Below, piece by piece: positions 1 through 64,000 of a stretch of DNA of 64,000 bases. Position 1 is the first letter of the stretch. Every line of letters begins with the position of its first letter. The DNA comes from a virus (lineage: Duplodnaviria; Heunggongvirae; Uroviricota; Caudoviricetes): the IMG/VR virus record IMGVR_UViG_3300006217_000002. The stretch is one strand, 5' to 3'. The translations under genes and the position numbers were made by a program. Under the pieces are notes generated by a model that saw only the letters and a program-made list of their open reading frames with translations, did no database searches and had not been told where the DNA came from.

Positions 1-15
1 TATGATCCAGCATTT

Positions 16-1122
16 ATGGATTATGAAAAAGACGAGTTTAATTATGGTGATTGGGCTAATGCATGGTTTATTAAGAATATTAAGTCAGTAATGATGAAGT
101 TTGATGGTACCGTAGCTTATGAACTTAATAAGAACGATTACACTAAGAAAGCTGATGGAACAGCTTCCGATGTAACTAACGATAATTATGCTGGTAATGT
201 AATGGTAGGTATTCCTACAGTGTGGATTAGACATACTGTATTGAATGGTAAAGATACGTTTTACTTCTCAGATCAGAAATTAAGTGATGATTTCCATGCA
301 TATGCACATACAGCCGCGGATGGTAGTATCATGTCATATACATATTTGGCTGCATATAATGGTTGGAAAGATAATAATGGAAATATGAGATCATTAAGTA
401 GTAAAACACCAACAACAAGTGAAACATTTCCAAATCAAATCGAACAGGCTAGAGCTAATAATCCAGAAGGTAAACATATGTGGGATATAGATACATTTGT
501 TGATAGAAACTTGATTAACTTGTTATTATTACTCATCGGTAAATCAACTAACACTCAGGATGTATTTGGAAGTGGTAATTTGAATGGATTAAACTATCCA
601 GTAGAAGGAGCTGGCGAATATGGAATACTCCAAACTGGTACTATGGATACAAAAGGTTTATTTTATGGATTCCATAATTCTAACAACGGTGTCAAAGTAT
701 TTGGTATTGAAAACTGGTGGGGCAACGTAAGTAGAAGAGCACAAGGACTGATACTAAACAGTTTGTATTATAAAATCAAACTAACATATGGAACAGAAGA
801 TGGTAGTACATGTGAAGGATATAACTTAACTGGAGATGGATATATTGATGCAGATATAAAATGTCCAAATAATAATGGCGGATATATTAAATTAATGGCT
901 GTTAAAAATGGCATATTATTACCATTTACTACTGGAGGAAGTGCTAGTACATATTATTGTGATTCTCTTTATGTGACTACCTATAGAAGTATTAACTTTC
1001 CTACATTTGGCGGTTATTCATATACAGGTTTTCAAGGCGGTGCATTTATATTTAATTTTACCCATGAAGCTTCATCATCTCCTTATTATATCGGAGTATG
1101 CTTGTCTTGTAAACCGTATTAA
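16..1122 (+). CDS. Tail-fibre/receptor-binding-like protein with C-terminal C-type-lectin (Mtd/FGE-sulfatase-like) domain; may be 5'-truncated by the window edge
   Basis: GIENWWGNV motif and C-terminus FGGYSYTGFQGGAFIFNFTHEASSSPYYIGVCLSCKP resemble CLec-fold Mtd-like proteins; no SD visible before ATG16. Confidence 0.6.
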   Translation: MDYEKDEFNYGDWANAWFIKNIKSVMMKFDGTVAYELNKNDYTKKADGTASDVTNDNYAGNVMVGIPTVWIRHTVLNGKDTFYFSDQKLSDDFHAYAHTAADGSIMSYTYLAAYNGWKDNNGNMRSLSSKTPTTSETFPNQIEQARANNPEGKHMWDIDTFVDRNLINLLLLLIGKSTNTQDVFGSGNLNGLNYPVEGAGEYGILQTGTMDTKGLFYGFHNSNNGVKVFGIENWWGNVSRRAQGLILNSLYYKIKLTYGTEDGSTCEGYNLTGDGYIDADIKCPNNNGGYIKLMAVKNGILLPFTTGGSASTYYCDSLYVTTYRSINFPTFGGYSYTGFQGGAFIFNFTHEASSSPYYIGVCLSCKPY

Positions 1123-1151
1123 AATTCGTATTAAGATTTAATAAAAAATGT

Positions 1152-1183
1152 ATAATAGTGGGGAATTAATTCCCCACTATTAT
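1152..1183. terminator. Perfect 32-bp palindrome between convergent genes (bidirectional terminator)
   Basis: ATAATAGTGGGGAATT|AATTCCCCACTATTAT. Confidence 0.8.
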
Positions 1184-1184
1184 T

Positions 1185-1607
1185 TTACTCATTGAATCTT
1201 CTGTTCCTATCTTCTATCATAGCTTTGACGAATTCTTCTTTCGTCATTTTCTTCATAAGTTTACCTTCATAGACGACATATCCATTACCAATATCCATAT
1301 ATGGTCGTTCTTCATCTTCTATCTCTTCTGGTTCAATTTTATCTTCAGAATCTGATTCATCTACCTCCTCTTTGGGAGTTTTATCTTTTCTTTTACGACG
1401 AGAATTTTTACTATAACCTCCTTGAGAAATATAAAGTTTAACTGTGTTAATAGCTATACCTAATTCCTCAGATATTTCTTCGTAATTTTTATTATCGTCA
1501 AGATACATTTTCTTTACCATATCTCTATTAGATGGTTTCCTTGATTTAGTATCTTTAATAGTTTCATCGACTTGGGTGGTAATTGTATTATCTTTATCGG
1601 TGTTCAT
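1185..1607 (-). CDS. HTH DNA-binding protein with acidic tail
   Basis: KNYEEISEELGIAINTVKLYIS is a typical helix-turn-helix. Confidence 0.7.
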   Translation of the reverse strand: MNTDKDNTITTQVDETIKDTKSRKPSNRDMVKKMYLDDNKNYEEISEELGIAINTVKLYISQGGYSKNSRRKRKDKTPKEEVDESDSEDKIEPEEIEDEERPYMDIGNGYVVYEGKLMKKMTKEEFVKAMIEDRNRRFNE

Positions 1608-1609
1608 AA

Positions 1610-1756
1610 TTACCCCCCCCCCCCCCCATTTAATTCCGCTATGTAAGATTGAACCTCAGGTAAATCAATATCTAACATAATAGAAATTTCTTCTTCGGTT
1701 TTATTATTGAACTCATAAAGTTCTTTGATCCATATCTTTCTACGTTTTTCATTCAT
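1610..1756 (-). CDS. 48-aa HTH-like protein (not in ORF track), ending in Gly5 encoded by a G15 tract
   Basis: SD GAAAGGAG before ATG1756; MNEKRRKIWIKELYEFNNKTEEEISIMLDIDLPEVQSYIAELNGGGGG*; resembles the HTH of 1185..1607. Confidence 0.7.
   Translation of the reverse strand: MNEKRRKIWIKELYEFNNKTEEEISIMLDIDLPEVQSYIAELNGGGGG
1613..1627 (-). repeat. G15 homopolymer (C15 on + strand)
   Basis: 15 consecutive C at 1613-1627; no other comparable G/C run seen in the window. Confidence 0.9.
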
Positions 1757-1774
1757 TGCTATCTCCTTTCCATA

Positions 1775-1804
1775 TAAAGTGGGGATAATTTTATCCCCAC
1801 TTTA
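1775..1804. terminator. Hairpin terminator downstream of the SbcC-like gene
   Basis: TAAAGTGGGGATAA-TT-TTATCCCCACTTTA. Confidence 0.75.
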
Positions 1805-1805
1805 A

Positions 1806-4373
1806 TCATTCAAATATGATGTTCTCGAGTTTATTTTTAGAACCTATATCAGATAATCTTATGGAATCCATAGGTATATTCATCATCTGAGAGATGTTTT
1901 GTGATATCATAAATACTTGCTCTGCTTTTATTTCAACCATCTGATTATGCAGCATCTTTATGAAACCAACTCTATTGATTTCATCTAAGCCTGCATCAAC
2001 TTCATCAAGAAGAATTATATTATATCTACCTGAAGCATTGTTTGCTAATGCAAATGATAACGCCATAGTACTCATAGCCTCTTCAGATTGACTAGCATAT
2101 TTAATGTCAGGAATCTTTTTACCATTTTTGATGTATGGTATTTCAAATGATTCTGGAGATACTTTAAACTTAGCAAGCTTTAACGAATCATCATATATTA
2201 ACGAAAGTAGGTTATTAGTCAACACCTGAATCTTCTTTAAATATTTCTTCATGTAATATACAGGAATACCTTTCTTGGTACCCACAGATTCTGATATAAC
2301 TTCAAGCTCTCGTTTAATCTTAGATAGTTTTTCACCCTCCTTTACTAGTTTCTTGTATTCATTTATCTTTGTTTCCAGAGAATGATGTTGTTCTCTTGTA
2401 GCATTAATAGCATTCGTAATATGTCTAAGTTGGAAATTTAACTCTGCTTGTTCATCACATGCTGTCTCCAACGGTTCAAGAATCTTTTTAGTATTTTCAA
2501 GAGTAGACTTTAGAATGCTCTTGTATTTCTTCCCATCATTATACTTAGTGACTAATGCTATCTTAGAATCAACATCTTCTAATTGTTGATTAATCCTTTC
2601 TACATCTCCTTGAGAAGATCTAATTTGCATTTCAAACTGACTTATGCTTTCCTTCAAAGAATTAATCTGTGATAGATGAGATTCGATACCAGATTTTTGA
2701 TATACAGATAACTGATATTCATACTCTTTTAATCTCTTACAATTATCTATATAAATTTCATAATCTTTCAATATTGATAGATATTCTTGAAGTCCTGAAA
2801 GATCGAAGAATGGCAATCTATTTCTCAATCTGTCGAGTATTCTCTTCTCTGTTAGATCATCTCTTAATGCATCAGGAATTCTTATCTTTTTCATTCTATC
2901 GAGTTCATTCAATATATTATCGATGTTATTGGAAATTATTTGAATATATCTGAGAGTTTCGTCATCATAATTTTCAGTATCATATTTATCTTTCATTTCC
3001 GTTATTACTTCTGAGAATCTATAAAATGGACACTCTGAATATTGAGTATCACAGTTTGGGTATATTATCTGATCATCTTTAAATACCCTCTCAAATAAAT
3101 ATTGCAGATCAGATTGTTTGATCCCACTCATAATCTTTTTAGCTTGTTCTTTCAACCATCTGTCGACAGATTTATTGTCTATTTTCAGTTTAAGATATAC
3201 ATCAAGTGGTTTATTACCGAATGTATAGATCATCTGGCTTATTTGGTTGAATGATTGTAATCTTGAAATCATTGATGCTACATCTTCTGATGACGATCCT
3301 GCTGGAGTAAATGATTTTATCATATTACTTGTAGCAGTAACAGCTTGTCTTATATTCTCAATAGTGTTTATTAATGATTGGATATCATTGTCAGAAGTTA
3401 TCTTCTTTATAGAAATTTCAAGCCTTTCGATATTACGAAGAGCTGAATCAATAGAGATTCTGTATGAATTAATCCTCGATTGTATATCTATTTTATCATT
3501 TGATAATTTAGAACGTTTGCTGATTAAATCTTCCATTGTTATATTTTCCAATGATTCTGATATAATTCTCTCTTCTATTTGATCTAGTTCTTTTATTCGT
3601 GAACTGGCTTCTTCTCTTTTTCTCTTAAGTTCATTAATATCATTACCTTTAATAAGCATTTCTATCTTGCTTAACTTAGAAATGATTGTATCTCTTTCTT
3701 TTTCCCTAGATCTCATATCTTTCCATAACTTAGATAATTGATCTTCTTCAACTACGATATCTGATATATGATAATTATAAAGATTAGAAGCATTTGTTTG
3801 AATAAGTACTTTAACTACTTTCAAATCTTCATTGATCTTTTTATATATCTTCATGTATAGATCAATATCTTCTATCAATTTACCGATATATTCCTTACGT
3901 CTTGCAGGAGTTAATGATACGAATGAGTTAACATTACTTCCAATACGTAAAAGTCTCATCATATCTTGAGTTAATCCCATATGAACTTCTACTAACATGT
4001 TGAAAGATGTTACATTCCCATTTTCGTTTAATTCTTCTCCATTCTTTATAAAATAGCTTTTTACTGTATGACTACTCTTCGTTGATTTGAAATAATGCTT
4101 TATAATATACTCGTCATTTCCATCCTGATAATGAATTTCTTTATAACCATCTTTACCATCTAATATATATGGTAATGTTGATCTTTCATCTAGTGAAGTA
4201 ACATTTGCAAATGGATGTAAAGATGATAATAAAGTTGTCTTCCCAGAAGCATTAATTCCTTCAATTGCAATTATTTTATTTTTCGATTTATCAAAGTTAA
4301 TTTCTATAGTATCTCTATTTCCACCGACATAAAATCCAGCTATATTCACAAGTTTTATGTAAGTAATCTTCAT
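1806..4373 (-). CDS. sbcC: SbcC/Rad50/T4 gp46-like SMC ATPase (recombination nuclease subunit)
   Basis: Walker A GINASGKTT, long coiled coil with central CDTQYSECP hook-like motif, signature-like ASQSE, Walker B ILLDEVDAGLD. Confidence 0.85.
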   Translation of the reverse strand: MKITYIKLVNIAGFYVGGNRDTIEINFDKSKNKIIAIEGINASGKTTLLSSLHPFANVTSLDERSTLPYILDGKDGYKEIHYQDGNDEYIIKHYFKSTKSSHTVKSYFIKNGEELNENGNVTSFNMLVEVHMGLTQDMMRLLRIGSNVNSFVSLTPARRKEYIGKLIEDIDLYMKIYKKINEDLKVVKVLIQTNASNLYNYHISDIVVEEDQLSKLWKDMRSREKERDTIISKLSKIEMLIKGNDINELKRKREEASSRIKELDQIEERIISESLENITMEDLISKRSKLSNDKIDIQSRINSYRISIDSALRNIERLEISIKKITSDNDIQSLINTIENIRQAVTATSNMIKSFTPAGSSSEDVASMISRLQSFNQISQMIYTFGNKPLDVYLKLKIDNKSVDRWLKEQAKKIMSGIKQSDLQYLFERVFKDDQIIYPNCDTQYSECPFYRFSEVITEMKDKYDTENYDDETLRYIQIISNNIDNILNELDRMKKIRIPDALRDDLTEKRILDRLRNRLPFFDLSGLQEYLSILKDYEIYIDNCKRLKEYEYQLSVYQKSGIESHLSQINSLKESISQFEMQIRSSQGDVERINQQLEDVDSKIALVTKYNDGKKYKSILKSTLENTKKILEPLETACDEQAELNFQLRHITNAINATREQHHSLETKINEYKKLVKEGEKLSKIKRELEVISESVGTKKGIPVYYMKKYLKKIQVLTNNLLSLIYDDSLKLAKFKVSPESFEIPYIKNGKKIPDIKYASQSEEAMSTMALSFALANNASGRYNIILLDEVDAGLDEINRVGFIKMLHNQMVEIKAEQVFMISQNISQMMNIPMDSIRLSDIGSKNKLENIIFE

Positions 4374-4411
4374 AACGTCAACCTCCTAATATAATGTATA
4401 ATATTAGTTAG

Positions 4412-4421
4412 AGAATATATA
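4412..4421 (-). promoter_or_regulatory. Putative early promoter TATATATTCT upstream of sbcC
   Basis: Copy of the TATATATT(A/T/C)T motif that recurs upstream of non-structural genes. Confidence 0.55.
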
Positions 4422-4451
4422 ATTTCTATTTGAACGAAAGGAGATGATACA

Positions 4452-5777
4452 ATGAATGATTTGTATCGTATGTTTATCCAGGAGTACATAGAAGATGCGA
4501 ATGAGGAGATGAATAAATATTTAGGAGAAGAAAATAAACCTCTATATTTATTTGATGAAGAAGGGGAAGAAAATGCTAAGAAAGACGTATATAAAATAAA
4601 CTATTTTCTTAGAGATAATCTTCAGATTCCATATGTATCAGATGTACTATCTAAAAAAATTAACCAGGATAAATTAATTGAATTTACCGGTAAATTTATG
4701 GATGATCATGCTAACCAATTATCGACATCTGGTCCAGTATATACATTCACATTTGGTGATAAAGAAACTTCCTTCTTATATGAATTATTTAATGTAAATG
4801 CAGAGAAGTTACTGGATTTATGGTACAAAACAATTGAAGAGACATACTATGGTAACATAAGTGCATTCTTTACTGGATGGATACAAAATGCTCCCCATAA
4901 ATTACTAATGGTTGCTATGCTAATAGAGTCTGTACAAAAGGGATATGAAGATATGATTACGTGTTGTGAATATCTCTGGGCATTCGCAGAATATCCAATA
5001 ATATATAGGGAGTACTGGAAAACTGGAGTAAAAGAAGATGTTATGAATTATACCATCGAGCATCTAGGTAACAAGTTCAAAATAAAAGTAAAGAAACTGA
5101 ATAATTTACAGGCATTATTAAAATATGATGCTACCTCAGCCGTTCTATCTTTTATGGATAGATTAAAAGAAGGAGCAGATAATGTATATGCAGATTTCAT
5201 GCAAAGAATGCGTAATCAGTTAAATAATACTCTAAAAAATATATCAAGAGTATATTACAAGAATTCTGAAGATAATGCAACCCAGCATAATAAGCAATCA
5301 GAATTTGATGACGGAACACTCACTGATCAGGAAGGTATTACCACCAACATTTCTCAAATAGTAGATAATACTATCAATAAATTCGGTAATGCTGAAATTA
5401 ATAGTTCTATATTAAAAGTAGCTGCTGAAGGAAGTCAGGTTGATAAAAATAACTTGTCTGGATTTATTTCCCAGATCTATTCTACAAAAGATAATAAACT
5501 TCCAAAGTTTGTAGAGAATATCATTACTGCGTATTTTGATAAAAATCCCACCGATACCTCTATACAACCTGGAGCGTTTGTTACGTTTGGATTTGCTTTA
5601 TATAGATCTATAGGTACATCTAAGAATCCTTTATATGCGGAAATAAGAAGTATACTAGATTATTGGATGTATAAAATTATCGATATTAGATCTATATATA
5701 GTAGAGAACCTACGTGTATAAATTACACAAGAGCCATTTTTAATTATATGATTTTGATGATAAATCACTATAATTAA
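4452..5777 (+). CDS. Hypothetical alpha-helical protein, 441 aa
   Basis: Long ORF with AAGGAG SD; no diagnostic motif recognised. Confidence 0.6.
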   Translation: MNDLYRMFIQEYIEDANEEMNKYLGEENKPLYLFDEEGEENAKKDVYKINYFLRDNLQIPYVSDVLSKKINQDKLIEFTGKFMDDHANQLSTSGPVYTFTFGDKETSFLYELFNVNAEKLLDLWYKTIEETYYGNISAFFTGWIQNAPHKLLMVAMLIESVQKGYEDMITCCEYLWAFAEYPIIYREYWKTGVKEDVMNYTIEHLGNKFKIKVKKLNNLQALLKYDATSAVLSFMDRLKEGADNVYADFMQRMRNQLNNTLKNISRVYYKNSEDNATQHNKQSEFDDGTLTDQEGITTNISQIVDNTINKFGNAEINSSILKVAAEGSQVDKNNLSGFISQIYSTKDNKLPKFVENIITAYFDKNPTDTSIQPGAFVTFGFALYRSIGTSKNPLYAEIRSILDYWMYKIIDIRSIYSREPTCINYTRAIFNYMILMINHYN

Positions 5778-5835
5778 ATCTGTATCTGTGTAAACTACAG
5801 TTGTAATACTATAAACCTTAAGGAGGAATTATTAA

Positions 5836-7773
5836 ATGAGCGATCAAAATAATTTTAGTGTTATGGGTATGATCGATAGTTATGCATCTGAACAGAATGT
5901 AGATGTAAATGATATCTTCAAAAGACCCAATACACAACAACCTGTATCAGAAAACGAACCATCGATTACTGTGGAAGATGCAGCTATTTCTAAAAATCAA
6001 AATGTGCCTTCTGAATTTCATAAGAAGCAAAAAAGAGAATGGAGCCCTGATGCGTCACTTACAGAAGGAATGCCTGAATTACAGAAGAAAGCAGCAGTAT
6101 ATGAGAAGGGAGAAATCCGTGAGGAGAAACATGATCCTCTTAAGAATATCATGGATGATGTAGCTCTTAAAGAATCCAGAGAATCAATGGATGATATGAG
6201 TCGTAAAACGGCTAATATCGAAGATGCTAAGAATAGACATGGAATTACGAAACTTCAAATTCCTGCTGGAGAAATCCAAACTCGTTTTCTTATTGCAGCA
6301 AGTGATCCTGATTATAAGGTAGCTCAATCAAAACTTGATGAACTTCTTGATGAAGTTGAGAGAGTGTATCCTGAATTTATTCTTGAGAGAGTAACCGAAC
6401 CATCTCCGAATGGCAATCTAAATGAAAATATTGGTAAAGTTAATAATGTTACACCTGAACAGCAATCTTCAGTAACAGGAGTACCTGATAACAATAAAGT
6501 AGTTCAGATGCCTGAAAGAAAAGAAGAATCTTCTATTTCAGAATCCCAGGATGAAGAAAAAGATGTGAAAGTCATCATTGATAAATCCGCTCTTTCTACT
6601 GTATCATGGAGTGAAGAGGAAGTAGCAAAGATCAAGAAGTCTCGTTCAATCGAACTTAACATTGTAGAAGGATCCAAAATTAAATTTGGGGAAATTGAAG
6701 ATGTGAGTGAGAATTTTGTCGATAGAGTTCTTGAACAATATCAGAGAAAAACTAATGATATTGTAGCAGTATTACCGGCATCTAAATATCGTGCAACATT
6801 TACAGGACTTAGCTATCCTGAGGTACTTGATCTAAGTACATCTCAGGAAATGAATACTATTGATGCTGAATGGAAAAAATGGTCTATTTGTTTTGGTCAT
6901 ATTAAAAATCCATCTATCGGAGCATGGGAAGAATACTATCTTTATACTGATCCTGATACAGGTAAAGAAATCAGAGTTGAAACTAGTGAGGGAATTCCTG
7001 ATGGAATCGATGCTCATTTTGTTTCTAAGTTTGAAGATTTCCTTCGAAAGACTTCTTTCATGGATCTTGACTTTATGCTCTGGAAGATTCTTTGCGCTAC
7101 AGCAAAGGATAAAGAGATCATTTCTATTGATTGTCATGCAGTGAATAAAGTCAACGGGCAGGATCAGCAGTGTGGTAATACATATGATTGGATCTATAGT
7201 CCATCTGATCTATTAGATATGACCAGCATCAATGTAGCAGTTCTTGATGAAATGAAAGAAGCTGGTGAGGCTTCTACAGTAGAAGATATTATGAGAATTT
7301 ATAAATCTGCACCAGTAAATTCTATGGATACAGTAGAACTTACAACCTCAGGATTTATTGCTGTAATTGGTCACGTATCTGCATATGAATATCTTAGCAG
7401 TATCTATCCAATTATTAAGAGTCTTGAAGAGGATAATGATGATCCTACAGTTGTATCAAGAGGTATGACTTATATGACTCTTAGTGTTGTTAAGGCTATT
7501 CTTATTCCTAATGGAAAAGGTGGATACAAGAGGATTAAAGGTGCTAATAGTATTGCTAAGGTAGTAAAGCAGCTTGATGAATTTGACTGGCAGACCATTA
7601 TGGAAATTTCGAGAATGGCTATGGAGCCTTATCAGTTTAAGTATTCTCTGAAAGATATAGTTTGTCCTAAGTGTAAGAATAGATCAACGATCCGTGTTGA
7701 AGATATGAGCAGGATGCTTTTTATTGTAGCCCGGAGCCTCAGCAGCGTGCAAGTAACATTGAAGAAAGCTTAG
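5836..7773 (+). CDS. T4 gp26-like baseplate hub/tail assembly protein with long N-terminal extension
   Basis: C-terminal part has DLDFMLWKILCAT..EIISIDC..CG and CPKC Zn pairs typical of gp26-like proteins; AGGAGG SD. Confidence 0.55.
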   Translation: MSDQNNFSVMGMIDSYASEQNVDVNDIFKRPNTQQPVSENEPSITVEDAAISKNQNVPSEFHKKQKREWSPDASLTEGMPELQKKAAVYEKGEIREEKHDPLKNIMDDVALKESRESMDDMSRKTANIEDAKNRHGITKLQIPAGEIQTRFLIAASDPDYKVAQSKLDELLDEVERVYPEFILERVTEPSPNGNLNENIGKVNNVTPEQQSSVTGVPDNNKVVQMPERKEESSISESQDEEKDVKVIIDKSALSTVSWSEEEVAKIKKSRSIELNIVEGSKIKFGEIEDVSENFVDRVLEQYQRKTNDIVAVLPASKYRATFTGLSYPEVLDLSTSQEMNTIDAEWKKWSICFGHIKNPSIGAWEEYYLYTDPDTGKEIRVETSEGIPDGIDAHFVSKFEDFLRKTSFMDLDFMLWKILCATAKDKEIISIDCHAVNKVNGQDQQCGNTYDWIYSPSDLLDMTSINVAVLDEMKEAGEASTVEDIMRIYKSAPVNSMDTVELTTSGFIAVIGHVSAYEYLSSIYPIIKSLEEDNDDPTVVSRGMTYMTLSVVKAILIPNGKGGYKRIKGANSIAKVVKQLDEFDWQTIMEISRMAMEPYQFKYSLKDIVCPKCKNRSTIRVEDMSRMLFIVARSLSSVQVTLKKA

Positions 7774-7925
7774 CATTCATAGAGGAACTGGGCACGCTAT
7801 TTAAGAACGATCCTACATTTGATTATATCTTTTATCATCTTCCAAAATCTTATTTTGTTAGAATCGTTGAACTTAGACGGAAAAGAATGTCTAGTGAACC
7901 TCCGTCACTGTCAGAATTATTATAA
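7701..7925 (+). CDS. Start-less -1 frame ORF, candidate programmed-frameshift extension of 5836..7773
   Basis: Frame open from TGA7698-7700 to TAA7923-7925 (..AFYCSPEPQQRASNIEESLAFIEELGTLFKNDPTFDYIFYHLPKSYFVRIVELRRKRMSSEPPSLSELL); T run CTTTTTA at 7717-7723; fills the gap to the next gene. Confidence 0.5.
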   Translation, partial: RYEQDAFYCSPEPQQRASNIEESLAFIEELGTLFKNDPTFDYIFYHLPKSYFVRIVELRRKRMSSEPPSLSELL

Positions 7926-7934
7926 AGGAAGCAG

Positions 7935-8249
7935 GTGTTTAAAATGGAGAAGTATAAACCAGGTTACCTGGGAAAAGTTATACCTGCTGATAATCCATCC
8001 AAAATGACGGGATTCTTAACACACCAATATGATTCGTTCTCGAAAATTTATGATACATGCAAAGATCAATCTAAAGATATCAAAGATATCAAGGTTGTGG
8101 AGAATAATAATGGTTCTCCAGCTGATAGTTTAAGTGTAAAGATTTCAGCTAGTCCTGAAACGGTAACTGAAATCGTAAAGAAGGCCGCTGGCGAATGCTC
8201 TGTCACTGTAAAGGGTGATGTGATTACAGCAACTGGTAATAAAAAATAA
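7935..8249 (+). CDS. Hypothetical protein
   Basis: ORF with SD, followed by a terminator. Confidence 0.65.
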   Translation: MFKMEKYKPGYLGKVIPADNPSKMTGFLTHQYDSFSKIYDTCKDQSKDIKDIKVVENNNGSPADSLSVKISASPETVTEIVKKAAGECSVTVKGDVITATGNKK

Positions 8250-8255
8250 AAAACA

Positions 8256-8284
8256 AAGAGAGGATCCATTACGGATCCTCTCTT
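8256..8284. terminator. Bidirectional hairpin between convergent genes
   Basis: AAGAGAGGATCC-ATTAC-GGATCCTCTCTT. Confidence 0.8.
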
Positions 8285-8290
8285 CTTACT

Positions 8291-8974
8291 TTATTTACAA
8301 TGCGTAGCTATATCTACTCCAATAGTATAAGTTGGTTTAGAATCTTTATCTTTCCAACCTACAGGTTCTTCAAAGTACTTCTTGTACTCTTCAAAGAATC
8401 TATCTATAATACAATTTCTGCATTCTGATGTATCTTCATTTTCATTATTCAGAACATTGATGGATTTATTCCCAGCTTCATCTCTGACCATTAGAACCGG
8501 TATAAGTTTTATATACTCTAAGTCATTGATATTGATTCTTGGATGATTATTTACTATAAATGGATTTTTAGAACCATCAGGCATTGGCACTGTGATTATT
8601 GGAGGCGGATATGAAGTTTCAAACAATTGATCAATAAACCATTTATCCAGACCATCTTCAGGAGGATCGGTTAACATAAATCTTAGATCTATTACTCTGG
8701 AACGTTTCTTTTCACCACAAAGGCATTTATGATAATCGAAATGATCTTCAAATATCATCTTATTCAACTGATTACAGAGCATAGCTAAGAGATATTTCTG
8801 ACGAGGTATCTTCCAATATATATCCAAAGATTGATCATCTTGATCTTCCGGATCATAGAAACATTTCCCTCTTGAATATAATTCATGGAGTTCTCCCCAT
8901 GTAGGAAGTTCTTCTTTAGCATATAGAGATAAGTTATATACTTTCTCTCCGTTTTTATTTTCATTCCACGGCAT
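8291..8974 (-). CDS. Hypothetical protein
   Basis: 227-aa ORF abutting the upstream gene. Confidence 0.65.
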   Translation of the reverse strand: MPWNENKNGEKVYNLSLYAKEELPTWGELHELYSRGKCFYDPEDQDDQSLDIYWKIPRQKYLLAMLCNQLNKMIFEDHFDYHKCLCGEKKRSRVIDLRFMLTDPPEDGLDKWFIDQLFETSYPPPIITVPMPDGSKNPFIVNNHPRININDLEYIKLIPVLMVRDEAGNKSINVLNNENEDTSECRNCIIDRFFEEYKKYFEEPVGWKDKDSKPTYTIGVDIATHCK

Positions 8975-9895
8975 TTATGTATCACTCTCCTCCATATTTG
9001 ATAACGGTTTACCACTATCCATGCAATATTGAAGATCTGCCAGCGTTGCATAATACTTAGTCAATTCAGGAACAGATTCAGGATTAGCATTATTTTCAAT
9101 TGCATTTTTGATAAAATGAGAAGCCCACAATAATGATTTATATACGAGCTCCTGATGATCTTTATCTGCTTCAATATTTAGTAATTTATATCTTCCTAAT
9201 GGATTGAATCTGGTATTCCAACCATTCATCTCTTCATCACTCACTTCTGCCCAGTGAGTAACAGTACATCCCTTATCGATATTTTCTTTATTGGATAGAG
9301 GACTATAATCGAACAGAGGGAAAGGAGGAAGAATTTTCCAATTACCTTTTTCATCTATTGTTGCGATTTTCATATCTTCTGCTTCAAGAATTACGTCAAA
9401 CGTTTCTCCATATGTTTTATTAGGATCTACGAATCTTATGGCGACGGGTTTATCTATTGGAGCAGGAGTTTCATTTACATCAATCCATGTATATGGAGAC
9501 TTCTCAGATGTCAATATACCTGAAACTTTTTGTTTATCCAATGGAGGAAGACTTTTAAGTTTCTCCTCGATTTCTTCAGGTTTATATCTTCCTTCAGTAA
9601 CTAACAGCCATGATACAGGAGGAATGAGATCTTTTAGATCTCTTGGGTTAACTCTGTAGTCTCCATTTGGTAATCTCGTTATAACACTTAATTGTTCCAT
9701 AACAGACATAAGCTGGCCAATAGTATCATCTGTTAGAAACGGATGCCATAACTTCATCATTGATACAGTAACAACTGGTTTGCTTATTGTCTTAAATATT
9801 GCATCAGCTATAATCTTTTTGCTTCCCTGATCAACATTTGGTAACATATCTACAGACTCCTGAATAGGTTGATTAATTTTAGCCATTTTATTCAT
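8975..9895 (-). CDS. Hypothetical protein whose N-terminus (MAKINQPIQESVDM) is shared with the prohead protease gene
   Basis: 306-aa ORF; 45-bp exact match to 36666..36710. Confidence 0.7.
   Translation of the reverse strand: MNKMAKINQPIQESVDMLPNVDQGSKKIIADAIFKTISKPVVTVSMMKLWHPFLTDDTIGQLMSVMEQLSVITRLPNGDYRVNPRDLKDLIPPVSWLLVTEGRYKPEEIEEKLKSLPPLDKQKVSGILTSEKSPYTWIDVNETPAPIDKPVAIRFVDPNKTYGETFDVILEAEDMKIATIDEKGNWKILPPFPLFDYSPLSNKENIDKGCTVTHWAEVSDEEMNGWNTRFNPLGRYKLLNIEADKDHQELVYKSLLWASHFIKNAIENNANPESVPELTKYYATLADLQYCMDSGKPLSNMEESDT
9843..9887 (-). repeat. 45-bp exact dispersed repeat (inverted copy at 36666..36710)
   Basis: AATGGCTAAAATTAATCAACCTATTCAGGAGTCTGTAGATATGTT in both genes, same reading frame. 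Confidence 0.9.
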
Positions 9896-10170
9896 TCCTC
9901 CTTATCCCAATTATCAAGCTCTACATCAAACCCACAAGCTCTCAATATTTTAGATGAATGCTTATAGTTATTCCCGTAAAATGTATGAGTCGATAAATAA
10001 ACATCTAAATTTTGAATTTGTCTCATATAGCTTTTCTTTTTCGTGTAAGGTTTTTTATTCTTAGCTCTTAACCATCCGCAACAATTATCAGTATCTACTT
10101 CAAGTATATGAGTTTTTGATTCATTTGGAATTTCAGATAATTCTTTCCAATCTTTTATAAAAGTACTCAT
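9892..10170 (-). CDS. Hypothetical phage protein
   Basis: 92-aa ORF with AAGGAG SD, overlapping the next start. Confidence 0.7.
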   Translation of the reverse strand: MSTFIKDWKELSEIPNESKTHILEVDTDNCCGWLRAKNKKPYTKKKSYMRQIQNLDVYLSTHTFYGNNYKHSSKILRACGFDVELDNWDKEE

Positions 10171-10189
10171 TAATAATCTCCTTATAAAA

Positions 10190-10225
10190 ATAAATGATAG
10201 CGGAAATCATTCCGCTATCATTTAT
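10190..10225. terminator. Hairpin terminator
   Basis: ATAAATGATAGCGGAA-ATCA-TTCCGCTATCATTTAT. Confidence 0.75.
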
Positions 10226-10246
10226 CGATTACTGATACTTATTTAA

Positions 10247-10789
10247 TTAACGATAGTTGATACCGTTATATGCATCGAACTGGGACATGATATCTCCACG
10301 TTCTCTGTTATTCTCCCAAGCCTCTCTCTGGTTGATTCTCTTAACAACCTGCTTGGATACTTTAGCGAATCTCGGAAGCGCCTGTTTCAAAGTGATGAAC
10401 ATCTTAGTATCATCAGCGTCTCCTCCAAGTTTAACGCTGTAGAACTGGATCTGATTTACAAGCTCAAGCAACTCATTTGCTTTGATCTCGTAAGGATTAA
10501 TCCATTTTCCAGTATCAGGATCTTTCTTAATAACCAGCGGCTTGATAGGGAATGAAGCACCGCAGATTGTACATTTCCAGTTACCCGGTCTCTCAGGATC
10601 ATGTATAACTGTAGGGGTCTCACCCTTCTTCCTGATAATCCAGTGAACACAGGTCTTCTTTACTTTCTTGATGACCTTTTTGTTCTTGGACTTAAACTTA
10701 TATCTATCACCTTTCTTCTTCACAAGATCGGTGATTCCTTCCATAAGACGCCTGGTCTCTTTCTCTACTTTTACTTTCTTCTTAGCCAT
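10247..10789 (-). CDS. Basic protein with probable Zn site (CxH...CxxC)
   Basis: TCVHW and KCTICG; Lys-rich N-terminus; AAGGAGG SD. Confidence 0.65.
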   Translation of the reverse strand: MAKKKVKVEKETRRLMEGITDLVKKKGDRYKFKSKNKKVIKKVKKTCVHWIIRKKGETPTVIHDPERPGNWKCTICGASFPIKPLVIKKDPDTGKWINPYEIKANELLELVNQIQFYSVKLGGDADDTKMFITLKQALPRFAKVSKQVVKRINQREAWENNRERGDIMSQFDAYNGINYR

Positions 10790-10810
10790 GATTTAAGTAC
10801 CCTCCTTATA

Positions 10811-11824
10811 TTAAGACAGATATAATTCATTAGCGGAATTATCGTCGATTAATTCCTGAACAACTTCTTTGATGGTGCTATAAGGACTATTGCTGTTGGC
10901 ATGATCAGTGAATTTGATTACACGTTTTGTATCATTCTTATAGCTCTCAGCAGTCTTTCTGCGCTTGATATACTGCTTTAAGATATCCTTAAGCTGTCTC
11001 TTCTTCAATCCATCGAAATAGATCAGAGTTCTCTCAATGAGGCCTTCATGGAGTTCTTTCTGATTATCAGTGAACTTAGCACTCTTATTAGAAGACTTCT
11101 GAAGAATAAACTCAGAGAAGAATCCTTCTAAGAAATCTTTCTTCTTAATAGATTTCTTCTTATCGATCTTTGAAACAGCTTTAAGTACAGTATCAATATC
11201 AACTTCAGAATGTTCTGAAATTTCATACATCTGCTGGATAAGTTTCTTATACCACTGACGGTTATTCTTAAACAGCTTGGTTGTAGGAATTACAGTTGCA
11301 AACTGATATGCCATCTCCGGATCAAGACCCATATTGCGATATCTCTTAATTTCTTTCTTCAGGATCTTTTCACAGAATTCAACCAGAGATTCAGTATCAA
11401 GATTTTTTCCGATTTCTTTTTCTTCTTCGCTGATGTTATCGGAATTATAATACACCAGCGTATTCATGATCATATGAGGCAAGAAGATCATGTTAGGATA
11501 ACTATCAGGAGACTTTCTGTAAATCTTTGCAATTCTCTTCATGATCTTAGGATTACAAATGATGTTATCTACTCCTTTTTCTACCTTTCTGATTTTCTTG
11601 TTCTCAGGATTTTCAGCAAGGATCTTCACAGCTTTATTCAGCCCTGTAATAGCATGTTCTGAATATTCTTTATCGAGTCTCTTCTCGTTATGTTTTCTTT
11701 CACGCTTGCTGATACCCTTGCCTTTCAGCCTTATGTTATGCTTTTTAGCAAATTTCTTTGGAGACATACGAAGATCAAGAACTGACTTTGGAATCTTAAT
11801 CTTCTTTTTACTTTTCTTAGCCAT
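10811..11824 (-). CDS. Lys-rich hypothetical protein (possible nucleic-acid binding)
   Basis: 337-aa ORF, very basic N-terminus, AGGAGG SD. Confidence 0.7.
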   Translation of the reverse strand: MAKKSKKKIKIPKSVLDLRMSPKKFAKKHNIRLKGKGISKRERKHNEKRLDKEYSEHAITGLNKAVKILAENPENKKIRKVEKGVDNIICNPKIMKRIAKIYRKSPDSYPNMIFLPHMIMNTLVYYNSDNISEEEKEIGKNLDTESLVEFCEKILKKEIKRYRNMGLDPEMAYQFATVIPTTKLFKNNRQWYKKLIQQMYEISEHSEVDIDTVLKAVSKIDKKKSIKKKDFLEGFFSEFILQKSSNKSAKFTDNQKELHEGLIERTLIYFDGLKKRQLKDILKQYIKRRKTAESYKNDTKRVIKFTDHANSNSPYSTIKEVVQELIDDNSANELYLS

Positions 11825-11939
11825 AAATACTTCCTCCTAAATTGTGGATTATTTGTTGTTTTAACTTTTACAGTTATATGGATTATCACATATTATGGGC
11901 AATAATATATCAGTGATACTTTTATAGAATATATCATTT

Positions 11940-12512
11940 TTAATGATACCCTATTTTCTGATCTATACCAGCATCAAATCTATATGAATAACGACCAACA
12001 TTACAAAAGCCCGATTTGGTTTTTATTCTATAACCATATGGCTTATCATGCATTATAGTATTAATTTCTGCAATTGAAAAATAATTCATTCCATTCCTCA
12101 ATAGAGCTGTATGATCTATATCAGAAACTTTTTTCATTTCATGTTTATACAATAATGAACCATGAAAACCTACTTTATGATCATCTTCTGAATATACTGG
12201 TATCATTTCATCTTCTGTTACTATTACATCTCTACCGATGAGAAAATAGTCTCTATTATATGGAACCTTAAATTTGGTAATTGATAAAATCGATGTCCAA
12301 CCGTCTAAATCTTTAATCATAAAATCATTAAGATAAACTGTATCATGATCGGTAAGTCTAATCTCCCATACTTTCTGAAAACCATTTTCATCATAATCAT
12401 CAGTAAAACTAATGTTTAGATGAAAGTATGGAACTATATGACCAAGATATATGTTATGAATGGAATTGTTCTTGATATCAAGTATAGTTACAATATTACT
12501 TGCTGATAGCAT
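11940..12512 (-). CDS. Stand-alone degenerate Hint (intein-like) domain protein
   Basis: IKDLDGWTSILSI, VIVTEDEMIPVY (block-B-like, His missing), YGYRIKTKSGFCNVG (block-F-like); no Cys1 or terminal HN; start overlaps ligase stop. Confidence 0.5.
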   Translation of the reverse strand: MLSASNIVTILDIKNNSIHNIYLGHIVPYFHLNISFTDDYDENGFQKVWEIRLTDHDTVYLNDFMIKDLDGWTSILSITKFKVPYNRDYFLIGRDVIVTEDEMIPVYSEDDHKVGFHGSLLYKHEMKKVSDIDHTALLRNGMNYFSIAEINTIMHDKPYGYRIKTKSGFCNVGRYSYRFDAGIDQKIGYH

Positions 12513-14647
12513 TAAACTATCACCTCCTTTAACGCATCTTTCTGTTCTCTTCCGTTTAAAGCTATTATCTTGATTCCTCTATCCTTTGCTTTATTTACTT
12601 TTGAAGATTCAAAATCATCATTAGGTATCACTAATGCTTTAGCGCTGTTAATCCAATTATCGCTTGCTTCAAGATTGTGTTCTCTCAAGAATTGAATAGC
12701 TTCATCATCTGCTCTACATCCGCTAAACACTACTTTTCCGATACTAGAGTTCAACTTATGAATTGACTCTTCAAGTTTAACTTCTTCCAGTAGTTTTTCC
12801 AATTCATTTCTGATCTTGGTATTCTTAAAATACTCTATTACTATCTTGGATTTAGCCTCTCCTATACCATTGATTTCATTAAGCATGGCGTATAACAGAT
12901 CAAAGTTTTTAAGTTCTATCATATTAAGAAATTTAGTTAAACTTATGCAAGAAAATATAAGTTTAAATGTCTTAATTGACATTCCCTCAATACCAATAGA
13001 TCCGAAAAATTCGTAATCGAACAATTTACGTTTAGCTTCAATCTCTGCTATGATTTTTCTTGTCTTAAGTTTTCCGAACCCTTCCAAGTTCTCAATTTCA
13101 GCTGTCTTCTTTCTAAGCTTATATAAACTTCTGATACCATGTTTCAATAATCCCATCGAATATAATGTATCCAAAGTTTGGTATCCAATATTTTGAATTC
13201 TTAAGTTGGAACAATAATTCATTATCCTTCCAACTATTCTTGATGGACACTCTGGATTTGTACACTGAACTTGAACTTTAGTTAGATCAAGGTCTGCTCT
13301 ACATCTTGGGCATTTATCGACAAACTTAATTTTTCTACCATGCTGTATTCTTCTACAATTACTGTCAATAGTTACATACGGTATGATGTCGTATAATACT
13401 TTGACTTCATCTCCATATGATAATCCAAGCTCGTCAAATCTTTCTTTATTAGATAATGAAATGTGATTGATTGTATTACCTTTTAAGATCACATCATTAG
13501 TTACTAATACAGGAGTAATGAAACCAAACTCAGATACATAGAACTCTACTCGCTTTACTTTGGAATATGCATATTCTTCTGTAAACTTATATGCTACTTC
13601 GAAGTTGTTAATGTTATTATCTCTTCCCAATGCTTTCTTAATATCATCATCGAGAATAGTCATAACAGCTCCATCTGTTCTTAGTCTCATTCCGTTAATA
13701 TTTATCCAGCGATTATTGTTTGCAAATTCTTTAATCTTATCCCTATCTCCGAATGTACAAATCATGGTCGGAAATTTTTCTATTAACTGTGGATGAATTT
13801 GTTCAACCTCATCTCCTGGATGCATAATCCTTAATGGTACCGGATACAAGAAATCTGCTTTAAAATCTGCTTCATTGGAATTAAGAGTAGCAGTAACTAC
13901 TTGTCTAGAATTCTTATAAGGCTTAAAGTTTGCATGTACAAGTAATTCATTTATCTTCTCTTTATTTTCCTCAGAAATCATTACTTCAAATTTCTGTCCA
14001 TTCTCCTCTTCTCCACAGAATAAATCATTGAATATATTCATGATATGACTTACATCAGATGCTCTATTATTACGAGTATCACCTCTTGTAATCCATACAG
14101 GTTTATCTCCGTTCCATTCAAGAATACAAGATGCTCCATCAAATTTTGGCTGGACTAATACTTTCACTTTGTTGAGATCAATATCTTTTCCAGTGTTCCT
14201 TCTATATAAAGCTTCAGTGCTTCTTATCCACTCATCAAGATACTTTCTGGACTTATTCGTTCTCACTTCATCTGGATATAAATAATAAGTTTTATCCAAT
14301 GTACCTCTTAAGTTTTGAAATCTGTGACTAACTTTCTTGGAATCATTTATCTCAACAGATCCTGATAATCTAGGAATACCCATATCAATAAGCATTTCCT
14401 GTAATGTATCATACGTTGAATCTGATACAGGTGAGTCTATAGATGAATTATATAATATCTGCAGTATACCTACTATTGCATGTAACTCCTGTAATTGAGA
14501 ATCTTTTAATGGTTCCTTCGAAATATTTTCAATATGAGCATAATAATTTATGCGTTTCATTTTTTCTTTAGAAGATATTTCATCATAAGCCTGTTGAGGA
14601 CTTACTATATTGAAAGTTAAATCACTAAATAACTTTTCAAAAGTCAT
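12512..14647 (-). CDS. ligA: NAD-dependent DNA ligase
   Basis: SDSTYD, adenylation motif QPKFDGAS, TRGD, RTDGAV, AYKF, Cys4 Zn finger CPRC..CTNPEC, HhH repeats, C-terminal BRCT-like domain. Confidence 0.95.
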   Translation of the reverse strand: MTFEKLFSDLTFNIVSPQQAYDEISSKEKMKRINYYAHIENISKEPLKDSQLQELHAIVGILQILYNSSIDSPVSDSTYDTLQEMLIDMGIPRLSGSVEINDSKKVSHRFQNLRGTLDKTYYLYPDEVRTNKSRKYLDEWIRSTEALYRRNTGKDIDLNKVKVLVQPKFDGASCILEWNGDKPVWITRGDTRNNRASDVSHIMNIFNDLFCGEEENGQKFEVMISEENKEKINELLVHANFKPYKNSRQVVTATLNSNEADFKADFLYPVPLRIMHPGDEVEQIHPQLIEKFPTMICTFGDRDKIKEFANNNRWININGMRLRTDGAVMTILDDDIKKALGRDNNINNFEVAYKFTEEYAYSKVKRVEFYVSEFGFITPVLVTNDVILKGNTINHISLSNKERFDELGLSYGDEVKVLYDIIPYVTIDSNCRRIQHGRKIKFVDKCPRCRADLDLTKVQVQCTNPECPSRIVGRIMNYCSNLRIQNIGYQTLDTLYSMGLLKHGIRSLYKLRKKTAEIENLEGFGKLKTRKIIAEIEAKRKLFDYEFFGSIGIEGMSIKTFKLIFSCISLTKFLNMIELKNFDLLYAMLNEINGIGEAKSKIVIEYFKNTKIRNELEKLLEEVKLEESIHKLNSSIGKVVFSGCRADDEAIQFLREHNLEASDNWINSAKALVIPNDDFESSKVNKAKDRGIKIIALNGREQKDALKEVIV

Positions 14648-14672
14648 TATTTTAACCTCCTTTATTAAATAG

Positions 14673-15113
14673 CTAACCTATTCTGATCATAATATTTGTT
14701 GTACCGTGAATTATATCTTCATCGATATACGTATGAATAGTATCTGCTATTTCAACTAATAGATTTGTGCATTCTGTACAAATAGCTTCGTCTGCTTTCT
14801 TTATATATTCAGATTGTAATTGTTTTGCTTTATCTTCAAATTCTATTCGTATTTCATCCAATTCGACACGATATAAATCTTTTACATTATCGCAAGTCGC
14901 TTCAGTCATTTGTTCGATATATTTAGATTCTAACTCTTTTAAAACTTCTTCAAATCTTATACGTTCTTCTTCTAATTCATTGTGATATTCCTCTTTTAAT
15001 TTATTACATATTTCATTACTGACATTTTCCATTTTTTCTCGTGTACGTTTTTGTATAGATTTTTCAAAGTCAAAATAGCTAATTCTATCACTCAGCATTG
15101 ATTTATATGCCAT
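14673..15113 (-). CDS. Coiled-coil hypothetical protein
   Basis: Start moved to ATG15113 (AAGGAGG SD); the ORF-track start lies inside a hairpin. Confidence 0.65.
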   Translation of the reverse strand: MAYKSMLSDRISYFDFEKSIQKRTREKMENVSNEICNKLKEEYHNELEEERIRFEEVLKELESKYIEQMTEATCDNVKDLYRVELDEIRIEFEDKAKQLQSEYIKKADEAICTECTNLLVEIADTIHTYIDEDIIHGTTNIMIRIG

Positions 15114-15137
15114 ATATAACCTCCTTATTTGCATAAA

Positions 15138-15169
15138 TATAGATGGGGATATTGTAATCCCCATCTATA
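15138..15169. terminator. Hairpin terminator downstream of topoisomerase gene
   Basis: TATAGATGGGGAT-ATTGTA-ATCCCCATCTATA. Confidence 0.7.
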
Positions 15170-15183
15170 CTCATAATATACAT

Positions 15184-17532
15184 TTAGTTTAGCTTCACCT
15201 TTACAACGTTAGATGAGCTACTGGTCATATCTTTAGATACCATCTTCTTAGGAAGTTCTGACATTGTAGATTCTTTAATCTTAGAAACATCAACAACTTC
15301 GCTTGTTCCATCTGCAAAGAATAACGATACTTTATCGAACTTATTACAACCTATCACGCTTAACAATCTATCTCTATCTGATAGAGATATTAAGCTCACC
15401 ATTGAATCGTGTTTTGATGATCTTACAGGTAAATACTCGATGTTGTTTAGACGCTGTTTAGCCTTCACAGTTGTATACAGAAGGTATGCATTTTCTGCAG
15501 GATTTATTGCGAATACTCCGCATATCTCATCATCTGGTTCGAGTTTAAAACCATTACCTCCTTTAGCAAGTGGAGATGTAATCTTGATAGAAGTATTTTC
15601 AAGCCGCTGACCATATCCTTCCTTTGTATATACGAGAAGCTCTCTGGAAGTATTCTGAGCCAACATAATACCTCTTACGATCTTATCTCCAGAATCCAAA
15701 CTTATGCACGGTTTCTTAGATGGTCCAATATCAGAAATTCTAATACGTTTAACTGTACCCATCTTAGATATTAAAGTACAGCATTTATCCGAATCACTTG
15801 GAAGCATAGCAATAATGTTTCCATCAAGAGACTTCCTAGCATATCTATTTACAGGTACTTCTGTATCAATAGGAATATCTTTAGCACGTATAAATGTATG
15901 ATATCCATTGTCGTCAATTATAATAAATGATGAATCATTATCTATCAATACAGCAAACCCGTTACAATCAGTAGGAATAGGTTCTTCATCTGCATTTGTT
16001 GCTACTCTTCGCAATATAGTTCCATCGCTTGATAACTGAAGAACACAATACCCTTCAACTTCAGATGATACAGAAATTTTATACGGAACTACATTAGACT
16101 TTCTATTAGTTCCAAATCTCTTAATACCATCTCTCAATTCAGCAATGATAAGATTATCAATACCATTTTCTGAATTAAGAGTGTTTTCTACTTCCTCGAT
16201 CTCTGTATATAATTCTTCTCTCCTCTTAAGGCAGTTTTCATATGATTCAATTGTTAATTCTGAGAATCTCATGTTTGATAATGTCTTTGCCTGAACTGAA
16301 TCCATCCTGATTTCACTGTCTCTGTATCTATTTAGGAGATTTCTCTGAATATCTTCAAGATTTTTACTTTTTCTGAATATCTTTATAGTTTCTTCAAGAT
16401 TTCGTTCGTTTAGAATAAAGATCTTGACATCATTAGTTCTTTGCTCAGTGAATAGTCTTGTACGTTTATTTGATACAACTACTCTCTTCTGTTCGCGGCG
16501 ATATTTAATCCATTCAAGAAGAAGATCCTTAATACTGTAATCAACACTTTCGTAGTCATTTGTCACAGTAATATTTACTGGATAAACCTTTTCTAAACCA
16601 GCTACTTCCTTTATCAGCTTTCTGATAAACTTATATGGATTAACATCATCTCTGATCATTAGTTGAATTTCGATTGCTTTGCCTGATAAATCATTCATTG
16701 TGATTAATTCAGGAAGCCCATTTTTCTCCTTAATATCAGCAATCTTTTCTCTAATATTATTTGCTGTAACCTGATCCGGTAAGCTTGTTATTGTAATAAT
16801 ATTAGTTTCTGCGTCTACTTCATATGTACAACGCTGAGTATAAGATCCTGTACCAGTGTTGCACATTTTAGCAAAATCTTTTTCGATAATATCAGCACCT
16901 GTAGGAGAATCAGGTATTAATACAATAGGAGCATCAGGATGTTTCATCAATAAAATAGTAGCCTCTACTACTTCTCTGAAATTGAAACATGGTATATTAG
17001 AACTTGCTCCATAACCAATACCAAGGCATCCGTTCAATAATATATTTGGATATTTTGCAGGAAGATATATTGGCATCTTAGTTTCTTCATCATATCCCAT
17101 TTCCATATCAACAACACTATCTTTCCAGTCCTCAAAGAAACAAGCAATACAATATTTACTAAGTCTTGCTTTAATGTATCTTGATGCACCTGAAGGATCT
17201 CCTGACACTGTACCAAAGTTACCTTCTCCTTCAACCAATGGGATTATATTATGCCATTCCTGAGTTATATTGACAATTGCATCTTCAATACTAACTGGAC
17301 TATGAGGGTGTACTCGTCCAAAAGTATCACCTGAAATAGTTGCAAGCTTACGGAATTTTTCACCTTTATCCTTCAATGACATGATGTATATTGCTCTACG
17401 CTGAACAGGTTTCAGACCATCAATAAAGTCTGGAGCAATTCTATAAATATTAGTATTAGCTCCCTTAATCTTATCATATGTCTCAGCTAACTCAGCAATA
17501 TTTCTGTCAATAAATTTTTCACTAAATTCCAT
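15184..17532 (-). CDS. gyrA: Type IIA topoisomerase subunit A (GyrA/ParC-like)
   Basis: DGLKPVQRR, HPHS, GEGNFG, catalytic GASRYIKARL, PNILLNG..GIGYG..SNIP, beta-pinwheel-like C-terminal repeats; no B subunit in window. Confidence 0.9.
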   Translation of the reverse strand: MEFSEKFIDRNIAELAETYDKIKGANTNIYRIAPDFIDGLKPVQRRAIYIMSLKDKGEKFRKLATISGDTFGRVHPHSPVSIEDAIVNITQEWHNIIPLVEGEGNFGTVSGDPSGASRYIKARLSKYCIACFFEDWKDSVVDMEMGYDEETKMPIYLPAKYPNILLNGCLGIGYGASSNIPCFNFREVVEATILLMKHPDAPIVLIPDSPTGADIIEKDFAKMCNTGTGSYTQRCTYEVDAETNIITITSLPDQVTANNIREKIADIKEKNGLPELITMNDLSGKAIEIQLMIRDDVNPYKFIRKLIKEVAGLEKVYPVNITVTNDYESVDYSIKDLLLEWIKYRREQKRVVVSNKRTRLFTEQRTNDVKIFILNERNLEETIKIFRKSKNLEDIQRNLLNRYRDSEIRMDSVQAKTLSNMRFSELTIESYENCLKRREELYTEIEEVENTLNSENGIDNLIIAELRDGIKRFGTNRKSNVVPYKISVSSEVEGYCVLQLSSDGTILRRVATNADEEPIPTDCNGFAVLIDNDSSFIIIDDNGYHTFIRAKDIPIDTEVPVNRYARKSLDGNIIAMLPSDSDKCCTLISKMGTVKRIRISDIGPSKKPCISLDSGDKIVRGIMLAQNTSRELLVYTKEGYGQRLENTSIKITSPLAKGGNGFKLEPDDEICGVFAINPAENAYLLYTTVKAKQRLNNIEYLPVRSSKHDSMVSLISLSDRDRLLSVIGCNKFDKVSLFFADGTSEVVDVSKIKESTMSELPKKMVSKDMTSSSSNVVKVKLN

Positions 17533-17646
17533 TTTATCTTTCCTCCTAATATTTTATTTTTTTGAATATTAATTGATAAAGTTAAAAGCTAATTGACTTA
17601 TCAAACACCACCATCCTAAAAATATTTTATTGTCAATCTTACTATC

Positions 17647-17675
17647 ATAATATATAATTAGTAATTATATATTCT
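17647..17675. promoter_or_regulatory. Back-to-back putative early promoters (TATATATTAT on - strand 17647-17656; TATATATTCT on + strand 17666-17675)
   Basis: Motif copies face gyrA and 17710..18501. Confidence 0.6.
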
Positions 17676-17709
17676 TTGCTAAATAAAACAAAGTCAAGGA
17701 GGGTTCATT

Positions 17710-18501
17710 ATGAATTCAACAGATAATCTTTTAAACGATCCATTCAATAAAATAGAATTAGACTTATCTAGTATAGTAAGTCAATTCAAAAATCCATCAG
17801 TTATTCCTATAAGTAGAGATACTTACAATGCAATGAAAGAACATGATTTAGCAATATATGTGATGGCAGAATATCCACATGAAGTATATTATGGAGATTC
17901 ATTAATTCACAAAGGTATGGAGGAAGAAGTAGATAGAAAGGTAAAATATTATATGTCTTATGATCCTGAGAAGAGAGAATATGTCATATATATGAGCGAA
18001 CCTGGTAAGATGTACATATATCCTTTATTAAGTGAAATGACAGAAGTAGAGAGATATAAAGATCCTCAATCTTGTATAGACGCATTAAAACGTTATACAC
18101 TTAGGGGATTTTCTGGATCAGTTCCAAATTCTATATATACAGCTATTACTTCTTACAGATTATCTAATCTGACATTAAATCAATCTATCATGAGTATCAT
18201 TTCAATTTTGGGTTATGGAGAAACAGCTGAATTCCAAATGCTTATAGAGACAGGTACAATTTATAATCTCAATAATGAGAAATATAAAACTAAATTACCT
18301 AAAGAATTCTTAGCGTTACTTCAACCTTTAGACAACCAATCTCCAAATGTATTATATAAATTATACAATGGAGTATATGGGATATTTCTTAAATATGGAT
18401 TTTTCCAAGATAAGAAATATAATCCCGATGTTACTGACGAAATTGATTTAAGTGATCCTATAAGAGATATCATGTCTTTATTCTTATTTGGCTCGAAATA
18501 A
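17710..18501 (+). CDS. Hypothetical protein
   Basis: 263-aa ORF with AAGGAGG SD. Confidence 0.7.
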   Translation: MNSTDNLLNDPFNKIELDLSSIVSQFKNPSVIPISRDTYNAMKEHDLAIYVMAEYPHEVYYGDSLIHKGMEEEVDRKVKYYMSYDPEKREYVIYMSEPGKMYIYPLLSEMTEVERYKDPQSCIDALKRYTLRGFSGSVPNSIYTAITSYRLSNLTLNQSIMSIISILGYGETAEFQMLIETGTIYNLNNEKYKTKLPKEFLALLQPLDNQSPNVLYKLYNGVYGIFLKYGFFQDKKYNPDVTDEIDLSDPIRDIMSLFLFGSK

Positions 18502-18529
18502 CAAATACCGTATTTCTTCATTTTATGTA

Positions 18530-18539
18530 TATATATTAT
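18530..18539 (+). promoter_or_regulatory. Putative early promoter TATATATTAT
   Basis: Recurrent motif. Confidence 0.6.
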
Positions 18540-18597
18540 AAAAGTAAGAAATAAAGAATAAGACATAAATTTTGCAAACTTTTATTGCAGGAAAGGA

Positions 18598-18978
18598 GTG
18601 TACAGTGTGCTTATAGAATTTCTTAATGAACCAATTAAGGTCGATAAGAAAGAGTTCGCCAAAGATTTGAGGATCAACATAACAGAGCAAAAACAAATGC
18701 GTCTGAAAATAACTTTCTATGATCCGAAGAATGAAGGTGGATTTATACCTTTAGATCTGGTGGTTTATTCTATCGATACTCCGCGTATTGATGGACTGGG
18801 TCTCAGCTTTGGATTGAACGGTAAGGAGCTGGGTAGAAACATTCCGTTCAAGTTGAAGTTACATCTTGATATAATCAAACGTAAATGGAAATTAACAGGA
18901 TGCTTCAACAACAAGGATCTCAATAAGACTATGAACGATATAAGCGAAGTAGTTACTTGTATAAGAGATCTATTATAA
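18598..18978 (+). CDS. Hypothetical protein (likely start GTG18607)
   Basis: AAGGAG SD at about 18593. Confidence 0.65.
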   Translation: MYSVLIEFLNEPIKVDKKEFAKDLRINITEQKQMRLKITFYDPKNEGGFIPLDLVVYSIDTPRIDGLGLSFGLNGKELGRNIPFKLKLHLDIIKRKWKLTGCFNNKDLNKTMNDISEVVTCIRDLL

Positions 18979-19029
18979 GTCAGCAAAGAAAATAAAATAA
19001 AAAATTATTCATTTAAGGAGGAACTAACT

Positions 19030-19803
19030 ATGAAACTCGGAAAGAAGAAAAACTGCAGAATCGATGAGATCAAGGTAGCAATCGATGAGATCAAAAAGAT
19101 GGTGGACAACCCCAATCTGTCAGAGGATGACTATCTGAAGGGTCGTATCGCTCTCAACATGGCCGTGATCCAGGCGCTGATCGGTGCTGAGTTCCAGAAG
19201 CCCAAGAAGGACGGCAAGGAGTACAGACTCAAATTCAACGGCAAGCTGCCTAACAGGAATGAGCTGGCTGAGATCGTTACAATGCTGAATGATTTCATCG
19301 GCGAGGTTGAGAATCCATTCCTCGAGACGTTGTATGCCTTACCTGAAGCTGATACAGAAGCAGAAGGAGAGGCAGCAGCTGAAGATGACGATATGGAGAT
19401 CGTTCCTGAGGGTGAGCTCTGCGAAAGCAATGTAAACCATATTCCTACTGTGGAGAAGTGGGACGGCAAGAAGCTGAAGAACTATATCTTCGGCTACGAT
19501 GGTAAGAGCGCACTCAGCAGAGCAATGTTGACAGCTACGGATTGCATCAGGCTTTCCGCTATCGGTGAGGAAGTAAGAAAGAAACAGAACCGCAATAAGA
19601 TGTTAATCATTGGCGGAGTAGCATTGCTGATCACCGGCGGCGTAGTAGCAGGAGTTGTAATTCACAATCACAAGAAAGATGACAAAGGTCTCGACGACAT
19701 GATCGATGACATCGAAGATGTGGAGGTTGATGGAGACATTGACGTTGACACAGATATCGATGTCGATGATGATGTCCCGGCTGTGGAAGTAGACGTGGAT
19801 TGA
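19030..19803 (+). CDS. Single-pass membrane protein with Asp/Val-rich tail
   Basis: TM segment MLIIGGVALLITGGVVAGVVI; DVEVDGDIDVDTDIDVDDD tail; visibly higher GC and more C-ending codons. Confidence 0.75.
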   Translation: MKLGKKKNCRIDEIKVAIDEIKKMVDNPNLSEDDYLKGRIALNMAVIQALIGAEFQKPKKDGKEYRLKFNGKLPNRNELAEIVTMLNDFIGEVENPFLETLYALPEADTEAEGEAAAEDDDMEIVPEGELCESNVNHIPTVEKWDGKKLKNYIFGYDGKSALSRAMLTATDCIRLSAIGEEVRKKQNRNKMLIIGGVALLITGGVVAGVVIHNHKKDDKGLDDMIDDIEDVEVDGDIDVDTDIDVDDDVPAVEVDVD

Positions 19804-19820
19804 CGTATCCACGCTACTTA

Positions 19821-19862
19821 AGGGGAGGGGGCGGTAGCTGGTCTGCTGCCCCTTCTTTTTTT
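19821..19862 (+). terminator. Intrinsic terminator
   Basis: GGGGAGGGGGCGGTAG..CTGCTGCCCCTTCTTTTTTT. Confidence 0.75.
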
Positions 19863-19880
19863 GCTTTCTTTTTGTATATA

Positions 19881-19893
19881 AACTAGGATATAA
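19881..19893 (+). promoter_or_regulatory. Putative late promoter AACT-N6-TAA
   Basis: Upstream of gp25-like gene; same spacing as copies before other structural genes. Confidence 0.4.
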
Positions 19894-19919
19894 GTTTTAT
19901 ACGAAAGGATGGTGACAAT

Positions 19920-20384
19920 ATGGCTGCAACGTATGCTGAAACTTCAATTGGATATGATGGAACATTTGCTCTTAATGAATTTAATCAACCAAAGTTATCC
20001 AGTGAAATAGAGACAGTAAAAAATGTTCTCTTATTCATACTATTTGCGAAGCCTGGACAATATCCATCTCTTCCTTATATAGGTCTTAACTTGCAGGAAA
20101 TGTTATATTCTTATTATGATGAAATAAATGAAACTGACCTGAAGAATAAATGTTGTGAACAGTGTAAAATGCTTGGAGTTTATATTCAAAATAATGTAAT
20201 AGACTTTAAGAAAACTATCTATCAGGGAAAGCCATCTTTGATGATTCATATTGAAGGAACTGAAACATATCCTAATGGTTATATGGCTGATAAAGTAGGA
20301 AATTCTACAAAATATCTAATAGGCATAACGCTGAATGATATTAACGAGATGATTTATAATACTAATAAGGAAGGAGGATACTAA
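19920..20384 (+). CDS. T4 gp25/GPW-like baseplate wedge (sheath initiator)
   Basis: VKNVLLFILFAKPGQYPSLPYIG..L..MLY matches gp25-family pattern. Confidence 0.65.
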   Translation: MAATYAETSIGYDGTFALNEFNQPKLSSEIETVKNVLLFILFAKPGQYPSLPYIGLNLQEMLYSYYDEINETDLKNKCCEQCKMLGVYIQNNVIDFKKTIYQGKPSLMIHIEGTETYPNGYMADKVGNSTKYLIGITLNDINEMIYNTNKEGGY

Positions 20385-21109
20385 TGGCTGTAGCAAATAG
20401 ACAATACATTGAGAAACTTATATACGATACATTTGATGCTCTTGATCCATCAGGTACGAATACAAACAAATTCAAATTGGCATTTGCTCAAATGAATGAT
20501 GCTCAATTTGAAAAATACATGAAAGATTTCTTGAAAAATGATCAGGAAAATTTCATGCTAGATATTGTTGAATTCGATCATGACCTTAAGATGGAAAATT
20601 GTGAAAAGGCAGCTAAAGTACTTGGAATTCCATTAATGGAATATGTATACATGCCTCACTTAACAATGGATAGAAATAGAGTAGTTGTATCAAAACAGAA
20701 ATGCCTTGTAGGTTATATCAACATCAAGAGAACACAGCAGATGGTTCAGAAGAAGAATGGTTTATCTATATCTAATGAGCGAAGATCTGCAATGACTGGT
20801 CAGGCAGTTGATAAAGATAAAAATGCCAGAGATTCTGATATTGAAGCATCAATGTTAGTTGCTCTTGGAGCAGATAAAATTCTTCAGGAGTTACATGGCC
20901 CTAGATCTGATGATCCTGTAATGAAAAGACAGATGAATCAGAGTATTGCTACTAAGGGATATGTAATGCTTGAAGAACTTGATAATCTTCCTACAAACAA
21001 AGTAACACTAAATACAGTAAACACTTATCTTTTAGGAATGGGATTAAAATCAGATATTATTTCTGGTACATATATTCTTCCTAAAACATCTGAAGAAGTG
21101 TTTTCTTAA
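20384..21109 (+). CDS. Phage multisubunit RNA polymerase, beta C-terminal piece (probably virion RNAP)
   Basis: VGYINIKRTQQMVQKK..TGQ..ARDSDIEASMLVALGADKILQELHGPRSDD aligns with RpoB C-terminus (QRFGEME..AYGA..LQE.LT.KSDD). Confidence 0.85.
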   Translation: MAVANRQYIEKLIYDTFDALDPSGTNTNKFKLAFAQMNDAQFEKYMKDFLKNDQENFMLDIVEFDHDLKMENCEKAAKVLGIPLMEYVYMPHLTMDRNRVVVSKQKCLVGYINIKRTQQMVQKKNGLSISNERRSAMTGQAVDKDKNARDSDIEASMLVALGADKILQELHGPRSDDPVMKRQMNQSIATKGYVMLEELDNLPTNKVTLNTVNTYLLGMGLKSDIISGTYILPKTSEEVFS

Positions 21110-21136
21110 ATCTTAAAGAAAAGGAGAGAAAATATT

Positions 21137-21739
21137 ATGTTAAATATTCAGGTATTAGGTAATGGACTTATTCCAAGGGGGTTAGGTCTTGCTCCTCGTT
21201 TAGAACCGTTTCCGGCAGATTATATATTAATTTGCACGATCATGCAGACTCGTGGGTTAGAAGTTAAAATGGTAAATCCTGATGATGGTAAATTAATTAA
21301 GCTTACTCCTCACAATGTGAAACGTATGTGGGATAAATATGGAAAAAGAACTCCTGCTAAGAGCAGAGTTATTGAAGTAAATATGCCTCCACAAAAAGAG
21401 GAAGAGAAGAAAGAACCCCAGATCTATGCTCCGATGAATCAGAAACCTGATCAGGTAAAAGAGGTTCCTAAGGATGTAATTCACGATGCTGTTAAAAATG
21501 CAGCTTCTACTGTATTTGATAAAGCACCTGAATCTGCTGCTCATGTTGTTCCTGAACAGAAAGTTGAAACTACTGTATCAGATGAAAAGTCTGAGGAGGA
21601 ACCTGCTGAAACAGGTACAGAAGATACTGCAGCACCGGAGAAAAAAGAGGAAGAGAAGAAAGAACCCCAGAATGATAACAAGAATAACAATGGAAAGAAC
21701 CAGGGGTTCAAGCCTATCAATAATCCTAAACAGAAATAA
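21137..21739 (+). CDS. Hypothetical protein with low-complexity mosaic C-terminus
   Basis: 200-aa ORF with SD; contains 30-bp internal duplication and 50-bp patch shared with 50807..50856. Confidence 0.7.
   Translation: MLNIQVLGNGLIPRGLGLAPRLEPFPADYILICTIMQTRGLEVKMVNPDDGKLIKLTPHNVKRMWDKYGKRTPAKSRVIEVNMPPQKEEEKKEPQIYAPMNQKPDQVKEVPKDVIHDAVKNAASTVFDKAPESAAHVVPEQKVETTVSDEKSEEEPAETGTEDTAAPEKKEEEKKEPQNDNKNNNGKNQGFKPINNPKQK
21393..21422 (+). repeat. 30-bp exact direct repeat (second copy 21642..21671)
   Basis: AAAAAGAGGAAGAGAAGAAAGAACCCCAGA (KEEEKKEPQ). Confidence 0.85.
21582..21631 (+). repeat. 50-bp dispersed repeat, 49/50 identical to 50807..50856
   Basis: ATGAAAAGTCTGAGGAG(G/A)AACCTGCTGAAACAGGTACAGAAGATACTGCA; EKSEE(E/K)PAETGTEDTA in both proteins. 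Confidence 0.9.
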
Positions 21740-21754
21740 GAATGTAGAATTGTT

Positions 21755-21788
21755 AAGAAAGGAGGGATTCAATCCCTCCTTTCTTTTT
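21755..21788 (+). terminator. Intrinsic terminator
   Basis: AAGAAAGGAGGGATT-C-AATCCCTCCTTTCTT + T tail. Confidence 0.8.
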
Positions 21789-21801
21789 GTATTATTTTAG
21801 T

Positions 21802-21811
21802 TATATATTTT
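21802..21811 (+). promoter_or_regulatory. Putative early promoter TATATATTTT
   Basis: Recurrent motif upstream of RNAP beta' gene. Confidence 0.55.
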
Positions 21812-21872
21812 TACCTGGAGTATAACCTTATTATACTAAATATTGATTATTAAATAATGGAGGTAAAGATAT

Positions 21873-24035
21873 ATGAGTAATGCAGTATTATATAATCTTC
21901 CTACTATCAGGAGAGTAGAAGATTGTGAAAGAGAATTTCCTGATATAATTATCATATCGAAATATAATTCATATGATCGATTTGATGATTTGTATTACAA
22001 AGTTTATTATGCTATATGCGCTTGTGTGGAAATACCTGAGTGCATAAGTTACAAAATAAAATTCAAATTCTATCCTGAAGATGATAAGATATATGAATTA
22101 TCAATGCCTAAATTCATGCTTAACCTAAATTCATGGAGACCTTTGATTGAACTAAATCAATTAGAGAAATATTATAAGAGACAGATCGATATCCTTGATG
22201 AAAGTTTCATCATTGGTATTATGATGAGTGATAATCTGAGGGTAGGTTTGGAATCTAAAGTACTTAAGGTTCTGAATGACTATGGAATTCCATTCGAACG
22301 TATTTCTGAATTACTTAAAACTGTAATTGAAAGATATCAAGAAGCGTCAATCGAATTCTCAATGATTGACAAGAGTAGTATAATGACATATGAGTCAATA
22401 TTCTTAAATGATTACAGAAAATCTCAGAAGATTCGTGAATTAAATAATATGCAAATTCCTCAGACATTACAGACAGCTGATGTAGAAGATCTGCTTAAGA
22501 AGAAAACAGCTGAACTTATTACAGAATTAGGTGTTACTAAGAACCCTATATGGTATGTATCTAAAGCTGGAAATCATATCAAGCCTAAACAGGTACAGGA
22601 GTTATTCCTATCATATGGACAGATACCAGATGTTACTGGAAATGTAATACCTTATACAATGCAGGGTAATGGATTCTCGACAGGTTATGTTGATCCTACT
22701 ACATATTATGTAGCGGCTACTGGAGCAAGATTATCAGCTATTATGAATAAAGCTCATATGGGAGAGGCAGGATATCTTTCAAGAAATCTTATACTTGCAA
22801 GTAGAACCTTAACTCTGTCTAAAACAGTATTCGATTGTGGAACTAAACATCTTCTTCCTCTTACTGTTACGGATAGTACTTTCCTTCATCGTCTTGAAAA
22901 TAAATGGTATAAAGAACATGAAGGAGACGATTTGAAATTAATTCACTATGAAGACTGCAAACATCTCATAGGTAAAAGGATTTTAGTGAGATCTCTTCTT
23001 ACGTGTGCATGTGGAGATGAAGTATGTCATGTATGTTATGGGCAGGATAGTCATCTTGTAATGAATATGCCTGGTATGGCTATTTTCAATACCGAAGTAT
23101 ATTCAGAACCTGTTTCGCAGAACATTCTTTCTACAAAGCACCTTTTGTTTACTGCAGCTAATAAGATTACTTTTAGTAAATCTTTCGATAAGTACTTTAA
23201 GTACAATGCTGGAGATATTTATATCAAAGATGCAGATGAATTTGATGAAGGAATTCCTACTGATCATCTTACGATAAGAATCGAGGAAGGTAACGTAGTT
23301 CCTGTAAATGAACAGGATATGGCAGAATATAATACCTTTGGTAATAATATTGAATCTCCTTTCTTTGTATATGATGAGAAGAGCAAGACTTATGATAAAA
23401 TCGAAATTATAAATTATGAGTCAATGTTTATTGATGCATCATCAATGAAATACTTTAAGATAGTAGCAGATAAGAAATCTGAAGGAGGTAAACGTTATTA
23501 TGAAATTCCTATGGATGTTCTATCTACTGAACTTGAAGGAAGATTGATGTCTATAGATATCAAGAATAATGGTCTAACAGATAACCTTTATATGATCATG
23601 AATCTTCTTAATAAGGATGCATCTAAATATGACGATTACAGTGTACTTGCTCAGGATTTCTTTGAAACATTAATCAGTGCAGGTATCAGATGTAGACATG
23701 TGCAAGCTGAAGTTATTCTTAATAGACTAATCAGGGATGCTAATAATGTATATAAGAGACCTGACTTCCGTCAGTTTAAGAATCCTGAGTATAAAATATT
23801 GACACTTAATCAGGCTCTTCTTAATACAGAAGCTCCTACTATAGGATTCTCTTATCAAGAACTTAAACGTCAAATCTTAAGTGATGCTCTATATGAAGAA
23901 AAGAGTGGTTCTTCTTATGTTGATCCATTATATGCAACAAAGATTAATACAGAACGTCTAAAAGAACTTGCTAAGAAAGTTAAAGAAAGGAGAATGATTA
24001 GACATGGAAAATCAACAGAAGACAAGCAATCTTGA
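21873..24035 (+). CDS. Phage multisubunit RNA polymerase, beta' C-terminal half (probably non-virion RNAP)
   Basis: Bridge helix GARLSAIMNKAHMGEAGYLSRNL, DCGT, Zn site RSLLTC..VCHVCYG, trigger loop SEPVSQNILSTKH; no NADFDGD, so the subunit is split. Confidence 0.9.
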   Translation: MSNAVLYNLPTIRRVEDCEREFPDIIIISKYNSYDRFDDLYYKVYYAICACVEIPECISYKIKFKFYPEDDKIYELSMPKFMLNLNSWRPLIELNQLEKYYKRQIDILDESFIIGIMMSDNLRVGLESKVLKVLNDYGIPFERISELLKTVIERYQEASIEFSMIDKSSIMTYESIFLNDYRKSQKIRELNNMQIPQTLQTADVEDLLKKKTAELITELGVTKNPIWYVSKAGNHIKPKQVQELFLSYGQIPDVTGNVIPYTMQGNGFSTGYVDPTTYYVAATGARLSAIMNKAHMGEAGYLSRNLILASRTLTLSKTVFDCGTKHLLPLTVTDSTFLHRLENKWYKEHEGDDLKLIHYEDCKHLIGKRILVRSLLTCACGDEVCHVCYGQDSHLVMNMPGMAIFNTEVYSEPVSQNILSTKHLLFTAANKITFSKSFDKYFKYNAGDIYIKDADEFDEGIPTDHLTIRIEEGNVVPVNEQDMAEYNTFGNNIESPFFVYDEKSKTYDKIEIINYESMFIDASSMKYFKIVADKKSEGGKRYYEIPMDVLSTELEGRLMSIDIKNNGLTDNLYMIMNLLNKDASKYDDYSVLAQDFFETLISAGIRCRHVQAEVILNRLIRDANNVYKRPDFRQFKNPEYKILTLNQALLNTEAPTIGFSYQELKRQILSDALYEEKSGSSYVDPLYATKINTERLKELAKKVKERRMIRHGKSTEDKQS

Positions 24036-24501
24036 TAAATCCGTTGAAGACATTTTAAAGTTCAAAGAGAAACTTGAAAAGGGTGCTGAGAATACTGAGG
24101 ATGTAAAAAGTGGAAAGTGTACTGCTGAGGATGAAAAACAAGAGCCAGGTTACATTCTATACAATGCTATTTCTGAATCTAGCATTGAGATCTTGAAACA
24201 ACCAACTGTTGTTAAATTCTTTGAAAATATCTCTAAAGATATTGGAGAAGATTTTTCAAAATCATTGGTTGAACTCCTTGCAATATGCATGTCTCATTCT
24301 GCTTATACTGCTATCACTTTCTATGATCAGATGTTGAAAGGAGAGTTAACAAGGCAATTTGATCATTATGGAGATCATTTAAACGCTATAGGAGGAACTG
24401 TTAAATCTCACGATGCAGTACTCGAAGTATTCAGTAAAAGATTATCTGAACTTGAAAAGAAAAATAAGTTAGACTCCGTAAAGACTGAAGTTAATAAATA
24501 A
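24004..24501 (+). CDS. Hypothetical helical protein
   Basis: 165-aa ORF overlapping the RNAP stop, AAGGAG SD. Confidence 0.7.
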   Translation: MENQQKTSNLDKSVEDILKFKEKLEKGAENTEDVKSGKCTAEDEKQEPGYILYNAISESSIEILKQPTVVKFFENISKDIGEDFSKSLVELLAICMSHSAYTAITFYDQMLKGELTRQFDHYGDHLNAIGGTVKSHDAVLEVFSKRLSELEKKNKLDSVKTEVNK

Positions 24502-24507
24502 CGTTGG

Positions 24508-24543
24508 TATTGGGAGCTCACTGTGAGCTCCCAATATTTTTTT
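24508..24543 (+). terminator. Intrinsic terminator
   Basis: TATTGGGAGCTCAC-T-GTGAGCTCCCAATA + T tail. Confidence 0.8.
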
Positions 24544-24546
24544 ATT

Positions 24547-24556
24547 TATATATTAT
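24547..24556 (+). promoter_or_regulatory. Putative early promoter TATATATTAT
   Basis: Recurrent motif upstream of ppk. Confidence 0.6.
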
Positions 24557-24594
24557 TATTTAGAATAAATAATGTTACAGTTAGGAGGATTATT

Positions 24595-26340
24595 ATGAAA
24601 CAAATATCTTTTATTCAAAGTTTAGTTGAGTTTAATAGGAGAGTATTGTATCAAGGAACTCCAGATAAAGATAGAGAATATTCGATGACGGAGATTGCAA
24701 ACTTATTATTTTTCAATGAAGTTTTTCTCAGTAATATGAAAGAAATTTTCTCTAAGTATAATACTAAAAATATTCTTGAGAAGTATGTAGATTTATTATC
24801 ACAATATATTAGTAATATTAAATTTATTCAAAGTCTTGTATCAGTATTAAATCCTGTATTAGTATTCGACAAAGATGATAGTTTCGAAAGAAGATTTGCT
24901 ATGGAATCATCATTAAGTAATATAATTATTGATCAGCATTTTCCTCTGGATAAGCCAATTAATTTTAAATTTGACAGTGATCAATTATATTATGTAAGTA
25001 TATTAGATGAGAAATATCTTGTTATATCATTTATAGATAAAAAGATGAATATCTATAACGAACCTATGGGATGTATATTTAAAGATCACAAATCTTATTG
25101 GAAAACTGATGAATGTATACGAGATTATATCAAGAATAAATATCAGACATTAGACACTGTAGCAATTAGTGTTACGACTTCAGAAAAGAATCCATATATT
25201 GTTACAAAGGTTGAATATAATGGTAATAAAGAAACTATGAAAGTCATAGCAGGATTATTTCATGGAGCTCCAATAATCAGCAATAGATTCATCTATACTA
25301 AAGATATCAAACAAATTATATCATCTAATAACAATGAGCAACCTGTTATATCTAAACAAAAATTTGAGAAAATTAGTCTGAGTAATTATATAAAGAATGA
25401 CGATCTCATAGAGTATCCAAGAGATTCATTTGAGGAATATCTTCATCTATTAAAATCTGCAGCTACCAGTAATGCAGTTGAATCAATATATTTAACTTTA
25501 TATAGAATAGGTACAAATCCTTCTATATTCTATATATTGAGGGAAGCTGTAAATAATGGTAAAGATGTTCGAGTTAATATTGAACTTTGTGCTTCTGGTG
25601 AATATATAAATGAGATGTGGATGTCTGAAATGAAAAGAGTTGGAATTAAAGTAACTACGTATGCATATAATACTTTGAAAGTGCATTCTAAGTTGACTTT
25701 AATTAAGTTTTCCAATGGTAGAAGGATATCTCAAATTGGTACAGGTAATTACAATTATACTACTACTTCTCAATATACTGATTTATCATTGGTAACTAGT
25801 AATGATGATATATGTGATCAAGTAGAAAAAGTATTTAAAATGTTTGATGGACATGATGTATCGTTCAATAAAAATTTACTTGTCACTAGATACAATGCTA
25901 GGAGTGAGTTAGTAAGATTAATAGATGAAGAAGCTGATAAAGGTATTGATGGATTCATATCTATTAAGTGTAATTCATTGGATGATTATGAAATAATCAA
26001 TCATCTTGATTTAGCTGCTAAAATGGGATGTACTATTGATCTTATCATTCGTGGTGTATGTACATGGATTCCAGAACAATTAGGGGTTAATGTAACTATT
26101 AAATCCGTTATATGGGACAAGTTAGAACACTCACGTGTATATTGTTTTAATAGGTACAATCCATCTATTTACATTGGATCTCTTGATCTTACTACTAAGA
26201 AAATTGAAAAAAGAATCGAAACGATGGTAAAGATTAACGATCCAGAAATAATGATAAAAATATGTAGATATCTAAATAGATATATTAACAATGGTGATGG
26301 ATGGTTATTAACATCAACTGGAGACTATGTTAAGGAGTGA
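24595..26340 (+). CDS. ppk1: Polyphosphate kinase 1 (divergent)
   Basis: EFNRRVL, YPRDSF, IYLTLYR, KVHSKL, GTGNYN, KCNSL.D, LIIRGVC, LEHSRVY, YIGS.D..KRIE; start moved to ATG24595 (AGGAGG SD). Confidence 0.85.
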   Translation: MKQISFIQSLVEFNRRVLYQGTPDKDREYSMTEIANLLFFNEVFLSNMKEIFSKYNTKNILEKYVDLLSQYISNIKFIQSLVSVLNPVLVFDKDDSFERRFAMESSLSNIIIDQHFPLDKPINFKFDSDQLYYVSILDEKYLVISFIDKKMNIYNEPMGCIFKDHKSYWKTDECIRDYIKNKYQTLDTVAISVTTSEKNPYIVTKVEYNGNKETMKVIAGLFHGAPIISNRFIYTKDIKQIISSNNNEQPVISKQKFEKISLSNYIKNDDLIEYPRDSFEEYLHLLKSAATSNAVESIYLTLYRIGTNPSIFYILREAVNNGKDVRVNIELCASGEYINEMWMSEMKRVGIKVTTYAYNTLKVHSKLTLIKFSNGRRISQIGTGNYNYTTTSQYTDLSLVTSNDDICDQVEKVFKMFDGHDVSFNKNLLVTRYNARSELVRLIDEEADKGIDGFISIKCNSLDDYEIINHLDLAAKMGCTIDLIIRGVCTWIPEQLGVNVTIKSVIWDKLEHSRVYCFNRYNPSIYIGSLDLTTKKIEKRIETMVKINDPEIMIKICRYLNRYINNGDGWLLTSTGDYVKE

Positions 26341-26344
26341 TGAT

Positions 26345-27061
26345 ATGTCATATGATCCACAAAAAACAACATGGTTGAATCCAAACATCGATTATATATT
26401 TAATACAGAAATAATTGAGTATGATATAAAGGATGCAGGGTTTAACCTAATAAAGCAATATAAATTATTACCTCCTGAGAAAATTCAGGAGTTAGAAAGA
26501 TTGGGAAAAGGTTTTGAAAGACATAAACAAGTGGGCTTACTTCAAAGAGATGATAGAGAATTTAGTGATAGTCTTCTTAAGAAGTTTGCTGAGATAAGAG
26601 CTATATTCATAAATATGAATAATCTAACCGATAATGACATAATCAGTGTGAAGAAAGATGCTATATTTATCATCGGTCATGTTAATAAAACAAAATTCGG
26701 AAAGATTGAATTTGCTCAGAAGAATGTTTATTCATCTTATGTAAGATTTCCCAATATACAAAATTTAGAGATATATTATTCTAATATGGGGCTAGAAATA
26801 AAAGGTATGTCTGATAATGCCATGAACAGGCATAGACTGTATATGTTTGATTTCCTATATAAGACTATAGGTCTTATAGAAGATCATTCTTCCAGTGTTA
26901 AAAGAAGTACTATAAGATTTATAGAGGAATATAAACATGGAGATTTAGAAGATGGATATTATCTTGAATTCAATAATATGAGCAGAGATGTCAATCCTAT
27001 CTTTAATTATCAAAATATTCTAGTCCCATTAGTTCAGATAATATTAAAGGAGGTAAGATAG
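26345..27061 (+). CDS. Small DNA-polymerase palm-like (PolB-related) protein
   Basis: EYDIKDAG (motif A-like) and ISVKKDAIF (motif C-like); start ATG26345 after AAGGAG. Confidence 0.45.
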   Translation: MSYDPQKTTWLNPNIDYIFNTEIIEYDIKDAGFNLIKQYKLLPPEKIQELERLGKGFERHKQVGLLQRDDREFSDSLLKKFAEIRAIFINMNNLTDNDIISVKKDAIFIIGHVNKTKFGKIEFAQKNVYSSYVRFPNIQNLEIYYSNMGLEIKGMSDNAMNRHRLYMFDFLYKTIGLIEDHSSSVKRSTIRFIEEYKHGDLEDGYYLEFNNMSRDVNPIFNYQNILVPLVQIILKEVR

Positions 27062-27063
27062 AT

Positions 27064-27729
27064 GTGGAAGATAATTTCAGATATATGATCTATAGAGTAT
27101 ACAGTAAATCTGAAAGACCTGATTATGCTAGTCGATCTATATTTTATGGATGGACACGAAGCAAAGATGTAAAGAAAGCTTTCTTGTCTCAAAGGAATAA
27201 AGACAAATATAGATGTGTAAAAGCATATGATGAGGATATCTCTGAAGAATACTCGGAAGATGTTTTAGACAGAGATACTATGATTGATTATATAAACTTA
27301 AGGTTTGCAAGTAATCCTCAAAATCAAATTCCGTTCTTCACTACTGTGGTAGAGCTAAAAGCAGCTGAAAAGAATATTCAGAAATACTTTAAGGATTTAT
27401 GCTCTCTCGATAGTGTAAGAAATACGGATAACATAATCACTATGCTAACACATTTAGATCCATATTACAGCGATGCTCTAGAATACATAGGATTTAGACC
27501 AGAAATTTTGGAAGCTATGTTTCCTAGAGCATGTGCTATGGAAGGTCAATTGGAGATTGATAGGATTGAAAACTGGATAGATATGGCATATGATGGTTCA
27601 TATACTTATCCGGAAGAAGAAGCTTCTTCTAAACATAATATTCCTGGAATAGGAGCGATGGAAGATGTTTCTAATAAAATATTATACTCTGTAGAAAGCT
27701 TTGTTAAAATTTTGAGAGATGAGTTATAG
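27064..27729 (+). CDS. Hypothetical protein, paralog of 27742..28278
   Basis: IFYGWTRSKDVKKAFLSQR vs IVGWSDDKDLIKSYMEFH. Confidence 0.65.
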   Translation: MEDNFRYMIYRVYSKSERPDYASRSIFYGWTRSKDVKKAFLSQRNKDKYRCVKAYDEDISEEYSEDVLDRDTMIDYINLRFASNPQNQIPFFTTVVELKAAEKNIQKYFKDLCSLDSVRNTDNIITMLTHLDPYYSDALEYIGFRPEILEAMFPRACAMEGQLEIDRIENWIDMAYDGSYTYPEEEASSKHNIPGIGAMEDVSNKILYSVESFVKILRDEL

Positions 27730-27741
27730 GAGGATATATGT

Positions 27742-28278
27742 ATGGCAAAATATGAAACAGGAGATATAGTGACGTACTATTTTATAGTACTTAAAATAGA
27801 TAATAAGCCTGGTATTGTCGGGTGGAGTGACGATAAAGATCTAATAAAGAGTTATATGGAATTCCATAAATGTAAGGATTATCATCTCAAGGAGGTAACA
27901 GATACCATTGATAACATAGGGAAAATACTTGAAGAAAATATTCATGATGAAATAAGACTAATGAATATTTTAATCAAAGATCCAACTAAAAAACACAGAG
28001 ACAAAATGAAATATATTCTTGTACCATGTACAGATTTACAGGCAGATTTCATCACATCTGAGCAATCTTGTTTTCTTAGTGCTAGGATAAATTATGGATT
28101 CATAAATTCTGCATTTTATTACTTGAAAGGAAAATATAGAAAAGCTTTGGAAGATATTTTCCTTATGGATGTGATAGATACCGTGATTAATAATAGAAGT
28201 AATAAAATAACAAGAAATATGCAATTCGATCAATTACTTATTCTGACTCGTAATTTTCCTGAGCATTTTGGTTTATAG
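27742..28278 (+). CDS. Hypothetical protein, paralog of 27064..27729
   Basis: Shared GW-x3-K motif; AGGAGG SD. Confidence 0.65.
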   Translation: MAKYETGDIVTYYFIVLKIDNKPGIVGWSDDKDLIKSYMEFHKCKDYHLKEVTDTIDNIGKILEENIHDEIRLMNILIKDPTKKHRDKMKYILVPCTDLQADFITSEQSCFLSARINYGFINSAFYYLKGKYRKALEDIFLMDVIDTVINNRSNKITRNMQFDQLLILTRNFPEHFGL

Positions 28279-28296
28279 GATCTTTTCACTAATTAG

Positions 28297-28322
28297 TTAT
28301 ATATTATAAAAATATAGAAAGG
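28297..28322 (+). promoter_or_regulatory. Putative early promoter + SD cassette, 26 bp identical to 37008..37033
   Basis: TTATATATTATAAAAATATAGAAAGG. Confidence 0.7.
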
Positions 28323-28331
28323 AGGATTAAG

Positions 28332-31319
28332 ATGGTTAAGACTCTCCGTTCTCTAATACAAGAGAAGTTCCCAATGGAGTTGAGAGTAAAGATCGAATTA
28401 TTATCAAAAAGAAGAGACATCACGAACAAAGAGAAACAGGATGAACTCTTCAAGTTATTGAGAGAATATGAAATTGAAAACATAGTTCCATTGGGACCTG
28501 GGACGAACAGGTATGCGTTCAAGTTGAATGGTTTTGTCATTAAGGTTGCAACAGACCATGATGGGAAGATTGACAATTTGAAAGAATTTAAAATGGCGAA
28601 ACGGTTGTATCCGTATGTGACAAAAACATATGAAGTTTCTGAGAATGGAACTTTATTAGTTGCGGAGTATATACAGCCTTTCTCGTCATATGGAGAAATG
28701 CTTAATTATGCGGATAAAATCAGAGAAATACTGACTAAACTATCGTCAGTTTATTTGATAGGAGACGTTGGAATCACATCCAAGAATTTTGCGAACTGGG
28801 GATTGAGGATAGGAGGAACTGAACCTGTCTGTCTAGATTTTGCATATGTTTATGAAGTGTCATCAGAACTATTCATATGTAAACATTGTAAGAGCGGTTC
28901 AATGTTAGTTCCGAATAAGGATTTTACTGAGTTAGTATGTCCACAACCAGGATGTGGTAAGAAGTATTTGTTTGAAGATATTCGCAGTAAAATTGGTAAT
29001 GATATTCATCGGCATGAGATTGGCGATCTCACTGAAGAGGGATACTTATTATCAGAATCAAACGTAGTTACTGAACTTAGTACTGGTAGAAGTAATTATC
29101 TTGTTAGGAAAATGAAGCCTTCTAGCAAGAAACCTATACAGGAAAAGAAGGAGGAAATTGTTCTTGATAACTTTGTGATGGAACATGAACCTTCATATTA
29201 CAATGGGATCAATGGTAATTCAAAATATTTTAAGGAGGACGTTAAGATGGCAAATATGGATTTATTGCGTGAGGCAGCAGCTGATGTTGCAAAGAGAAGT
29301 TCTGATGGAGGGTTAGTAATTCGTGCGAAAGCAACCCTCGTCAATAAGAAACCTAGAAGGGAGCAGCGTCATGATGTAAGAGCAACACCGCCGGCTGAAG
29401 AAGTCACGGTGGACCAACTAGTTGAAGAGACTTTAGATCAAGCCGAAGAATCCACCCTGGCTTTCTCTGCATCTATGAGCGAACCTGAAAAATCTGTGGC
29501 TCCGGTTGAAGAAGTAAAGGTTCAGTCGGAAGAGAAACCTACCATGGAAACTGTAATGAAACCGGAAGTTCTTCCTGAAACTGTTGTCATCCGTGCAACG
29601 GCTACAACACATGTTAGCAAAGCTCCTAAGGTCACTGAGGAAAAGATGGAATCTGTACATCCCGCTAAGGAAGTAGAGAAACCAGTAGAGCAGAAACCGG
29701 AGGAGTTGAAAGCACCTGTAGAGGAATCGATGTTCAGCAGAGATTTCAAAGATCATGTTGACAAAGTATTCAGTATTGTTTCAAATAAGGTTGGAACGGA
29801 TCTTCATATAAGAGCTGTATTCGATGATGTTAAGGGAAATATCAGAACAAAGAAGATGTTTCCTGAGCAGTTCTATAAAGGAGTGCAGAATGCTGTATTC
29901 AGATCATTAATGGCGTTCTGTAACTTCGAGGAGAAAAATATCCCTAATGATAACAATAAGGGATACCATAAGTCGTTTACTCCTCCTACAGAGCTGGAAG
30001 GTATGGCGTATACACCTACGATGATATTTATGTCAAGGGTATGGGCTGATAAATCTCTATGCAACATGGAGAACCCTGAAGATATGATGAAAGCGTACCG
30101 CGATAAGTTCTCTGATTATGATGGATTCCAGCCTGAATGGATCGAGATTTTCAAGAATCGCTTGAGGGGTAAAATCCAGATCGATGAGAGTGGTTTATGT
30201 AAGGTGGCCGATGCAGTTAGTGAAGTATGGGTAATGAGGTTTACTGAGAGCAGTAACGATGAATCAAAGGAACCTCAGGAACCTACTACGGAGGAAGTAA
30301 CAGTTCAGGCTGAGGAAACCACTGCAGAACAGCCCGTTGAAGAAACATTCGATGAAGGAGAAGAATCTAACATTCCTTCTGATACCACTGGTTCATCTCT
30401 TCCTGATCTTTCAGGTTCTTATTCGATGGATGGAAACAGAGAAGAAGCTTCTGAATTTGATGAGCATGGTAACTATACTGGTGAAGAAGATGATACTAGA
30501 TTTCTCAGTGTAGAGATTTATCCTGACGATGATGTTGATGTCGTTAAGGTAAAATCATCTGAGGCATTCGGAGATGTTTCTATTCCGTTCTATACTAAGC
30601 TGAGCGATATCGATCTCTCTAAGAATGTTCCATCTGTTGCCGATGACAGAAATGGTATCTGGGACTGGTTGATTCATATGGTTCCTGATATTATGTTCTA
30701 TACACAGAATCCTGAGAGATACCTCGAGATTAATGAATATGATATCGAGGAAGATCAAACACATGTTGTTATCCTTAATGAGAACGAAGGTACGTACATC
30801 ATGGGTATTTATTTCATTGAAGGAATCTGGATAGTTGATGACAATGGTGATGGACATCAGGTAACAGATAAGGATTTATTGGCGAGACTCAATGAACTGA
30901 TCAAGGAAGACATCGGATACTCAAGGATGAGCCATTTAGAAAGATCTCTGACTATGAAAGAACTTATTAGAACAGAGGAGTCTATTCTGGAAAATATGGT
31001 ACAGGAGGTAAGTGATGAAATGGAATCTACGGAGGAAGTAACAGTTCAGGCTGAGGAAACCACTGCAGAACAGCCCGTTGAAGAAACATTCGATGAAGAA
31101 GTGGAAAGAAAAAGAGAAGCAGAAGTTGGAGGTCTCGAAGAAGCCGCTATTGCTGCATTAACTGGACAGGATCGTGAAGATGACAATGGAGAAAACAAAG
31201 AAATTGACAGATATGAATCATATGTAAACAATGATCCTAAGTTGGCAAAGCTGACAGAAGAAAGAGTACAGACTTTTGCTCCTATCAGAAGAAACAAGCA
31301 GCGTGATCGTGAAAGGTAA
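28332..31319 (+). CDS. Protein-kinase-like domain + Zn ribbon + long acidic region
   Basis: Gly loop LGPGTNR, VIKVA, NLKE, LVAEYI, catalytic GDVGITSKNFANWG, CLDFA; CKHC/CPQPGC; in-frame internal AAGGAGG-ATG at 29247. Confidence 0.75.
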   Translation: MVKTLRSLIQEKFPMELRVKIELLSKRRDITNKEKQDELFKLLREYEIENIVPLGPGTNRYAFKLNGFVIKVATDHDGKIDNLKEFKMAKRLYPYVTKTYEVSENGTLLVAEYIQPFSSYGEMLNYADKIREILTKLSSVYLIGDVGITSKNFANWGLRIGGTEPVCLDFAYVYEVSSELFICKHCKSGSMLVPNKDFTELVCPQPGCGKKYLFEDIRSKIGNDIHRHEIGDLTEEGYLLSESNVVTELSTGRSNYLVRKMKPSSKKPIQEKKEEIVLDNFVMEHEPSYYNGINGNSKYFKEDVKMANMDLLREAAADVAKRSSDGGLVIRAKATLVNKKPRREQRHDVRATPPAEEVTVDQLVEETLDQAEESTLAFSASMSEPEKSVAPVEEVKVQSEEKPTMETVMKPEVLPETVVIRATATTHVSKAPKVTEEKMESVHPAKEVEKPVEQKPEELKAPVEESMFSRDFKDHVDKVFSIVSNKVGTDLHIRAVFDDVKGNIRTKKMFPEQFYKGVQNAVFRSLMAFCNFEEKNIPNDNNKGYHKSFTPPTELEGMAYTPTMIFMSRVWADKSLCNMENPEDMMKAYRDKFSDYDGFQPEWIEIFKNRLRGKIQIDESGLCKVADAVSEVWVMRFTESSNDESKEPQEPTTEEVTVQAEETTAEQPVEETFDEGEESNIPSDTTGSSLPDLSGSYSMDGNREEASEFDEHGNYTGEEDDTRFLSVEIYPDDDVDVVKVKSSEAFGDVSIPFYTKLSDIDLSKNVPSVADDRNGIWDWLIHMVPDIMFYTQNPERYLEINEYDIEEDQTHVVILNENEGTYIMGIYFIEGIWIVDDNGDGHQVTDKDLLARLNELIKEDIGYSRMSHLERSLTMKELIRTEESILENMVQEVSDEMESTEEVTVQAEETTAEQPVEETFDEEVERKREAEVGGLEEAAIAALTGQDREDDNGENKEIDRYESYVNNDPKLAKLTEERVQTFAPIRRNKQRDRER
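30286..30357 (+). repeat. 72-bp exact direct repeat (second copy 31027..31098)
   Basis: Encodes TEEVTVQAEETTAEQPVEETFDE twice in the same protein. Confidence 0.9.
31112..31135 (+). repeat. 24-bp exact dispersed repeat (copy at 40385..40408)
   Basis: AAGAGAAGCAGAAGTTGGAGGTCT; REAEVGGL in both proteins. Confidence 0.8.
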
Positions 31320-31335
31320 TCTGTAATAAACAAGG

Positions 31336-31380
31336 GATAGCGGTTATGGGTAGAATGTTCTACCCATACCGTTATTTTTT
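31336..31380 (+). terminator. Intrinsic terminator
   Basis: GCGGTTATGGGTAGAA-TG-TTCTACCCATACCGT + T tail. Confidence 0.75.
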
Positions 31381-31398
31381 ATTTGGAGGTGTTAACGT

Positions 31399-32106
31399 TT
31401 GATATATAGAATAGACCAAAGACATTTTCTTACTCATTTCATTGACTATTTTCCCTTACGTGAAATAACTCATATGCAATATGCTATAATCAGTGCTAAA
31501 ATAAGGAATAGTGGTAAACTACAAAATGTTGTCAAACTTCCTGATTTATATCCTGAACCTGAAATAATTATAGCATATGAAGAAAGTAAAGACAAGAATA
31601 TATTGGAGAAAATGTACTTTAATTTCCTTGATCCAAGTGCAGAAGATAAAGAAAGAATGAAACGCGGTGGAAGTTATTTCATGTATAATATTATATATAA
31701 ATCTTTCATAAATCCGCTATTTCAACACAACGATATTGTTATTGTATGTGATGAAGAAGAAAATGATATCATAGATGTTTTCTGTAAATATTTGAAAAAG
31801 AAGTTTAAGGTAGATGTGATAGATCTCAATGAGCTATTTAAAACTGGTCACGTAGGAAATATTTATATCGACAGAAGTGAGATTGAATGTGCCGTTGTTG
31901 ATATACGCCGTCAATGTGCTAAAGATGAAATGGATAGTTTATCATCAACGCAAGATGGTAGAGCTCAATTAATCTCGATGATGACGAAGAAGGAAAAATT
32001 AAAGAAATTAAGAAAGTACGGCATTGATCCAACTGATGAAGACAAGAAAAATATCGATAGTTTGCTTTTAACATTATGGAATGATGAAATGACAGAAAAC
32101 GATTAA
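31399..32106 (+). CDS. Hypothetical protein
   Basis: 235-aa ORF, GGAGG SD, TTG start. Confidence 0.65.
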   Translation: MIYRIDQRHFLTHFIDYFPLREITHMQYAIISAKIRNSGKLQNVVKLPDLYPEPEIIIAYEESKDKNILEKMYFNFLDPSAEDKERMKRGGSYFMYNIIYKSFINPLFQHNDIVIVCDEEENDIIDVFCKYLKKKFKVDVIDLNELFKTGHVGNIYIDRSEIECAVVDIRRQCAKDEMDSLSSTQDGRAQLISMMTKKEKLKKLRKYGIDPTDEDKKNIDSLLLTLWNDEMTEND

Positions 32107-32116
32107 TAAAAAATGA

Positions 32117-32157
32117 TATAGGAGGGATCAAAAAACTTCCTCCTATATTTTTTTTGT
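32117..32157 (+). terminator. Intrinsic terminator
   Basis: ATAGGAGGGA..TTCCTCCTATA + T tail. Confidence 0.7.
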
Positions 32158-32179
32158 TTATTTTTACCATATTAGCAGA

Positions 32180-32192
32180 AACAGAAGCTTAA
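32180..32192 (+). promoter_or_regulatory. Putative late promoter AACA-N6-TAA
   Basis: AACAGAAGCTTAA upstream of the head operon; matches the AR9 late consensus AACA-N6-TA as recalled. Confidence 0.5.
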
Positions 32193-32239
32193 TAATGTAC
32201 ATAACATAAAAAATATTTTATGAAAAGGAGAGAATAAAT

Positions 32240-34021
32240 ATGATTAACGTAGGTAATAGCGCTTTTCAGGAAAAGAGTATTATTGATGACTCTTTAAAAG
32301 CAGCTGCTGATGTCGATGTTGCAGAGATCAAAAAGGTATGGAACGATTCCACTAAAGGTCTTGATGACAAGTTGAGAACAACTAATGATGAGGGCCTTAA
32401 AAAAGTCGGAGACTCTTTAAAAGATATCGATGATAGAGTAGGTAAAGCTAATAGAATAGATAATCGTTCTATTATTGCTAGAGCGAAAAATTCTGTTCTT
32501 CAGTTTCCTATTTATATTGCTCAAACTATAAGAGTCAATGAGGCACATATCATTGCTAAGATGTTTGAAAGAGTTTATACTACACTTGTACAAACTGTGT
32601 TATCACAGAATCAGTACATCGATGAAGATGAAGCTAATAACCTTGTATTTCTTAAAAGGTTTCATAGTAACATCAAAGAAGCTGCTGATGTTTTAGTAGA
32701 TGAATTCTATAACAAATATTTTGAAGCAATTGATGAGATTGATCAGATTATGTCTGATAGTATCTTCTTCTCTCAGAAGCTTACAGAAAATTGTACAGTA
32801 GAATTCAGATGGACTCCATATAAGGATCAGAATCTTATTATGGAAAATGCTCGCTTAATTAATGAACCTTTATCAGGGTTTTTATACTTAAGAGAGGCAG
32901 ATGAAAATTCTAACGAAGAAAAAATCAGAGAAGCCCAGCAGAAAGATGTTGCTGTATCTGAAAAAGAATTTGAAGAACTTGCTGCAGATAAAGCAAATCT
33001 TAGTCAGAATGAAATTGAATTAATTCGAAAATCTCCTGACGACATCCGTAAAGAGGTTGAACAGGAGTATGGCGGGAAATCTAGTAGCACAGATCCTGAT
33101 ACTATCGATGAGATCGTCAATGATAAGCTTGATAAGAGAAACGAACTAAAAGAAACATTGAATGAGAAAATTGATGATATCAAGAAACAAATAAAGGCAG
33201 GAAAATTTGAAGGATACTCTTTTAAGAATGGACGTTATGTAAGAGCTGAGAAAACTAACAAGACTACATATAGACCTAAACCTGAAAAAGATAAGAAAGC
33301 TGACCCTGTTAATTCTGCAGTAGATGCTCCTAAGATTCTCAAAGATAGTGATATCAAAAAGATTAATGGTCTTCTTCCTTATACTATCGAAGCTACATTC
33401 CGTATTAAAGGAAAGAATGGATCAATTGATCGTGATATTCGATACATCATTGGAATTAAATCTGTTCTTCATATGATTCGTACTCAGGATCTGGCTGAGG
33501 ATCTTAGAGATATTATCACTGGTAATGTTAAATCTCTTCAGAAGATCAGATATAAAACTGGTGAGATTAGCTTCATGGATTATATGTTTAACATCAAAGG
33601 TATTAAGGCTGATGCAGCTAAACATATCAATTACAACAAGAGATGGTTAAATACTCTTAAGAGATTAGGAGAGTATAAAAACATGCACGGTAGCCTGTTA
33701 AAGAAACCTATTAGTGCTATTACTGGAGGAAGTGTTCCTATTCCTAATGGTACTCTTATTCTTTCTCAGCCTGATGTAACTATGCTTATGAACCAGACTG
33801 GTATTGACCTATCTGTAGTTTCAAATGCAAAGAAACTTGCTAACAGATTATTCCTGATTGCAGTTGTTATTGTTGATTCATCTGCTGGAACCATGAGAGT
33901 TCTGTTTACAGATAGCGACAATGATTGGGATGTTCAGTCTCTTGCTTCCATTGATGCTGAATTATCTAAGACTGACAATAGTCAGATCATGCGTGAATTA
34001 AACCGTATGGTGAATAAATAA
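32240..34021 (+). CDS. Probable virion (head) protein
   Basis: First gene of an operon ending in the prohead protease; hydrophobic-x-E-A sites (IKEA, LREA, IREA). Confidence 0.55.
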   Translation: MINVGNSAFQEKSIIDDSLKAAADVDVAEIKKVWNDSTKGLDDKLRTTNDEGLKKVGDSLKDIDDRVGKANRIDNRSIIARAKNSVLQFPIYIAQTIRVNEAHIIAKMFERVYTTLVQTVLSQNQYIDEDEANNLVFLKRFHSNIKEAADVLVDEFYNKYFEAIDEIDQIMSDSIFFSQKLTENCTVEFRWTPYKDQNLIMENARLINEPLSGFLYLREADENSNEEKIREAQQKDVAVSEKEFEELAADKANLSQNEIELIRKSPDDIRKEVEQEYGGKSSSTDPDTIDEIVNDKLDKRNELKETLNEKIDDIKKQIKAGKFEGYSFKNGRYVRAEKTNKTTYRPKPEKDKKADPVNSAVDAPKILKDSDIKKINGLLPYTIEATFRIKGKNGSIDRDIRYIIGIKSVLHMIRTQDLAEDLRDIITGNVKSLQKIRYKTGEISFMDYMFNIKGIKADAAKHINYNKRWLNTLKRLGEYKNMHGSLLKKPISAITGGSVPIPNGTLILSQPDVTMLMNQTGIDLSVVSNAKKLANRLFLIAVVIVDSSAGTMRVLFTDSDNDWDVQSLASIDAELSKTDNSQIMRELNRMVNK

Positions 34022-34036
34022 AGGAGGATATAAGTA

Positions 34037-36064
34037 ATGGATGGATATACAATCTGTAATGATTATCTTGAAATTATTTGTGGTACTAAAAATACTATCA
34101 CCAAAGAGTACCGCGAAGCTGCAAAAAATGTAGAAGAAAATTCCATGAAAGGTCTTGGATACCTTAAGAACTTCATTACCAGTATTGAAAATCTTGCTGG
34201 TAAAGAGAATGTTAAAGATACCAGAATTAGTAGTACCAAAGGTAATATTCAGGATTTTCAGGGATATGAGAATATCAAGACCGCGATGAATTTTATTAAT
34301 AAAAATTTATCCGGTATTGATATCATGGGTAACATCAAAACTATCTATGATGCTCTCGAATCAAATAAGAGTCTATATATGGAAGGATACAATAAGAATG
34401 TTCGTTTAGTTATTCTCGAATATGAATCTTCCTTATATATGCTCGTAACTGGATTATCTATGGTTATGGCTAATAACATGGATGTGGTTCAGAATGGAAC
34501 TCAGATCAAGATCCAGAAAAAACATGGATCTACTTACGGAATTATTCCTAAAACTATCGTAGATCTTTCTAAGCAGCTTTCCAATAATAAACATAAAGAG
34601 TATCTTGAAGAGATGCTTAAATCAAGAGAGAATTCTTCTAAGATAGATACAGAGATGAAAGAGTCTACGTATTTCGAATCAACTGTATCTGACACGTTAG
34701 ATCTCGTGGATTCCATCTTCAAGAACGTTGGTCGTATTGGTCATTATACCAAGAGGCTTGTAACAAGTGTGAAGAACTCTTTGTTTGGAATTGTTCCACT
34801 TATTCGTTCTATTTTATATCTTAGATATAAAAGAAAGGCTGATACAATTCTTGCTCTTGATCAGAGAGTAAATGATATTGAAAAGAATATCGAGCAGCTT
34901 AGAAATATTAAAACAATTGATCCTGCTAAGAAAGAAGAGATTATTAAAAAACAGAAAGCTGTCTGTGAAGCTTATCGTAAGAAATCAGAGAAACTCCGTG
35001 CAGAACTTACAGAAGGAGAAAAGGATGCAGCAGTTGCAATTAAGAAAGAAGATCCTCAGATCAAGAATACTGATGATGACTTTATACTTGAAGGGGTAAG
35101 AGTACAGGATTTTTTTGAGTCAACCTCCAGAGCTTTAAATCTTAAAAGATATTCAAAGATTTTGAACCGTAAAGGAAATGTTAAAGGTAAGGGTCCTGGA
35201 GGTAGATACGGATCTGTCACACGTAACTCTGTCTGGAAAACTGTTGAAATTCCTAAAGATGTTGATATTGAAAAGGCTATCAAAAATACAACTGATGAAT
35301 TTTGTAAGATTACTGGTAAAGATAGTATTCGTTTGGAATTAGGAGCTAATGTTCCAAATGATTCCATCAATGAAAGAACTATTTCAAAAATTGGTGGAAC
35401 TCCTTACTGGCCTAAGAATCAAAAGTATCCTACAGGTATAAAAGGAGAGCCTATGATTATGATAGCTCAGATTAATTTTTCTGAGCTACCACATCTTGAT
35501 GGTTATCCTACTAAGGGTTTACTTCAGTTTTTTGTAAACGATGCTGAATATACAGATATGGGAGACGATAAGATCAAAGTTATCTATCATGAAAGATATG
35601 CTACAGAGGAATACGATATGCTTGATAAAATTCCTCGTACTACTTTTTTCGAAGATAAGAACTATGATTTCCCATTCACAGGTATGTTTAAAATCATTAA
35701 AGGAGTATTAGAAAAGCAGTATCTTCATTATGGATGCGAAGAATTCAATGATATCATTAATCCAATCATTGAGAAACATTTCAATGTTAAGATTAAATGT
35801 ATATGGGATCTTCCTAAAGATATTTATGATAAAATACTTAAGAAGATTGAAGAAAATTCTTGGGGAACTCGTATTGGAGGTCAGCCTAACTTTACTCAAT
35901 GGGATCCTAGACAGGATGGTAAGTATCAAACCCTTTTATTCCAGCTTGATTCTGAAAAAGGTATTATGTGGGGAGATGTTGGAATCGCCAACTGGTTTAT
36001 TGATGAGAAAAACTTAAGAGCTAAGAATTTCAATAAAGTATTTTTCACTTGGGATTGTTACTAA
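34037..36064 (+). CDS. Probable head protein fused to C-terminal YwqG/DUF1963 domain
   Basis: C-terminus SKIGGTPYWP..AQINFSELP..P.KGLLQFF..IGGQPNFTQWDPR..LLFQLDS..MWGDVG..FFTWDC is DUF1963-like; linker has FILEG and FFES sites. Confidence 0.75.
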   Translation: MDGYTICNDYLEIICGTKNTITKEYREAAKNVEENSMKGLGYLKNFITSIENLAGKENVKDTRISSTKGNIQDFQGYENIKTAMNFINKNLSGIDIMGNIKTIYDALESNKSLYMEGYNKNVRLVILEYESSLYMLVTGLSMVMANNMDVVQNGTQIKIQKKHGSTYGIIPKTIVDLSKQLSNNKHKEYLEEMLKSRENSSKIDTEMKESTYFESTVSDTLDLVDSIFKNVGRIGHYTKRLVTSVKNSLFGIVPLIRSILYLRYKRKADTILALDQRVNDIEKNIEQLRNIKTIDPAKKEEIIKKQKAVCEAYRKKSEKLRAELTEGEKDAAVAIKKEDPQIKNTDDDFILEGVRVQDFFESTSRALNLKRYSKILNRKGNVKGKGPGGRYGSVTRNSVWKTVEIPKDVDIEKAIKNTTDEFCKITGKDSIRLELGANVPNDSINERTISKIGGTPYWPKNQKYPTGIKGEPMIMIAQINFSELPHLDGYPTKGLLQFFVNDAEYTDMGDDKIKVIYHERYATEEYDMLDKIPRTTFFEDKNYDFPFTGMFKIIKGVLEKQYLHYGCEEFNDIINPIIEKHFNVKIKCIWDLPKDIYDKILKKIEENSWGTRIGGQPNFTQWDPRQDGKYQTLLFQLDSEKGIMWGDVGIANWFIDEKNLRAKNFNKVFFTWDCY

Positions 36065-36096
36065 AAATGAGATAAAATAAAAAAGGAGGTGAGAAT

Positions 36097-36957
36097 ATGC
36101 CATGTGAAGCACTTGATACATTGTGTTATATTCAGGAACAAACTTCCTATATGGAAGACTATGGAAACGATTTTGGATACGAGGTCCATGATAAAGGGAA
36201 TAGATTTTATGTAACATTCAATGCAGTTCTGCAATCATTTGGACGCAAGAATCGTAATGGACGTGAATATGATGCTGAAAATATTATGAACAAAATAAAC
36301 ACAGATGACTATATTCAATCCATGCTTCGTCAGAATAGTTGGATGGGAGAGATTGATCACCCTGCACCTGAAAAAGAAGGCGAAGAGCTTACAATGCAAA
36401 GAATTGCTAATCCTAATATGAAATTGACTTCTCACTATATTAGGAGACCAACTCTGAATGGTACATTGCTTGAGGCTGGAATTCAAACAGACTCATCTAA
36501 CAAACATGGAATGAATATGGCAATTAAAATTGTTGATGGTAAGATCATTCCATGCTTCAGTGCCAGAGTTCTTGGAGCTTTACAGAACAGGAATGGTAGA
36601 GCTGTTGTATTTGTTCGTAAACTTATCACCTATGATTGGGTACTATATCCTTCTCATCCTGAAGCAATGGCTAAAATTAATCAACCTATTCAGGAGTCTG
36701 TAGATATGTTTACTAAACATACTGGATGTAAGATTATTCAATTCCCTGAATTAGCAAGGATGGCTGCAAATTCATCAAAGGAAACTGAATGGTTGTGCGA
36801 ATCATTTGGATTGACTATTGATGCTGTAACAGGATTAACTGAAACAGGATCAGGAATTGTAATTCAGGAAAGCAACAATGTTTACGTTCAGCCCATTACA
36901 GATAAAAGCATTCGTAAGAGAACTCAGTCTATGTTAACTGACTGGCTTAATAGCTAA
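36097..36957 (+). CDS. Prohead core protease (T4 gp21/phiKZ gp175-like)
   Basis: NRNGREY, MGEIDHP (catalytic His), FSARVLG (catalytic Ser region), ITYDWV.YPSH. Confidence 0.85.
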   Translation: MPCEALDTLCYIQEQTSYMEDYGNDFGYEVHDKGNRFYVTFNAVLQSFGRKNRNGREYDAENIMNKINTDDYIQSMLRQNSWMGEIDHPAPEKEGEELTMQRIANPNMKLTSHYIRRPTLNGTLLEAGIQTDSSNKHGMNMAIKIVDGKIIPCFSARVLGALQNRNGRAVVFVRKLITYDWVLYPSHPEAMAKINQPIQESVDMFTKHTGCKIIQFPELARMAANSSKETEWLCESFGLTIDAVTGLTETGSGIVIQESNNVYVQPITDKSIRKRTQSMLTDWLNS

Positions 36958-36963
36958 AATATA

Positions 36964-36999
36964 ATAATGATAGACGGGGAATTCCCCGTCTATCATTAT
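36964..36999. terminator. Perfect 36-bp palindrome
   Basis: ATAATGATAGACGGGGAA|TTCCCCGTCTATCATTAT. Confidence 0.8.
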
Positions 37000-37007
37000 G
37001 CTTTCAT

Positions 37008-37033
37008 TTATATATTATAAAAATATAGAAAGG
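37008..37033 (+). promoter_or_regulatory. Putative early promoter + SD cassette (identical to 28297..28322)
   Basis: TTATATATTATAAAAATATAGAAAGG. Confidence 0.7.
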
Positions 37034-37042
37034 GGTGAAAAT

Positions 37043-37222
37043 ATGAATAAACCTAAGGACTTGGAAGAAGTAAGAGAAGCTGTACAGAATTTCCTAAAAG
37101 AAAAATATGGAGATGCTGTATTAACTAAATCGGGAGGGGGTAGTAAAGAAGTTGTGATATTAACTGAAACACCATTTGCAGGTAATAATGATGTATGGAT
37201 TAACTTTAATTATTTTCACTAA
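37043..37222 (+). CDS. Small hypothetical protein
   Basis: ATG37043 after AAGGGG SD. Confidence 0.6.
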   Translation: MNKPKDLEEVREAVQNFLKEKYGDAVLTKSGGGSKEVVILTETPFAGNNDVWINFNYFH

Positions 37223-37236
37223 GAAGGGAGAATGGA

Positions 37237-37788
37237 ATGACAAACGATGCTTTACTTAACGGAAAAGTTGTAACATTATCTGATGCTGAAAGAGAAGCAG
37301 GTGAAAAGTTTCATCTTGAGAGAATTAAATTCGCTTGGATCAATGGAAAGCTTACATTCGGAGATGCTCCTGGTGACGATAGAGATCACCAACATTGGAT
37401 GTTAGAAGATTATGGTATTTCGCCGGAAGAATTTGAAACAATCAACAGAGGTTATATGCTTCCTTGCAGGATTCAATTATTTAAAGGAAGTGATTTCAGA
37501 AAGGTTGATATGAAAGAGATCAATGCAGAAGATTTAAATACTTTAGTAGAATATCAATTCTTGAAGTATGAATCTGCATCAGCTGTTGTATATAATGGAG
37601 TTATAATTAAAGAAGTAGGAGCAGTGTGGCCGCCAATAGATACAGTTTTCACCATTATGGTTAAATCATCATTATTTGATTTAAAATTTAAAGATGAATT
37701 TAAATTTAAGGAAATGATCATGGCTAAGACAAAGAAAACATATACTGAATGTGTGCCTTTGAAGGAAGAGGTTATAAAACCAACGTAA
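37237..37788 (+). CDS. Hypothetical protein
   Basis: 183-aa ORF with SD. Confidence 0.65.
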   Translation: MTNDALLNGKVVTLSDAEREAGEKFHLERIKFAWINGKLTFGDAPGDDRDHQHWMLEDYGISPEEFETINRGYMLPCRIQLFKGSDFRKVDMKEINAEDLNTLVEYQFLKYESASAVVYNGVIIKEVGAVWPPIDTVFTIMVKSSLFDLKFKDEFKFKEMIMAKTKKTYTECVPLKEEVIKPT

Positions 37789-37853
37789 TCGTATATCCAC
37801 TACTATTATGTGTATATTATACACATAATAGAAAAGAAAGGAAGGTATTTCAT

Positions 37854-38375
37854 ATGCGTGTTTATACGTTGCGTAACACTATCTTTGGGAATGGCGATGT
37901 CCTTAATGGGAAGCTTCTGGCTGTTCGTCATAATAAAGAAAAGACTGGTCACTTGATGTTCATCGATATTACTTCTAAGACTGTGATCTGGGAAACGACA
38001 TCAATGGTTGAATCAATCGAAACAAAGGACGGGATTATCTTTAAGACAGCCAGTGGTTCTTCTTATGACTTCATTGATGTTGTAACTTTGGTACCTACAT
38101 ACAACCCTCCTACTGTTGTAGAGATGCCTGTAGTTATCGATTTCACTGTCGTATCTAAGAATCATGATTACCGGCCAATTCATTATGGAGATGGATATGA
38201 TCTTGATGAGTATGAATTCAGTCGTGAGATTACTGAAAAAGAATTCCTTGCATTTCTGAAGGAAGAAAAACTGTGTACAAGAACTACTCAGGAATATCCT
38301 TATCAGGATTATGCTAAGATTTCTGGTTCTGGTAAGAAATGGACTTACAAATGGATTCGTTGTTATACCGATTAA
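37854..38375 (+). CDS. Hypothetical protein
   Basis: ATG37854 after AAGGAAGG; TGTATATTAT promoter-like site at 37811. Confidence 0.65.
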   Translation: MRVYTLRNTIFGNGDVLNGKLLAVRHNKEKTGHLMFIDITSKTVIWETTSMVESIETKDGIIFKTASGSSYDFIDVVTLVPTYNPPTVVEMPVVIDFTVVSKNHDYRPIHYGDGYDLDEYEFSREITEKEFLAFLKEEKLCTRTTQEYPYQDYAKISGSGKKWTYKWIRCYTD

Positions 38376-38395
38376 AAACTGAGAGGAGAAATAAT

Positions 38396-38779
38396 ATGAA
38401 AATGAAAAATGCTAAAACCAAACGTTTCTTTGTTACGACTATCTGTATGCTGATGCTAATAGCAATCGTATGCGCTGTCAACATTCCGTTCTCATTCAAT
38501 GATACAGATTATATTGTAACTGTTACTGATAAAGATAGGATAGTTGAAAAATCAAAAAACAAATCTCCATCTAAATATATGGTATTTGCTGACGATGAAG
38601 ATGGCAACGCGCTTGTATTTGAAAACACTGATTGCTTCATCAGATTAAAATTCAACAGTTCTAATATACAGAGTCAGTTAAAAGAAGGGAATACATATAA
38701 GATCACTGTCGTTGGTTACAGAGTGCCATTCTTAAGCTGGTATCAGAATATCATTAAGGTTGAAGAAATGAAAGAATGA
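38396..38779 (+). CDS. Membrane-anchored DUF1523-like protein
   Basis: N-terminal TM; VTVTDK..VFENTD...LKFNSS..G..Y.ITVVGYRVPFLSWYQNII. Confidence 0.6.
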   Translation: MKMKNAKTKRFFVTTICMLMLIAIVCAVNIPFSFNDTDYIVTVTDKDRIVEKSKNKSPSKYMVFADDEDGNALVFENTDCFIRLKFNSSNIQSQLKEGNTYKITVVGYRVPFLSWYQNIIKVEEMKE

Positions 38780-38795
38780 TAATAAAAATAATATT

Positions 38796-38830
38796 AATAA
38801 ATGGACGGGATCATATCCCGTCCATTTATT
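38796..38830. terminator. Bidirectional hairpin between convergent genes
   Basis: AATAAATGGACGGGAT-CAT-ATCCCGTCCATTTATT. Confidence 0.8.
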
Positions 38831-38871
38831 TTTTACAATAATTCATCTCTTTAAACTCATATTATTCTCTT

Positions 38872-39084
38872 TTAAATATCATACCCTCCATAAGGGATAC
38901 CTGTCATCTTTTCAAATTCATCTGCAGTTATCTTCCCTTGTACCTTATATTCGATAAGGAAATTTACTCTCTCGATCGGTCTATACAATTCCTGAATTTT
39001 TTCCAAAGCTTTTTTCTCATCATTAGTGAGATTATCTCTATCACTAAAGTCTACATAATATTGACTCTTATCATACTGCACCAT
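38872..39084 (-). CDS. Small hypothetical protein
   Basis: 70-aa ORF with AAGGAGG SD. Confidence 0.6.
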   Translation of the reverse strand: MVQYDKSQYYVDFSDRDNLTNDEKKALEKIQELYRPIERVNFLIEYKVQGKITADEFEKMTGIPYGGYDI

Positions 39085-39102
39085 AGTTAGCTATCCTCCT
39101 TA

Positions 39103-39849
39103 TTAACTTGCTTTAATTAGTTCCATAAATTCTGTGTAGTCTTTGTTTACGATTTTAATATAATCAACAAGATTAGAGCATGACTTCATTAATTCATCTT
39201 TAATCTTATCTTTTTCTCTACTATCCTGATTAATATTTTTTGCACTTCCATCATCTTTAATCTCTATTTCTAAGTTTAAACTAGGAATAAAAAAGTCAGG
39301 CATATAGAAATGAGATTTACCCTGGTATTCATACATGTATGTATGAGGAGATGGGGCCATTATATCTGAAGCAGGCCAGTGAAGTTCTGTATCAAGATAT
39401 TTTAAAAAATGTAGTTCATAACTTGATAGATATGAAAATTTACTTTTTCCATCGCTCCAGTTATATATACCTGCTATACGTCTACCTTGTTGCATTTTCT
39501 TTTGCATTTCAGGATCATCTAACAAGTATACTTTACCATGTTTACAAATCATTCTTCGATCTCTTTGTTGTTTATATTTATATTTACACGCCGGATTATC
39601 ACAGAATCTTGAATACTTCATAGTCAACTCGTTGAATTCTGTTTCATTGTGACACATTACACAACTACCTTTATCTTTCTTTGTAAGTAGATAATAAAAC
39701 CATTGATAACCAGTCATATCTCCAGGTATTAAATTTTTATGTTTAGTTTGATAATGCTCTCCCATTTTATGTTTTGCACTATGTATTCCTTTTTTATTTT
39801 TATCTTCAGCAACGCTATAATTGCAATGTTGACATCTGTAAATTTTCAT
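39103..39849 (-). CDS. Zn-finger + PD-(D/E)XK endonuclease (TnsA-N/T4 gp4-like)
   Basis: CQHC..H...H, CVMC..CDNPAC; SSYE, FYMPDFFIPSLNLEIEIK. Confidence 0.75.
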   Translation of the reverse strand: MKIYRCQHCNYSVAEDKNKKGIHSAKHKMGEHYQTKHKNLIPGDMTGYQWFYYLLTKKDKGSCVMCHNETEFNELTMKYSRFCDNPACKYKYKQQRDRRMICKHGKVYLLDDPEMQKKMQQGRRIAGIYNWSDGKSKFSYLSSYELHFLKYLDTELHWPASDIMAPSPHTYMYEYQGKSHFYMPDFFIPSLNLEIEIKDDGSAKNINQDSREKDKIKDELMKSCSNLVDYIKIVNKDYTEFMELIKAS

Positions 39850-39971
39850 AGTTTTAAACCACCCCTTTAATGTAGTATTTTATATCGGTATTGGTCATAA
39901 GATTTATAATACATGTATTATAGACCAGAATGTAATTATATTACCTAATTTATAGCAAAGGAGACATTGAT

Positions 39972-42515
39972 ATGAATGAAAAGAAATTTGACATCTTAAC
40001 AGACGTCGATATCACAAATCGCATTCACGAAATGGTACGTGAAGGATCAAAGTTAAAAAATGAAATATTCAAGTCTGTAATCATGATGAAAGATCTTGAT
40101 AAAAAAGTTATTCAGCTTTATCTTGGTTATGTTAATAGCTTTTTAAAATATTGGGATGAATATTCATCAACATTACAGGAAGAAATGAAAACATCTAACG
40201 GAGTAGAAGGAGTTAGAAGTATTTCATATGAAAGAGTCAGAGACTATGTATATGCCAAAAATGACTATGCTTCAGTGCTAGAGTTTGTTGACGGCTTGAT
40301 TAAACTTGTGGAAAGTGGTAAGTGCGAATCAATTGAAGATATTGAAGACTTCATGGATCATACATTATCGAAAGCATTTCCTTCAAGAGAAGCAGAAGTT
40401 GGAGGTCTTCTTGATAATGTACTGAATACTGGTAAAGATGGATTTATGGTTATAACTGATAAATCAGCAGCGTCTAAATATAATACCACTAAGTCTTACA
40501 ATATCTTTGACAGAAGAGAAAGAAGTGTATTATATAAAGCCGTTGAAAAGACTATTGATTTCATGACATATGATATCAATAAACATCGTTACCCTCTATC
40601 TAAAGATATGAAGGTATTTGTATCTATTGTAAATAATGTTGTCGAATATATTAATTATTCTCTGGCAGCATATGCTACAAGAATCTATATGGTTGCTAAA
40701 TATGCATATCCATTCATATTTGCAAATGTTAAAAATGATAATGCCATTGAAGCGAGATATGAATCTGCAATCAATAAAGATACAGATCAGAGCAATACAG
40801 AAACTACAATTTCTATATTTAGTACTCTTGATGAAACTGTAAGTAGAGATTTTACAAAGTTCAAAGAGTTCGAAGATGCATTTGATACATTTTTAAAAGC
40901 TATTGGGATTGAGAATTTGTATAACTCCAATGATGATAGATGTAAATATAGAAGATTGGAAGATAAAGCTATGCAATCTAATGTATTTGCATCTCAACTC
41001 ATCGGCAATGAATTGTATGAATTCTTTATCAAGATGCGTCATTATGATTACTTTGACGGAGTATATCAGTCAAGAGCTGCTGAAATGAATATGATTCTAA
41101 AGAGTTTGATATACAACAACGTACAAGCAATTCAAGGAACTTCAACAAACAAACAGAGTATACTTTATGTTATAAGAGATACAGTTCCGAAACAGGAAAC
41201 TCTTGAAAGTTATAAGGAAACAATTAGAGATTTTGCTGTATTCTCTATAAATCTTTTATATACAATAAAGGATACTGTTGAGAGATTTATTGGAACTAGA
41301 TCTGAAGAAAAAGATTATCCAAGATACAATGTAACTACTTCCAATATTATTTCAGAGAATCTCAAGATTGTTGGCGATTTCTATAGAGATATAGCAACGG
41401 CTTTATTATTCAGAGCTAGAGACTTTGAAATGAAGATCAACGAATTGAGAAATGCTGAGATTGAGAAGACTTTCTCTTCCCTTCAGATTAAGGTACTCGG
41501 GGGAGATAAATCAGATTTAAGTCCAAATGATAACAATATGTCTTCTGTTCCTGATACAACAAGAATGCCTACTGAGTTAATGGATATTTATTCATCGCCT
41601 ACATTCGAATATCTTCAGATGTTAGATGAATATACTATGTATGAGTATGGACTTGAAAATGACCCATACTATGCAGTAGGTTATTATTCAGAAGCATTAT
41701 CTATCTCTCAGATATTCAATACAATAATTTCAACGTTAACTGCCGTTAAGAAGAAATTTGATGTATTTTTTAATAACCAAAGTTTTACTCGTGCGTATAA
41801 CTGGGTTAAAGAGCATCAAAATACTCTTAGTCAAATGCAGTTCAATGGAGCTATGAGTGTTCTTCCATATGCAAAAGATATCAACATTAAACACATTGAT
41901 ACCATCATTAGTTGTATAAATGCATTTAATGAGAAAGACGTTGAAACACCAGAAGCAATGAATAATTTCATCAAAAAATTATATACGATAGATAACAAAT
42001 CCATTCAGGATTTGTTTGATTCTGAAAAGGTAGATGAAAAGACAGCGGGTGTACTGTATACAAACTTTGTATTATTTGATAAGGATCCTCTTGATAAGAG
42101 TAATACTACTGTCAATCCTATAACACTTGATACAAGTGATAAGATCAAAGAGCAGCTTGTTAATTGGATTGATAATGTAGCAAATGCTGATGCTACTCAT
42201 AAAGGATTACTTGATACAAGTAAACGTATTGAACAGGCTACGAATTCTTTAAAAACTAAAGTAGTCAATATCCAAAATAATCTTGGTAAGAATAGTACTC
42301 AACAGGCTCCACCTCTTAATGGATCTGAATCAGAGAAGCAGGATAATAACAAAGTTAATATCGGTGACGATAAACAATCATCGCTTGACAAACTTTTATT
42401 ACAAATCTCAGTTGCTACAAACAAGATGTGGGATGGATTATATTATCCGATAACAAAAGCTCTGAAAGATCAGTATCAGTATATCAAAGAGGCATATTCT
42501 CTTGGTCGTAAATAA
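39972..42515 (+). CDS. Large probable internal head protein
   Basis: RYES and YYSEA sites followed by amphipathic helix (ISQIFNTIISTLTAVKKKFDVFF); late-type motif at 39923. Confidence 0.5.
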   Translation: MNEKKFDILTDVDITNRIHEMVREGSKLKNEIFKSVIMMKDLDKKVIQLYLGYVNSFLKYWDEYSSTLQEEMKTSNGVEGVRSISYERVRDYVYAKNDYASVLEFVDGLIKLVESGKCESIEDIEDFMDHTLSKAFPSREAEVGGLLDNVLNTGKDGFMVITDKSAASKYNTTKSYNIFDRRERSVLYKAVEKTIDFMTYDINKHRYPLSKDMKVFVSIVNNVVEYINYSLAAYATRIYMVAKYAYPFIFANVKNDNAIEARYESAINKDTDQSNTETTISIFSTLDETVSRDFTKFKEFEDAFDTFLKAIGIENLYNSNDDRCKYRRLEDKAMQSNVFASQLIGNELYEFFIKMRHYDYFDGVYQSRAAEMNMILKSLIYNNVQAIQGTSTNKQSILYVIRDTVPKQETLESYKETIRDFAVFSINLLYTIKDTVERFIGTRSEEKDYPRYNVTTSNIISENLKIVGDFYRDIATALLFRARDFEMKINELRNAEIEKTFSSLQIKVLGGDKSDLSPNDNNMSSVPDTTRMPTELMDIYSSPTFEYLQMLDEYTMYEYGLENDPYYAVGYYSEALSISQIFNTIISTLTAVKKKFDVFFNNQSFTRAYNWVKEHQNTLSQMQFNGAMSVLPYAKDINIKHIDTIISCINAFNEKDVETPEAMNNFIKKLYTIDNKSIQDLFDSEKVDEKTAGVLYTNFVLFDKDPLDKSNTTVNPITLDTSDKIKEQLVNWIDNVANADATHKGLLDTSKRIEQATNSLKTKVVNIQNNLGKNSTQQAPPLNGSESEKQDNNKVNIGDDKQSSLDKLLLQISVATNKMWDGLYYPITKALKDQYQYIKEAYSLGRK

Positions 42516-42521
42516 CATTCG

Positions 42522-42557
42522 ATAAATAGAGGTGGGAATGATCCCACCTCTATTTAT
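42522..42557. terminator. Hairpin terminator
   Basis: ATAAATAGAGGTGGGA-ATGA-TCCCACCTCTATTTAT. Confidence 0.8.
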
Positions 42558-42564
42558 TTTAATT

Positions 42565-42574
42565 TATATATTAT
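42565..42574 (+). promoter_or_regulatory. Putative early promoter TATATATTAT
   Basis: Recurrent motif. Confidence 0.6.
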
Positions 42575-42614
42575 ACTTATAATAAATATAATAAGAAAAG
42601 AGGTTTGGTTATTT

Positions 42615-44003
42615 ATGGCATTTGAAGATATATATAAAAGTCTATTAGAAGATGAAAACAACTTCTTCAATAGCCAAGACTTTGGGGATGATTATCAAGG
42701 AGCAGATGAAGGAGAAGATTTCTTAACTAGTAAAGAAATAGTTAAGATGAAAGAGCATCCTGAAACTAATCCTGGAATACAGCTTCCTCCTGGTCCCGTT
42801 GAGATAGAAGAAACATTTGGATATTTTAAGAGATATAATACTCGTAGAGAGCATAAATATACAGAAACTGAAATGAAAGAAATAAGAGAGTCATGTGTTC
42901 ACACAATAGTTCATGACTATAGTGAACATGACGAATATCATATGAGTGATGAAGAACGAGCTCGTAATGATTCTCTTCAAGAGTTAAATTTGAAACTCGG
43001 ATCTCTTAAAAGAATCTATAGAAAAGTAGATCAGTACATTGAAGCAATGAGAGTAGTAGTTGAAGCATGGGAACTTCTTGAAAAGAAAGAAAACTATCTA
43101 CATTCATCAGACGAATTCTTCAGCTTGGTATCATGCGGAAAGATTTATCATAATAGAATTCCTATGCCTAAATTAAAAGGAATGGATAAATATAACATAG
43201 ACATGATTATCAAATATATATCTAATCCTGAATTAGATCCTAAGGATCTTGTACCTATTAAAGAAGAGAAGAGAGATCCTTGGTACGATCAATTCTTAGC
43301 TGAAGAAGATGGAGATTATGAATCAGAAGAAGAAATGATGGAAAGATTGTTATCACCAGAAGAAGTGGAATATATTCTTCATAATGCTGATAATCCTCCT
43401 GCGTTCAGAGTTAAAGATATCAAAGGTAAATACATTAAGGGATACGATGTACGATCATTCGGCAGATCTAATAAAAAGAAGATGAAGAAGAAAGAGAGAT
43501 ATATAGCTGATGGCCTTCATGATATATTAAATAAGATTCAAAGTAATCCAAATAATAGAGGACAAAATAACGAAAGAAGCTATCTAGTAACTAATAGTTT
43601 ATTTGAGCCTCCTAAGAAGGAAAAGAATGTCTGGGATGAAATGAGATTTGAAGGATCTTGGGCTGATGACGACGCCGTATTCTTATACGATATTGCTGTA
43701 AGAGAAGAGTTAATGAAAGAACTCACTCCTGGTAATGCTTATGTAACTTATGCCGATAGAGAGTTGCAGAAGTTCTTTAAGACATTAGAGGAAAATGGAG
43801 TAAACGTTATAGAGCTTCGTCGTAAAATGAATATGTCAGACGAGAAAGCTAAAGCTGCTGAGACTAAGAAAGAGAGGAAAGAAAATAGAAAAATTGAATC
43901 TGCTATCCTACAAAGGATCAGTAAGCTTAATGAAAGCCCTAAATTTAAGAAAATGGTAGCTAAGGCTGAAGCAGCGATAAATGAACAGATCAAAGAATAT
44001 TAA
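42615..44003 (+). CDS. Hypothetical charged helical protein
   Basis: 462-aa ORF. Confidence 0.7.
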   Translation: MAFEDIYKSLLEDENNFFNSQDFGDDYQGADEGEDFLTSKEIVKMKEHPETNPGIQLPPGPVEIEETFGYFKRYNTRREHKYTETEMKEIRESCVHTIVHDYSEHDEYHMSDEERARNDSLQELNLKLGSLKRIYRKVDQYIEAMRVVVEAWELLEKKENYLHSSDEFFSLVSCGKIYHNRIPMPKLKGMDKYNIDMIIKYISNPELDPKDLVPIKEEKRDPWYDQFLAEEDGDYESEEEMMERLLSPEEVEYILHNADNPPAFRVKDIKGKYIKGYDVRSFGRSNKKKMKKKERYIADGLHDILNKIQSNPNNRGQNNERSYLVTNSLFEPPKKEKNVWDEMRFEGSWADDDAVFLYDIAVREELMKELTPGNAYVTYADRELQKFFKTLEENGVNVIELRRKMNMSDEKAKAAETKKERKENRKIESAILQRISKLNESPKFKKMVAKAEAAINEQIKEY

Positions 44004-44030
44004 TAATATATTGAAACTACAATAACACAG

Positions 44031-44066
44031 AATATAGAGCATTATAAAAGACTAATGCTCTATATT
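44031..44066. terminator. Hairpin
   Basis: AATATAGAGCATTA..TAATGCTCTATATT. Confidence 0.6.
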
Positions 44067-44089
44067 AATTTTGAAAGGAGAACAATATC

Positions 44090-44671
44090 ATGATTACTAT
44101 GCCTATTGAGTTATATACTGATGGTAGTAGTTTAAGAAACCCTGGAGCGTCTGGACTTGCATATGTCATCCGTTATTGGGACATGCCTGATGGATCTGAT
44201 TTGCCTGAACCAAAAATTATTGAAAAGAATCAGGGATTTAGGCTTTCTACAAACAATAGAATGGAGATCATGGCTGGTGTATGGGGCTTAAGAGCAATCA
44301 TTCAAAGTGTAGAGGATGGAACATTTGCTGGCTTAAAACAGATCAATCTGTTCAGTGATTCTGAATATTTTGTCAAAGCGGTTAACATGAAATGGATTGA
44401 CAAATGGATGCAGAATAATTGGATGACATCTGGATTCCAGGGAAGTAAACCCAAAGATGTTAAAAACAAAGATCTATGGGAACAATTAATTGAAACTAGA
44501 AATAAACTTCAATCAATGGGTATTGCTTTAACAATGACTCATGTCTTCGGACATAACGGAAATGAATTTAATGAAAGGGCAGATAACCTTGCTGTTGAGG
44601 CATCTAAAGGTACAAATCATATAATAGATGAAATGTATGAGAAACTGACAGATGTCATGAACAGGAGGTAA
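44090..44671 (+). CDS. rnhA: Ribonuclease HI
   Basis: YTDGS..NPG, STNNRME, SDSEY, VKNKDLW, HVFGH.G..FNERADNLA. Confidence 0.95.
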   Translation: MITMPIELYTDGSSLRNPGASGLAYVIRYWDMPDGSDLPEPKIIEKNQGFRLSTNNRMEIMAGVWGLRAIIQSVEDGTFAGLKQINLFSDSEYFVKAVNMKWIDKWMQNNWMTSGFQGSKPKDVKNKDLWEQLIETRNKLQSMGIALTMTHVFGHNGNEFNERADNLAVEASKGTNHIIDEMYEKLTDVMNRR

Positions 44672-44675
44672 ACAT

Positions 44676-44822
44676 ATGTCTTATGAATCATTGAGATATC
44701 TTCCGATACTTAATGGTGTTACAATTATCGGAAATAAACGTTTCGAGGATTTCGGTCTTGTTCCTATGAACTCTGAAGAGATTACAGAGATTATGCTTGA
44801 AGTATTCGGTTATGTACTGTAA
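44676..44822 (+). CDS. 48-aa protein (not in ORF track)
   Basis: AGGAGG SD; MSYESLRYLPILNGVTIIGNKRFEDFGLVPMNSEEITEIMLEVFGYVL; P-x-[IL]NGV-x-IGNK motif resembles short modules of Firmicutes phage tail proteins. Confidence 0.65.
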   Translation: MSYESLRYLPILNGVTIIGNKRFEDFGLVPMNSEEITEIMLEVFGYVL

Positions 44823-44829
44823 ATTATGG

Positions 44830-44865
44830 GATATAAGTGGGAGGATTAATCCTCCCACTTATATC
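44830..44865. terminator. Perfect 36-bp palindrome
   Basis: GATATAAGTGGGAGGATT|AATCCTCCCACTTATATC. Confidence 0.8.
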
Positions 44866-44876
44866 ATTTTTTTGTT

Positions 44877-44886
44877 TATATATTTT
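44877..44886 (+). promoter_or_regulatory. Putative early promoter TATATATTTT
   Basis: Recurrent motif upstream of the nrd operon. Confidence 0.55.
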
Positions 44887-44968
44887 CATTTCGTATGTTA
44901 ATAAATCTTAAAAAATTAAGATTTGAGTATCAAATATTTAATTCTAAAAAATTTTAGAAAGGTGGAAA

Positions 44969-45205
44969 ATGATGAATAAAAAAATTATTTTGTACTCTAC
45001 TGGATGTCCTAACTGTAAACTTCTCAAAGAATATATGGATAAGAAAGATATTATATATGAAGAGAATAACTCAGTTGATGACATGGTAGCTAAAGGTTTT
45101 GATCGCGTTCCTATGTTAGAAGTCGATGGAGAAATATATGATTTCAACGAGGCGTTAATGATCATAAAAAAATATGTAATGGAGGTAAATAAAAATGAAG
45201 ACTAG
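44969..45205 (+). CDS. nrdH: NrdH/glutaredoxin-like redoxin
   Basis: YSTGCPNC, cis-Pro VP motif, first gene of RNR operon. Confidence 0.8.
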   Translation: MMNKKIILYSTGCPNCKLLKEYMDKKDIIYEENNSVDDMVAKGFDRVPMLEVDGEIYDFNEALMIIKKYVMEVNKNED

Positions 45206-46946
45206 TAAAGAGATTGTAGAACCATATCTCATGAAGAAAGACTGGAGAGTTAAAGAGAATTCTAGCTCGCCATATATGTTCGGTGGAATGGTTCGTTACA
45301 TGATTGCTGAGGTAAGTAAAGATTACTGGCTGAGAGAAGTATATACTCCTTCTATCACTGAAGCATATGTTGATGGTCATATCCATTTACATGATCTTGG
45401 CGGATTAACAATTTATTGCTGTGGATACTCTCTTAAAGATATCCTAATGAAAGGTGTAAGAGGGATTGGTAATATTCCTGCAAGTACTCCAGCAAAACAT
45501 TTTGATTCTGCATTGAATCAAATAGCTAACCTTACAACAATTTTCCAGAATGAAATTATGGGTGCTGTAGCGTTTAATGATTTCGATACTTTACTGGCTC
45601 CGTTTATTAAGAGAGATAAACTTGACTATCATGAAGTAAAACAAAGTATGCAAAACTTCATATTTAGTATAAACTCTAATAGCAGATGTGGAGCAGAACC
45701 TGCATTCAGCAATGTAACTTTTGACTTAACTCCTCCTGCTGATATGTTAAAAGAATATGCTATTGTTGGAGGTGAACCTGTAAGTTTTACTTATGGATCT
45801 TGCCAACAGGAAATGGATATGTTTAATAGAGCATTCTTTGAAACGATGTTAGAAGGAGACGGAAACGGTAAACTATTTGCTTATCCTATTCCTACTTATA
45901 ATATCCATAAGAGATTTGACTGGGATAATCCCAATAATAAACTATTATGGGAGATGGCAGGTAAATACGGGACTCCATATTTTGCTAATTTCATTAATAG
46001 TGAAATGGATATATCAGATGTAAGAAGTATGTGCTGCCGCTTACGATTAGACTTAAAAGAGCTTCGTAGACGTAACGGAGGCTTATTTGGATCAGGAGAT
46101 TCAACTGGATCAATTGGAGTTGTTTCTATTAATCTTCCTCGTATTGGTTATGAAGCTAAACATGACACAGAAGAATTCTTTAAATCTTTAGATAAATATT
46201 TAGATATTGCTAAGAATAGTCTAGAGATTAAACGTTCATGGCTTCAGGAAAATGTTATTGAAACTAATCTTCTTCCTGCATATATGGAATATGTTGGTAC
46301 TATTGATAATCATTTTAGTACTATTGGCATTGTGGGAATGAATGAAATGTGCGAAAACTTATTTGGAAAAAATATTCTCGATGATGAATGTCATGCTTTC
46401 TGCGTTAAAGTTGGTGATCATATTCGTGAGAAACTGGTTCAATATCAGGAAGAAACTGGGCATCTTTATAATTACGAAGCAACACCTGCTGAGGGAACCT
46501 GTTATAGATTTGCGCTTGCTGATAAGAAACTTTATCCTGACATTATTACTCAAGGTGAAGGTGATAGTGTTTATTACACTAATAGCTGCCATATTCCTGT
46601 TAAATTGATTGAAAGTATTGATAAAACATTTGCTCATCAGAATGATTTGCAGGTGCAGTTCACAGGAGGAACAGTTATTCATTGTTATCTTGAGGGAGCA
46701 ATCTCAGGAGAACAAGCACGCTCAATTGTAAAGTCTATGTTTGAGCAATATGAAGTTCCATACATGAGTCTGTCCCCTATATCTAGATATTGTGATAACC
46801 ATGGATATATCATTGAACATGTTAACAATTGTCCCTATTGTCAGAGTAGGTTACATAAATATCAACGTGTAACTGGATATCTTAGAGATGTAGATAATTT
46901 TAATCCTGGCAAAGCTGCAGAATTTAAGGATAGGAATCAATTATGA
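45195..46946 (+). CDS. nrdD: Anaerobic (class III) ribonucleotide reductase, no ATP cone
   Basis: IHLHDL, YCCG, FAYPIPTYN, SMCCRL, EATPAEG, YYTNS, FTGGT, glycyl-radical RVTGYL. Confidence 0.95.
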   Translation: MKTSKEIVEPYLMKKDWRVKENSSSPYMFGGMVRYMIAEVSKDYWLREVYTPSITEAYVDGHIHLHDLGGLTIYCCGYSLKDILMKGVRGIGNIPASTPAKHFDSALNQIANLTTIFQNEIMGAVAFNDFDTLLAPFIKRDKLDYHEVKQSMQNFIFSINSNSRCGAEPAFSNVTFDLTPPADMLKEYAIVGGEPVSFTYGSCQQEMDMFNRAFFETMLEGDGNGKLFAYPIPTYNIHKRFDWDNPNNKLLWEMAGKYGTPYFANFINSEMDISDVRSMCCRLRLDLKELRRRNGGLFGSGDSTGSIGVVSINLPRIGYEAKHDTEEFFKSLDKYLDIAKNSLEIKRSWLQENVIETNLLPAYMEYVGTIDNHFSTIGIVGMNEMCENLFGKNILDDECHAFCVKVGDHIREKLVQYQEETGHLYNYEATPAEGTCYRFALADKKLYPDIITQGEGDSVYYTNSCHIPVKLIESIDKTFAHQNDLQVQFTGGTVIHCYLEGAISGEQARSIVKSMFEQYEVPYMSLSPISRYCDNHGYIIEHVNNCPYCQSRLHKYQRVTGYLRDVDNFNPGKAAEFKDRNQL

Positions 46947-47428
46947 GATATCTAACAATTCTTGATGAAGACTTCAATAATTATAAAAAACCATCGATGT
47001 TTATTGGGACGATATCGTGTGGTGGAAAATGCTGTGAAGAAGCAGGAATACCTCTCTGTGTTTGTCAAAATAATACATGGAGGAATAAGACTCCAAAATC
47101 TCAAAATAATGACGAAATTATAGGAAGATACTTTTCAAACAAATTAACATCTTCTATTGTATTTGGAGGTCTTGAGCCATTTGAACAATGGGAAGAGCTT
47201 TATGAATTCATTAAGTGTTTACGTATTAAATATAGCTGCTATGATGATGTAGTTATATATACAGGCTATAATAAAGATGAAATTGATTCTCAAGTATTAA
47301 ATCTTAAACAATTTGAGAATATAATAATCAAATTTGGAAGATATGTTCCTAATCAAGAAAAACACTTTGATGAAGTTCTAGGAGTATTCCTTGCTTCAGA
47401 CAATCAATATGGGGAGAAACTATCATGA
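46943..47428 (+). CDS. nrdG: Anaerobic RNR activating radical-SAM protein
   Basis: CGGKC..CQN, FGGLEP, IYTGY, KFGRY, ASDNQ; follows nrdD. Confidence 0.85.
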   Translation: MRYLTILDEDFNNYKKPSMFIGTISCGGKCCEEAGIPLCVCQNNTWRNKTPKSQNNDEIIGRYFSNKLTSSIVFGGLEPFEQWEELYEFIKCLRIKYSCYDDVVIYTGYNKDEIDSQVLNLKQFENIIIKFGRYVPNQEKHFDEVLGVFLASDNQYGEKLS

Positions 47429-47607
47429 ACTATTATGAATCAGATGATAATCAAAGAGTTGATGCTATCAAAAAGGCATTAGAAAAAAATAATGGCTATT
47501 GCCCATGTAGACTTATTAAAAATGAGGATACTAAATGTCCTTGTAAAGAGTTTAGAGAAAGTAATGAGCCTGGTAAATGCCATTGCGGTTTATATGTAAG
47601 GAAATAA
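47425..47607 (+). CDS. Ferredoxin:thioredoxin/disulfide reductase catalytic-chain-like protein
   Basis: GYCPCR..CPC..CHCGLY signature. Confidence 0.85.
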   Translation: MNYYESDDNQRVDAIKKALEKNNGYCPCRLIKNEDTKCPCKEFRESNEPGKCHCGLYVRK

Positions 47608-47615
47608 TTATAATA

Positions 47616-47644
47616 AATAAGGGGTGGAATTTCCACCCCTTATT
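47616..47644. terminator. Bidirectional hairpin between convergent genes
   Basis: AATAAGGGGTGGAA-T-TTCCACCCCTTATT. Confidence 0.8.
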
Positions 47645-47666
47645 ATTTTTTAACGATGTTACATAC

Positions 47667-49229
47667 TTACAGTCTGTCACAGAAATCAGAATCAAGTGAG
47701 ATCCAACCATTTCTATTTTTCTTGTAGCTAGAAAGTAATCCCCATTTAGAAGCTCCAGGACCATCAGCTTCTTCTACAATTGTAAACACACCGATACCAG
47801 TATATTTACCAACCTTATCAGTATTAGTACCAGGGCCTCTACGAATATTAAGATCAGGAATCTTTACTTTAATACGATAAGGAAATTTCGAAGATCCAGA
47901 AGATCCAATTTTAGCAAGATCAGTTTCATTGACCCATCCATATACAGTAGATCCTTCACCTTTTACTGCAACTACATGATATGGATGAGCTGCTCCTTTA
48001 GCCTCAGCTGTAATTGTTGCTTTACCAGGCTTACAAGCACTTCCGCTATTTCCAGTGGAACTTACATAATGCTTGTTGCCTTTAAAGTTAACAACGTCAC
48101 CTTTAGCAAATTTTGTTCCAGAACTACTAGGAGTAGACGGTGTAGGTGCAGGAGTTGGTGTAGATGATCCACTTCCTAAAGCTTTATTGATCGCATTTGC
48201 AAGTTCAGCATATCTTGAGTATAACCAATTTCCAGGACAACTTTTATTAGCAAACCATCTATGAGCTGTAAGACGCATCTCATTGCTCTTAGGTACATAA
48301 GCTAATTCTTTTTCTTTACTACCGAGCCATACAACTTTATTTTTACCATTCCTTCTACAGATATCAACACAAAGCTCAATAAGCTTGTTGTATACTGTAG
48401 TATTGAATGCATAAGGCTCAGTCTTATCAGATGCACATTCGATAGTTACAGCCCTCTGATCGTTTTCATTACTAGAAGTACACCAACTTCTATTACACTC
48501 ATCTACACAGAGTACTACTCTACCATCTACACCAATACCGTAGTTACATGAAGCACTACGAGAAGGACTGGTGAAACATCCACCAATTGCCTCTGCTCCT
48601 AACTGTCCTACTACACAATGCGGTGTTAATGTATCAATAGCGTGAGTTCTTTTACCGCTATGATTTGGGCTCTTAACAACGCAATTCACTAAGCTACTAT
48701 TACTCATAGTACTATCCCCTTTCACATTAGATTTGGCATACTTATCATAGTATACCTGTGAATATGAAGCTCTCTTGTTTTGAACTGATTCGCTTTTATT
48801 CGCCGGATTCTCGAAATCAAACAAAACTGCATTAGAAGCTTCTTTAACTGAAGTTGCTCTATTTAGAACACTGGTAACTTTTGTATATCCCCGAAGTTCA
48901 ATACATAAGAATTCCAGTTGTCCCTCGAAGTCTCCGATAGACTTTCCTTTAGACTTAAGATAGTTATATAGTGCTTCTTTTCTCGTATAGAAAGTCCATT
49001 GTGCAAGTCCGTATCCAGCTTTATCATTGATAAAATTCTTGTATGTACCATTATCAACTTTAGCAGTATACTCTGCATCTGTCATTCCAAATTTTTTATT
49101 GAACGTATTTTGAAGATTAGTTGATTCTAACCCAGATTCAGCAAAGATATTACCAATGACAGCAGCTACTCCAAAATCATTGTAGCCTTCTTTGGATAAC
49201 CTTTCCCACATTAATCGTTCTCTATCCAT
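47667..49229 (-). CDS. Modular endolysin: phage tail lysozyme domain + Amidase_2 + SH3-like cell-wall-binding domains
   Basis: AAVIGNIFAESG..GYGLAQWT..FENP; SPNHSG..TPHCVVG..ASCNYGIG..TIEC..HRWFANKSCPG; PT linker; LNIRRGPG..GWISL. Confidence 0.9.
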   Translation of the reverse strand: MDRERLMWERLSKEGYNDFGVAAVIGNIFAESGLESTNLQNTFNKKFGMTDAEYTAKVDNGTYKNFINDKAGYGLAQWTFYTRKEALYNYLKSKGKSIGDFEGQLEFLCIELRGYTKVTSVLNRATSVKEASNAVLFDFENPANKSESVQNKRASYSQVYYDKYAKSNVKGDSTMSNSSLVNCVVKSPNHSGKRTHAIDTLTPHCVVGQLGAEAIGGCFTSPSRSASCNYGIGVDGRVVLCVDECNRSWCTSSNENDQRAVTIECASDKTEPYAFNTTVYNKLIELCVDICRRNGKNKVVWLGSKEKELAYVPKSNEMRLTAHRWFANKSCPGNWLYSRYAELANAINKALGSGSSTPTPAPTPSTPSSSGTKFAKGDVVNFKGNKHYVSSTGNSGSACKPGKATITAEAKGAAHPYHVVAVKGEGSTVYGWVNETDLAKIGSSGSSKFPYRIKVKIPDLNIRRGPGTNTDKVGKYTGIGVFTIVEEADGPGASKWGLLSSYKKNRNGWISLDSDFCDRL

Positions 49230-49244
49230 ATCAATCCTTTCCGA

Positions 49245-49733
49245 TCAAGAATCGATTTCCTGATCTAATACATCAACCTCTTCAATTACGACACGAGTAT
49301 TCTTCTTAAGAAGTTCAACTGTATTATTCACAGCTAAAACTAAAACATCAGGAGATAGATCAATATCATATACATCTCCACTTCTTGCTAACCCTGCCAT
49401 AGTACAATCAACTACATGCTCAATCACATCTACGAGTGTAATATCATTATGAACATATGACTTGAGGTGATGTCTCTCTTCTGTTATATGTTTTTGGTAC
49501 CAATTTGTTTCTTTAATCTTCCCGCTAGTTAATGCTGCATAGAATTCATCCATCATATCAATTTTTGTATGATCATGGAATGCGCCTCTTGACTGAATTA
49601 ATTCTGCAATGAATCCAAGACCTTTTGATACGTCTTTGATATGGCTCTCAGTACTCTTTCTAAGTTCATCTACAGTTAATTCATCTTTTGAAGTTCTGCT
49701 ATCAGCGTTTGGACTTTTAGTAATTTCTATCAT
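49245..49733 (-). CDS. His-rich metal-binding protein (DUF5662/HD-like)
   Basis: SHI, HDHTK, HITEERHH, DVIEHVVDC. Confidence 0.55.
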   Translation of the reverse strand: MIEITKSPNADSRTSKDELTVDELRKSTESHIKDVSKGLGFIAELIQSRGAFHDHTKIDMMDEFYAALTSGKIKETNWYQKHITEERHHLKSYVHNDITLVDVIEHVVDCTMAGLARSGDVYDIDLSPDVLVLAVNNTVELLKKNTRVVIEEVDVLDQEIDS

Positions 49734-49878
49734 TTCAATATAAACTCCTTTCTATGTTTTTATTATTAACTCGTTAAACATTAATAATCAATAGGAAGTA
49801 TTTGTGTACCGACTTATTAATAACATTCAAAAGTCGGACATTGTTCCAATAAAATATTTAGTAAAGGAGATAAGTGAT

Positions 49879-51060
49879 ATGCTTAATGGAATCAAAGCTA
49901 TGATTAATGAGAAAAAAGAATTTACTGAGGCTGCTGATCTCTTATTAGAAGAAACATCTCTCATCGGTAAATTAGATGATAGTATCGTTTTAGGAGAAGC
50001 TGCTGATGACGAACCGGAAGAGAAGCCTGAACAGGATGAAGAGAAAAAAGAAGAACCTGAAGCTACAGGTGAAGAAAATGATGATGAAGGAGAAGAGCCT
50101 AAAGAAGTTGAAGATATCGAAAATGCTCCAATTGAGGATGAACCTGTAGCTGCAGGAAGTAATGAAAACGATATTCTCAATGCTCCTATTGATGGTTCTG
50201 ACGAAACTCCGATGAATCTTCCTGGGGATGATCTTCCTACTCCTGTTGGAAAACAAACTGGAGAGCCAATTGAAGATGCAGATATTTTATCTACAGAGAT
50301 CGATCTTGGATCTAATACAATGAAAGATGTGTTGCCTGTTCCTCCTGGAAATGCACCTGAAGCTGTAAATGATGATGTATTGAATCAGAGAATCGATGAC
50401 GGATTCGGTGGTGGTGAGGAACCTGGTCCTAGTACTGAGGAGAATCCGGACAATCCTCTTGGCTCTCCTACAGAACCAATCCCTGAACCTGAGCAGAAAC
50501 CTGCAGAGGAAAGCGGAAGTGATCCTGAGGAGCCATTAGGTGATGATCCTGAATTTGAATCAACATTGTTTGCCGGATTAGAGAATCTTGATGAATCAAC
50601 TAAGAAAACCATCATGGATCGTTTAAAGAAAAAGAATTGTGATGACGATTGTAAAGATGGGAAAGATTGCAAGAAGAAATGTGAAGATCATAAAGATTCT
50701 GATGGAGATGGCAAATGTGATAAGTGTGATGAGAAAATGGTAGAGGGATACATCACTATGTCAGATGATGACGAACCATTCACAGAAGAGATTCTTATGA
50801 GCGGAAATGAAAAGTCTGAGGAGAAACCTGCTGAAACAGGTACAGAAGATACTGCATCTGTAGAAGAACCAACCGAGGAACCTGTTGCAGAAGACAGTCC
50901 TGTTACTGCCGCTGTAAAAGATAAAGTAGCAGAAACAGAAGCTCCGCTTGAAGCAGAAACTCCCGAAGGAGATATCAAAGATACGCTAATGAAAAAACTC
51001 GCTTCTATGACTAAAAGTATGGAAGATGTAAAACTTCAGGTATCCAAATTAGCTCAGTAA
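49879..51060 (+). CDS. Highly acidic probable head/scaffold protein with Cys-rich segment
   Basis: Start ATG49879 (AAGGAG SD); FTEA, LGEA, FES sites; CDDDCKDGKDCKKKCEDHKDSDGDGKCDKC; directly upstream of portal. Confidence 0.55.
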   Translation: MLNGIKAMINEKKEFTEAADLLLEETSLIGKLDDSIVLGEAADDEPEEKPEQDEEKKEEPEATGEENDDEGEEPKEVEDIENAPIEDEPVAAGSNENDILNAPIDGSDETPMNLPGDDLPTPVGKQTGEPIEDADILSTEIDLGSNTMKDVLPVPPGNAPEAVNDDVLNQRIDDGFGGGEEPGPSTEENPDNPLGSPTEPIPEPEQKPAEESGSDPEEPLGDDPEFESTLFAGLENLDESTKKTIMDRLKKKNCDDDCKDGKDCKKKCEDHKDSDGDGKCDKCDEKMVEGYITMSDDDEPFTEEILMSGNEKSEEKPAETGTEDTASVEEPTEEPVAEDSPVTAAVKDKVAETEAPLEAETPEGDIKDTLMKKLASMTKSMEDVKLQVSKLAQ

Positions 51061-51076
51061 TACAACATAGCTAAAC

Positions 51077-51114
51077 ATATATGAGAGTGGACTTGATTGT
51101 CCACTCTCATATAT
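51077..51114. terminator. Hairpin terminator
   Basis: ATATATGAGAGTGGAC-TTGATT-GTCCACTCTCATATAT. Confidence 0.75.
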
Positions 51115-51180
51115 AATAAGACTTGAAGTTTGGTACTGCTTATTAATTTTTATTTTTAGATAGAAGGAGTTGATATAATT

Positions 51181-53514
51181 ATGCCAAATATGCAAAGTGA
51201 TATTATAGATCGTCTTGCTGCTAGTATTGCTGACGATGTCGGTAATACCCATGAAGATGAAATAGAATCTATATCCAGTACATTTGATAAAACTTTAACT
51301 TCTGCATTATCAGCATTTAAATCATCTACATTCGACGATGATGGTTTCGTTAAAAAAATGCAGGATTATGATACTGGAAATAATACAGATAAAGAATCTA
51401 TCAAAAATGTTCTTAACAATGTTAGGAGTGACTATGTTAATGTAGAAACATTAAATCAAAGCGAATTGCTGCTAAGGAGAGATATATACAACGTATGTAC
51501 TCAGATGGCAGAAATGCATGATGTAATAAACGTAGTAAGAGATTCTATTATCGAATGTAACGTTTCAACAGGAGAAGTATCAAGATCAATTGTATTTGAA
51601 AATCATGAAGATAATGAAGCATATGAAAGCCAGGTTAATGAAATAGAAAAACGTCATGATTTATTAATGGCAATTAAAAACTTTATTGTTCCAAAAACAT
51701 TGATGCATGGTGAAATGTATGTTCAACGTGTTCCATATGCGAAATTATTTGCTGAAATTGAAGCAGCTAGAGAAGTCAAATATAATGGAAGTACAGAAAA
51801 TTTCAATAGTACAAAAACTTCTACGTTTAGAGAAAGTATTCCTAATAGCGTAATGGGAGAATTTAAAGAACCTATATCATTGATGACAGAAAGCAATCTC
51901 AATGCGCTGATGGAATCAGTATCTCCAATATCAAACGTAGATTCAGTAAATGATTTCAAAGTATCCAATACGGATCCGTCTATTGATAGAAACCTTAAAC
52001 CAGATACACTTGCTAAGGATAATATCACATCTATTCTTGAAAATATTAATGTGTATAATGGGTCATCAGTATTATTAGCAGAGATGGGTCCTGATGCAGC
52101 TAAAGAATTACTTTTAAAAGAATATAAAGATAGTAATTCTAATAATAAAGGTAACAAATATACGCATTTCTCAGAAGCATCTATGTCTTTCAATAAAGCT
52201 AGTGCTGGTGGTGGAATGTTTAAAAATATTGATCAGGATACTATCGATTATAAGAGTTATTCTGATATAAAAGGTGTATACATAAAATATCTTGACGGTC
52301 TGAGAATGATTCCTATTAGAATAGATAGAAGGATTATTGGGTATTATTATGTATCTACTACGATGGATCTACAAATGAATTCAGCTCAGCCAAATGGAAT
52401 GGTAGATCTTTCTTATCAGAATTATACAAGAGATCGTAAGATGGTCGACAGACTAGCCAATATTATCATACAATCATTCGATAAGAAGATATTAGATCGT
52501 AATATCAAATTAAAGAATGAAATTGTTGAAATAATTATGGCTCATAAATTCAGTGAGGGAAGATTAAGCTTTATATATATTCCTGAAAGTGAAGTTGAAC
52601 GTTTCGTAATTAATGAAGATGAAAATGGTAAAGGACATTCTATTCTTGAACCTACTTTGTTTTCTGCACGTAACTATTTGATGCTTAACCTCTACAATAT
52701 TCTTTATACGTTAAACAATAACACTACTAGAATTCATTATGTAAAATCTAGTGGTTTAAATAAAGATTATGCATCTCAGGTTCAACGTACAATGAGAAAG
52801 TTCCAATCTCGACGTATCACTATAGACGATATTTACTCATATTCTGGAGTATTGAATAAAGTTGGTGGTATGGGAGAAATGGTACTTCCTGCTGGTAGAA
52901 ACGATTACAAAGCTCTTGAAACAGATACTATTGAAGCAGTTAATAATCCAATCGATATAGAGTTTTTGGAACAGCAGCGAAGACAAGCTATATCTGGCAC
53001 AGGAGTTCCAAATCTTCTCGTTATAAATGCTATCGACGAAGTTGATTTCGCTAAGACTTTAGAAATGGCAAATACGAGATTCCTTTCAACTGTATCTTCA
53101 TACAAGATTGATTTTAATCGTTCATTGACTAAGTTTTATCAGCATCTACTTAAGTGGGAAACTGATTTAGATGACGATATCATTCAATCTTTCAGATTCC
53201 AGTTTAATGCCATTAAGCAACCCGAATTAGTTATTACTGCTGATATGATTCAAAATTTCAATTCAATGGTTGAAATGGTAGGTGCAATATATTATAAGAA
53301 AACTGAATTGGAAGATAAGGATGGAAATCCTACAGCCAAACAGATGATCCTTCGTAAAGAACTTGCTAAGGAATATTTACCTCAGCTTGATTTTGATAAA
53401 CTTGATGAAATTGTTAAACGAGTAGATCTATTATCGACTGATGATCAGCTTCAGGATAAGGTTAACAAAGCTAGTATCTCTGAAGAAGATCTTACTGAAG
53501 TTGAGGAAAGCTAA
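51181..53514 (+). CDS. Portal protein (T4 gp20/phiKZ-like)
   Basis: EMHDVINVVRDSII, TLMHGE.YV, GHSILEP..AR.Y, RIHYV, AISGTGVP; location among head genes. Confidence 0.65.
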   Translation: MPNMQSDIIDRLAASIADDVGNTHEDEIESISSTFDKTLTSALSAFKSSTFDDDGFVKKMQDYDTGNNTDKESIKNVLNNVRSDYVNVETLNQSELLLRRDIYNVCTQMAEMHDVINVVRDSIIECNVSTGEVSRSIVFENHEDNEAYESQVNEIEKRHDLLMAIKNFIVPKTLMHGEMYVQRVPYAKLFAEIEAAREVKYNGSTENFNSTKTSTFRESIPNSVMGEFKEPISLMTESNLNALMESVSPISNVDSVNDFKVSNTDPSIDRNLKPDTLAKDNITSILENINVYNGSSVLLAEMGPDAAKELLLKEYKDSNSNNKGNKYTHFSEASMSFNKASAGGGMFKNIDQDTIDYKSYSDIKGVYIKYLDGLRMIPIRIDRRIIGYYYVSTTMDLQMNSAQPNGMVDLSYQNYTRDRKMVDRLANIIIQSFDKKILDRNIKLKNEIVEIIMAHKFSEGRLSFIYIPESEVERFVINEDENGKGHSILEPTLFSARNYLMLNLYNILYTLNNNTTRIHYVKSSGLNKDYASQVQRTMRKFQSRRITIDDIYSYSGVLNKVGGMGEMVLPAGRNDYKALETDTIEAVNNPIDIEFLEQQRRQAISGTGVPNLLVINAIDEVDFAKTLEMANTRFLSTVSSYKIDFNRSLTKFYQHLLKWETDLDDDIIQSFRFQFNAIKQPELVITADMIQNFNSMVEMVGAIYYKKTELEDKDGNPTAKQMILRKELAKEYLPQLDFDKLDEIVKRVDLLSTDDQLQDKVNKASISEEDLTEVEES

Positions 53515-53516
53515 GA

Positions 53517-53529
53517 AACAAGTTCTTAA
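53517..53529 (+). promoter_or_regulatory. Putative late promoter AACA-N6-TAA
   Basis: AACAAGTTCTTAA about 30 nt upstream of ATG53559. Confidence 0.5.
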
Positions 53530-53558
53530 ATTAATGCCTTATTTAAAGAAAAGGAGGA

Positions 53559-54257
53559 ATGACAATAATGAGCGAAGTTAAGTATCCTACAGGGCTTGAT
53601 GATAACAAAATCAATAGCAAGTACCAATCGTTATTGGCTAATAATAAAAAGACGATAAATAGCGATGGAGAAGATATTAAAGATATTCCTCATGATAAAC
53701 CTGCATCGGCTGGAGTTAAATCTGAAGATATGATGCATGGAGATCTGATGAATTTCACACAGATTCTTGAAGCTCTTGATGTTATTAATAGTTCTATGGG
53801 CGAATTATCTGCAGATGTAGGAAATGAAACTATTGATTCTACACCATCTGGTGAAATTGACATGGATGAACTTGTAGAGGAACTGAATAAGATATTTACT
53901 CCTGTACTTGTAATGCAAAGCATGGAGAAAGATATTTCTGATAAAGCTAATTCTGAAATATCTGAAGCTACAGTTCTTACAGAAAGAAATATGATTAGCT
54001 TTGATGATCCTGCTAGAATGGCTCAGTTACGTTCTGTATGTGCTTTAATTATTGCACGTAAAAAGAATACTGAAAAATGGCAGATTTATCAGAAAGCTGC
54101 AAACATTAAAACCAGTGCTAAGTTGGATATACAGAAAGAAGAATACGATGCAGCAGAAATGCTTGCTCAAAAGTATTTAGTCAAAGTATCTACGACTAGT
54201 AACTCATCTGTTGCTAGAGATGCTGCGAATGAACTTCTGCCCCAAACTCAACACTAG
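53559..54257 (+). CDS. Probable head protein
   Basis: ILEA and ISEA sites; between portal and head paralogs. Confidence 0.5.
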   Translation: MTIMSEVKYPTGLDDNKINSKYQSLLANNKKTINSDGEDIKDIPHDKPASAGVKSEDMMHGDLMNFTQILEALDVINSSMGELSADVGNETIDSTPSGEIDMDELVEELNKIFTPVLVMQSMEKDISDKANSEISEATVLTERNMISFDDPARMAQLRSVCALIIARKKNTEKWQIYQKAANIKTSAKLDIQKEEYDAAEMLAQKYLVKVSTTSNSSVARDAANELLPQTQH

Positions 54258-54317
54258 GTTAACATAGAGAATTAATAACTCTAAATAAAAATCTATAGAA
54301 AAGGAGATTGAATCATT

Positions 54318-55394
54318 ATGGCTAAAACATTCAAAGATTTTGTGCTGGAGTGTGAGATGTATCCCCACTCCAAGGAGAATTATGATCTGATGAAAGAATG
54401 TGCTGAACTTGGAATTATGGAAAAGTACTTGGAGGATCAGAAATTCTATCAGGAACATAAGGAACAGCTTACTGCAGGAGATATTGCTATCACAGAGAGT
54501 TATTTTGCAGAAGCTGTTGATGAAAATACTATGGAAGCATTTACGGAGAAATATAAAGCAGCTTCTAATAGCATTAGCGGAAAGATTAAGAATGGTCTGA
54601 AGAGAATTCTGAAAACTTTTGCTAATCTTTTTGCGAAGATTGGAAATAAGTTTGATGAAACTACTTCTGCTGGACAGAATGTTCTTAAGAAGCTCAACGG
54701 TATGAAGCTTACAGATGAACAGGTTGCTGATATCAAGAAGATCGTAGACAATGCCAAGGGTAAAGATACTTCTAATTTCCCTGTAGCTCCTAATCAGCCT
54801 TATCTGAAGCATATCAAACTTCAGTATGTATCTGCAGATAATACATTTAGTGAGCTGAAGAATGATCTTGCTGCAGCTTTATCTGATAAGGTAGTAGTTG
54901 CTAGTGTATTCGCTAACAAGGATGGTACCAACATCGATACAAGTACTATTGGTGCAGTTCCTGTTGAAACTATCAGAGATACATGTTATGCTGTTATCAA
55001 TGGTGATAAACATAAGATCGTTGGCGCTCTTCAGGCGTTATCAAGTACATGGCTTGATGTAAAGAAGAACGGTATGAAGATCAATGTCAATACTAAGCAG
55101 ATCGATAAGAACGCTCAGGAATTGAACGATATTTGTTCCAAGATTGAGCAGATGGGTCAGGAGAATGCTCAGATGGCAGGTGCTATTGCAGGAGCTGTTA
55201 ATAATGCTGCTGGTGGAGATGGCGCTGTAGGAGCCAAAGTTATGAACGATATGAATGATGCTTACAGCAAGATCACGAGTTGCATTGGGCAGTCTACTCG
55301 TATCTATACTAAGCTCAATGCATATCGTAGCAGTGTGATTGTTGGATTAAGCAACTATCTTAAGTCTGCTAAAGAAAGTAATAGTAGCAAGTAA
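54318..55394 (+). CDS. Internal head protein (propeptide + amphipathic helix family)
   Basis: ITES/FAEA/TMEA then KIKNGLKRILKTFANLFAKIG; leader paralogous to 55475..56863. Confidence 0.55.
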   Translation: MAKTFKDFVLECEMYPHSKENYDLMKECAELGIMEKYLEDQKFYQEHKEQLTAGDIAITESYFAEAVDENTMEAFTEKYKAASNSISGKIKNGLKRILKTFANLFAKIGNKFDETTSAGQNVLKKLNGMKLTDEQVADIKKIVDNAKGKDTSNFPVAPNQPYLKHIKLQYVSADNTFSELKNDLAAALSDKVVVASVFANKDGTNIDTSTIGAVPVETIRDTCYAVINGDKHKIVGALQALSSTWLDVKKNGMKINVNTKQIDKNAQELNDICSKIEQMGQENAQMAGAIAGAVNNAAGGDGAVGAKVMNDMNDAYSKITSCIGQSTRIYTKLNAYRSSVIVGLSNYLKSAKESNSSK

Positions 55395-55416
55395 TAATAA
55401 ACAAAATGTGCCTACT

Positions 55417-55448
55417 TTAGAGGAGAGGTTATATAACCTCTCCTCTAA
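55417..55448. terminator. Perfect 32-bp palindrome
   Basis: TTAGAGGAGAGGTTAT|ATAACCTCTCCTCTAA. Confidence 0.75.
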
Positions 55449-55474
55449 TTTATATGGAAGGAGGAAATTATTTC

Positions 55475-56863
55475 ATGGATTATGAAAATATGACACTTAA
55501 AGATTTCATTGAATTTACAGAAATCTATGAATATTCTCAGGATCATTATTTGATGGAAAAGATGTTTATGGAAATGAATCTTATAAAATTACATCTTGAG
55601 TCATATCAATTCCTATTAGAAAGTTCAGATGTATCATTATCTCAGCTTGATGTATTGATGGTTGAAAGCGGTGTAAACGATAAATCACTATATACGGAGC
55701 AATTATTTATTGAGAAAGGTAATGCTATCTCTAATGGTGTAAAGAAAATGTTTAATATGGTAGGAAAAGCTATCTCTTCATTATTTAGAGGAGTTGGGAA
55801 AACATTTTCTAGCAAGAACAAACAGATTGCTGAACTTGAAGCTAGAAATCAGAAACAGGCTCAGGTTATACAAGACGTAGCAATTCTTGCTGATGCAGCT
55901 GGAGCTCGTAAAAAGGCAGAAGATGTAGCAGATGCAGCTAATGAGGCAGCTGGAGCTATGAAACAACAGTTAGAGAGAATTATTGAGCATTTCAATAACA
56001 ATATTGGTGGTGGAGGTGCAAAGATTCTCCCTATTGCTGGCATTGATCATGAAAGTGCAATTCGTGTAATTCTTGAATTTGCTAATAAGCAATCTGGGTC
56101 AGTTCTTACAAATCCTCAAATTAATATTTATGATGCTATCTGTCAGAAAGAATATGAAGTTGAGGGATTAGCTATGATTGCTAATATTGAAAACATTATT
56201 GATGAAATCTCTGATGTAATTGATATTAGCGAAGAAAATGCATCAGGAGTTGCATACAATTCTGCTAAGTTGTTACAGAAGATGGGCCCTAAGTATATTG
56301 ATAGAATCAATAAAATTTGCAATAACATAGAAGCTTCTACCAAAAAGAATGCAAAATTTAAGATGAGTGATGAAAGTATTAAAAAGAAACTTGATGCTGC
56401 TGAAAAACTTAATAGAATCTTCTCAGAGCTTGCTGATTTTACTGATGTAGGTGAAATGGTTATGGGTAATCCGATCAATAACCTTATCAATAGATTTGGT
56501 AAAGATACTCCTGAACAAGCGAGAAAAGCATCCGAAGCTGGTAACAATGCTGCTATGAGAGCTAAGAACGATCCAGATATGAAGTTCAAACCTCAAATGA
56601 AAAACGTTAACGGCGCTAGAGAATTAGTTGCTCATAATATTAAGAAGGCAGACTTCTTGAAGAATTATCCTGCGTATCTTAATGTATTAAATAAATTGGC
56701 AGTTAAGTTACAATCAGCTGCTGCTGAAATGAGTAAAGCTTTAACATCACATATCAATTTCAGGAATGCAGTTATTAAGGCTCATGCTGAATTGACTAAT
56801 AGTGTGGATAAAGTAATTTCAGCATCTAAGAAATCTGAATCCAAATCTGAAGGAAATGAATAA
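55475..56863 (+). CDS. Internal head protein, paralog of 54318..55394
   Basis: TLKDFIEFTEIYEYSQDHYLM vs TFKDFVLECEMYPHSKENYDLM; LLES and MVES sites; start ATG55475 after AAGGAGG. Confidence 0.55.
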   Translation: MDYENMTLKDFIEFTEIYEYSQDHYLMEKMFMEMNLIKLHLESYQFLLESSDVSLSQLDVLMVESGVNDKSLYTEQLFIEKGNAISNGVKKMFNMVGKAISSLFRGVGKTFSSKNKQIAELEARNQKQAQVIQDVAILADAAGARKKAEDVADAANEAAGAMKQQLERIIEHFNNNIGGGGAKILPIAGIDHESAIRVILEFANKQSGSVLTNPQINIYDAICQKEYEVEGLAMIANIENIIDEISDVIDISEENASGVAYNSAKLLQKMGPKYIDRINKICNNIEASTKKNAKFKMSDESIKKKLDAAEKLNRIFSELADFTDVGEMVMGNPINNLINRFGKDTPEQARKASEAGNNAAMRAKNDPDMKFKPQMKNVNGARELVAHNIKKADFLKNYPAYLNVLNKLAVKLQSAAAEMSKALTSHINFRNAVIKAHAELTNSVDKVISASKKSESKSEGNE

Positions 56864-56867
56864 AATT

Positions 56868-56905
56868 AATAATATGATAGGGACATATGTCCCTATCATA
56901 TTATT
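56868..56905. terminator. Perfect 38-bp palindrome
   Basis: AATAATATGATAGGGACAT|ATGTCCCTATCATATTATT. Confidence 0.8.
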
Positions 56906-56969
56906 TTTTCATCCAACTTCATATTAAATTTAAGAGTAATAAATATGAAAGAAAAGGAAGGTAAATAAG

Positions 56970-58472
56970 ATGGATATGTTATTAGAATCTACTTTAAACT
57001 TAGATCCATTTAAGTCCTTAAATAACTTTATGTTTGAAGAGTTTGATCCAGTTGAATTCTTCAAATGTGATGGATTTAATGATATTATCATGGAAGCTAC
57101 AGATGGTGCAACTAAGAAGAACATCTTCTCTAGACTGATAAACATGATTGCAAAGGCTGGAGAATGGATTAAAGAACGTATCAAAAACTTAGTTCTTGGT
57201 ATTAAAAAATTAGCAGCTGGGAGAGCTAAAACTTCAAATCAAATATTGAGAGAAGTTGGTGTAAAGAAACATGCTGTAAAGAGAGATGCAGCAGACCCAA
57301 ATGATCCTAATACTCCGATAGATGCTGCAGAGTCTTTATATTCTAGCTTTATAGAAGGATTTGCAGCAGATGGAATTATGATTAATATAGCTGCATTAGT
57401 AGCTGCAGATGTTCAAAAAGCTCCTATTAAAGGAAAAGAAATATATGCAGGAGGTGCTAGAGCATCGCAGGTTATAGGATTAATATTAGATCCTAGACCT
57501 ATAGATGAATATATTGATCTATTTAAAAGATTAACAAAAGAGTTTGGAATTAGAAATGTTAAAGCTGCAGATATAGATAGATTAAATAAACTATGTGAAG
57601 ACTTTTCAGGCAGGCCTTCAGCTCTTGATTATGCAGCAGATGCAATTAACCAAAAAGTTCGTAAGAAATATGAACTTGTAAGAATTAGTATTGATGAGTT
57701 ATTACAATTTCAAATTAAAGTTGATGAAATGTGTAAATTAACCGAAGAATTTGATAACCAATTCAAAGCTTTAAATATAAACCTTGGAGACAAAGGCAAT
57801 GCAGCAGGATTGATTAGAAAACATTATATGGATATTCTCAACAATCTAGCTTGGGTATGTGTTAATTTGCAAGGAGGTCTACATGCTATTGCAAATGGTA
57901 TGCAGGGAATATATCATGTAGATCCTGGTTATTGGAATTCTATCAATGATCCAAACCAGTTAGCAAAATTTGTTGAAGAATGTATGAAAACCGGTATGCC
58001 TGGTAAATACATTGTAAATAATATCTACCATGTGTGTGATGAATCTCTAAAAGGAAATCCTAATATTGAAAAACCTATTATGGGATTCGGCAGACTTACT
58101 CTTATTCCTAAAGGGGATATAATCTATAAAGTTGCTATAAATAGATATGGTGTGCGTAGTAATAAAAACGATTATAGGGTAATGGATGCTGTAAAAGGAA
58201 AACCTATAGAAAGTATGTTTGCTTTTACAACTAAAACATATGGTGATTATACTATCAACGTAATGGAGAAAGTTCAGGCTGGTAAAGAAAATGAACCTAC
58301 TCCTATGGAAGCTAGTGAACTCGGTAAAAAAATTAATCAAGAATTAGAGAAAGATGGAGTTGGATTTAGTATCTATGATATTAAAGCCGATGCATTTGGC
58401 AAAAAGAATGGTAAATTTGTAATTCTTGATTACGGATATTTACAAAGAAGAAATTATAATGCACAAAAATAA
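56970..58472 (+). CDS. Head-protein leader fused to C-terminal protein-kinase-like domain
   Basis: LLES/IMEA + amphipathic helix; C-terminus MGFGR, IYKVA, SNKND, VMEKV, YDIKADAFG, ILDYG. Confidence 0.65.
   Translation: MDMLLESTLNLDPFKSLNNFMFEEFDPVEFFKCDGFNDIIMEATDGATKKNIFSRLINMIAKAGEWIKERIKNLVLGIKKLAAGRAKTSNQILREVGVKKHAVKRDAADPNDPNTPIDAAESLYSSFIEGFAADGIMINIAALVAADVQKAPIKGKEIYAGGARASQVIGLILDPRPIDEYIDLFKRLTKEFGIRNVKAADIDRLNKLCEDFSGRPSALDYAADAINQKVRKKYELVRISIDELLQFQIKVDEMCKLTEEFDNQFKALNINLGDKGNAAGLIRKHYMDILNNLAWVCVNLQGGLHAIANGMQGIYHVDPGYWNSINDPNQLAKFVEECMKTGMPGKYIVNNIYHVCDESLKGNPNIEKPIMGFGRLTLIPKGDIIYKVAINRYGVRSNKNDYRVMDAVKGKPIESMFAFTTKTYGDYTINVMEKVQAGKENEPTPMEASELGKKINQELEKDGVGFSIYDIKADAFGKKNGKFVILDYGYLQRRNYNAQK
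57084..57136 (+). repeat. 53-bp exact dispersed repeat (copy at 60902..60954)
   Basis: ATTATCATGGAAGCTACAGATGGTGCAACTAAGAAGAACATCTTCTCTAGACT (IIMEATDGATKKNIFSRL). Confidence 0.9.
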
Positions 58473-58475
58473 ATG

Positions 58476-58508
58476 GTATAAGAGCGGAGGATTACTCCGC
58501 TCTTATAC
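58476..58508. terminator. Hairpin terminator
   Basis: GTATAAGAGCGGAG-GATTA-CTCCGCTCTTATAC. Confidence 0.75.
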
Positions 58509-58568
58509 ATGTTTCATAATTGCAAACATTAATTAGTAAAGTATTTAAAAAAGAAAGGATGAGATAAT

Positions 58569-59003
58569 ATGATAAATGGAACTTATCTTATGCCTAGGGT
58601 GCAAGAAGAAAGTAGATGTAGAACATCTAAGGATTATCAGTTTACAGATACAGGAATTTATAAAGTTCATTCTACAGCATTGATGCCTAATGTTTATTTT
58701 GATGAGGCTGCTGAAGAAAATAAATCTATAGATGATACTATATTCGTCAATGATGAAAGTACACAATTGATATTTCAGAGACAGATAAAACAACAAAATT
58801 ATCTGACCTGCCAGTTTATAGGTAGAGCTCCACTAGAGTGGTATAATGATGGAGAGTATACCAAGATGGGCAGAGAGTTTATAATGGTATGTAAAGGTGG
58901 AAACCCAGGAGCTAACTATAGAGTATTTGGAACTGAAGCAGCTATTAGAGGATATAATAGAGATGCAGGTTCAAATATAACCATGCCAGGTGGAGGTGAA
59001 TAA
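58569..59003 (+). CDS. Hypothetical protein, probably structural
   Basis: 144-aa ORF coupled to a baseplate-like gene. Confidence 0.6.
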   Translation: MINGTYLMPRVQEESRCRTSKDYQFTDTGIYKVHSTALMPNVYFDEAAEENKSIDDTIFVNDESTQLIFQRQIKQQNYLTCQFIGRAPLEWYNDGEYTKMGREFIMVCKGGNPGANYRVFGTEAAIRGYNRDAGSNITMPGGGE

Positions 59004-59005
59004 TA

Positions 59006-59389
59006 ATGGATCACAATTGGATAGATAAATTTATAAAATATGGGCAAGATGCAACTTTATCTTTGAAGAATTTTTATGAAACATTATTGATAGCTGATAA
59101 TGTTAACAGTGATCATATATACAGAGCACCATTTTATGATTTCTTTATCGAGCATGCTAAAGAGTTTGAAAAAACCATCCAATATTATAATCTACCTCAA
59201 CATATGTTTTATAGGCCAAAAACATTAGCATTTGAGGTGTATGGTACTACTGAAATGTGGCTTCCTATTTTACGAGTAAATGGGATGGTTAATATAACAG
59301 AATTTCATCAACCGATCATAAAGTTATATAATCCAAATGCTATTACTGGATTAATAGAAATATTCTTTAAACGTGAAGGAAAATATTAA
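59006..59389 (+). CDS. Baseplate wedge protein (T4 gp53/LysM-tail X-like)
   Basis: YRPKTLAFEVYGTTEMWLPILRVN. Confidence 0.7.
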   Translation: MDHNWIDKFIKYGQDATLSLKNFYETLLIADNVNSDHIYRAPFYDFFIEHAKEFEKTIQYYNLPQHMFYRPKTLAFEVYGTTEMWLPILRVNGMVNITEFHQPIIKLYNPNAITGLIEIFFKREGKY

Positions 59390-59394
59390 AATTC

Positions 59395-59422
59395 CAATGG
59401 TCGTGGGATCCCACGACCATTG
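59395..59422. terminator. Perfect 28-bp palindrome
   Basis: CAATGGTCGTGGGA|TCCCACGACCATTG. Confidence 0.7.
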
Positions 59423-59467
59423 ATCTATTCTATTACCTCTGGTTACATTTAATTAATTCGAAAGGAA

Positions 59468-60799
59468 GTGATAAAAATGTTACCTAATAATTATAGTGTA
59501 AACCCATCTCAAGCAAATCCTAATATTAAATTAGAAGGGGTTCAATTTGAAACTAATGTCGGTGCTAATTACGGTGAACATATTACAAATACAGGAGCAG
59601 TGTGTAATACATCAGCATCTCATACATATGGTAATGTGATGGCAGTTATTGAAAAATACGTACTTGATTTATTTAGGAATATTGATTTCAAAACAGTTAC
59701 TACAAGTACAACTCTTTCTAGTAGACAACTATCTCATCTACCATCTCAATTACAAAAGAAAGAGATGCCTATAATGGTATTAGTTCCAAGAATATCATTC
59801 GGTCAAGATGATAATAGATTCTTAGGTCATACAATAATGAATGATAATATAACTAATACACATTCATTTTGGGGAAATGGATCTTTATTAGAACTAGCTA
59901 AAGACCCAAGAAAAAATGTATATATTCATGGACATTACAACAGAGCAGTGATATATGTAGATGTTATCATGTCATTTAACACGTATGCAGAACAGACTAA
60001 TGTTGCATCTCAGTTATTCAATATGATAGGTATTGGTCATAATAGAACTATACGCGCTCCACTTGAATTATTTATCCCTAATGACTTCTGCTATCTAATT
60101 TCAAATATTACTGACATACCAATGAAAAGTGAAGATGGATCTGTATACGATTTCATGACTTATATGAATACTATATGGCATCATCCAATAACTTATAAAC
60201 TTAAAGGCGGATCTAATACTGATGAATTCTTTATGTATTATCTTGCCGATATTGATACAGTGTTACAAGATCCTCAGGCAGGAGCAGGCATAAAAGATGG
60301 GCAGATCAGAAGAGCATTTGACCTATCTTTTACCGTAAGATGTGATTTTAATACAATAAGTTATTTTACACTAAACTCTCCGAAAATAAAGAAGGATATT
60401 CATATTCCTAACAAAGACGATTTAGCAATAGTATCAATGTTCTCTGATGTTATTAATCTTGATGATTTTGCTTTACCGATTGGATGGTCTATTTTAAGTT
60501 GGCCAATATTTAAACTAGAGAAAGGAGAGAATACTATATCTATAGATTCTATCCTTAATCAATCATTAAGGCTTGTAATAGATCATCATTTAAAATTTGG
60601 CATTCCTATGGAAAGATTTATCAGAATAGAATTCCGCGAAAATGGTCAGATATTAAACAATGAGATGTATTACATTGATTGGAATCAGAGAATTTTAAAT
60701 ATAGTAAATCCAAACTATAGACGTACTTATAGATTATTGGTTACAGTATCACATGAATATGTGAATAATCTAATCAAGGATCTTTATAACCTTGAATAG
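59468..60799 (+). CDS. Probable virion structural (neck/tail-completion-like) protein
   Basis: Beta-rich 443-aa ORF among structural genes; late-type motif at 59444. Confidence 0.4.
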   Translation: MIKMLPNNYSVNPSQANPNIKLEGVQFETNVGANYGEHITNTGAVCNTSASHTYGNVMAVIEKYVLDLFRNIDFKTVTTSTTLSSRQLSHLPSQLQKKEMPIMVLVPRISFGQDDNRFLGHTIMNDNITNTHSFWGNGSLLELAKDPRKNVYIHGHYNRAVIYVDVIMSFNTYAEQTNVASQLFNMIGIGHNRTIRAPLELFIPNDFCYLISNITDIPMKSEDGSVYDFMTYMNTIWHHPITYKLKGGSNTDEFFMYYLADIDTVLQDPQAGAGIKDGQIRRAFDLSFTVRCDFNTISYFTLNSPKIKKDIHIPNKDDLAIVSMFSDVINLDDFALPIGWSILSWPIFKLEKGENTISIDSILNQSLRLVIDHHLKFGIPMERFIRIEFRENGQILNNEMYYIDWNQRILNIVNPNYRRTYRLLVTVSHEYVNNLIKDLYNLE

Positions 60800-60817
60800 G
60801 AAAGGAGGAATGACATC

Positions 60818-62209
60818 GTGAACGACGGAATTTTCAGTCTTAATATTTGGGGATATGATGATATCACGGAACTCATATCTGAGTCTGTAGATATAAATCC
60901 AATTATCATGGAAGCTACAGATGGTGCAACTAAGAAGAACATCTTCTCTAGACTCATCAGTCTTTTGAAACGTTTATATAGGATCATAAAAGCTAAAATG
61001 TCTGAGGTAACTTCATCTTTTGTGTCTATATTTAAAACTAAAAAAGTTGATGATAAAACCTTAGATCAGATTGCTGAATACGTTCTAGGAGAAGTTGAAG
61101 ATGTACCTACTAGCAAACATCTTCGTTTCAGATATGAAGATGATAAGAGAATTACAATAAACTACATTGCAAATACAGTTAAAAAGTTTATTAAAGAACC
61201 TGATGTACCTGGTCATGATCCAAAAGATAGGCCATATCAATATGCAATACTATTAGTATTTCATCTTATTAAGAAACCATATCTTCTTGATCCTGTTATC
61301 GAAATGCTTGATGATATAAGTACCAATAGCGGAAATATAACATTTCCTGTTGCAAGAATGAAAGAATCATTAAATGCAATATGGGCTGGTACATCGCTTG
61401 GTTTAAGTTGTAACATATCATTAGAAGAATGGACTGCATTGAATAATAAAATAGTGGCACTTAATAAGAAAATGGAGACTGTAGACGATGAAACATTTGA
61501 TAGAATAAATATTGATGATAACGGCAATGGTTTAACTAAAGATTGGGCGAAAATTTTTAATGAACTCACTTCGTTAACTGCATTCTTACAAAAAGGAATA
61601 AATTCTATTGGAGATGGAATGCGTCAAATATATACTCTTGATGATAAATTTCATAATAGAATTAATGCAAACAATTTCAAGGATACTCTTCCAAAATTTG
61701 TAAAAATGTGTGTTGAGTATAATATTCCAAGTAAATATATTCATTATGCCGTTAGACAGATATGTGATATTTCTATCAATTCAGATATTAAAAATCCAAA
61801 TGTTAAAGCAGATGATGAAGCTTATCTAAAAGGAAACGGAAGATTTGTTATATTCCCAAGTGACCAGTCACTTTCAGGGAAAATCATAAAAGTTGCATAT
61901 AATGGACTAGGAGTAAGAGGTAATCGTAGTGAGTTCATTGTATGGAACAAGGTAAAAGATATTCCTGAAATAGCAGATGAATTATATTATATTTATGATA
62001 TAGGAGATGAAGAAAACTATGTAATTGTAACTGATAGAGCAACTCCTATTGATAAATATGATAAATGTACAGAATGGAACAATCGGATGAAACAGCTCTG
62101 TATAGACAATAACGTAGGTTTCATTATAAGATGTAATGACGGAGGTTTTGGTGAATTAAACGGAAAGGTAATATGTATTGACTATGGAAATGTTCATAGA
62201 ATAAACTAG
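60818..62209 (+). CDS. Paralog of 56970..58472: head-protein leader + kinase-like (possibly pseudokinase) domain
   Basis: ISES/IMEA leader; KGNGR, IIKVAY, GNRSE, IRCNDGGFG (catalytic Asp position apparently Arg), CIDYG. Confidence 0.65.
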   Translation: MNDGIFSLNIWGYDDITELISESVDINPIIMEATDGATKKNIFSRLISLLKRLYRIIKAKMSEVTSSFVSIFKTKKVDDKTLDQIAEYVLGEVEDVPTSKHLRFRYEDDKRITINYIANTVKKFIKEPDVPGHDPKDRPYQYAILLVFHLIKKPYLLDPVIEMLDDISTNSGNITFPVARMKESLNAIWAGTSLGLSCNISLEEWTALNNKIVALNKKMETVDDETFDRINIDDNGNGLTKDWAKIFNELTSLTAFLQKGINSIGDGMRQIYTLDDKFHNRINANNFKDTLPKFVKMCVEYNIPSKYIHYAVRQICDISINSDIKNPNVKADDEAYLKGNGRFVIFPSDQSLSGKIIKVAYNGLGVRGNRSEFIVWNKVKDIPEIADELYYIYDIGDEENYVIVTDRATPIDKYDKCTEWNNRMKQLCIDNNVGFIIRCNDGGFGELNGKVICIDYGNVHRIN

Positions 62210-62235
62210 AAGATAGTATGATGACTTCCTCAATT

Positions 62236-62245
62236 TATATATTAT
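62236..62245 (+). promoter_or_regulatory. Putative early promoter TATATATTAT
   Basis: Recurrent motif upstream of the phosphatase. Confidence 0.6.
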
Positions 62246-62282
62246 TATAGTAATAAATATATAGTGAAAGGAAGTGTTTGTC

Positions 62283-63014
62283 ATGAAGTATGTAGTATCC
62301 GATATTCATGGAAATCTCGAGAACTGGAAATCAATACTCGGGAAAATAAATTTGAATGGAGGCGATGAACTATATGTGCTTGGGGATGTTATTGATCGTC
62401 ATCCTCATGGTATTGATATCCTTCTTCAGATTATGTCTATGAAAAATGTCCATATGATCCTTGGAAACCATGAGTATATGATGTTAGAAGCTCTTGGATT
62501 TCCTTATGATGAATCAACGATTGTTGGAGTTAAACAAACAAGAGAAGCATTAGGTGTGTGGTATATCAACGGAGGCGAAGTAACACATGAGGCATACAAG
62601 AAACTATCAGAAGAAGAACAACTTAGAGTTATTGAATTCTTGAGAGATTTACCAATCAATATGAATGTAGAGGTTGGTAAAACTGTATACCGTTTATGTC
62701 ATGCAACTGTAGAAGAGATGTACGATTTAGTAGAATTATGTCATCCTGAAACTAGAACATCTTTCTGTGTATGGGATAGAGAAACTGTTATGATGCTAGC
62801 TGTATTGATGGATGAAGATACGAAAATAATATTCGGACATACTCCTACAATTAATTTCCAACCTGATAAAGAAACTCTTGAGATATTTAAATACGGAAAC
62901 GTTATAGGTATAGATTGTGGATCAGGATTTCCTGAGTACTCTAAGCATTTTAAATGCCGTGGAAGACTAGCATGCTTATGTCTCGATACTGAAGAAGTGA
63001 TTTATAGCAAGTAA
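62283..63014 (+). CDS. PPP-family Ser/Thr protein phosphatase (metallophosphoesterase, lambda-PP/PrpA-like)
   Basis: SDIHG, LGDVIDR, LGNHE, W..NGG..T, HA, WDRE, FGHTPT, IDCG. Confidence 0.85.
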   Translation: MKYVVSDIHGNLENWKSILGKINLNGGDELYVLGDVIDRHPHGIDILLQIMSMKNVHMILGNHEYMMLEALGFPYDESTIVGVKQTREALGVWYINGGEVTHEAYKKLSEEEQLRVIEFLRDLPINMNVEVGKTVYRLCHATVEEMYDLVELCHPETRTSFCVWDRETVMMLAVLMDEDTKIIFGHTPTINFQPDKETLEIFKYGNVIGIDCGSGFPEYSKHFKCRGRLACLCLDTEEVIYSK

Positions 63015-63019
63015 AATAC

Positions 63020-63058
63020 AAATAACAGAGAGGAGGAAATTCCTCCTCTCTGTTATTT
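63020..63058. terminator. Hairpin terminator
   Basis: AAATAACAGAGAGGAGGAA-A-TTCCTCCTCTCTGTTATTT. Confidence 0.8.
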
Positions 63059-63080
63059 AATTAATGAAAGGAAGATATAT

Positions 63081-63563
63081 ATGTATACAATAGAAAGCCT
63101 TAATGAAACATTCGAAAGGAAACATCAGGAAACTCTAAAAGATCCTCTATATGGAGATGAGATTAAACCTCTATTCAATGATGATGGAACATTTAACAGA
63201 GACAACTGGAATAGTTTTCAGGCTGATATAAGATCAAGGTTGGAGCGTTCAGATATCATATGTTGCGGTAATGAACTCCATATTGAGCATGAAGTTCCAG
63301 ATGAAAGAAATAATGATTATACATTATTAACCAATCTTGATTGTTTCATTACGTGGAGCCGTGATCAATGGCATATTATCATTAGCATTATATGCGATGA
63401 AACTGAACTTTATGATTCTTATGTAATTTCATGGTACAAGAGTAGAGGTAGGACAGAAATGATCACAAAGAATGGGGTAGCTATAAATATCAATGAGTAT
63501 GTAGACGTTCTCAATAAGCTCGAAGATATGGGTTTCTTCAATACAGAGAAATGGAGATTTTAA
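63081..63563 (+). CDS. Hypothetical phage protein
   Basis: 160-aa ORF; ISWYKSRGRTE motif. Confidence 0.65.
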   Translation: MYTIESLNETFERKHQETLKDPLYGDEIKPLFNDDGTFNRDNWNSFQADIRSRLERSDIICCGNELHIEHEVPDERNNDYTLLTNLDCFITWSRDQWHIIISIICDETELYDSYVISWYKSRGRTEMITKNGVAININEYVDVLNKLEDMGFFNTEKWRF

Positions 63564-63574
63564 GGAGGTAATAT

Positions 63575-63988
63575 ATGGAAAATACATTAAACATAAATGT
63601 GAATTCAGCAAGAACTGCATTGTTTAACATCATGATGTATCTTAACAAAGATTTCGATGGAGATTTTATAACTATAGATGGCGTGAAATATTACGCAAAC
63701 ATTAATACGGATTACATTTCTATATGTGATAAACTCCCGAGAATAAAAAAGAAAGATGGCACAGCATATGTGACAGGAGACGCACAGGATTGGACATATC
63801 ATTACACATGGGAAGACTTTATGGAAACATTCAATGATGCGTCAAGCGACGAAAGATCTGAACGAAATGTTGTTTTCAAGAAAGTAAGAGAATATTTTAT
63901 GGAGAATCCAAAAGAAGCTTTGGGAGGTCCGGATAAAACAATTACGGAAGAATATGTACTGCAGATATGTAAACAATCCGTGATCTAG
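63575..63988 (+). CDS. Hypothetical protein
   Basis: 137-aa ORF with AAGGAGG SD. Confidence 0.65.
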   Translation: MENTLNINVNSARTALFNIMMYLNKDFDGDFITIDGVKYYANINTDYISICDKLPRIKKKDGTAYVTGDAQDWTYHYTWEDFMETFNDASSDERSERNVVFKKVREYFMENPKEALGGPDKTITEEYVLQICKQSVI

Positions 63989-64000
63989 TATAGGATTCAT

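Follow-up and report, generated by a model that had tools for sequence, protein, structure and literature searches.

The internal T4 proteins IPI, IPII, IPIII and Alt carry a capsid-targeting sequence that is removed by the gp21 protease (PMC3012670), a sequence credited to Mullaney and Black (1996) where PMC5694885 cites that work. In phage SPN3US, the prohead protease gp245 cuts itself at AQE-203, 25 amino acids past D178 (PMC5694885), and gp53 and gp54 are paralogous processed head proteins (PMC5694885; PMC10052503). As for the exchange of DNA, phage recombinases recombine diverged sequences and very short homologies: lambda Red acts on genes that are 22% diverged, and RecET uses homologies of 5-13 bp (PMC2327257).

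Phage mosaicism is usually told at the level of genes or modules. In this work we analysed a stretch of 64,000 nucleotides (hereafter the window), in which the unit of exchange appears to be 8-24 codons, transferred in frame from one gene to an unrelated one in a single genome, with donor, recipient and approximate date readable for two events. We consider it probable that these patches result from recent ectopic short-patch copying, which survived solely where in-frame changes were tolerated. The window is part of a gut jumbo phage of about 285 kb that has split RNA-polymerase genes and an S80 prohead protease. It had no match among deposited phages by megablast. A 292-kb relative, G001, which is the closest complete one, is collinear with it at 66-76% nucleotide identity, and proteins identical to those of the window are found on 31-35 contigs (JGI, ENA and Logan).

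Six in-frame repeat pairs in the window

The first-pass annotation of this DNA had listed six patch pairs, and direct sequence comparison recovered every one of them. The genes concerned are the following:

Gene A, 8975-9886 (-): 303 amino acids (AA) from the second ATG; predicted winged-helix-like N-domain and beta-rich C-domain
Gene B, 36097-36957 (+): 286 AA; prohead protease of the S80 (phiKZ gp175) family
Gene C, 21137-21739: 200 AA; lies between RNA-polymerase subunit genes; acidic tail
Gene D, probable start 49879, end 51060: acidic protein, encoded immediately before a virion structural gene
Gene E, 56970-58472 (+): 500 AA; leader and kinase-like C-domain; PHROG 4301
Gene F, 60818-62209 (+): 463 AA; paralogue of E
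Gene G, 28332-31319 (+): 995 AA; kinase-like N-domain and long acidic C-terminal part; three patch copies
Gene H, 39972-42515: 847 AA

The patches are:

Patch 1 (45/45 identical; inverted, i.e. reverse complement), recipient copy, 9843-9887 (-): start codon and first 14 codons of gene A
Patch 1, donor copy, 36666-36710 (+): codons 191-205 of gene B, with the likely autocleavage site IQE200↓S
Patch 2 (53/53, direct), donor copy, 57084-57136 (+): codons 39-56 of gene E, with the candidate site IIME↓A and the 14 residues that follow
Patch 2, recipient copy, 60902-60954 (+): leader of gene F
Patch 3 (72/72, direct), copy 1, 30286-30357 (+): residues 652-676 of G, acidic linker, predicted disordered
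Patch 3, copy 2, 31027-31098 (+): residues 899-923 of G, acidic linker
Patch 4 (24/24, direct), copy in G, 31112-31135 (+): residues 927-935
Patch 4, copy in H, 40385-40408 (+): residues 138-146
Patch 5 (49/50, direct), copy in C, 21582-21631 (+): acidic tail
Patch 5, copy in D, 50807-50856 (+): unchanged in 10/10 strain variants of D
Patch 6 (30/30, direct), copy 1, 21393-21422 (+): gene C, Lys/Glu-rich, in frame
Patch 6, copy 2, 21642-21671 (+): gene C
14-bp match, 60881-60894 (+) and 36694-36707: encodes ESVD, exact and in frame, 7 bp before patch 2

All six pairs are sense-to-sense and in a common codon phase, so that both copies encode an equal peptide, and their borders are sharp, with flank identity at the random level. 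The claim that the peptide frame is always kept holds for these six pairs but has to be restricted to exact tracts, since self-BLAST of the window returned one extra pair, 26 bp long with one mismatch (60610/43137), which is out of frame. Self-comparison against a shuffled-codon null, proposed earlier as a check, bore the repeats out: the window holds 7 repeats of at least 20 bp compared with a mean of about 1 in 60 shuffles, and its longest repeat is 72 bp compared with 26 in the null. The repeat of about 1 per shuffle is an intergenic 26-mer, which was left unshuffled, and coding repeats of at least 20 bp are essentially lacking in the null. In G001, all exact repeats of at least 22 bp that are coding on both sides (39/39) are likewise sense and in frame, which argues for the generality of in-frame copying. 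Isolated patches are about 3-4 times more frequent per kb in the window region than in G001, and we count this difference against our preferred explanation.

The patches also lie side by side, as had been noticed: patch 5 in gene C ends 10 bp before the second copy of patch 6, and the second copy of patch 3 ends 13 bp before patch 4. The 14-bp match at 60881 is exact, in frame and adjoins patch 2, as described; it is not significant alone, because the window holds 132 maximal repeats of at least 14 bp. It is possible, but unproven, that it is a member of the patch set; the ISES part is ancestral, being present in the G001 orthologue of F. The six pairs are six different sequences of two copies each, with no repeat family and no mutational bias, and do not resemble a DGR or a selfish repeat in this respect. 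A functional nucleic-acid element was rejected on the ground that the DNA is not conserved in relatives.

Donors and recipients

Gene B matches Pfam PF20034 (47.7 bits, cut-off 23.4) and the PHROG head maturation protease (1.9e-22), and residues H88, S155 and D180 do not vary in alignment A1; an AlphaFold2 model of the protease was set aside (mean pLDDT 46.5). The patch 1 peptide is kept in the protease of 120/120 relatives listed and also in IMG/VR relatives, which encode it with other codons (23-35 of 45 nucleotides identical). As judged from these sequences, the peptide is native to the protease. E200 is 20 AA past the catalytic D180, and this position relative to the mapped SPN3US gp245 site suggests that the peptide is the C-terminal autocleavage site of the protease.

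Translation of gene A presumably begins at the ATG at 9886: a Shine-Dalgarno sequence (AAGGAGG) lies 10 nt before this codon, and the database form of the protein begins there. The protein so defined starts with 10 residues ending in IQE, followed by S. This tag is full in gene A homologues that are 99% identical, shortened in those at 91-93%, and absent from those at 87-88% and below, whose N-terminus is MA(V)DM. In the 93% relative three tag residues are lost and the IQES core is kept. On the evidence of these homologues, the protease peptide entered the gene A N-terminus solely in relatives above about 90% identity. The direction of copying that emerges from the alignments is from the protease to gene A, since the peptide is present in all 120 proteases listed and absent from gene A homologues at 88% identity or below. 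Read from protein sequences, the two ends of the inserted core both have a match in the ancestral N-terminus (MA..VDM), an indication of microhomology at each gene A junction. Two ideas about traffic in the opposite direction fared poorly. Back-conversion of the protease M191 from the gene A start codon was rejected because a Met is already there in 61/120 relatives listed. A window-specific conversion from A to B at residue 204 is weakened by the polymorphism of this position among strain variants; the nearest database protease differs from that of the window solely at M204I, and most strain variants carry Met.

Gene A itself has no counterpart in G001, received no assignment from Pfam or PHROGs, and gave nothing usable in a scan of viral contigs; scans of metagenome and genome contigs were equally unproductive. 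AlphaFold2 predicts a winged-helix-like fold for residues 20-110 and gives residues 1-10, the tag, a pLDDT of 38. Foldseek matches are weak (best E 4e-3), and the top-ranked ones are mostly winged-helix regulators, so that, by its predicted structure, the gene A product resembles winged-helix DNA-binding proteins. Its operon includes topoisomerase II and DNA ligase genes and runs from an early-type promoter motif at 17646 to a terminator at 8255-8285.

The second pair whose direction can be read is patch 2. Outside the patch, E and F are about 23% identical (BLASTP), and the sequences flanking the two copies match at the random level. At the patch 2 site, hydrophobic-x-E-A followed by KKN is kept in nearly all 38 E homologues listed, and in E orthologues at 73-81% identity nearly the whole peptide is already there (P0180 and P0182 share 14/18 residues). 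F has in G001 an orthologue, the sole match in the search of viral contigs and the single F outgroup, that is 60% identical overall but has a different, F-type leader at this place. We conclude from these sequences that patch 2 is native to E and overwrote the homologous leader and candidate cleavage site of F, the direction following from the presence of the peptide in the E orthologues and its absence from the sole F outgroup. The conserved motif suggests that the patch spans a leader cleavage site.

Most of the remaining patches lie in linkers and tails. Patches in C, D and G occupy segments that are predicted to be disordered and are acidic. C, G and H received no assignment from Pfam or PHROGs, and D solely a sub-threshold CobT match. 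G orthologues have 888-927 AA, and no alignment is possible between their acidic linkers and those of G; no sequence similar to patch 3 was found in the G001-G005 orthologues, and patch 4 is absent from G orthologues. In strain variant P0136 the common peptide of patch 3 is one residue longer. A promoter-like 26-mer is present at 28297, upstream of gene G. At the patch 4 place, H orthologues have a loosely similar motif, S-V-[GA]-A-L-[LV]-D, by which H may be the donor of patch 4, although this is weak evidence. At the single mismatch of patch 5, strain variants P0153 and P0154 carry the D-type residue in C; the tail of the G001 orthologue of C differs. The comparison of orthologues proposed in the first-pass annotation for naming donor and recipient therefore succeeded for two of the pairs (protease to A, E to F).

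Probable copying, its possible causes and the capsid-tag question

The proposal that copying is recent is supported by the lineage specificity of the patches, the G001 orthologues of C, D, F, G and H being devoid of the shared sequences, and by the identity of both copies of each pair at synonymous sites where relatives use other codons. Gene conversion or template switching, suggested at the outset, agrees with this specificity, with the sharp borders and with the direction readable for two pairs. E and F alone are paralogues, and A/B, C/D and G/H are non-homologous, with flanks that match at the random level; for this reason microhomology-guided template switching fits better than classical conversion. 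We propose that tracts of 24-72 bp would be copied non-reciprocally from one place of the genome to another, the likely cause being recombination-dependent replication of the phage. The molecular route may be template switching or short-patch gene conversion, and the guide may be microhomology of a few bases or homeologous (diverged) similarity. Survivors would be in-frame events in a free N-terminus, in leader or cleavage-site regions and in acidic disordered linkers, and such restricted survival would explain why all the survivors are in the same frame. The observed landing sites are of this tolerant kind, namely the segments of C, D and G that are predicted to be disordered and acidic, and the gene A tag with its low pLDDT. 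Most patches are, we infer, neutral or close to it, but the two adjacent patch pairs and the IQE↓S core kept in the 93% relative could reflect selection for function.

Could the patches instead have come from elsewhere, or not be real? Import from co-infecting related phages, with identity within the genome as a secondary effect, would agree with the variation among strain variants within patches or at their margins (codon 2 of A is T or A, protease residue 204 is I or M, and gene C has E or K) and with one divergent protease variant, P0178. We regard it as very improbable, because both copies reside in one genome and share synonymous sites that relatives do not, and because import cannot explain how a protease segment came to start a non-homologous gene, nor the duplicate inside gene G. 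Assembly or consensus artefacts come to mind for a sequence drawn from metagenome assemblies, but the tracts are shorter than typical reads, and as many as 35 contigs, drawn from three independent resources, yielded the same proteins. Ancient conserved motifs were rejected by the comparison with orthologues, in which the donor copies alone, and not the recipient copies, are ancient. An explanation by artefacts or ancient motifs is largely refuted and, in our view, scarcely credible.

The description of the patches as often being protease-site or virion tags was overstated, as only two pairs of the six (protease/A and E/F) have a credible hydrophobic-x-E followed by S or A and the other four have no convincing site. 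A stronger version, that the patches are functional modules selected and spread among virion proteins and that A is newly recruited as packaged, cleaved cargo in the manner of T4, seems to us unlikely. The gene A tag does end in a hydrophobic-x-E↓S site conserved by the protease family, its length of just 10 residues is comparable to that of T4 targeting tags (PMC5694885; PMC3012670), its core survived the loss of three residues in the 93% relative, and the site within the E/F patch is kept by nearly all the E homologues listed. Gene A therefore has the short N-terminal peptide ending in a prohead protease motif that is expected of a capsid-targeting sequence. Nevertheless, in the window only the protease and gene A carry this tag (at most 14 bp of it recur in F), so that one unrelated protein has it, the donor site lies inside the protease and is not a leader, and gene A resembles a DNA-binding protein and belongs to a topoisomerase II and DNA ligase operon behind an early-type promoter motif. 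The earlier suggestion that new proteins gain head-targeting tags is thus sound as a sequence event, in which A acquired a likely autocleavage site, and is called into question, as regards targeting, by this operon and fold. That a capsid-loading cleavable leader was born here, with A recruited as packaged or ejected cargo and short-patch copying as the clade's routine means of re-tagging, we consider quite improbable. The capsid-loading reading would date the birth of the leader to the last ~10% of sequence divergence.

Recent short-patch copying, as we read it, offers a concrete route by which viral proteins may gain short linear motifs (protease sites or linkers, for example), and the gene A tag is one candidate origin of a tag of the capsid-targeting type. 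Should this tag prove inert, the patches would still be a clear, if unremarkable, record of recombination scars.

Comparison with described systems

Among S80 proteases, the triad spacing of gene B resembles that of SPN3US (H77/S153/D178), and gene B has a candidate x-x-E↓S site that, as in known members, falls 20-25 residues past the catalytic Asp. At P3 the clade of gene B carries I, L, M or V in place of A, S or G. What distinguishes gene B is that its site, a candidate known from sequence alone, is duplicated into another gene. As in T4 proteins with a capsid-targeting sequence, gene A begins with a 10-residue peptide ending in hydrophobic-x-E, the type cut by T4- and S80-type proteases, and a leader with a candidate site of this type is common to the paralogues E and F, just as the processed paralogues of SPN3US have N-terminal propeptides. 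In T4 several proteins are tagged, whereas here the tag is on one unrelated protein, at most a putative cargo; moreover, the source of the tag is the internal candidate autocleavage segment of the protease, and the recipient lies in an early-type DNA-metabolism operon. With ectopic conversion and homeologous recombination in phages, the patches have in common non-reciprocal, sharp-bordered, recent and lineage-specific tracts in a setting of phage recombination. They differ from known phage mosaics in that the tracts are much shorter (24-72 bp) and in that exchange occurred mostly between non-homologous genes within one genome, rather than of alleles or modules between phages. Unlike known mosaics, all the tracts are inside coding frames, and two recipients have two different patches 10-13 bp apart.

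The six repeat pairs and the phage that carries them

Contigs of up to 285 kb from JGI, ENA and Logan encode the proteins of the window, and the source is therefore a jumbo phage of gut metagenomes. Its G+C content is 33%, and no close match was found among deposited phages. The stretch encodes split RNA-polymerase beta-type subunits, an SbcC-like nuclease, topoisomerase II, an NAD-dependent ligase, an anaerobic ribonucleotide reductase, an endolysin, virion structural proteins and a prohead protease of family S80 (phiKZ gp175 type), a homologue of which, 89% identical, lies in an NCBI bin labelled Roseburia. The host may belong to the Lachnospiraceae. The gene directly upstream of the protease (34037-36064) is a fusion that includes a complete DUF1963 domain (Pfam E 7.8e-55), and 24523-26340 encodes a polyphosphate kinase 1 homologue. 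Perfect palindromes of 28-38 bp, likely bidirectional terminator hairpins, lie between genes at 1152, 36964, 44830, 55417, 56868 and 59395. The window aligns collinearly, at 66-76% nucleotide identity, with G001, a complete 292-kb relative from IMG/VR. G001 carries a 58-117-bp sequence in three copies, one inverted (loci L035 and L039; about 106257-106422, 110605-110763 and 189657-189800), perhaps a mobile element or a structured RNA.

The first-pass annotation had listed six pairs of short repeats within genes (patches), and all six are present where it placed them, five exact and the sixth identical at 49 of 50 positions:

9843-9887 (-) and 36666-36710: 45 bp, inverted; joins gene A (8975-9886, -) to the prohead protease gene (36097-36957, +)
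57084-57136 and 60902-60954: 53 bp; joins the paralogues E (56970-58472, +) and F (60818-62209, +)
72-bp duplicate: two acidic linkers of gene G (28332-31319, +)
50-bp tract (49/50): acidic tail of gene C (21137-21739, between polymerase subunit genes) and gene D (probable start 49879, to 51060), which encodes an acidic protein and precedes a structural gene
30-bp tract: two copies inside gene C
24-bp tract: joins gene G to gene H (39972-42515)

A maximal-repeat search and a self-BLAST of the window, both independent of that listing, recovered the same set; beyond the perfect intergenic hairpins, the only additions were a 26-mer between genes and a single imperfect match of 26 bp. The claim of a common peptide frame also holds, as the two copies of every pair are sense sequences of long ORFs, share the codon phase and encode an identical peptide. 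Displayed codon by codon, all tracts have abrupt borders: at either end, identity drops from 100% to the random level over a single codon. When each gene's codons were shuffled 60 times, the sole repeat of at least 20 bp was the unshuffled intergenic 26-mer, compared with seven in the real sequence, the longest being 72 bp. A 14-bp match at 60881, also proposed as a patch, is exact. Repeats of this length arise by chance, however (the window has 132 maximal repeats of at least 14 bp), and its position next to another patch, the sole pointer to membership, is suggestive. The 26-bp match with one mismatch (60610-60635 and 43137-43162) joins two genes that are unrelated and are read in different frames there; it may be a coincidence or a patch copied out of frame.

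Protease peptide at the N-terminus of gene A

The 45-bp tract encodes protease residues 191-205. The core of this peptide, INQP-hydrophobic-[QM]-E-S-V, is kept in all IMG/VR relatives and in the 120 listed database relatives, 61 of which have Met at residue 191. The SPN3US protease gp245 cuts itself at AQE-203 and sheds a C-terminal propeptide (PMC5694885; PMC10052503). The spacing of its triad (H77, S153, D178) is shared by the invariant H88, S155 and D180 of the window protease, in which the E200-S bond would by analogy be the positional equivalent of the autocleavage site. On the recipient side, AAGGAGG lies 10 nt upstream of the second ATG of gene A (9886), which is the first codon of the tract and most likely the start of the gene. 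Homologues of A at 99% identity carry the full tag (the protease peptide at the N-terminus), those at 91-93% a tag shortened by three residues that still keeps IQES, and those at 87-88% or lower have no tag and start with MA(V)DM; distant homologues (about 175-220 amino acids) consist of the C-terminal domain only, the whole N-terminal domain being missing, and collinear G001 has no counterpart of A. Orthologues thus separate donor from recipient: a peptide conserved in the protease of relatives, and a tag confined to A homologues of at least 91% identity, identify the protease gene as donor and A as recipient in a young copying event.

Since relatives write the conserved protease peptide in other codons (23-35 of 45 nucleotides identical), the 45/45 identity within this genome reflects a copy, not sequence constraint. 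Both tract ends are matched by the ancestral A start (MA..VDM, read from proteins only), so that the simplest event would be insertion of a 27-bp core into A between two microhomologies. Strains are polymorphic at both edges: codon 2 of A encodes T or A, and residue 204 of the protease is I or M. This polymorphism could reflect decay or renewed conversion.

The suggestion that A thereby gained a head tag stands insofar as a likely protease site is now present at its N-terminus, but the operon context and the predicted fold lean against A being a head protein. Gene A is part of the topoisomerase-ligase operon, whose first terminator is at 8255-8285. A promoter-like 12-mer core, TTATATATTATA, occurs 11 times in the window with at most one mismatch (4.8 expected); it sits within the exact 26-bp intergenic repeat (28297-28322 and 37008-37033) and also at 4390, 17646, 18529, 24546, 42564 and 62235. 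Several copies closely precede the nuclease, polyphosphate kinase and phosphatase genes, gene G and the topoisomerase operon, and none is directly upstream of the structural genes examined. The phage polymerase probably uses this motif as an early or middle promoter. In the AlphaFold2 model of A (mean pLDDT 76.8) the tag is disordered (pLDDT 38) and is followed by a winged-helix-like domain (residues 20-110), confined to close relatives, and by a beta-rich C-domain; Foldseek matches are weak, the best-ranked being mostly winged-helix regulators. Nothing in this evidence supports contact between A and the protease.

Patches in paralogues and in acidic segments

E and F are about 23% identical (BLASTP) and both belong to PHROG 4301. 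The 53-bp tract spans a hydrophobic-x-E-A site and the following 14 residues; nearly the same peptide is already present in E orthologues at 73-81% identity, and the E-A site followed by KKN is kept in nearly all of 38 listed homologues. The F orthologue of G001 (60% identical overall), the one found in our searches, has this motif in another, F-type version, and the E and F leaders of G001 differ. These observations argue that the E version overwrote the homologous segment of F, a direction that rests on a single outgroup; such an overwrite does not imply a new function.

Disorder and an acidic composition are predicted at the patch sites of C, D and G. The orthologues in G001 and four further relatives (G002-G005) have linkers at those places without the shared patch sequences; the H orthologues retain a motif of loose similarity where the 24-bp patch lies, a weak indication that H may be its donor. 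All strain variants carry the patches of C, D, G and H, which are therefore older than the strain radiation and younger than the split from G001. Some C variants are identical to D at the single mismatch of the 50-bp pair, and in one G variant the 72-bp duplicate is longer by one residue. Gene D probably starts at ATG 49879 and not at GTG 49804; the shorter form is that of the protein collection and matches the start of the G001 orthologue.

Origin of the patches and comparison with known systems

Because three pairs link non-homologous genes without flanking homology, they do not fit classical homologous gene conversion. They do fit template switching, or annealing where the homology is short or diverged, and phage recombinases are known to act in this way (PMC2327257). 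Survival is the best account of why the frame is uniform: genes would not keep insertions that are antisense or out of frame, and those in frame would persist in tolerant segments only. In G001, all 39 exact repeats of at least 22 bp with both copies coding are sense and in frame, most of them linking paralogous domains. The side-by-side placement noted earlier is borne out in C and G, each of which holds two different patches 10-13 bp apart; compound switching events or very narrow tolerant zones would account for it.

The closest parallels are phage mosaics formed by illegitimate or homeologous recombination, the T4 capsid-targeting sequence (PMC3012670), and the head-protein paralogues that are processed in SPN3US and phiKZ. 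What sets the present case apart is its scale of 8-24 codons, the link between unrelated genes of a single genome, and the use of the protease's own cleavage segment as donor. On its testable features, it does not qualify as a capsid-targeting system.
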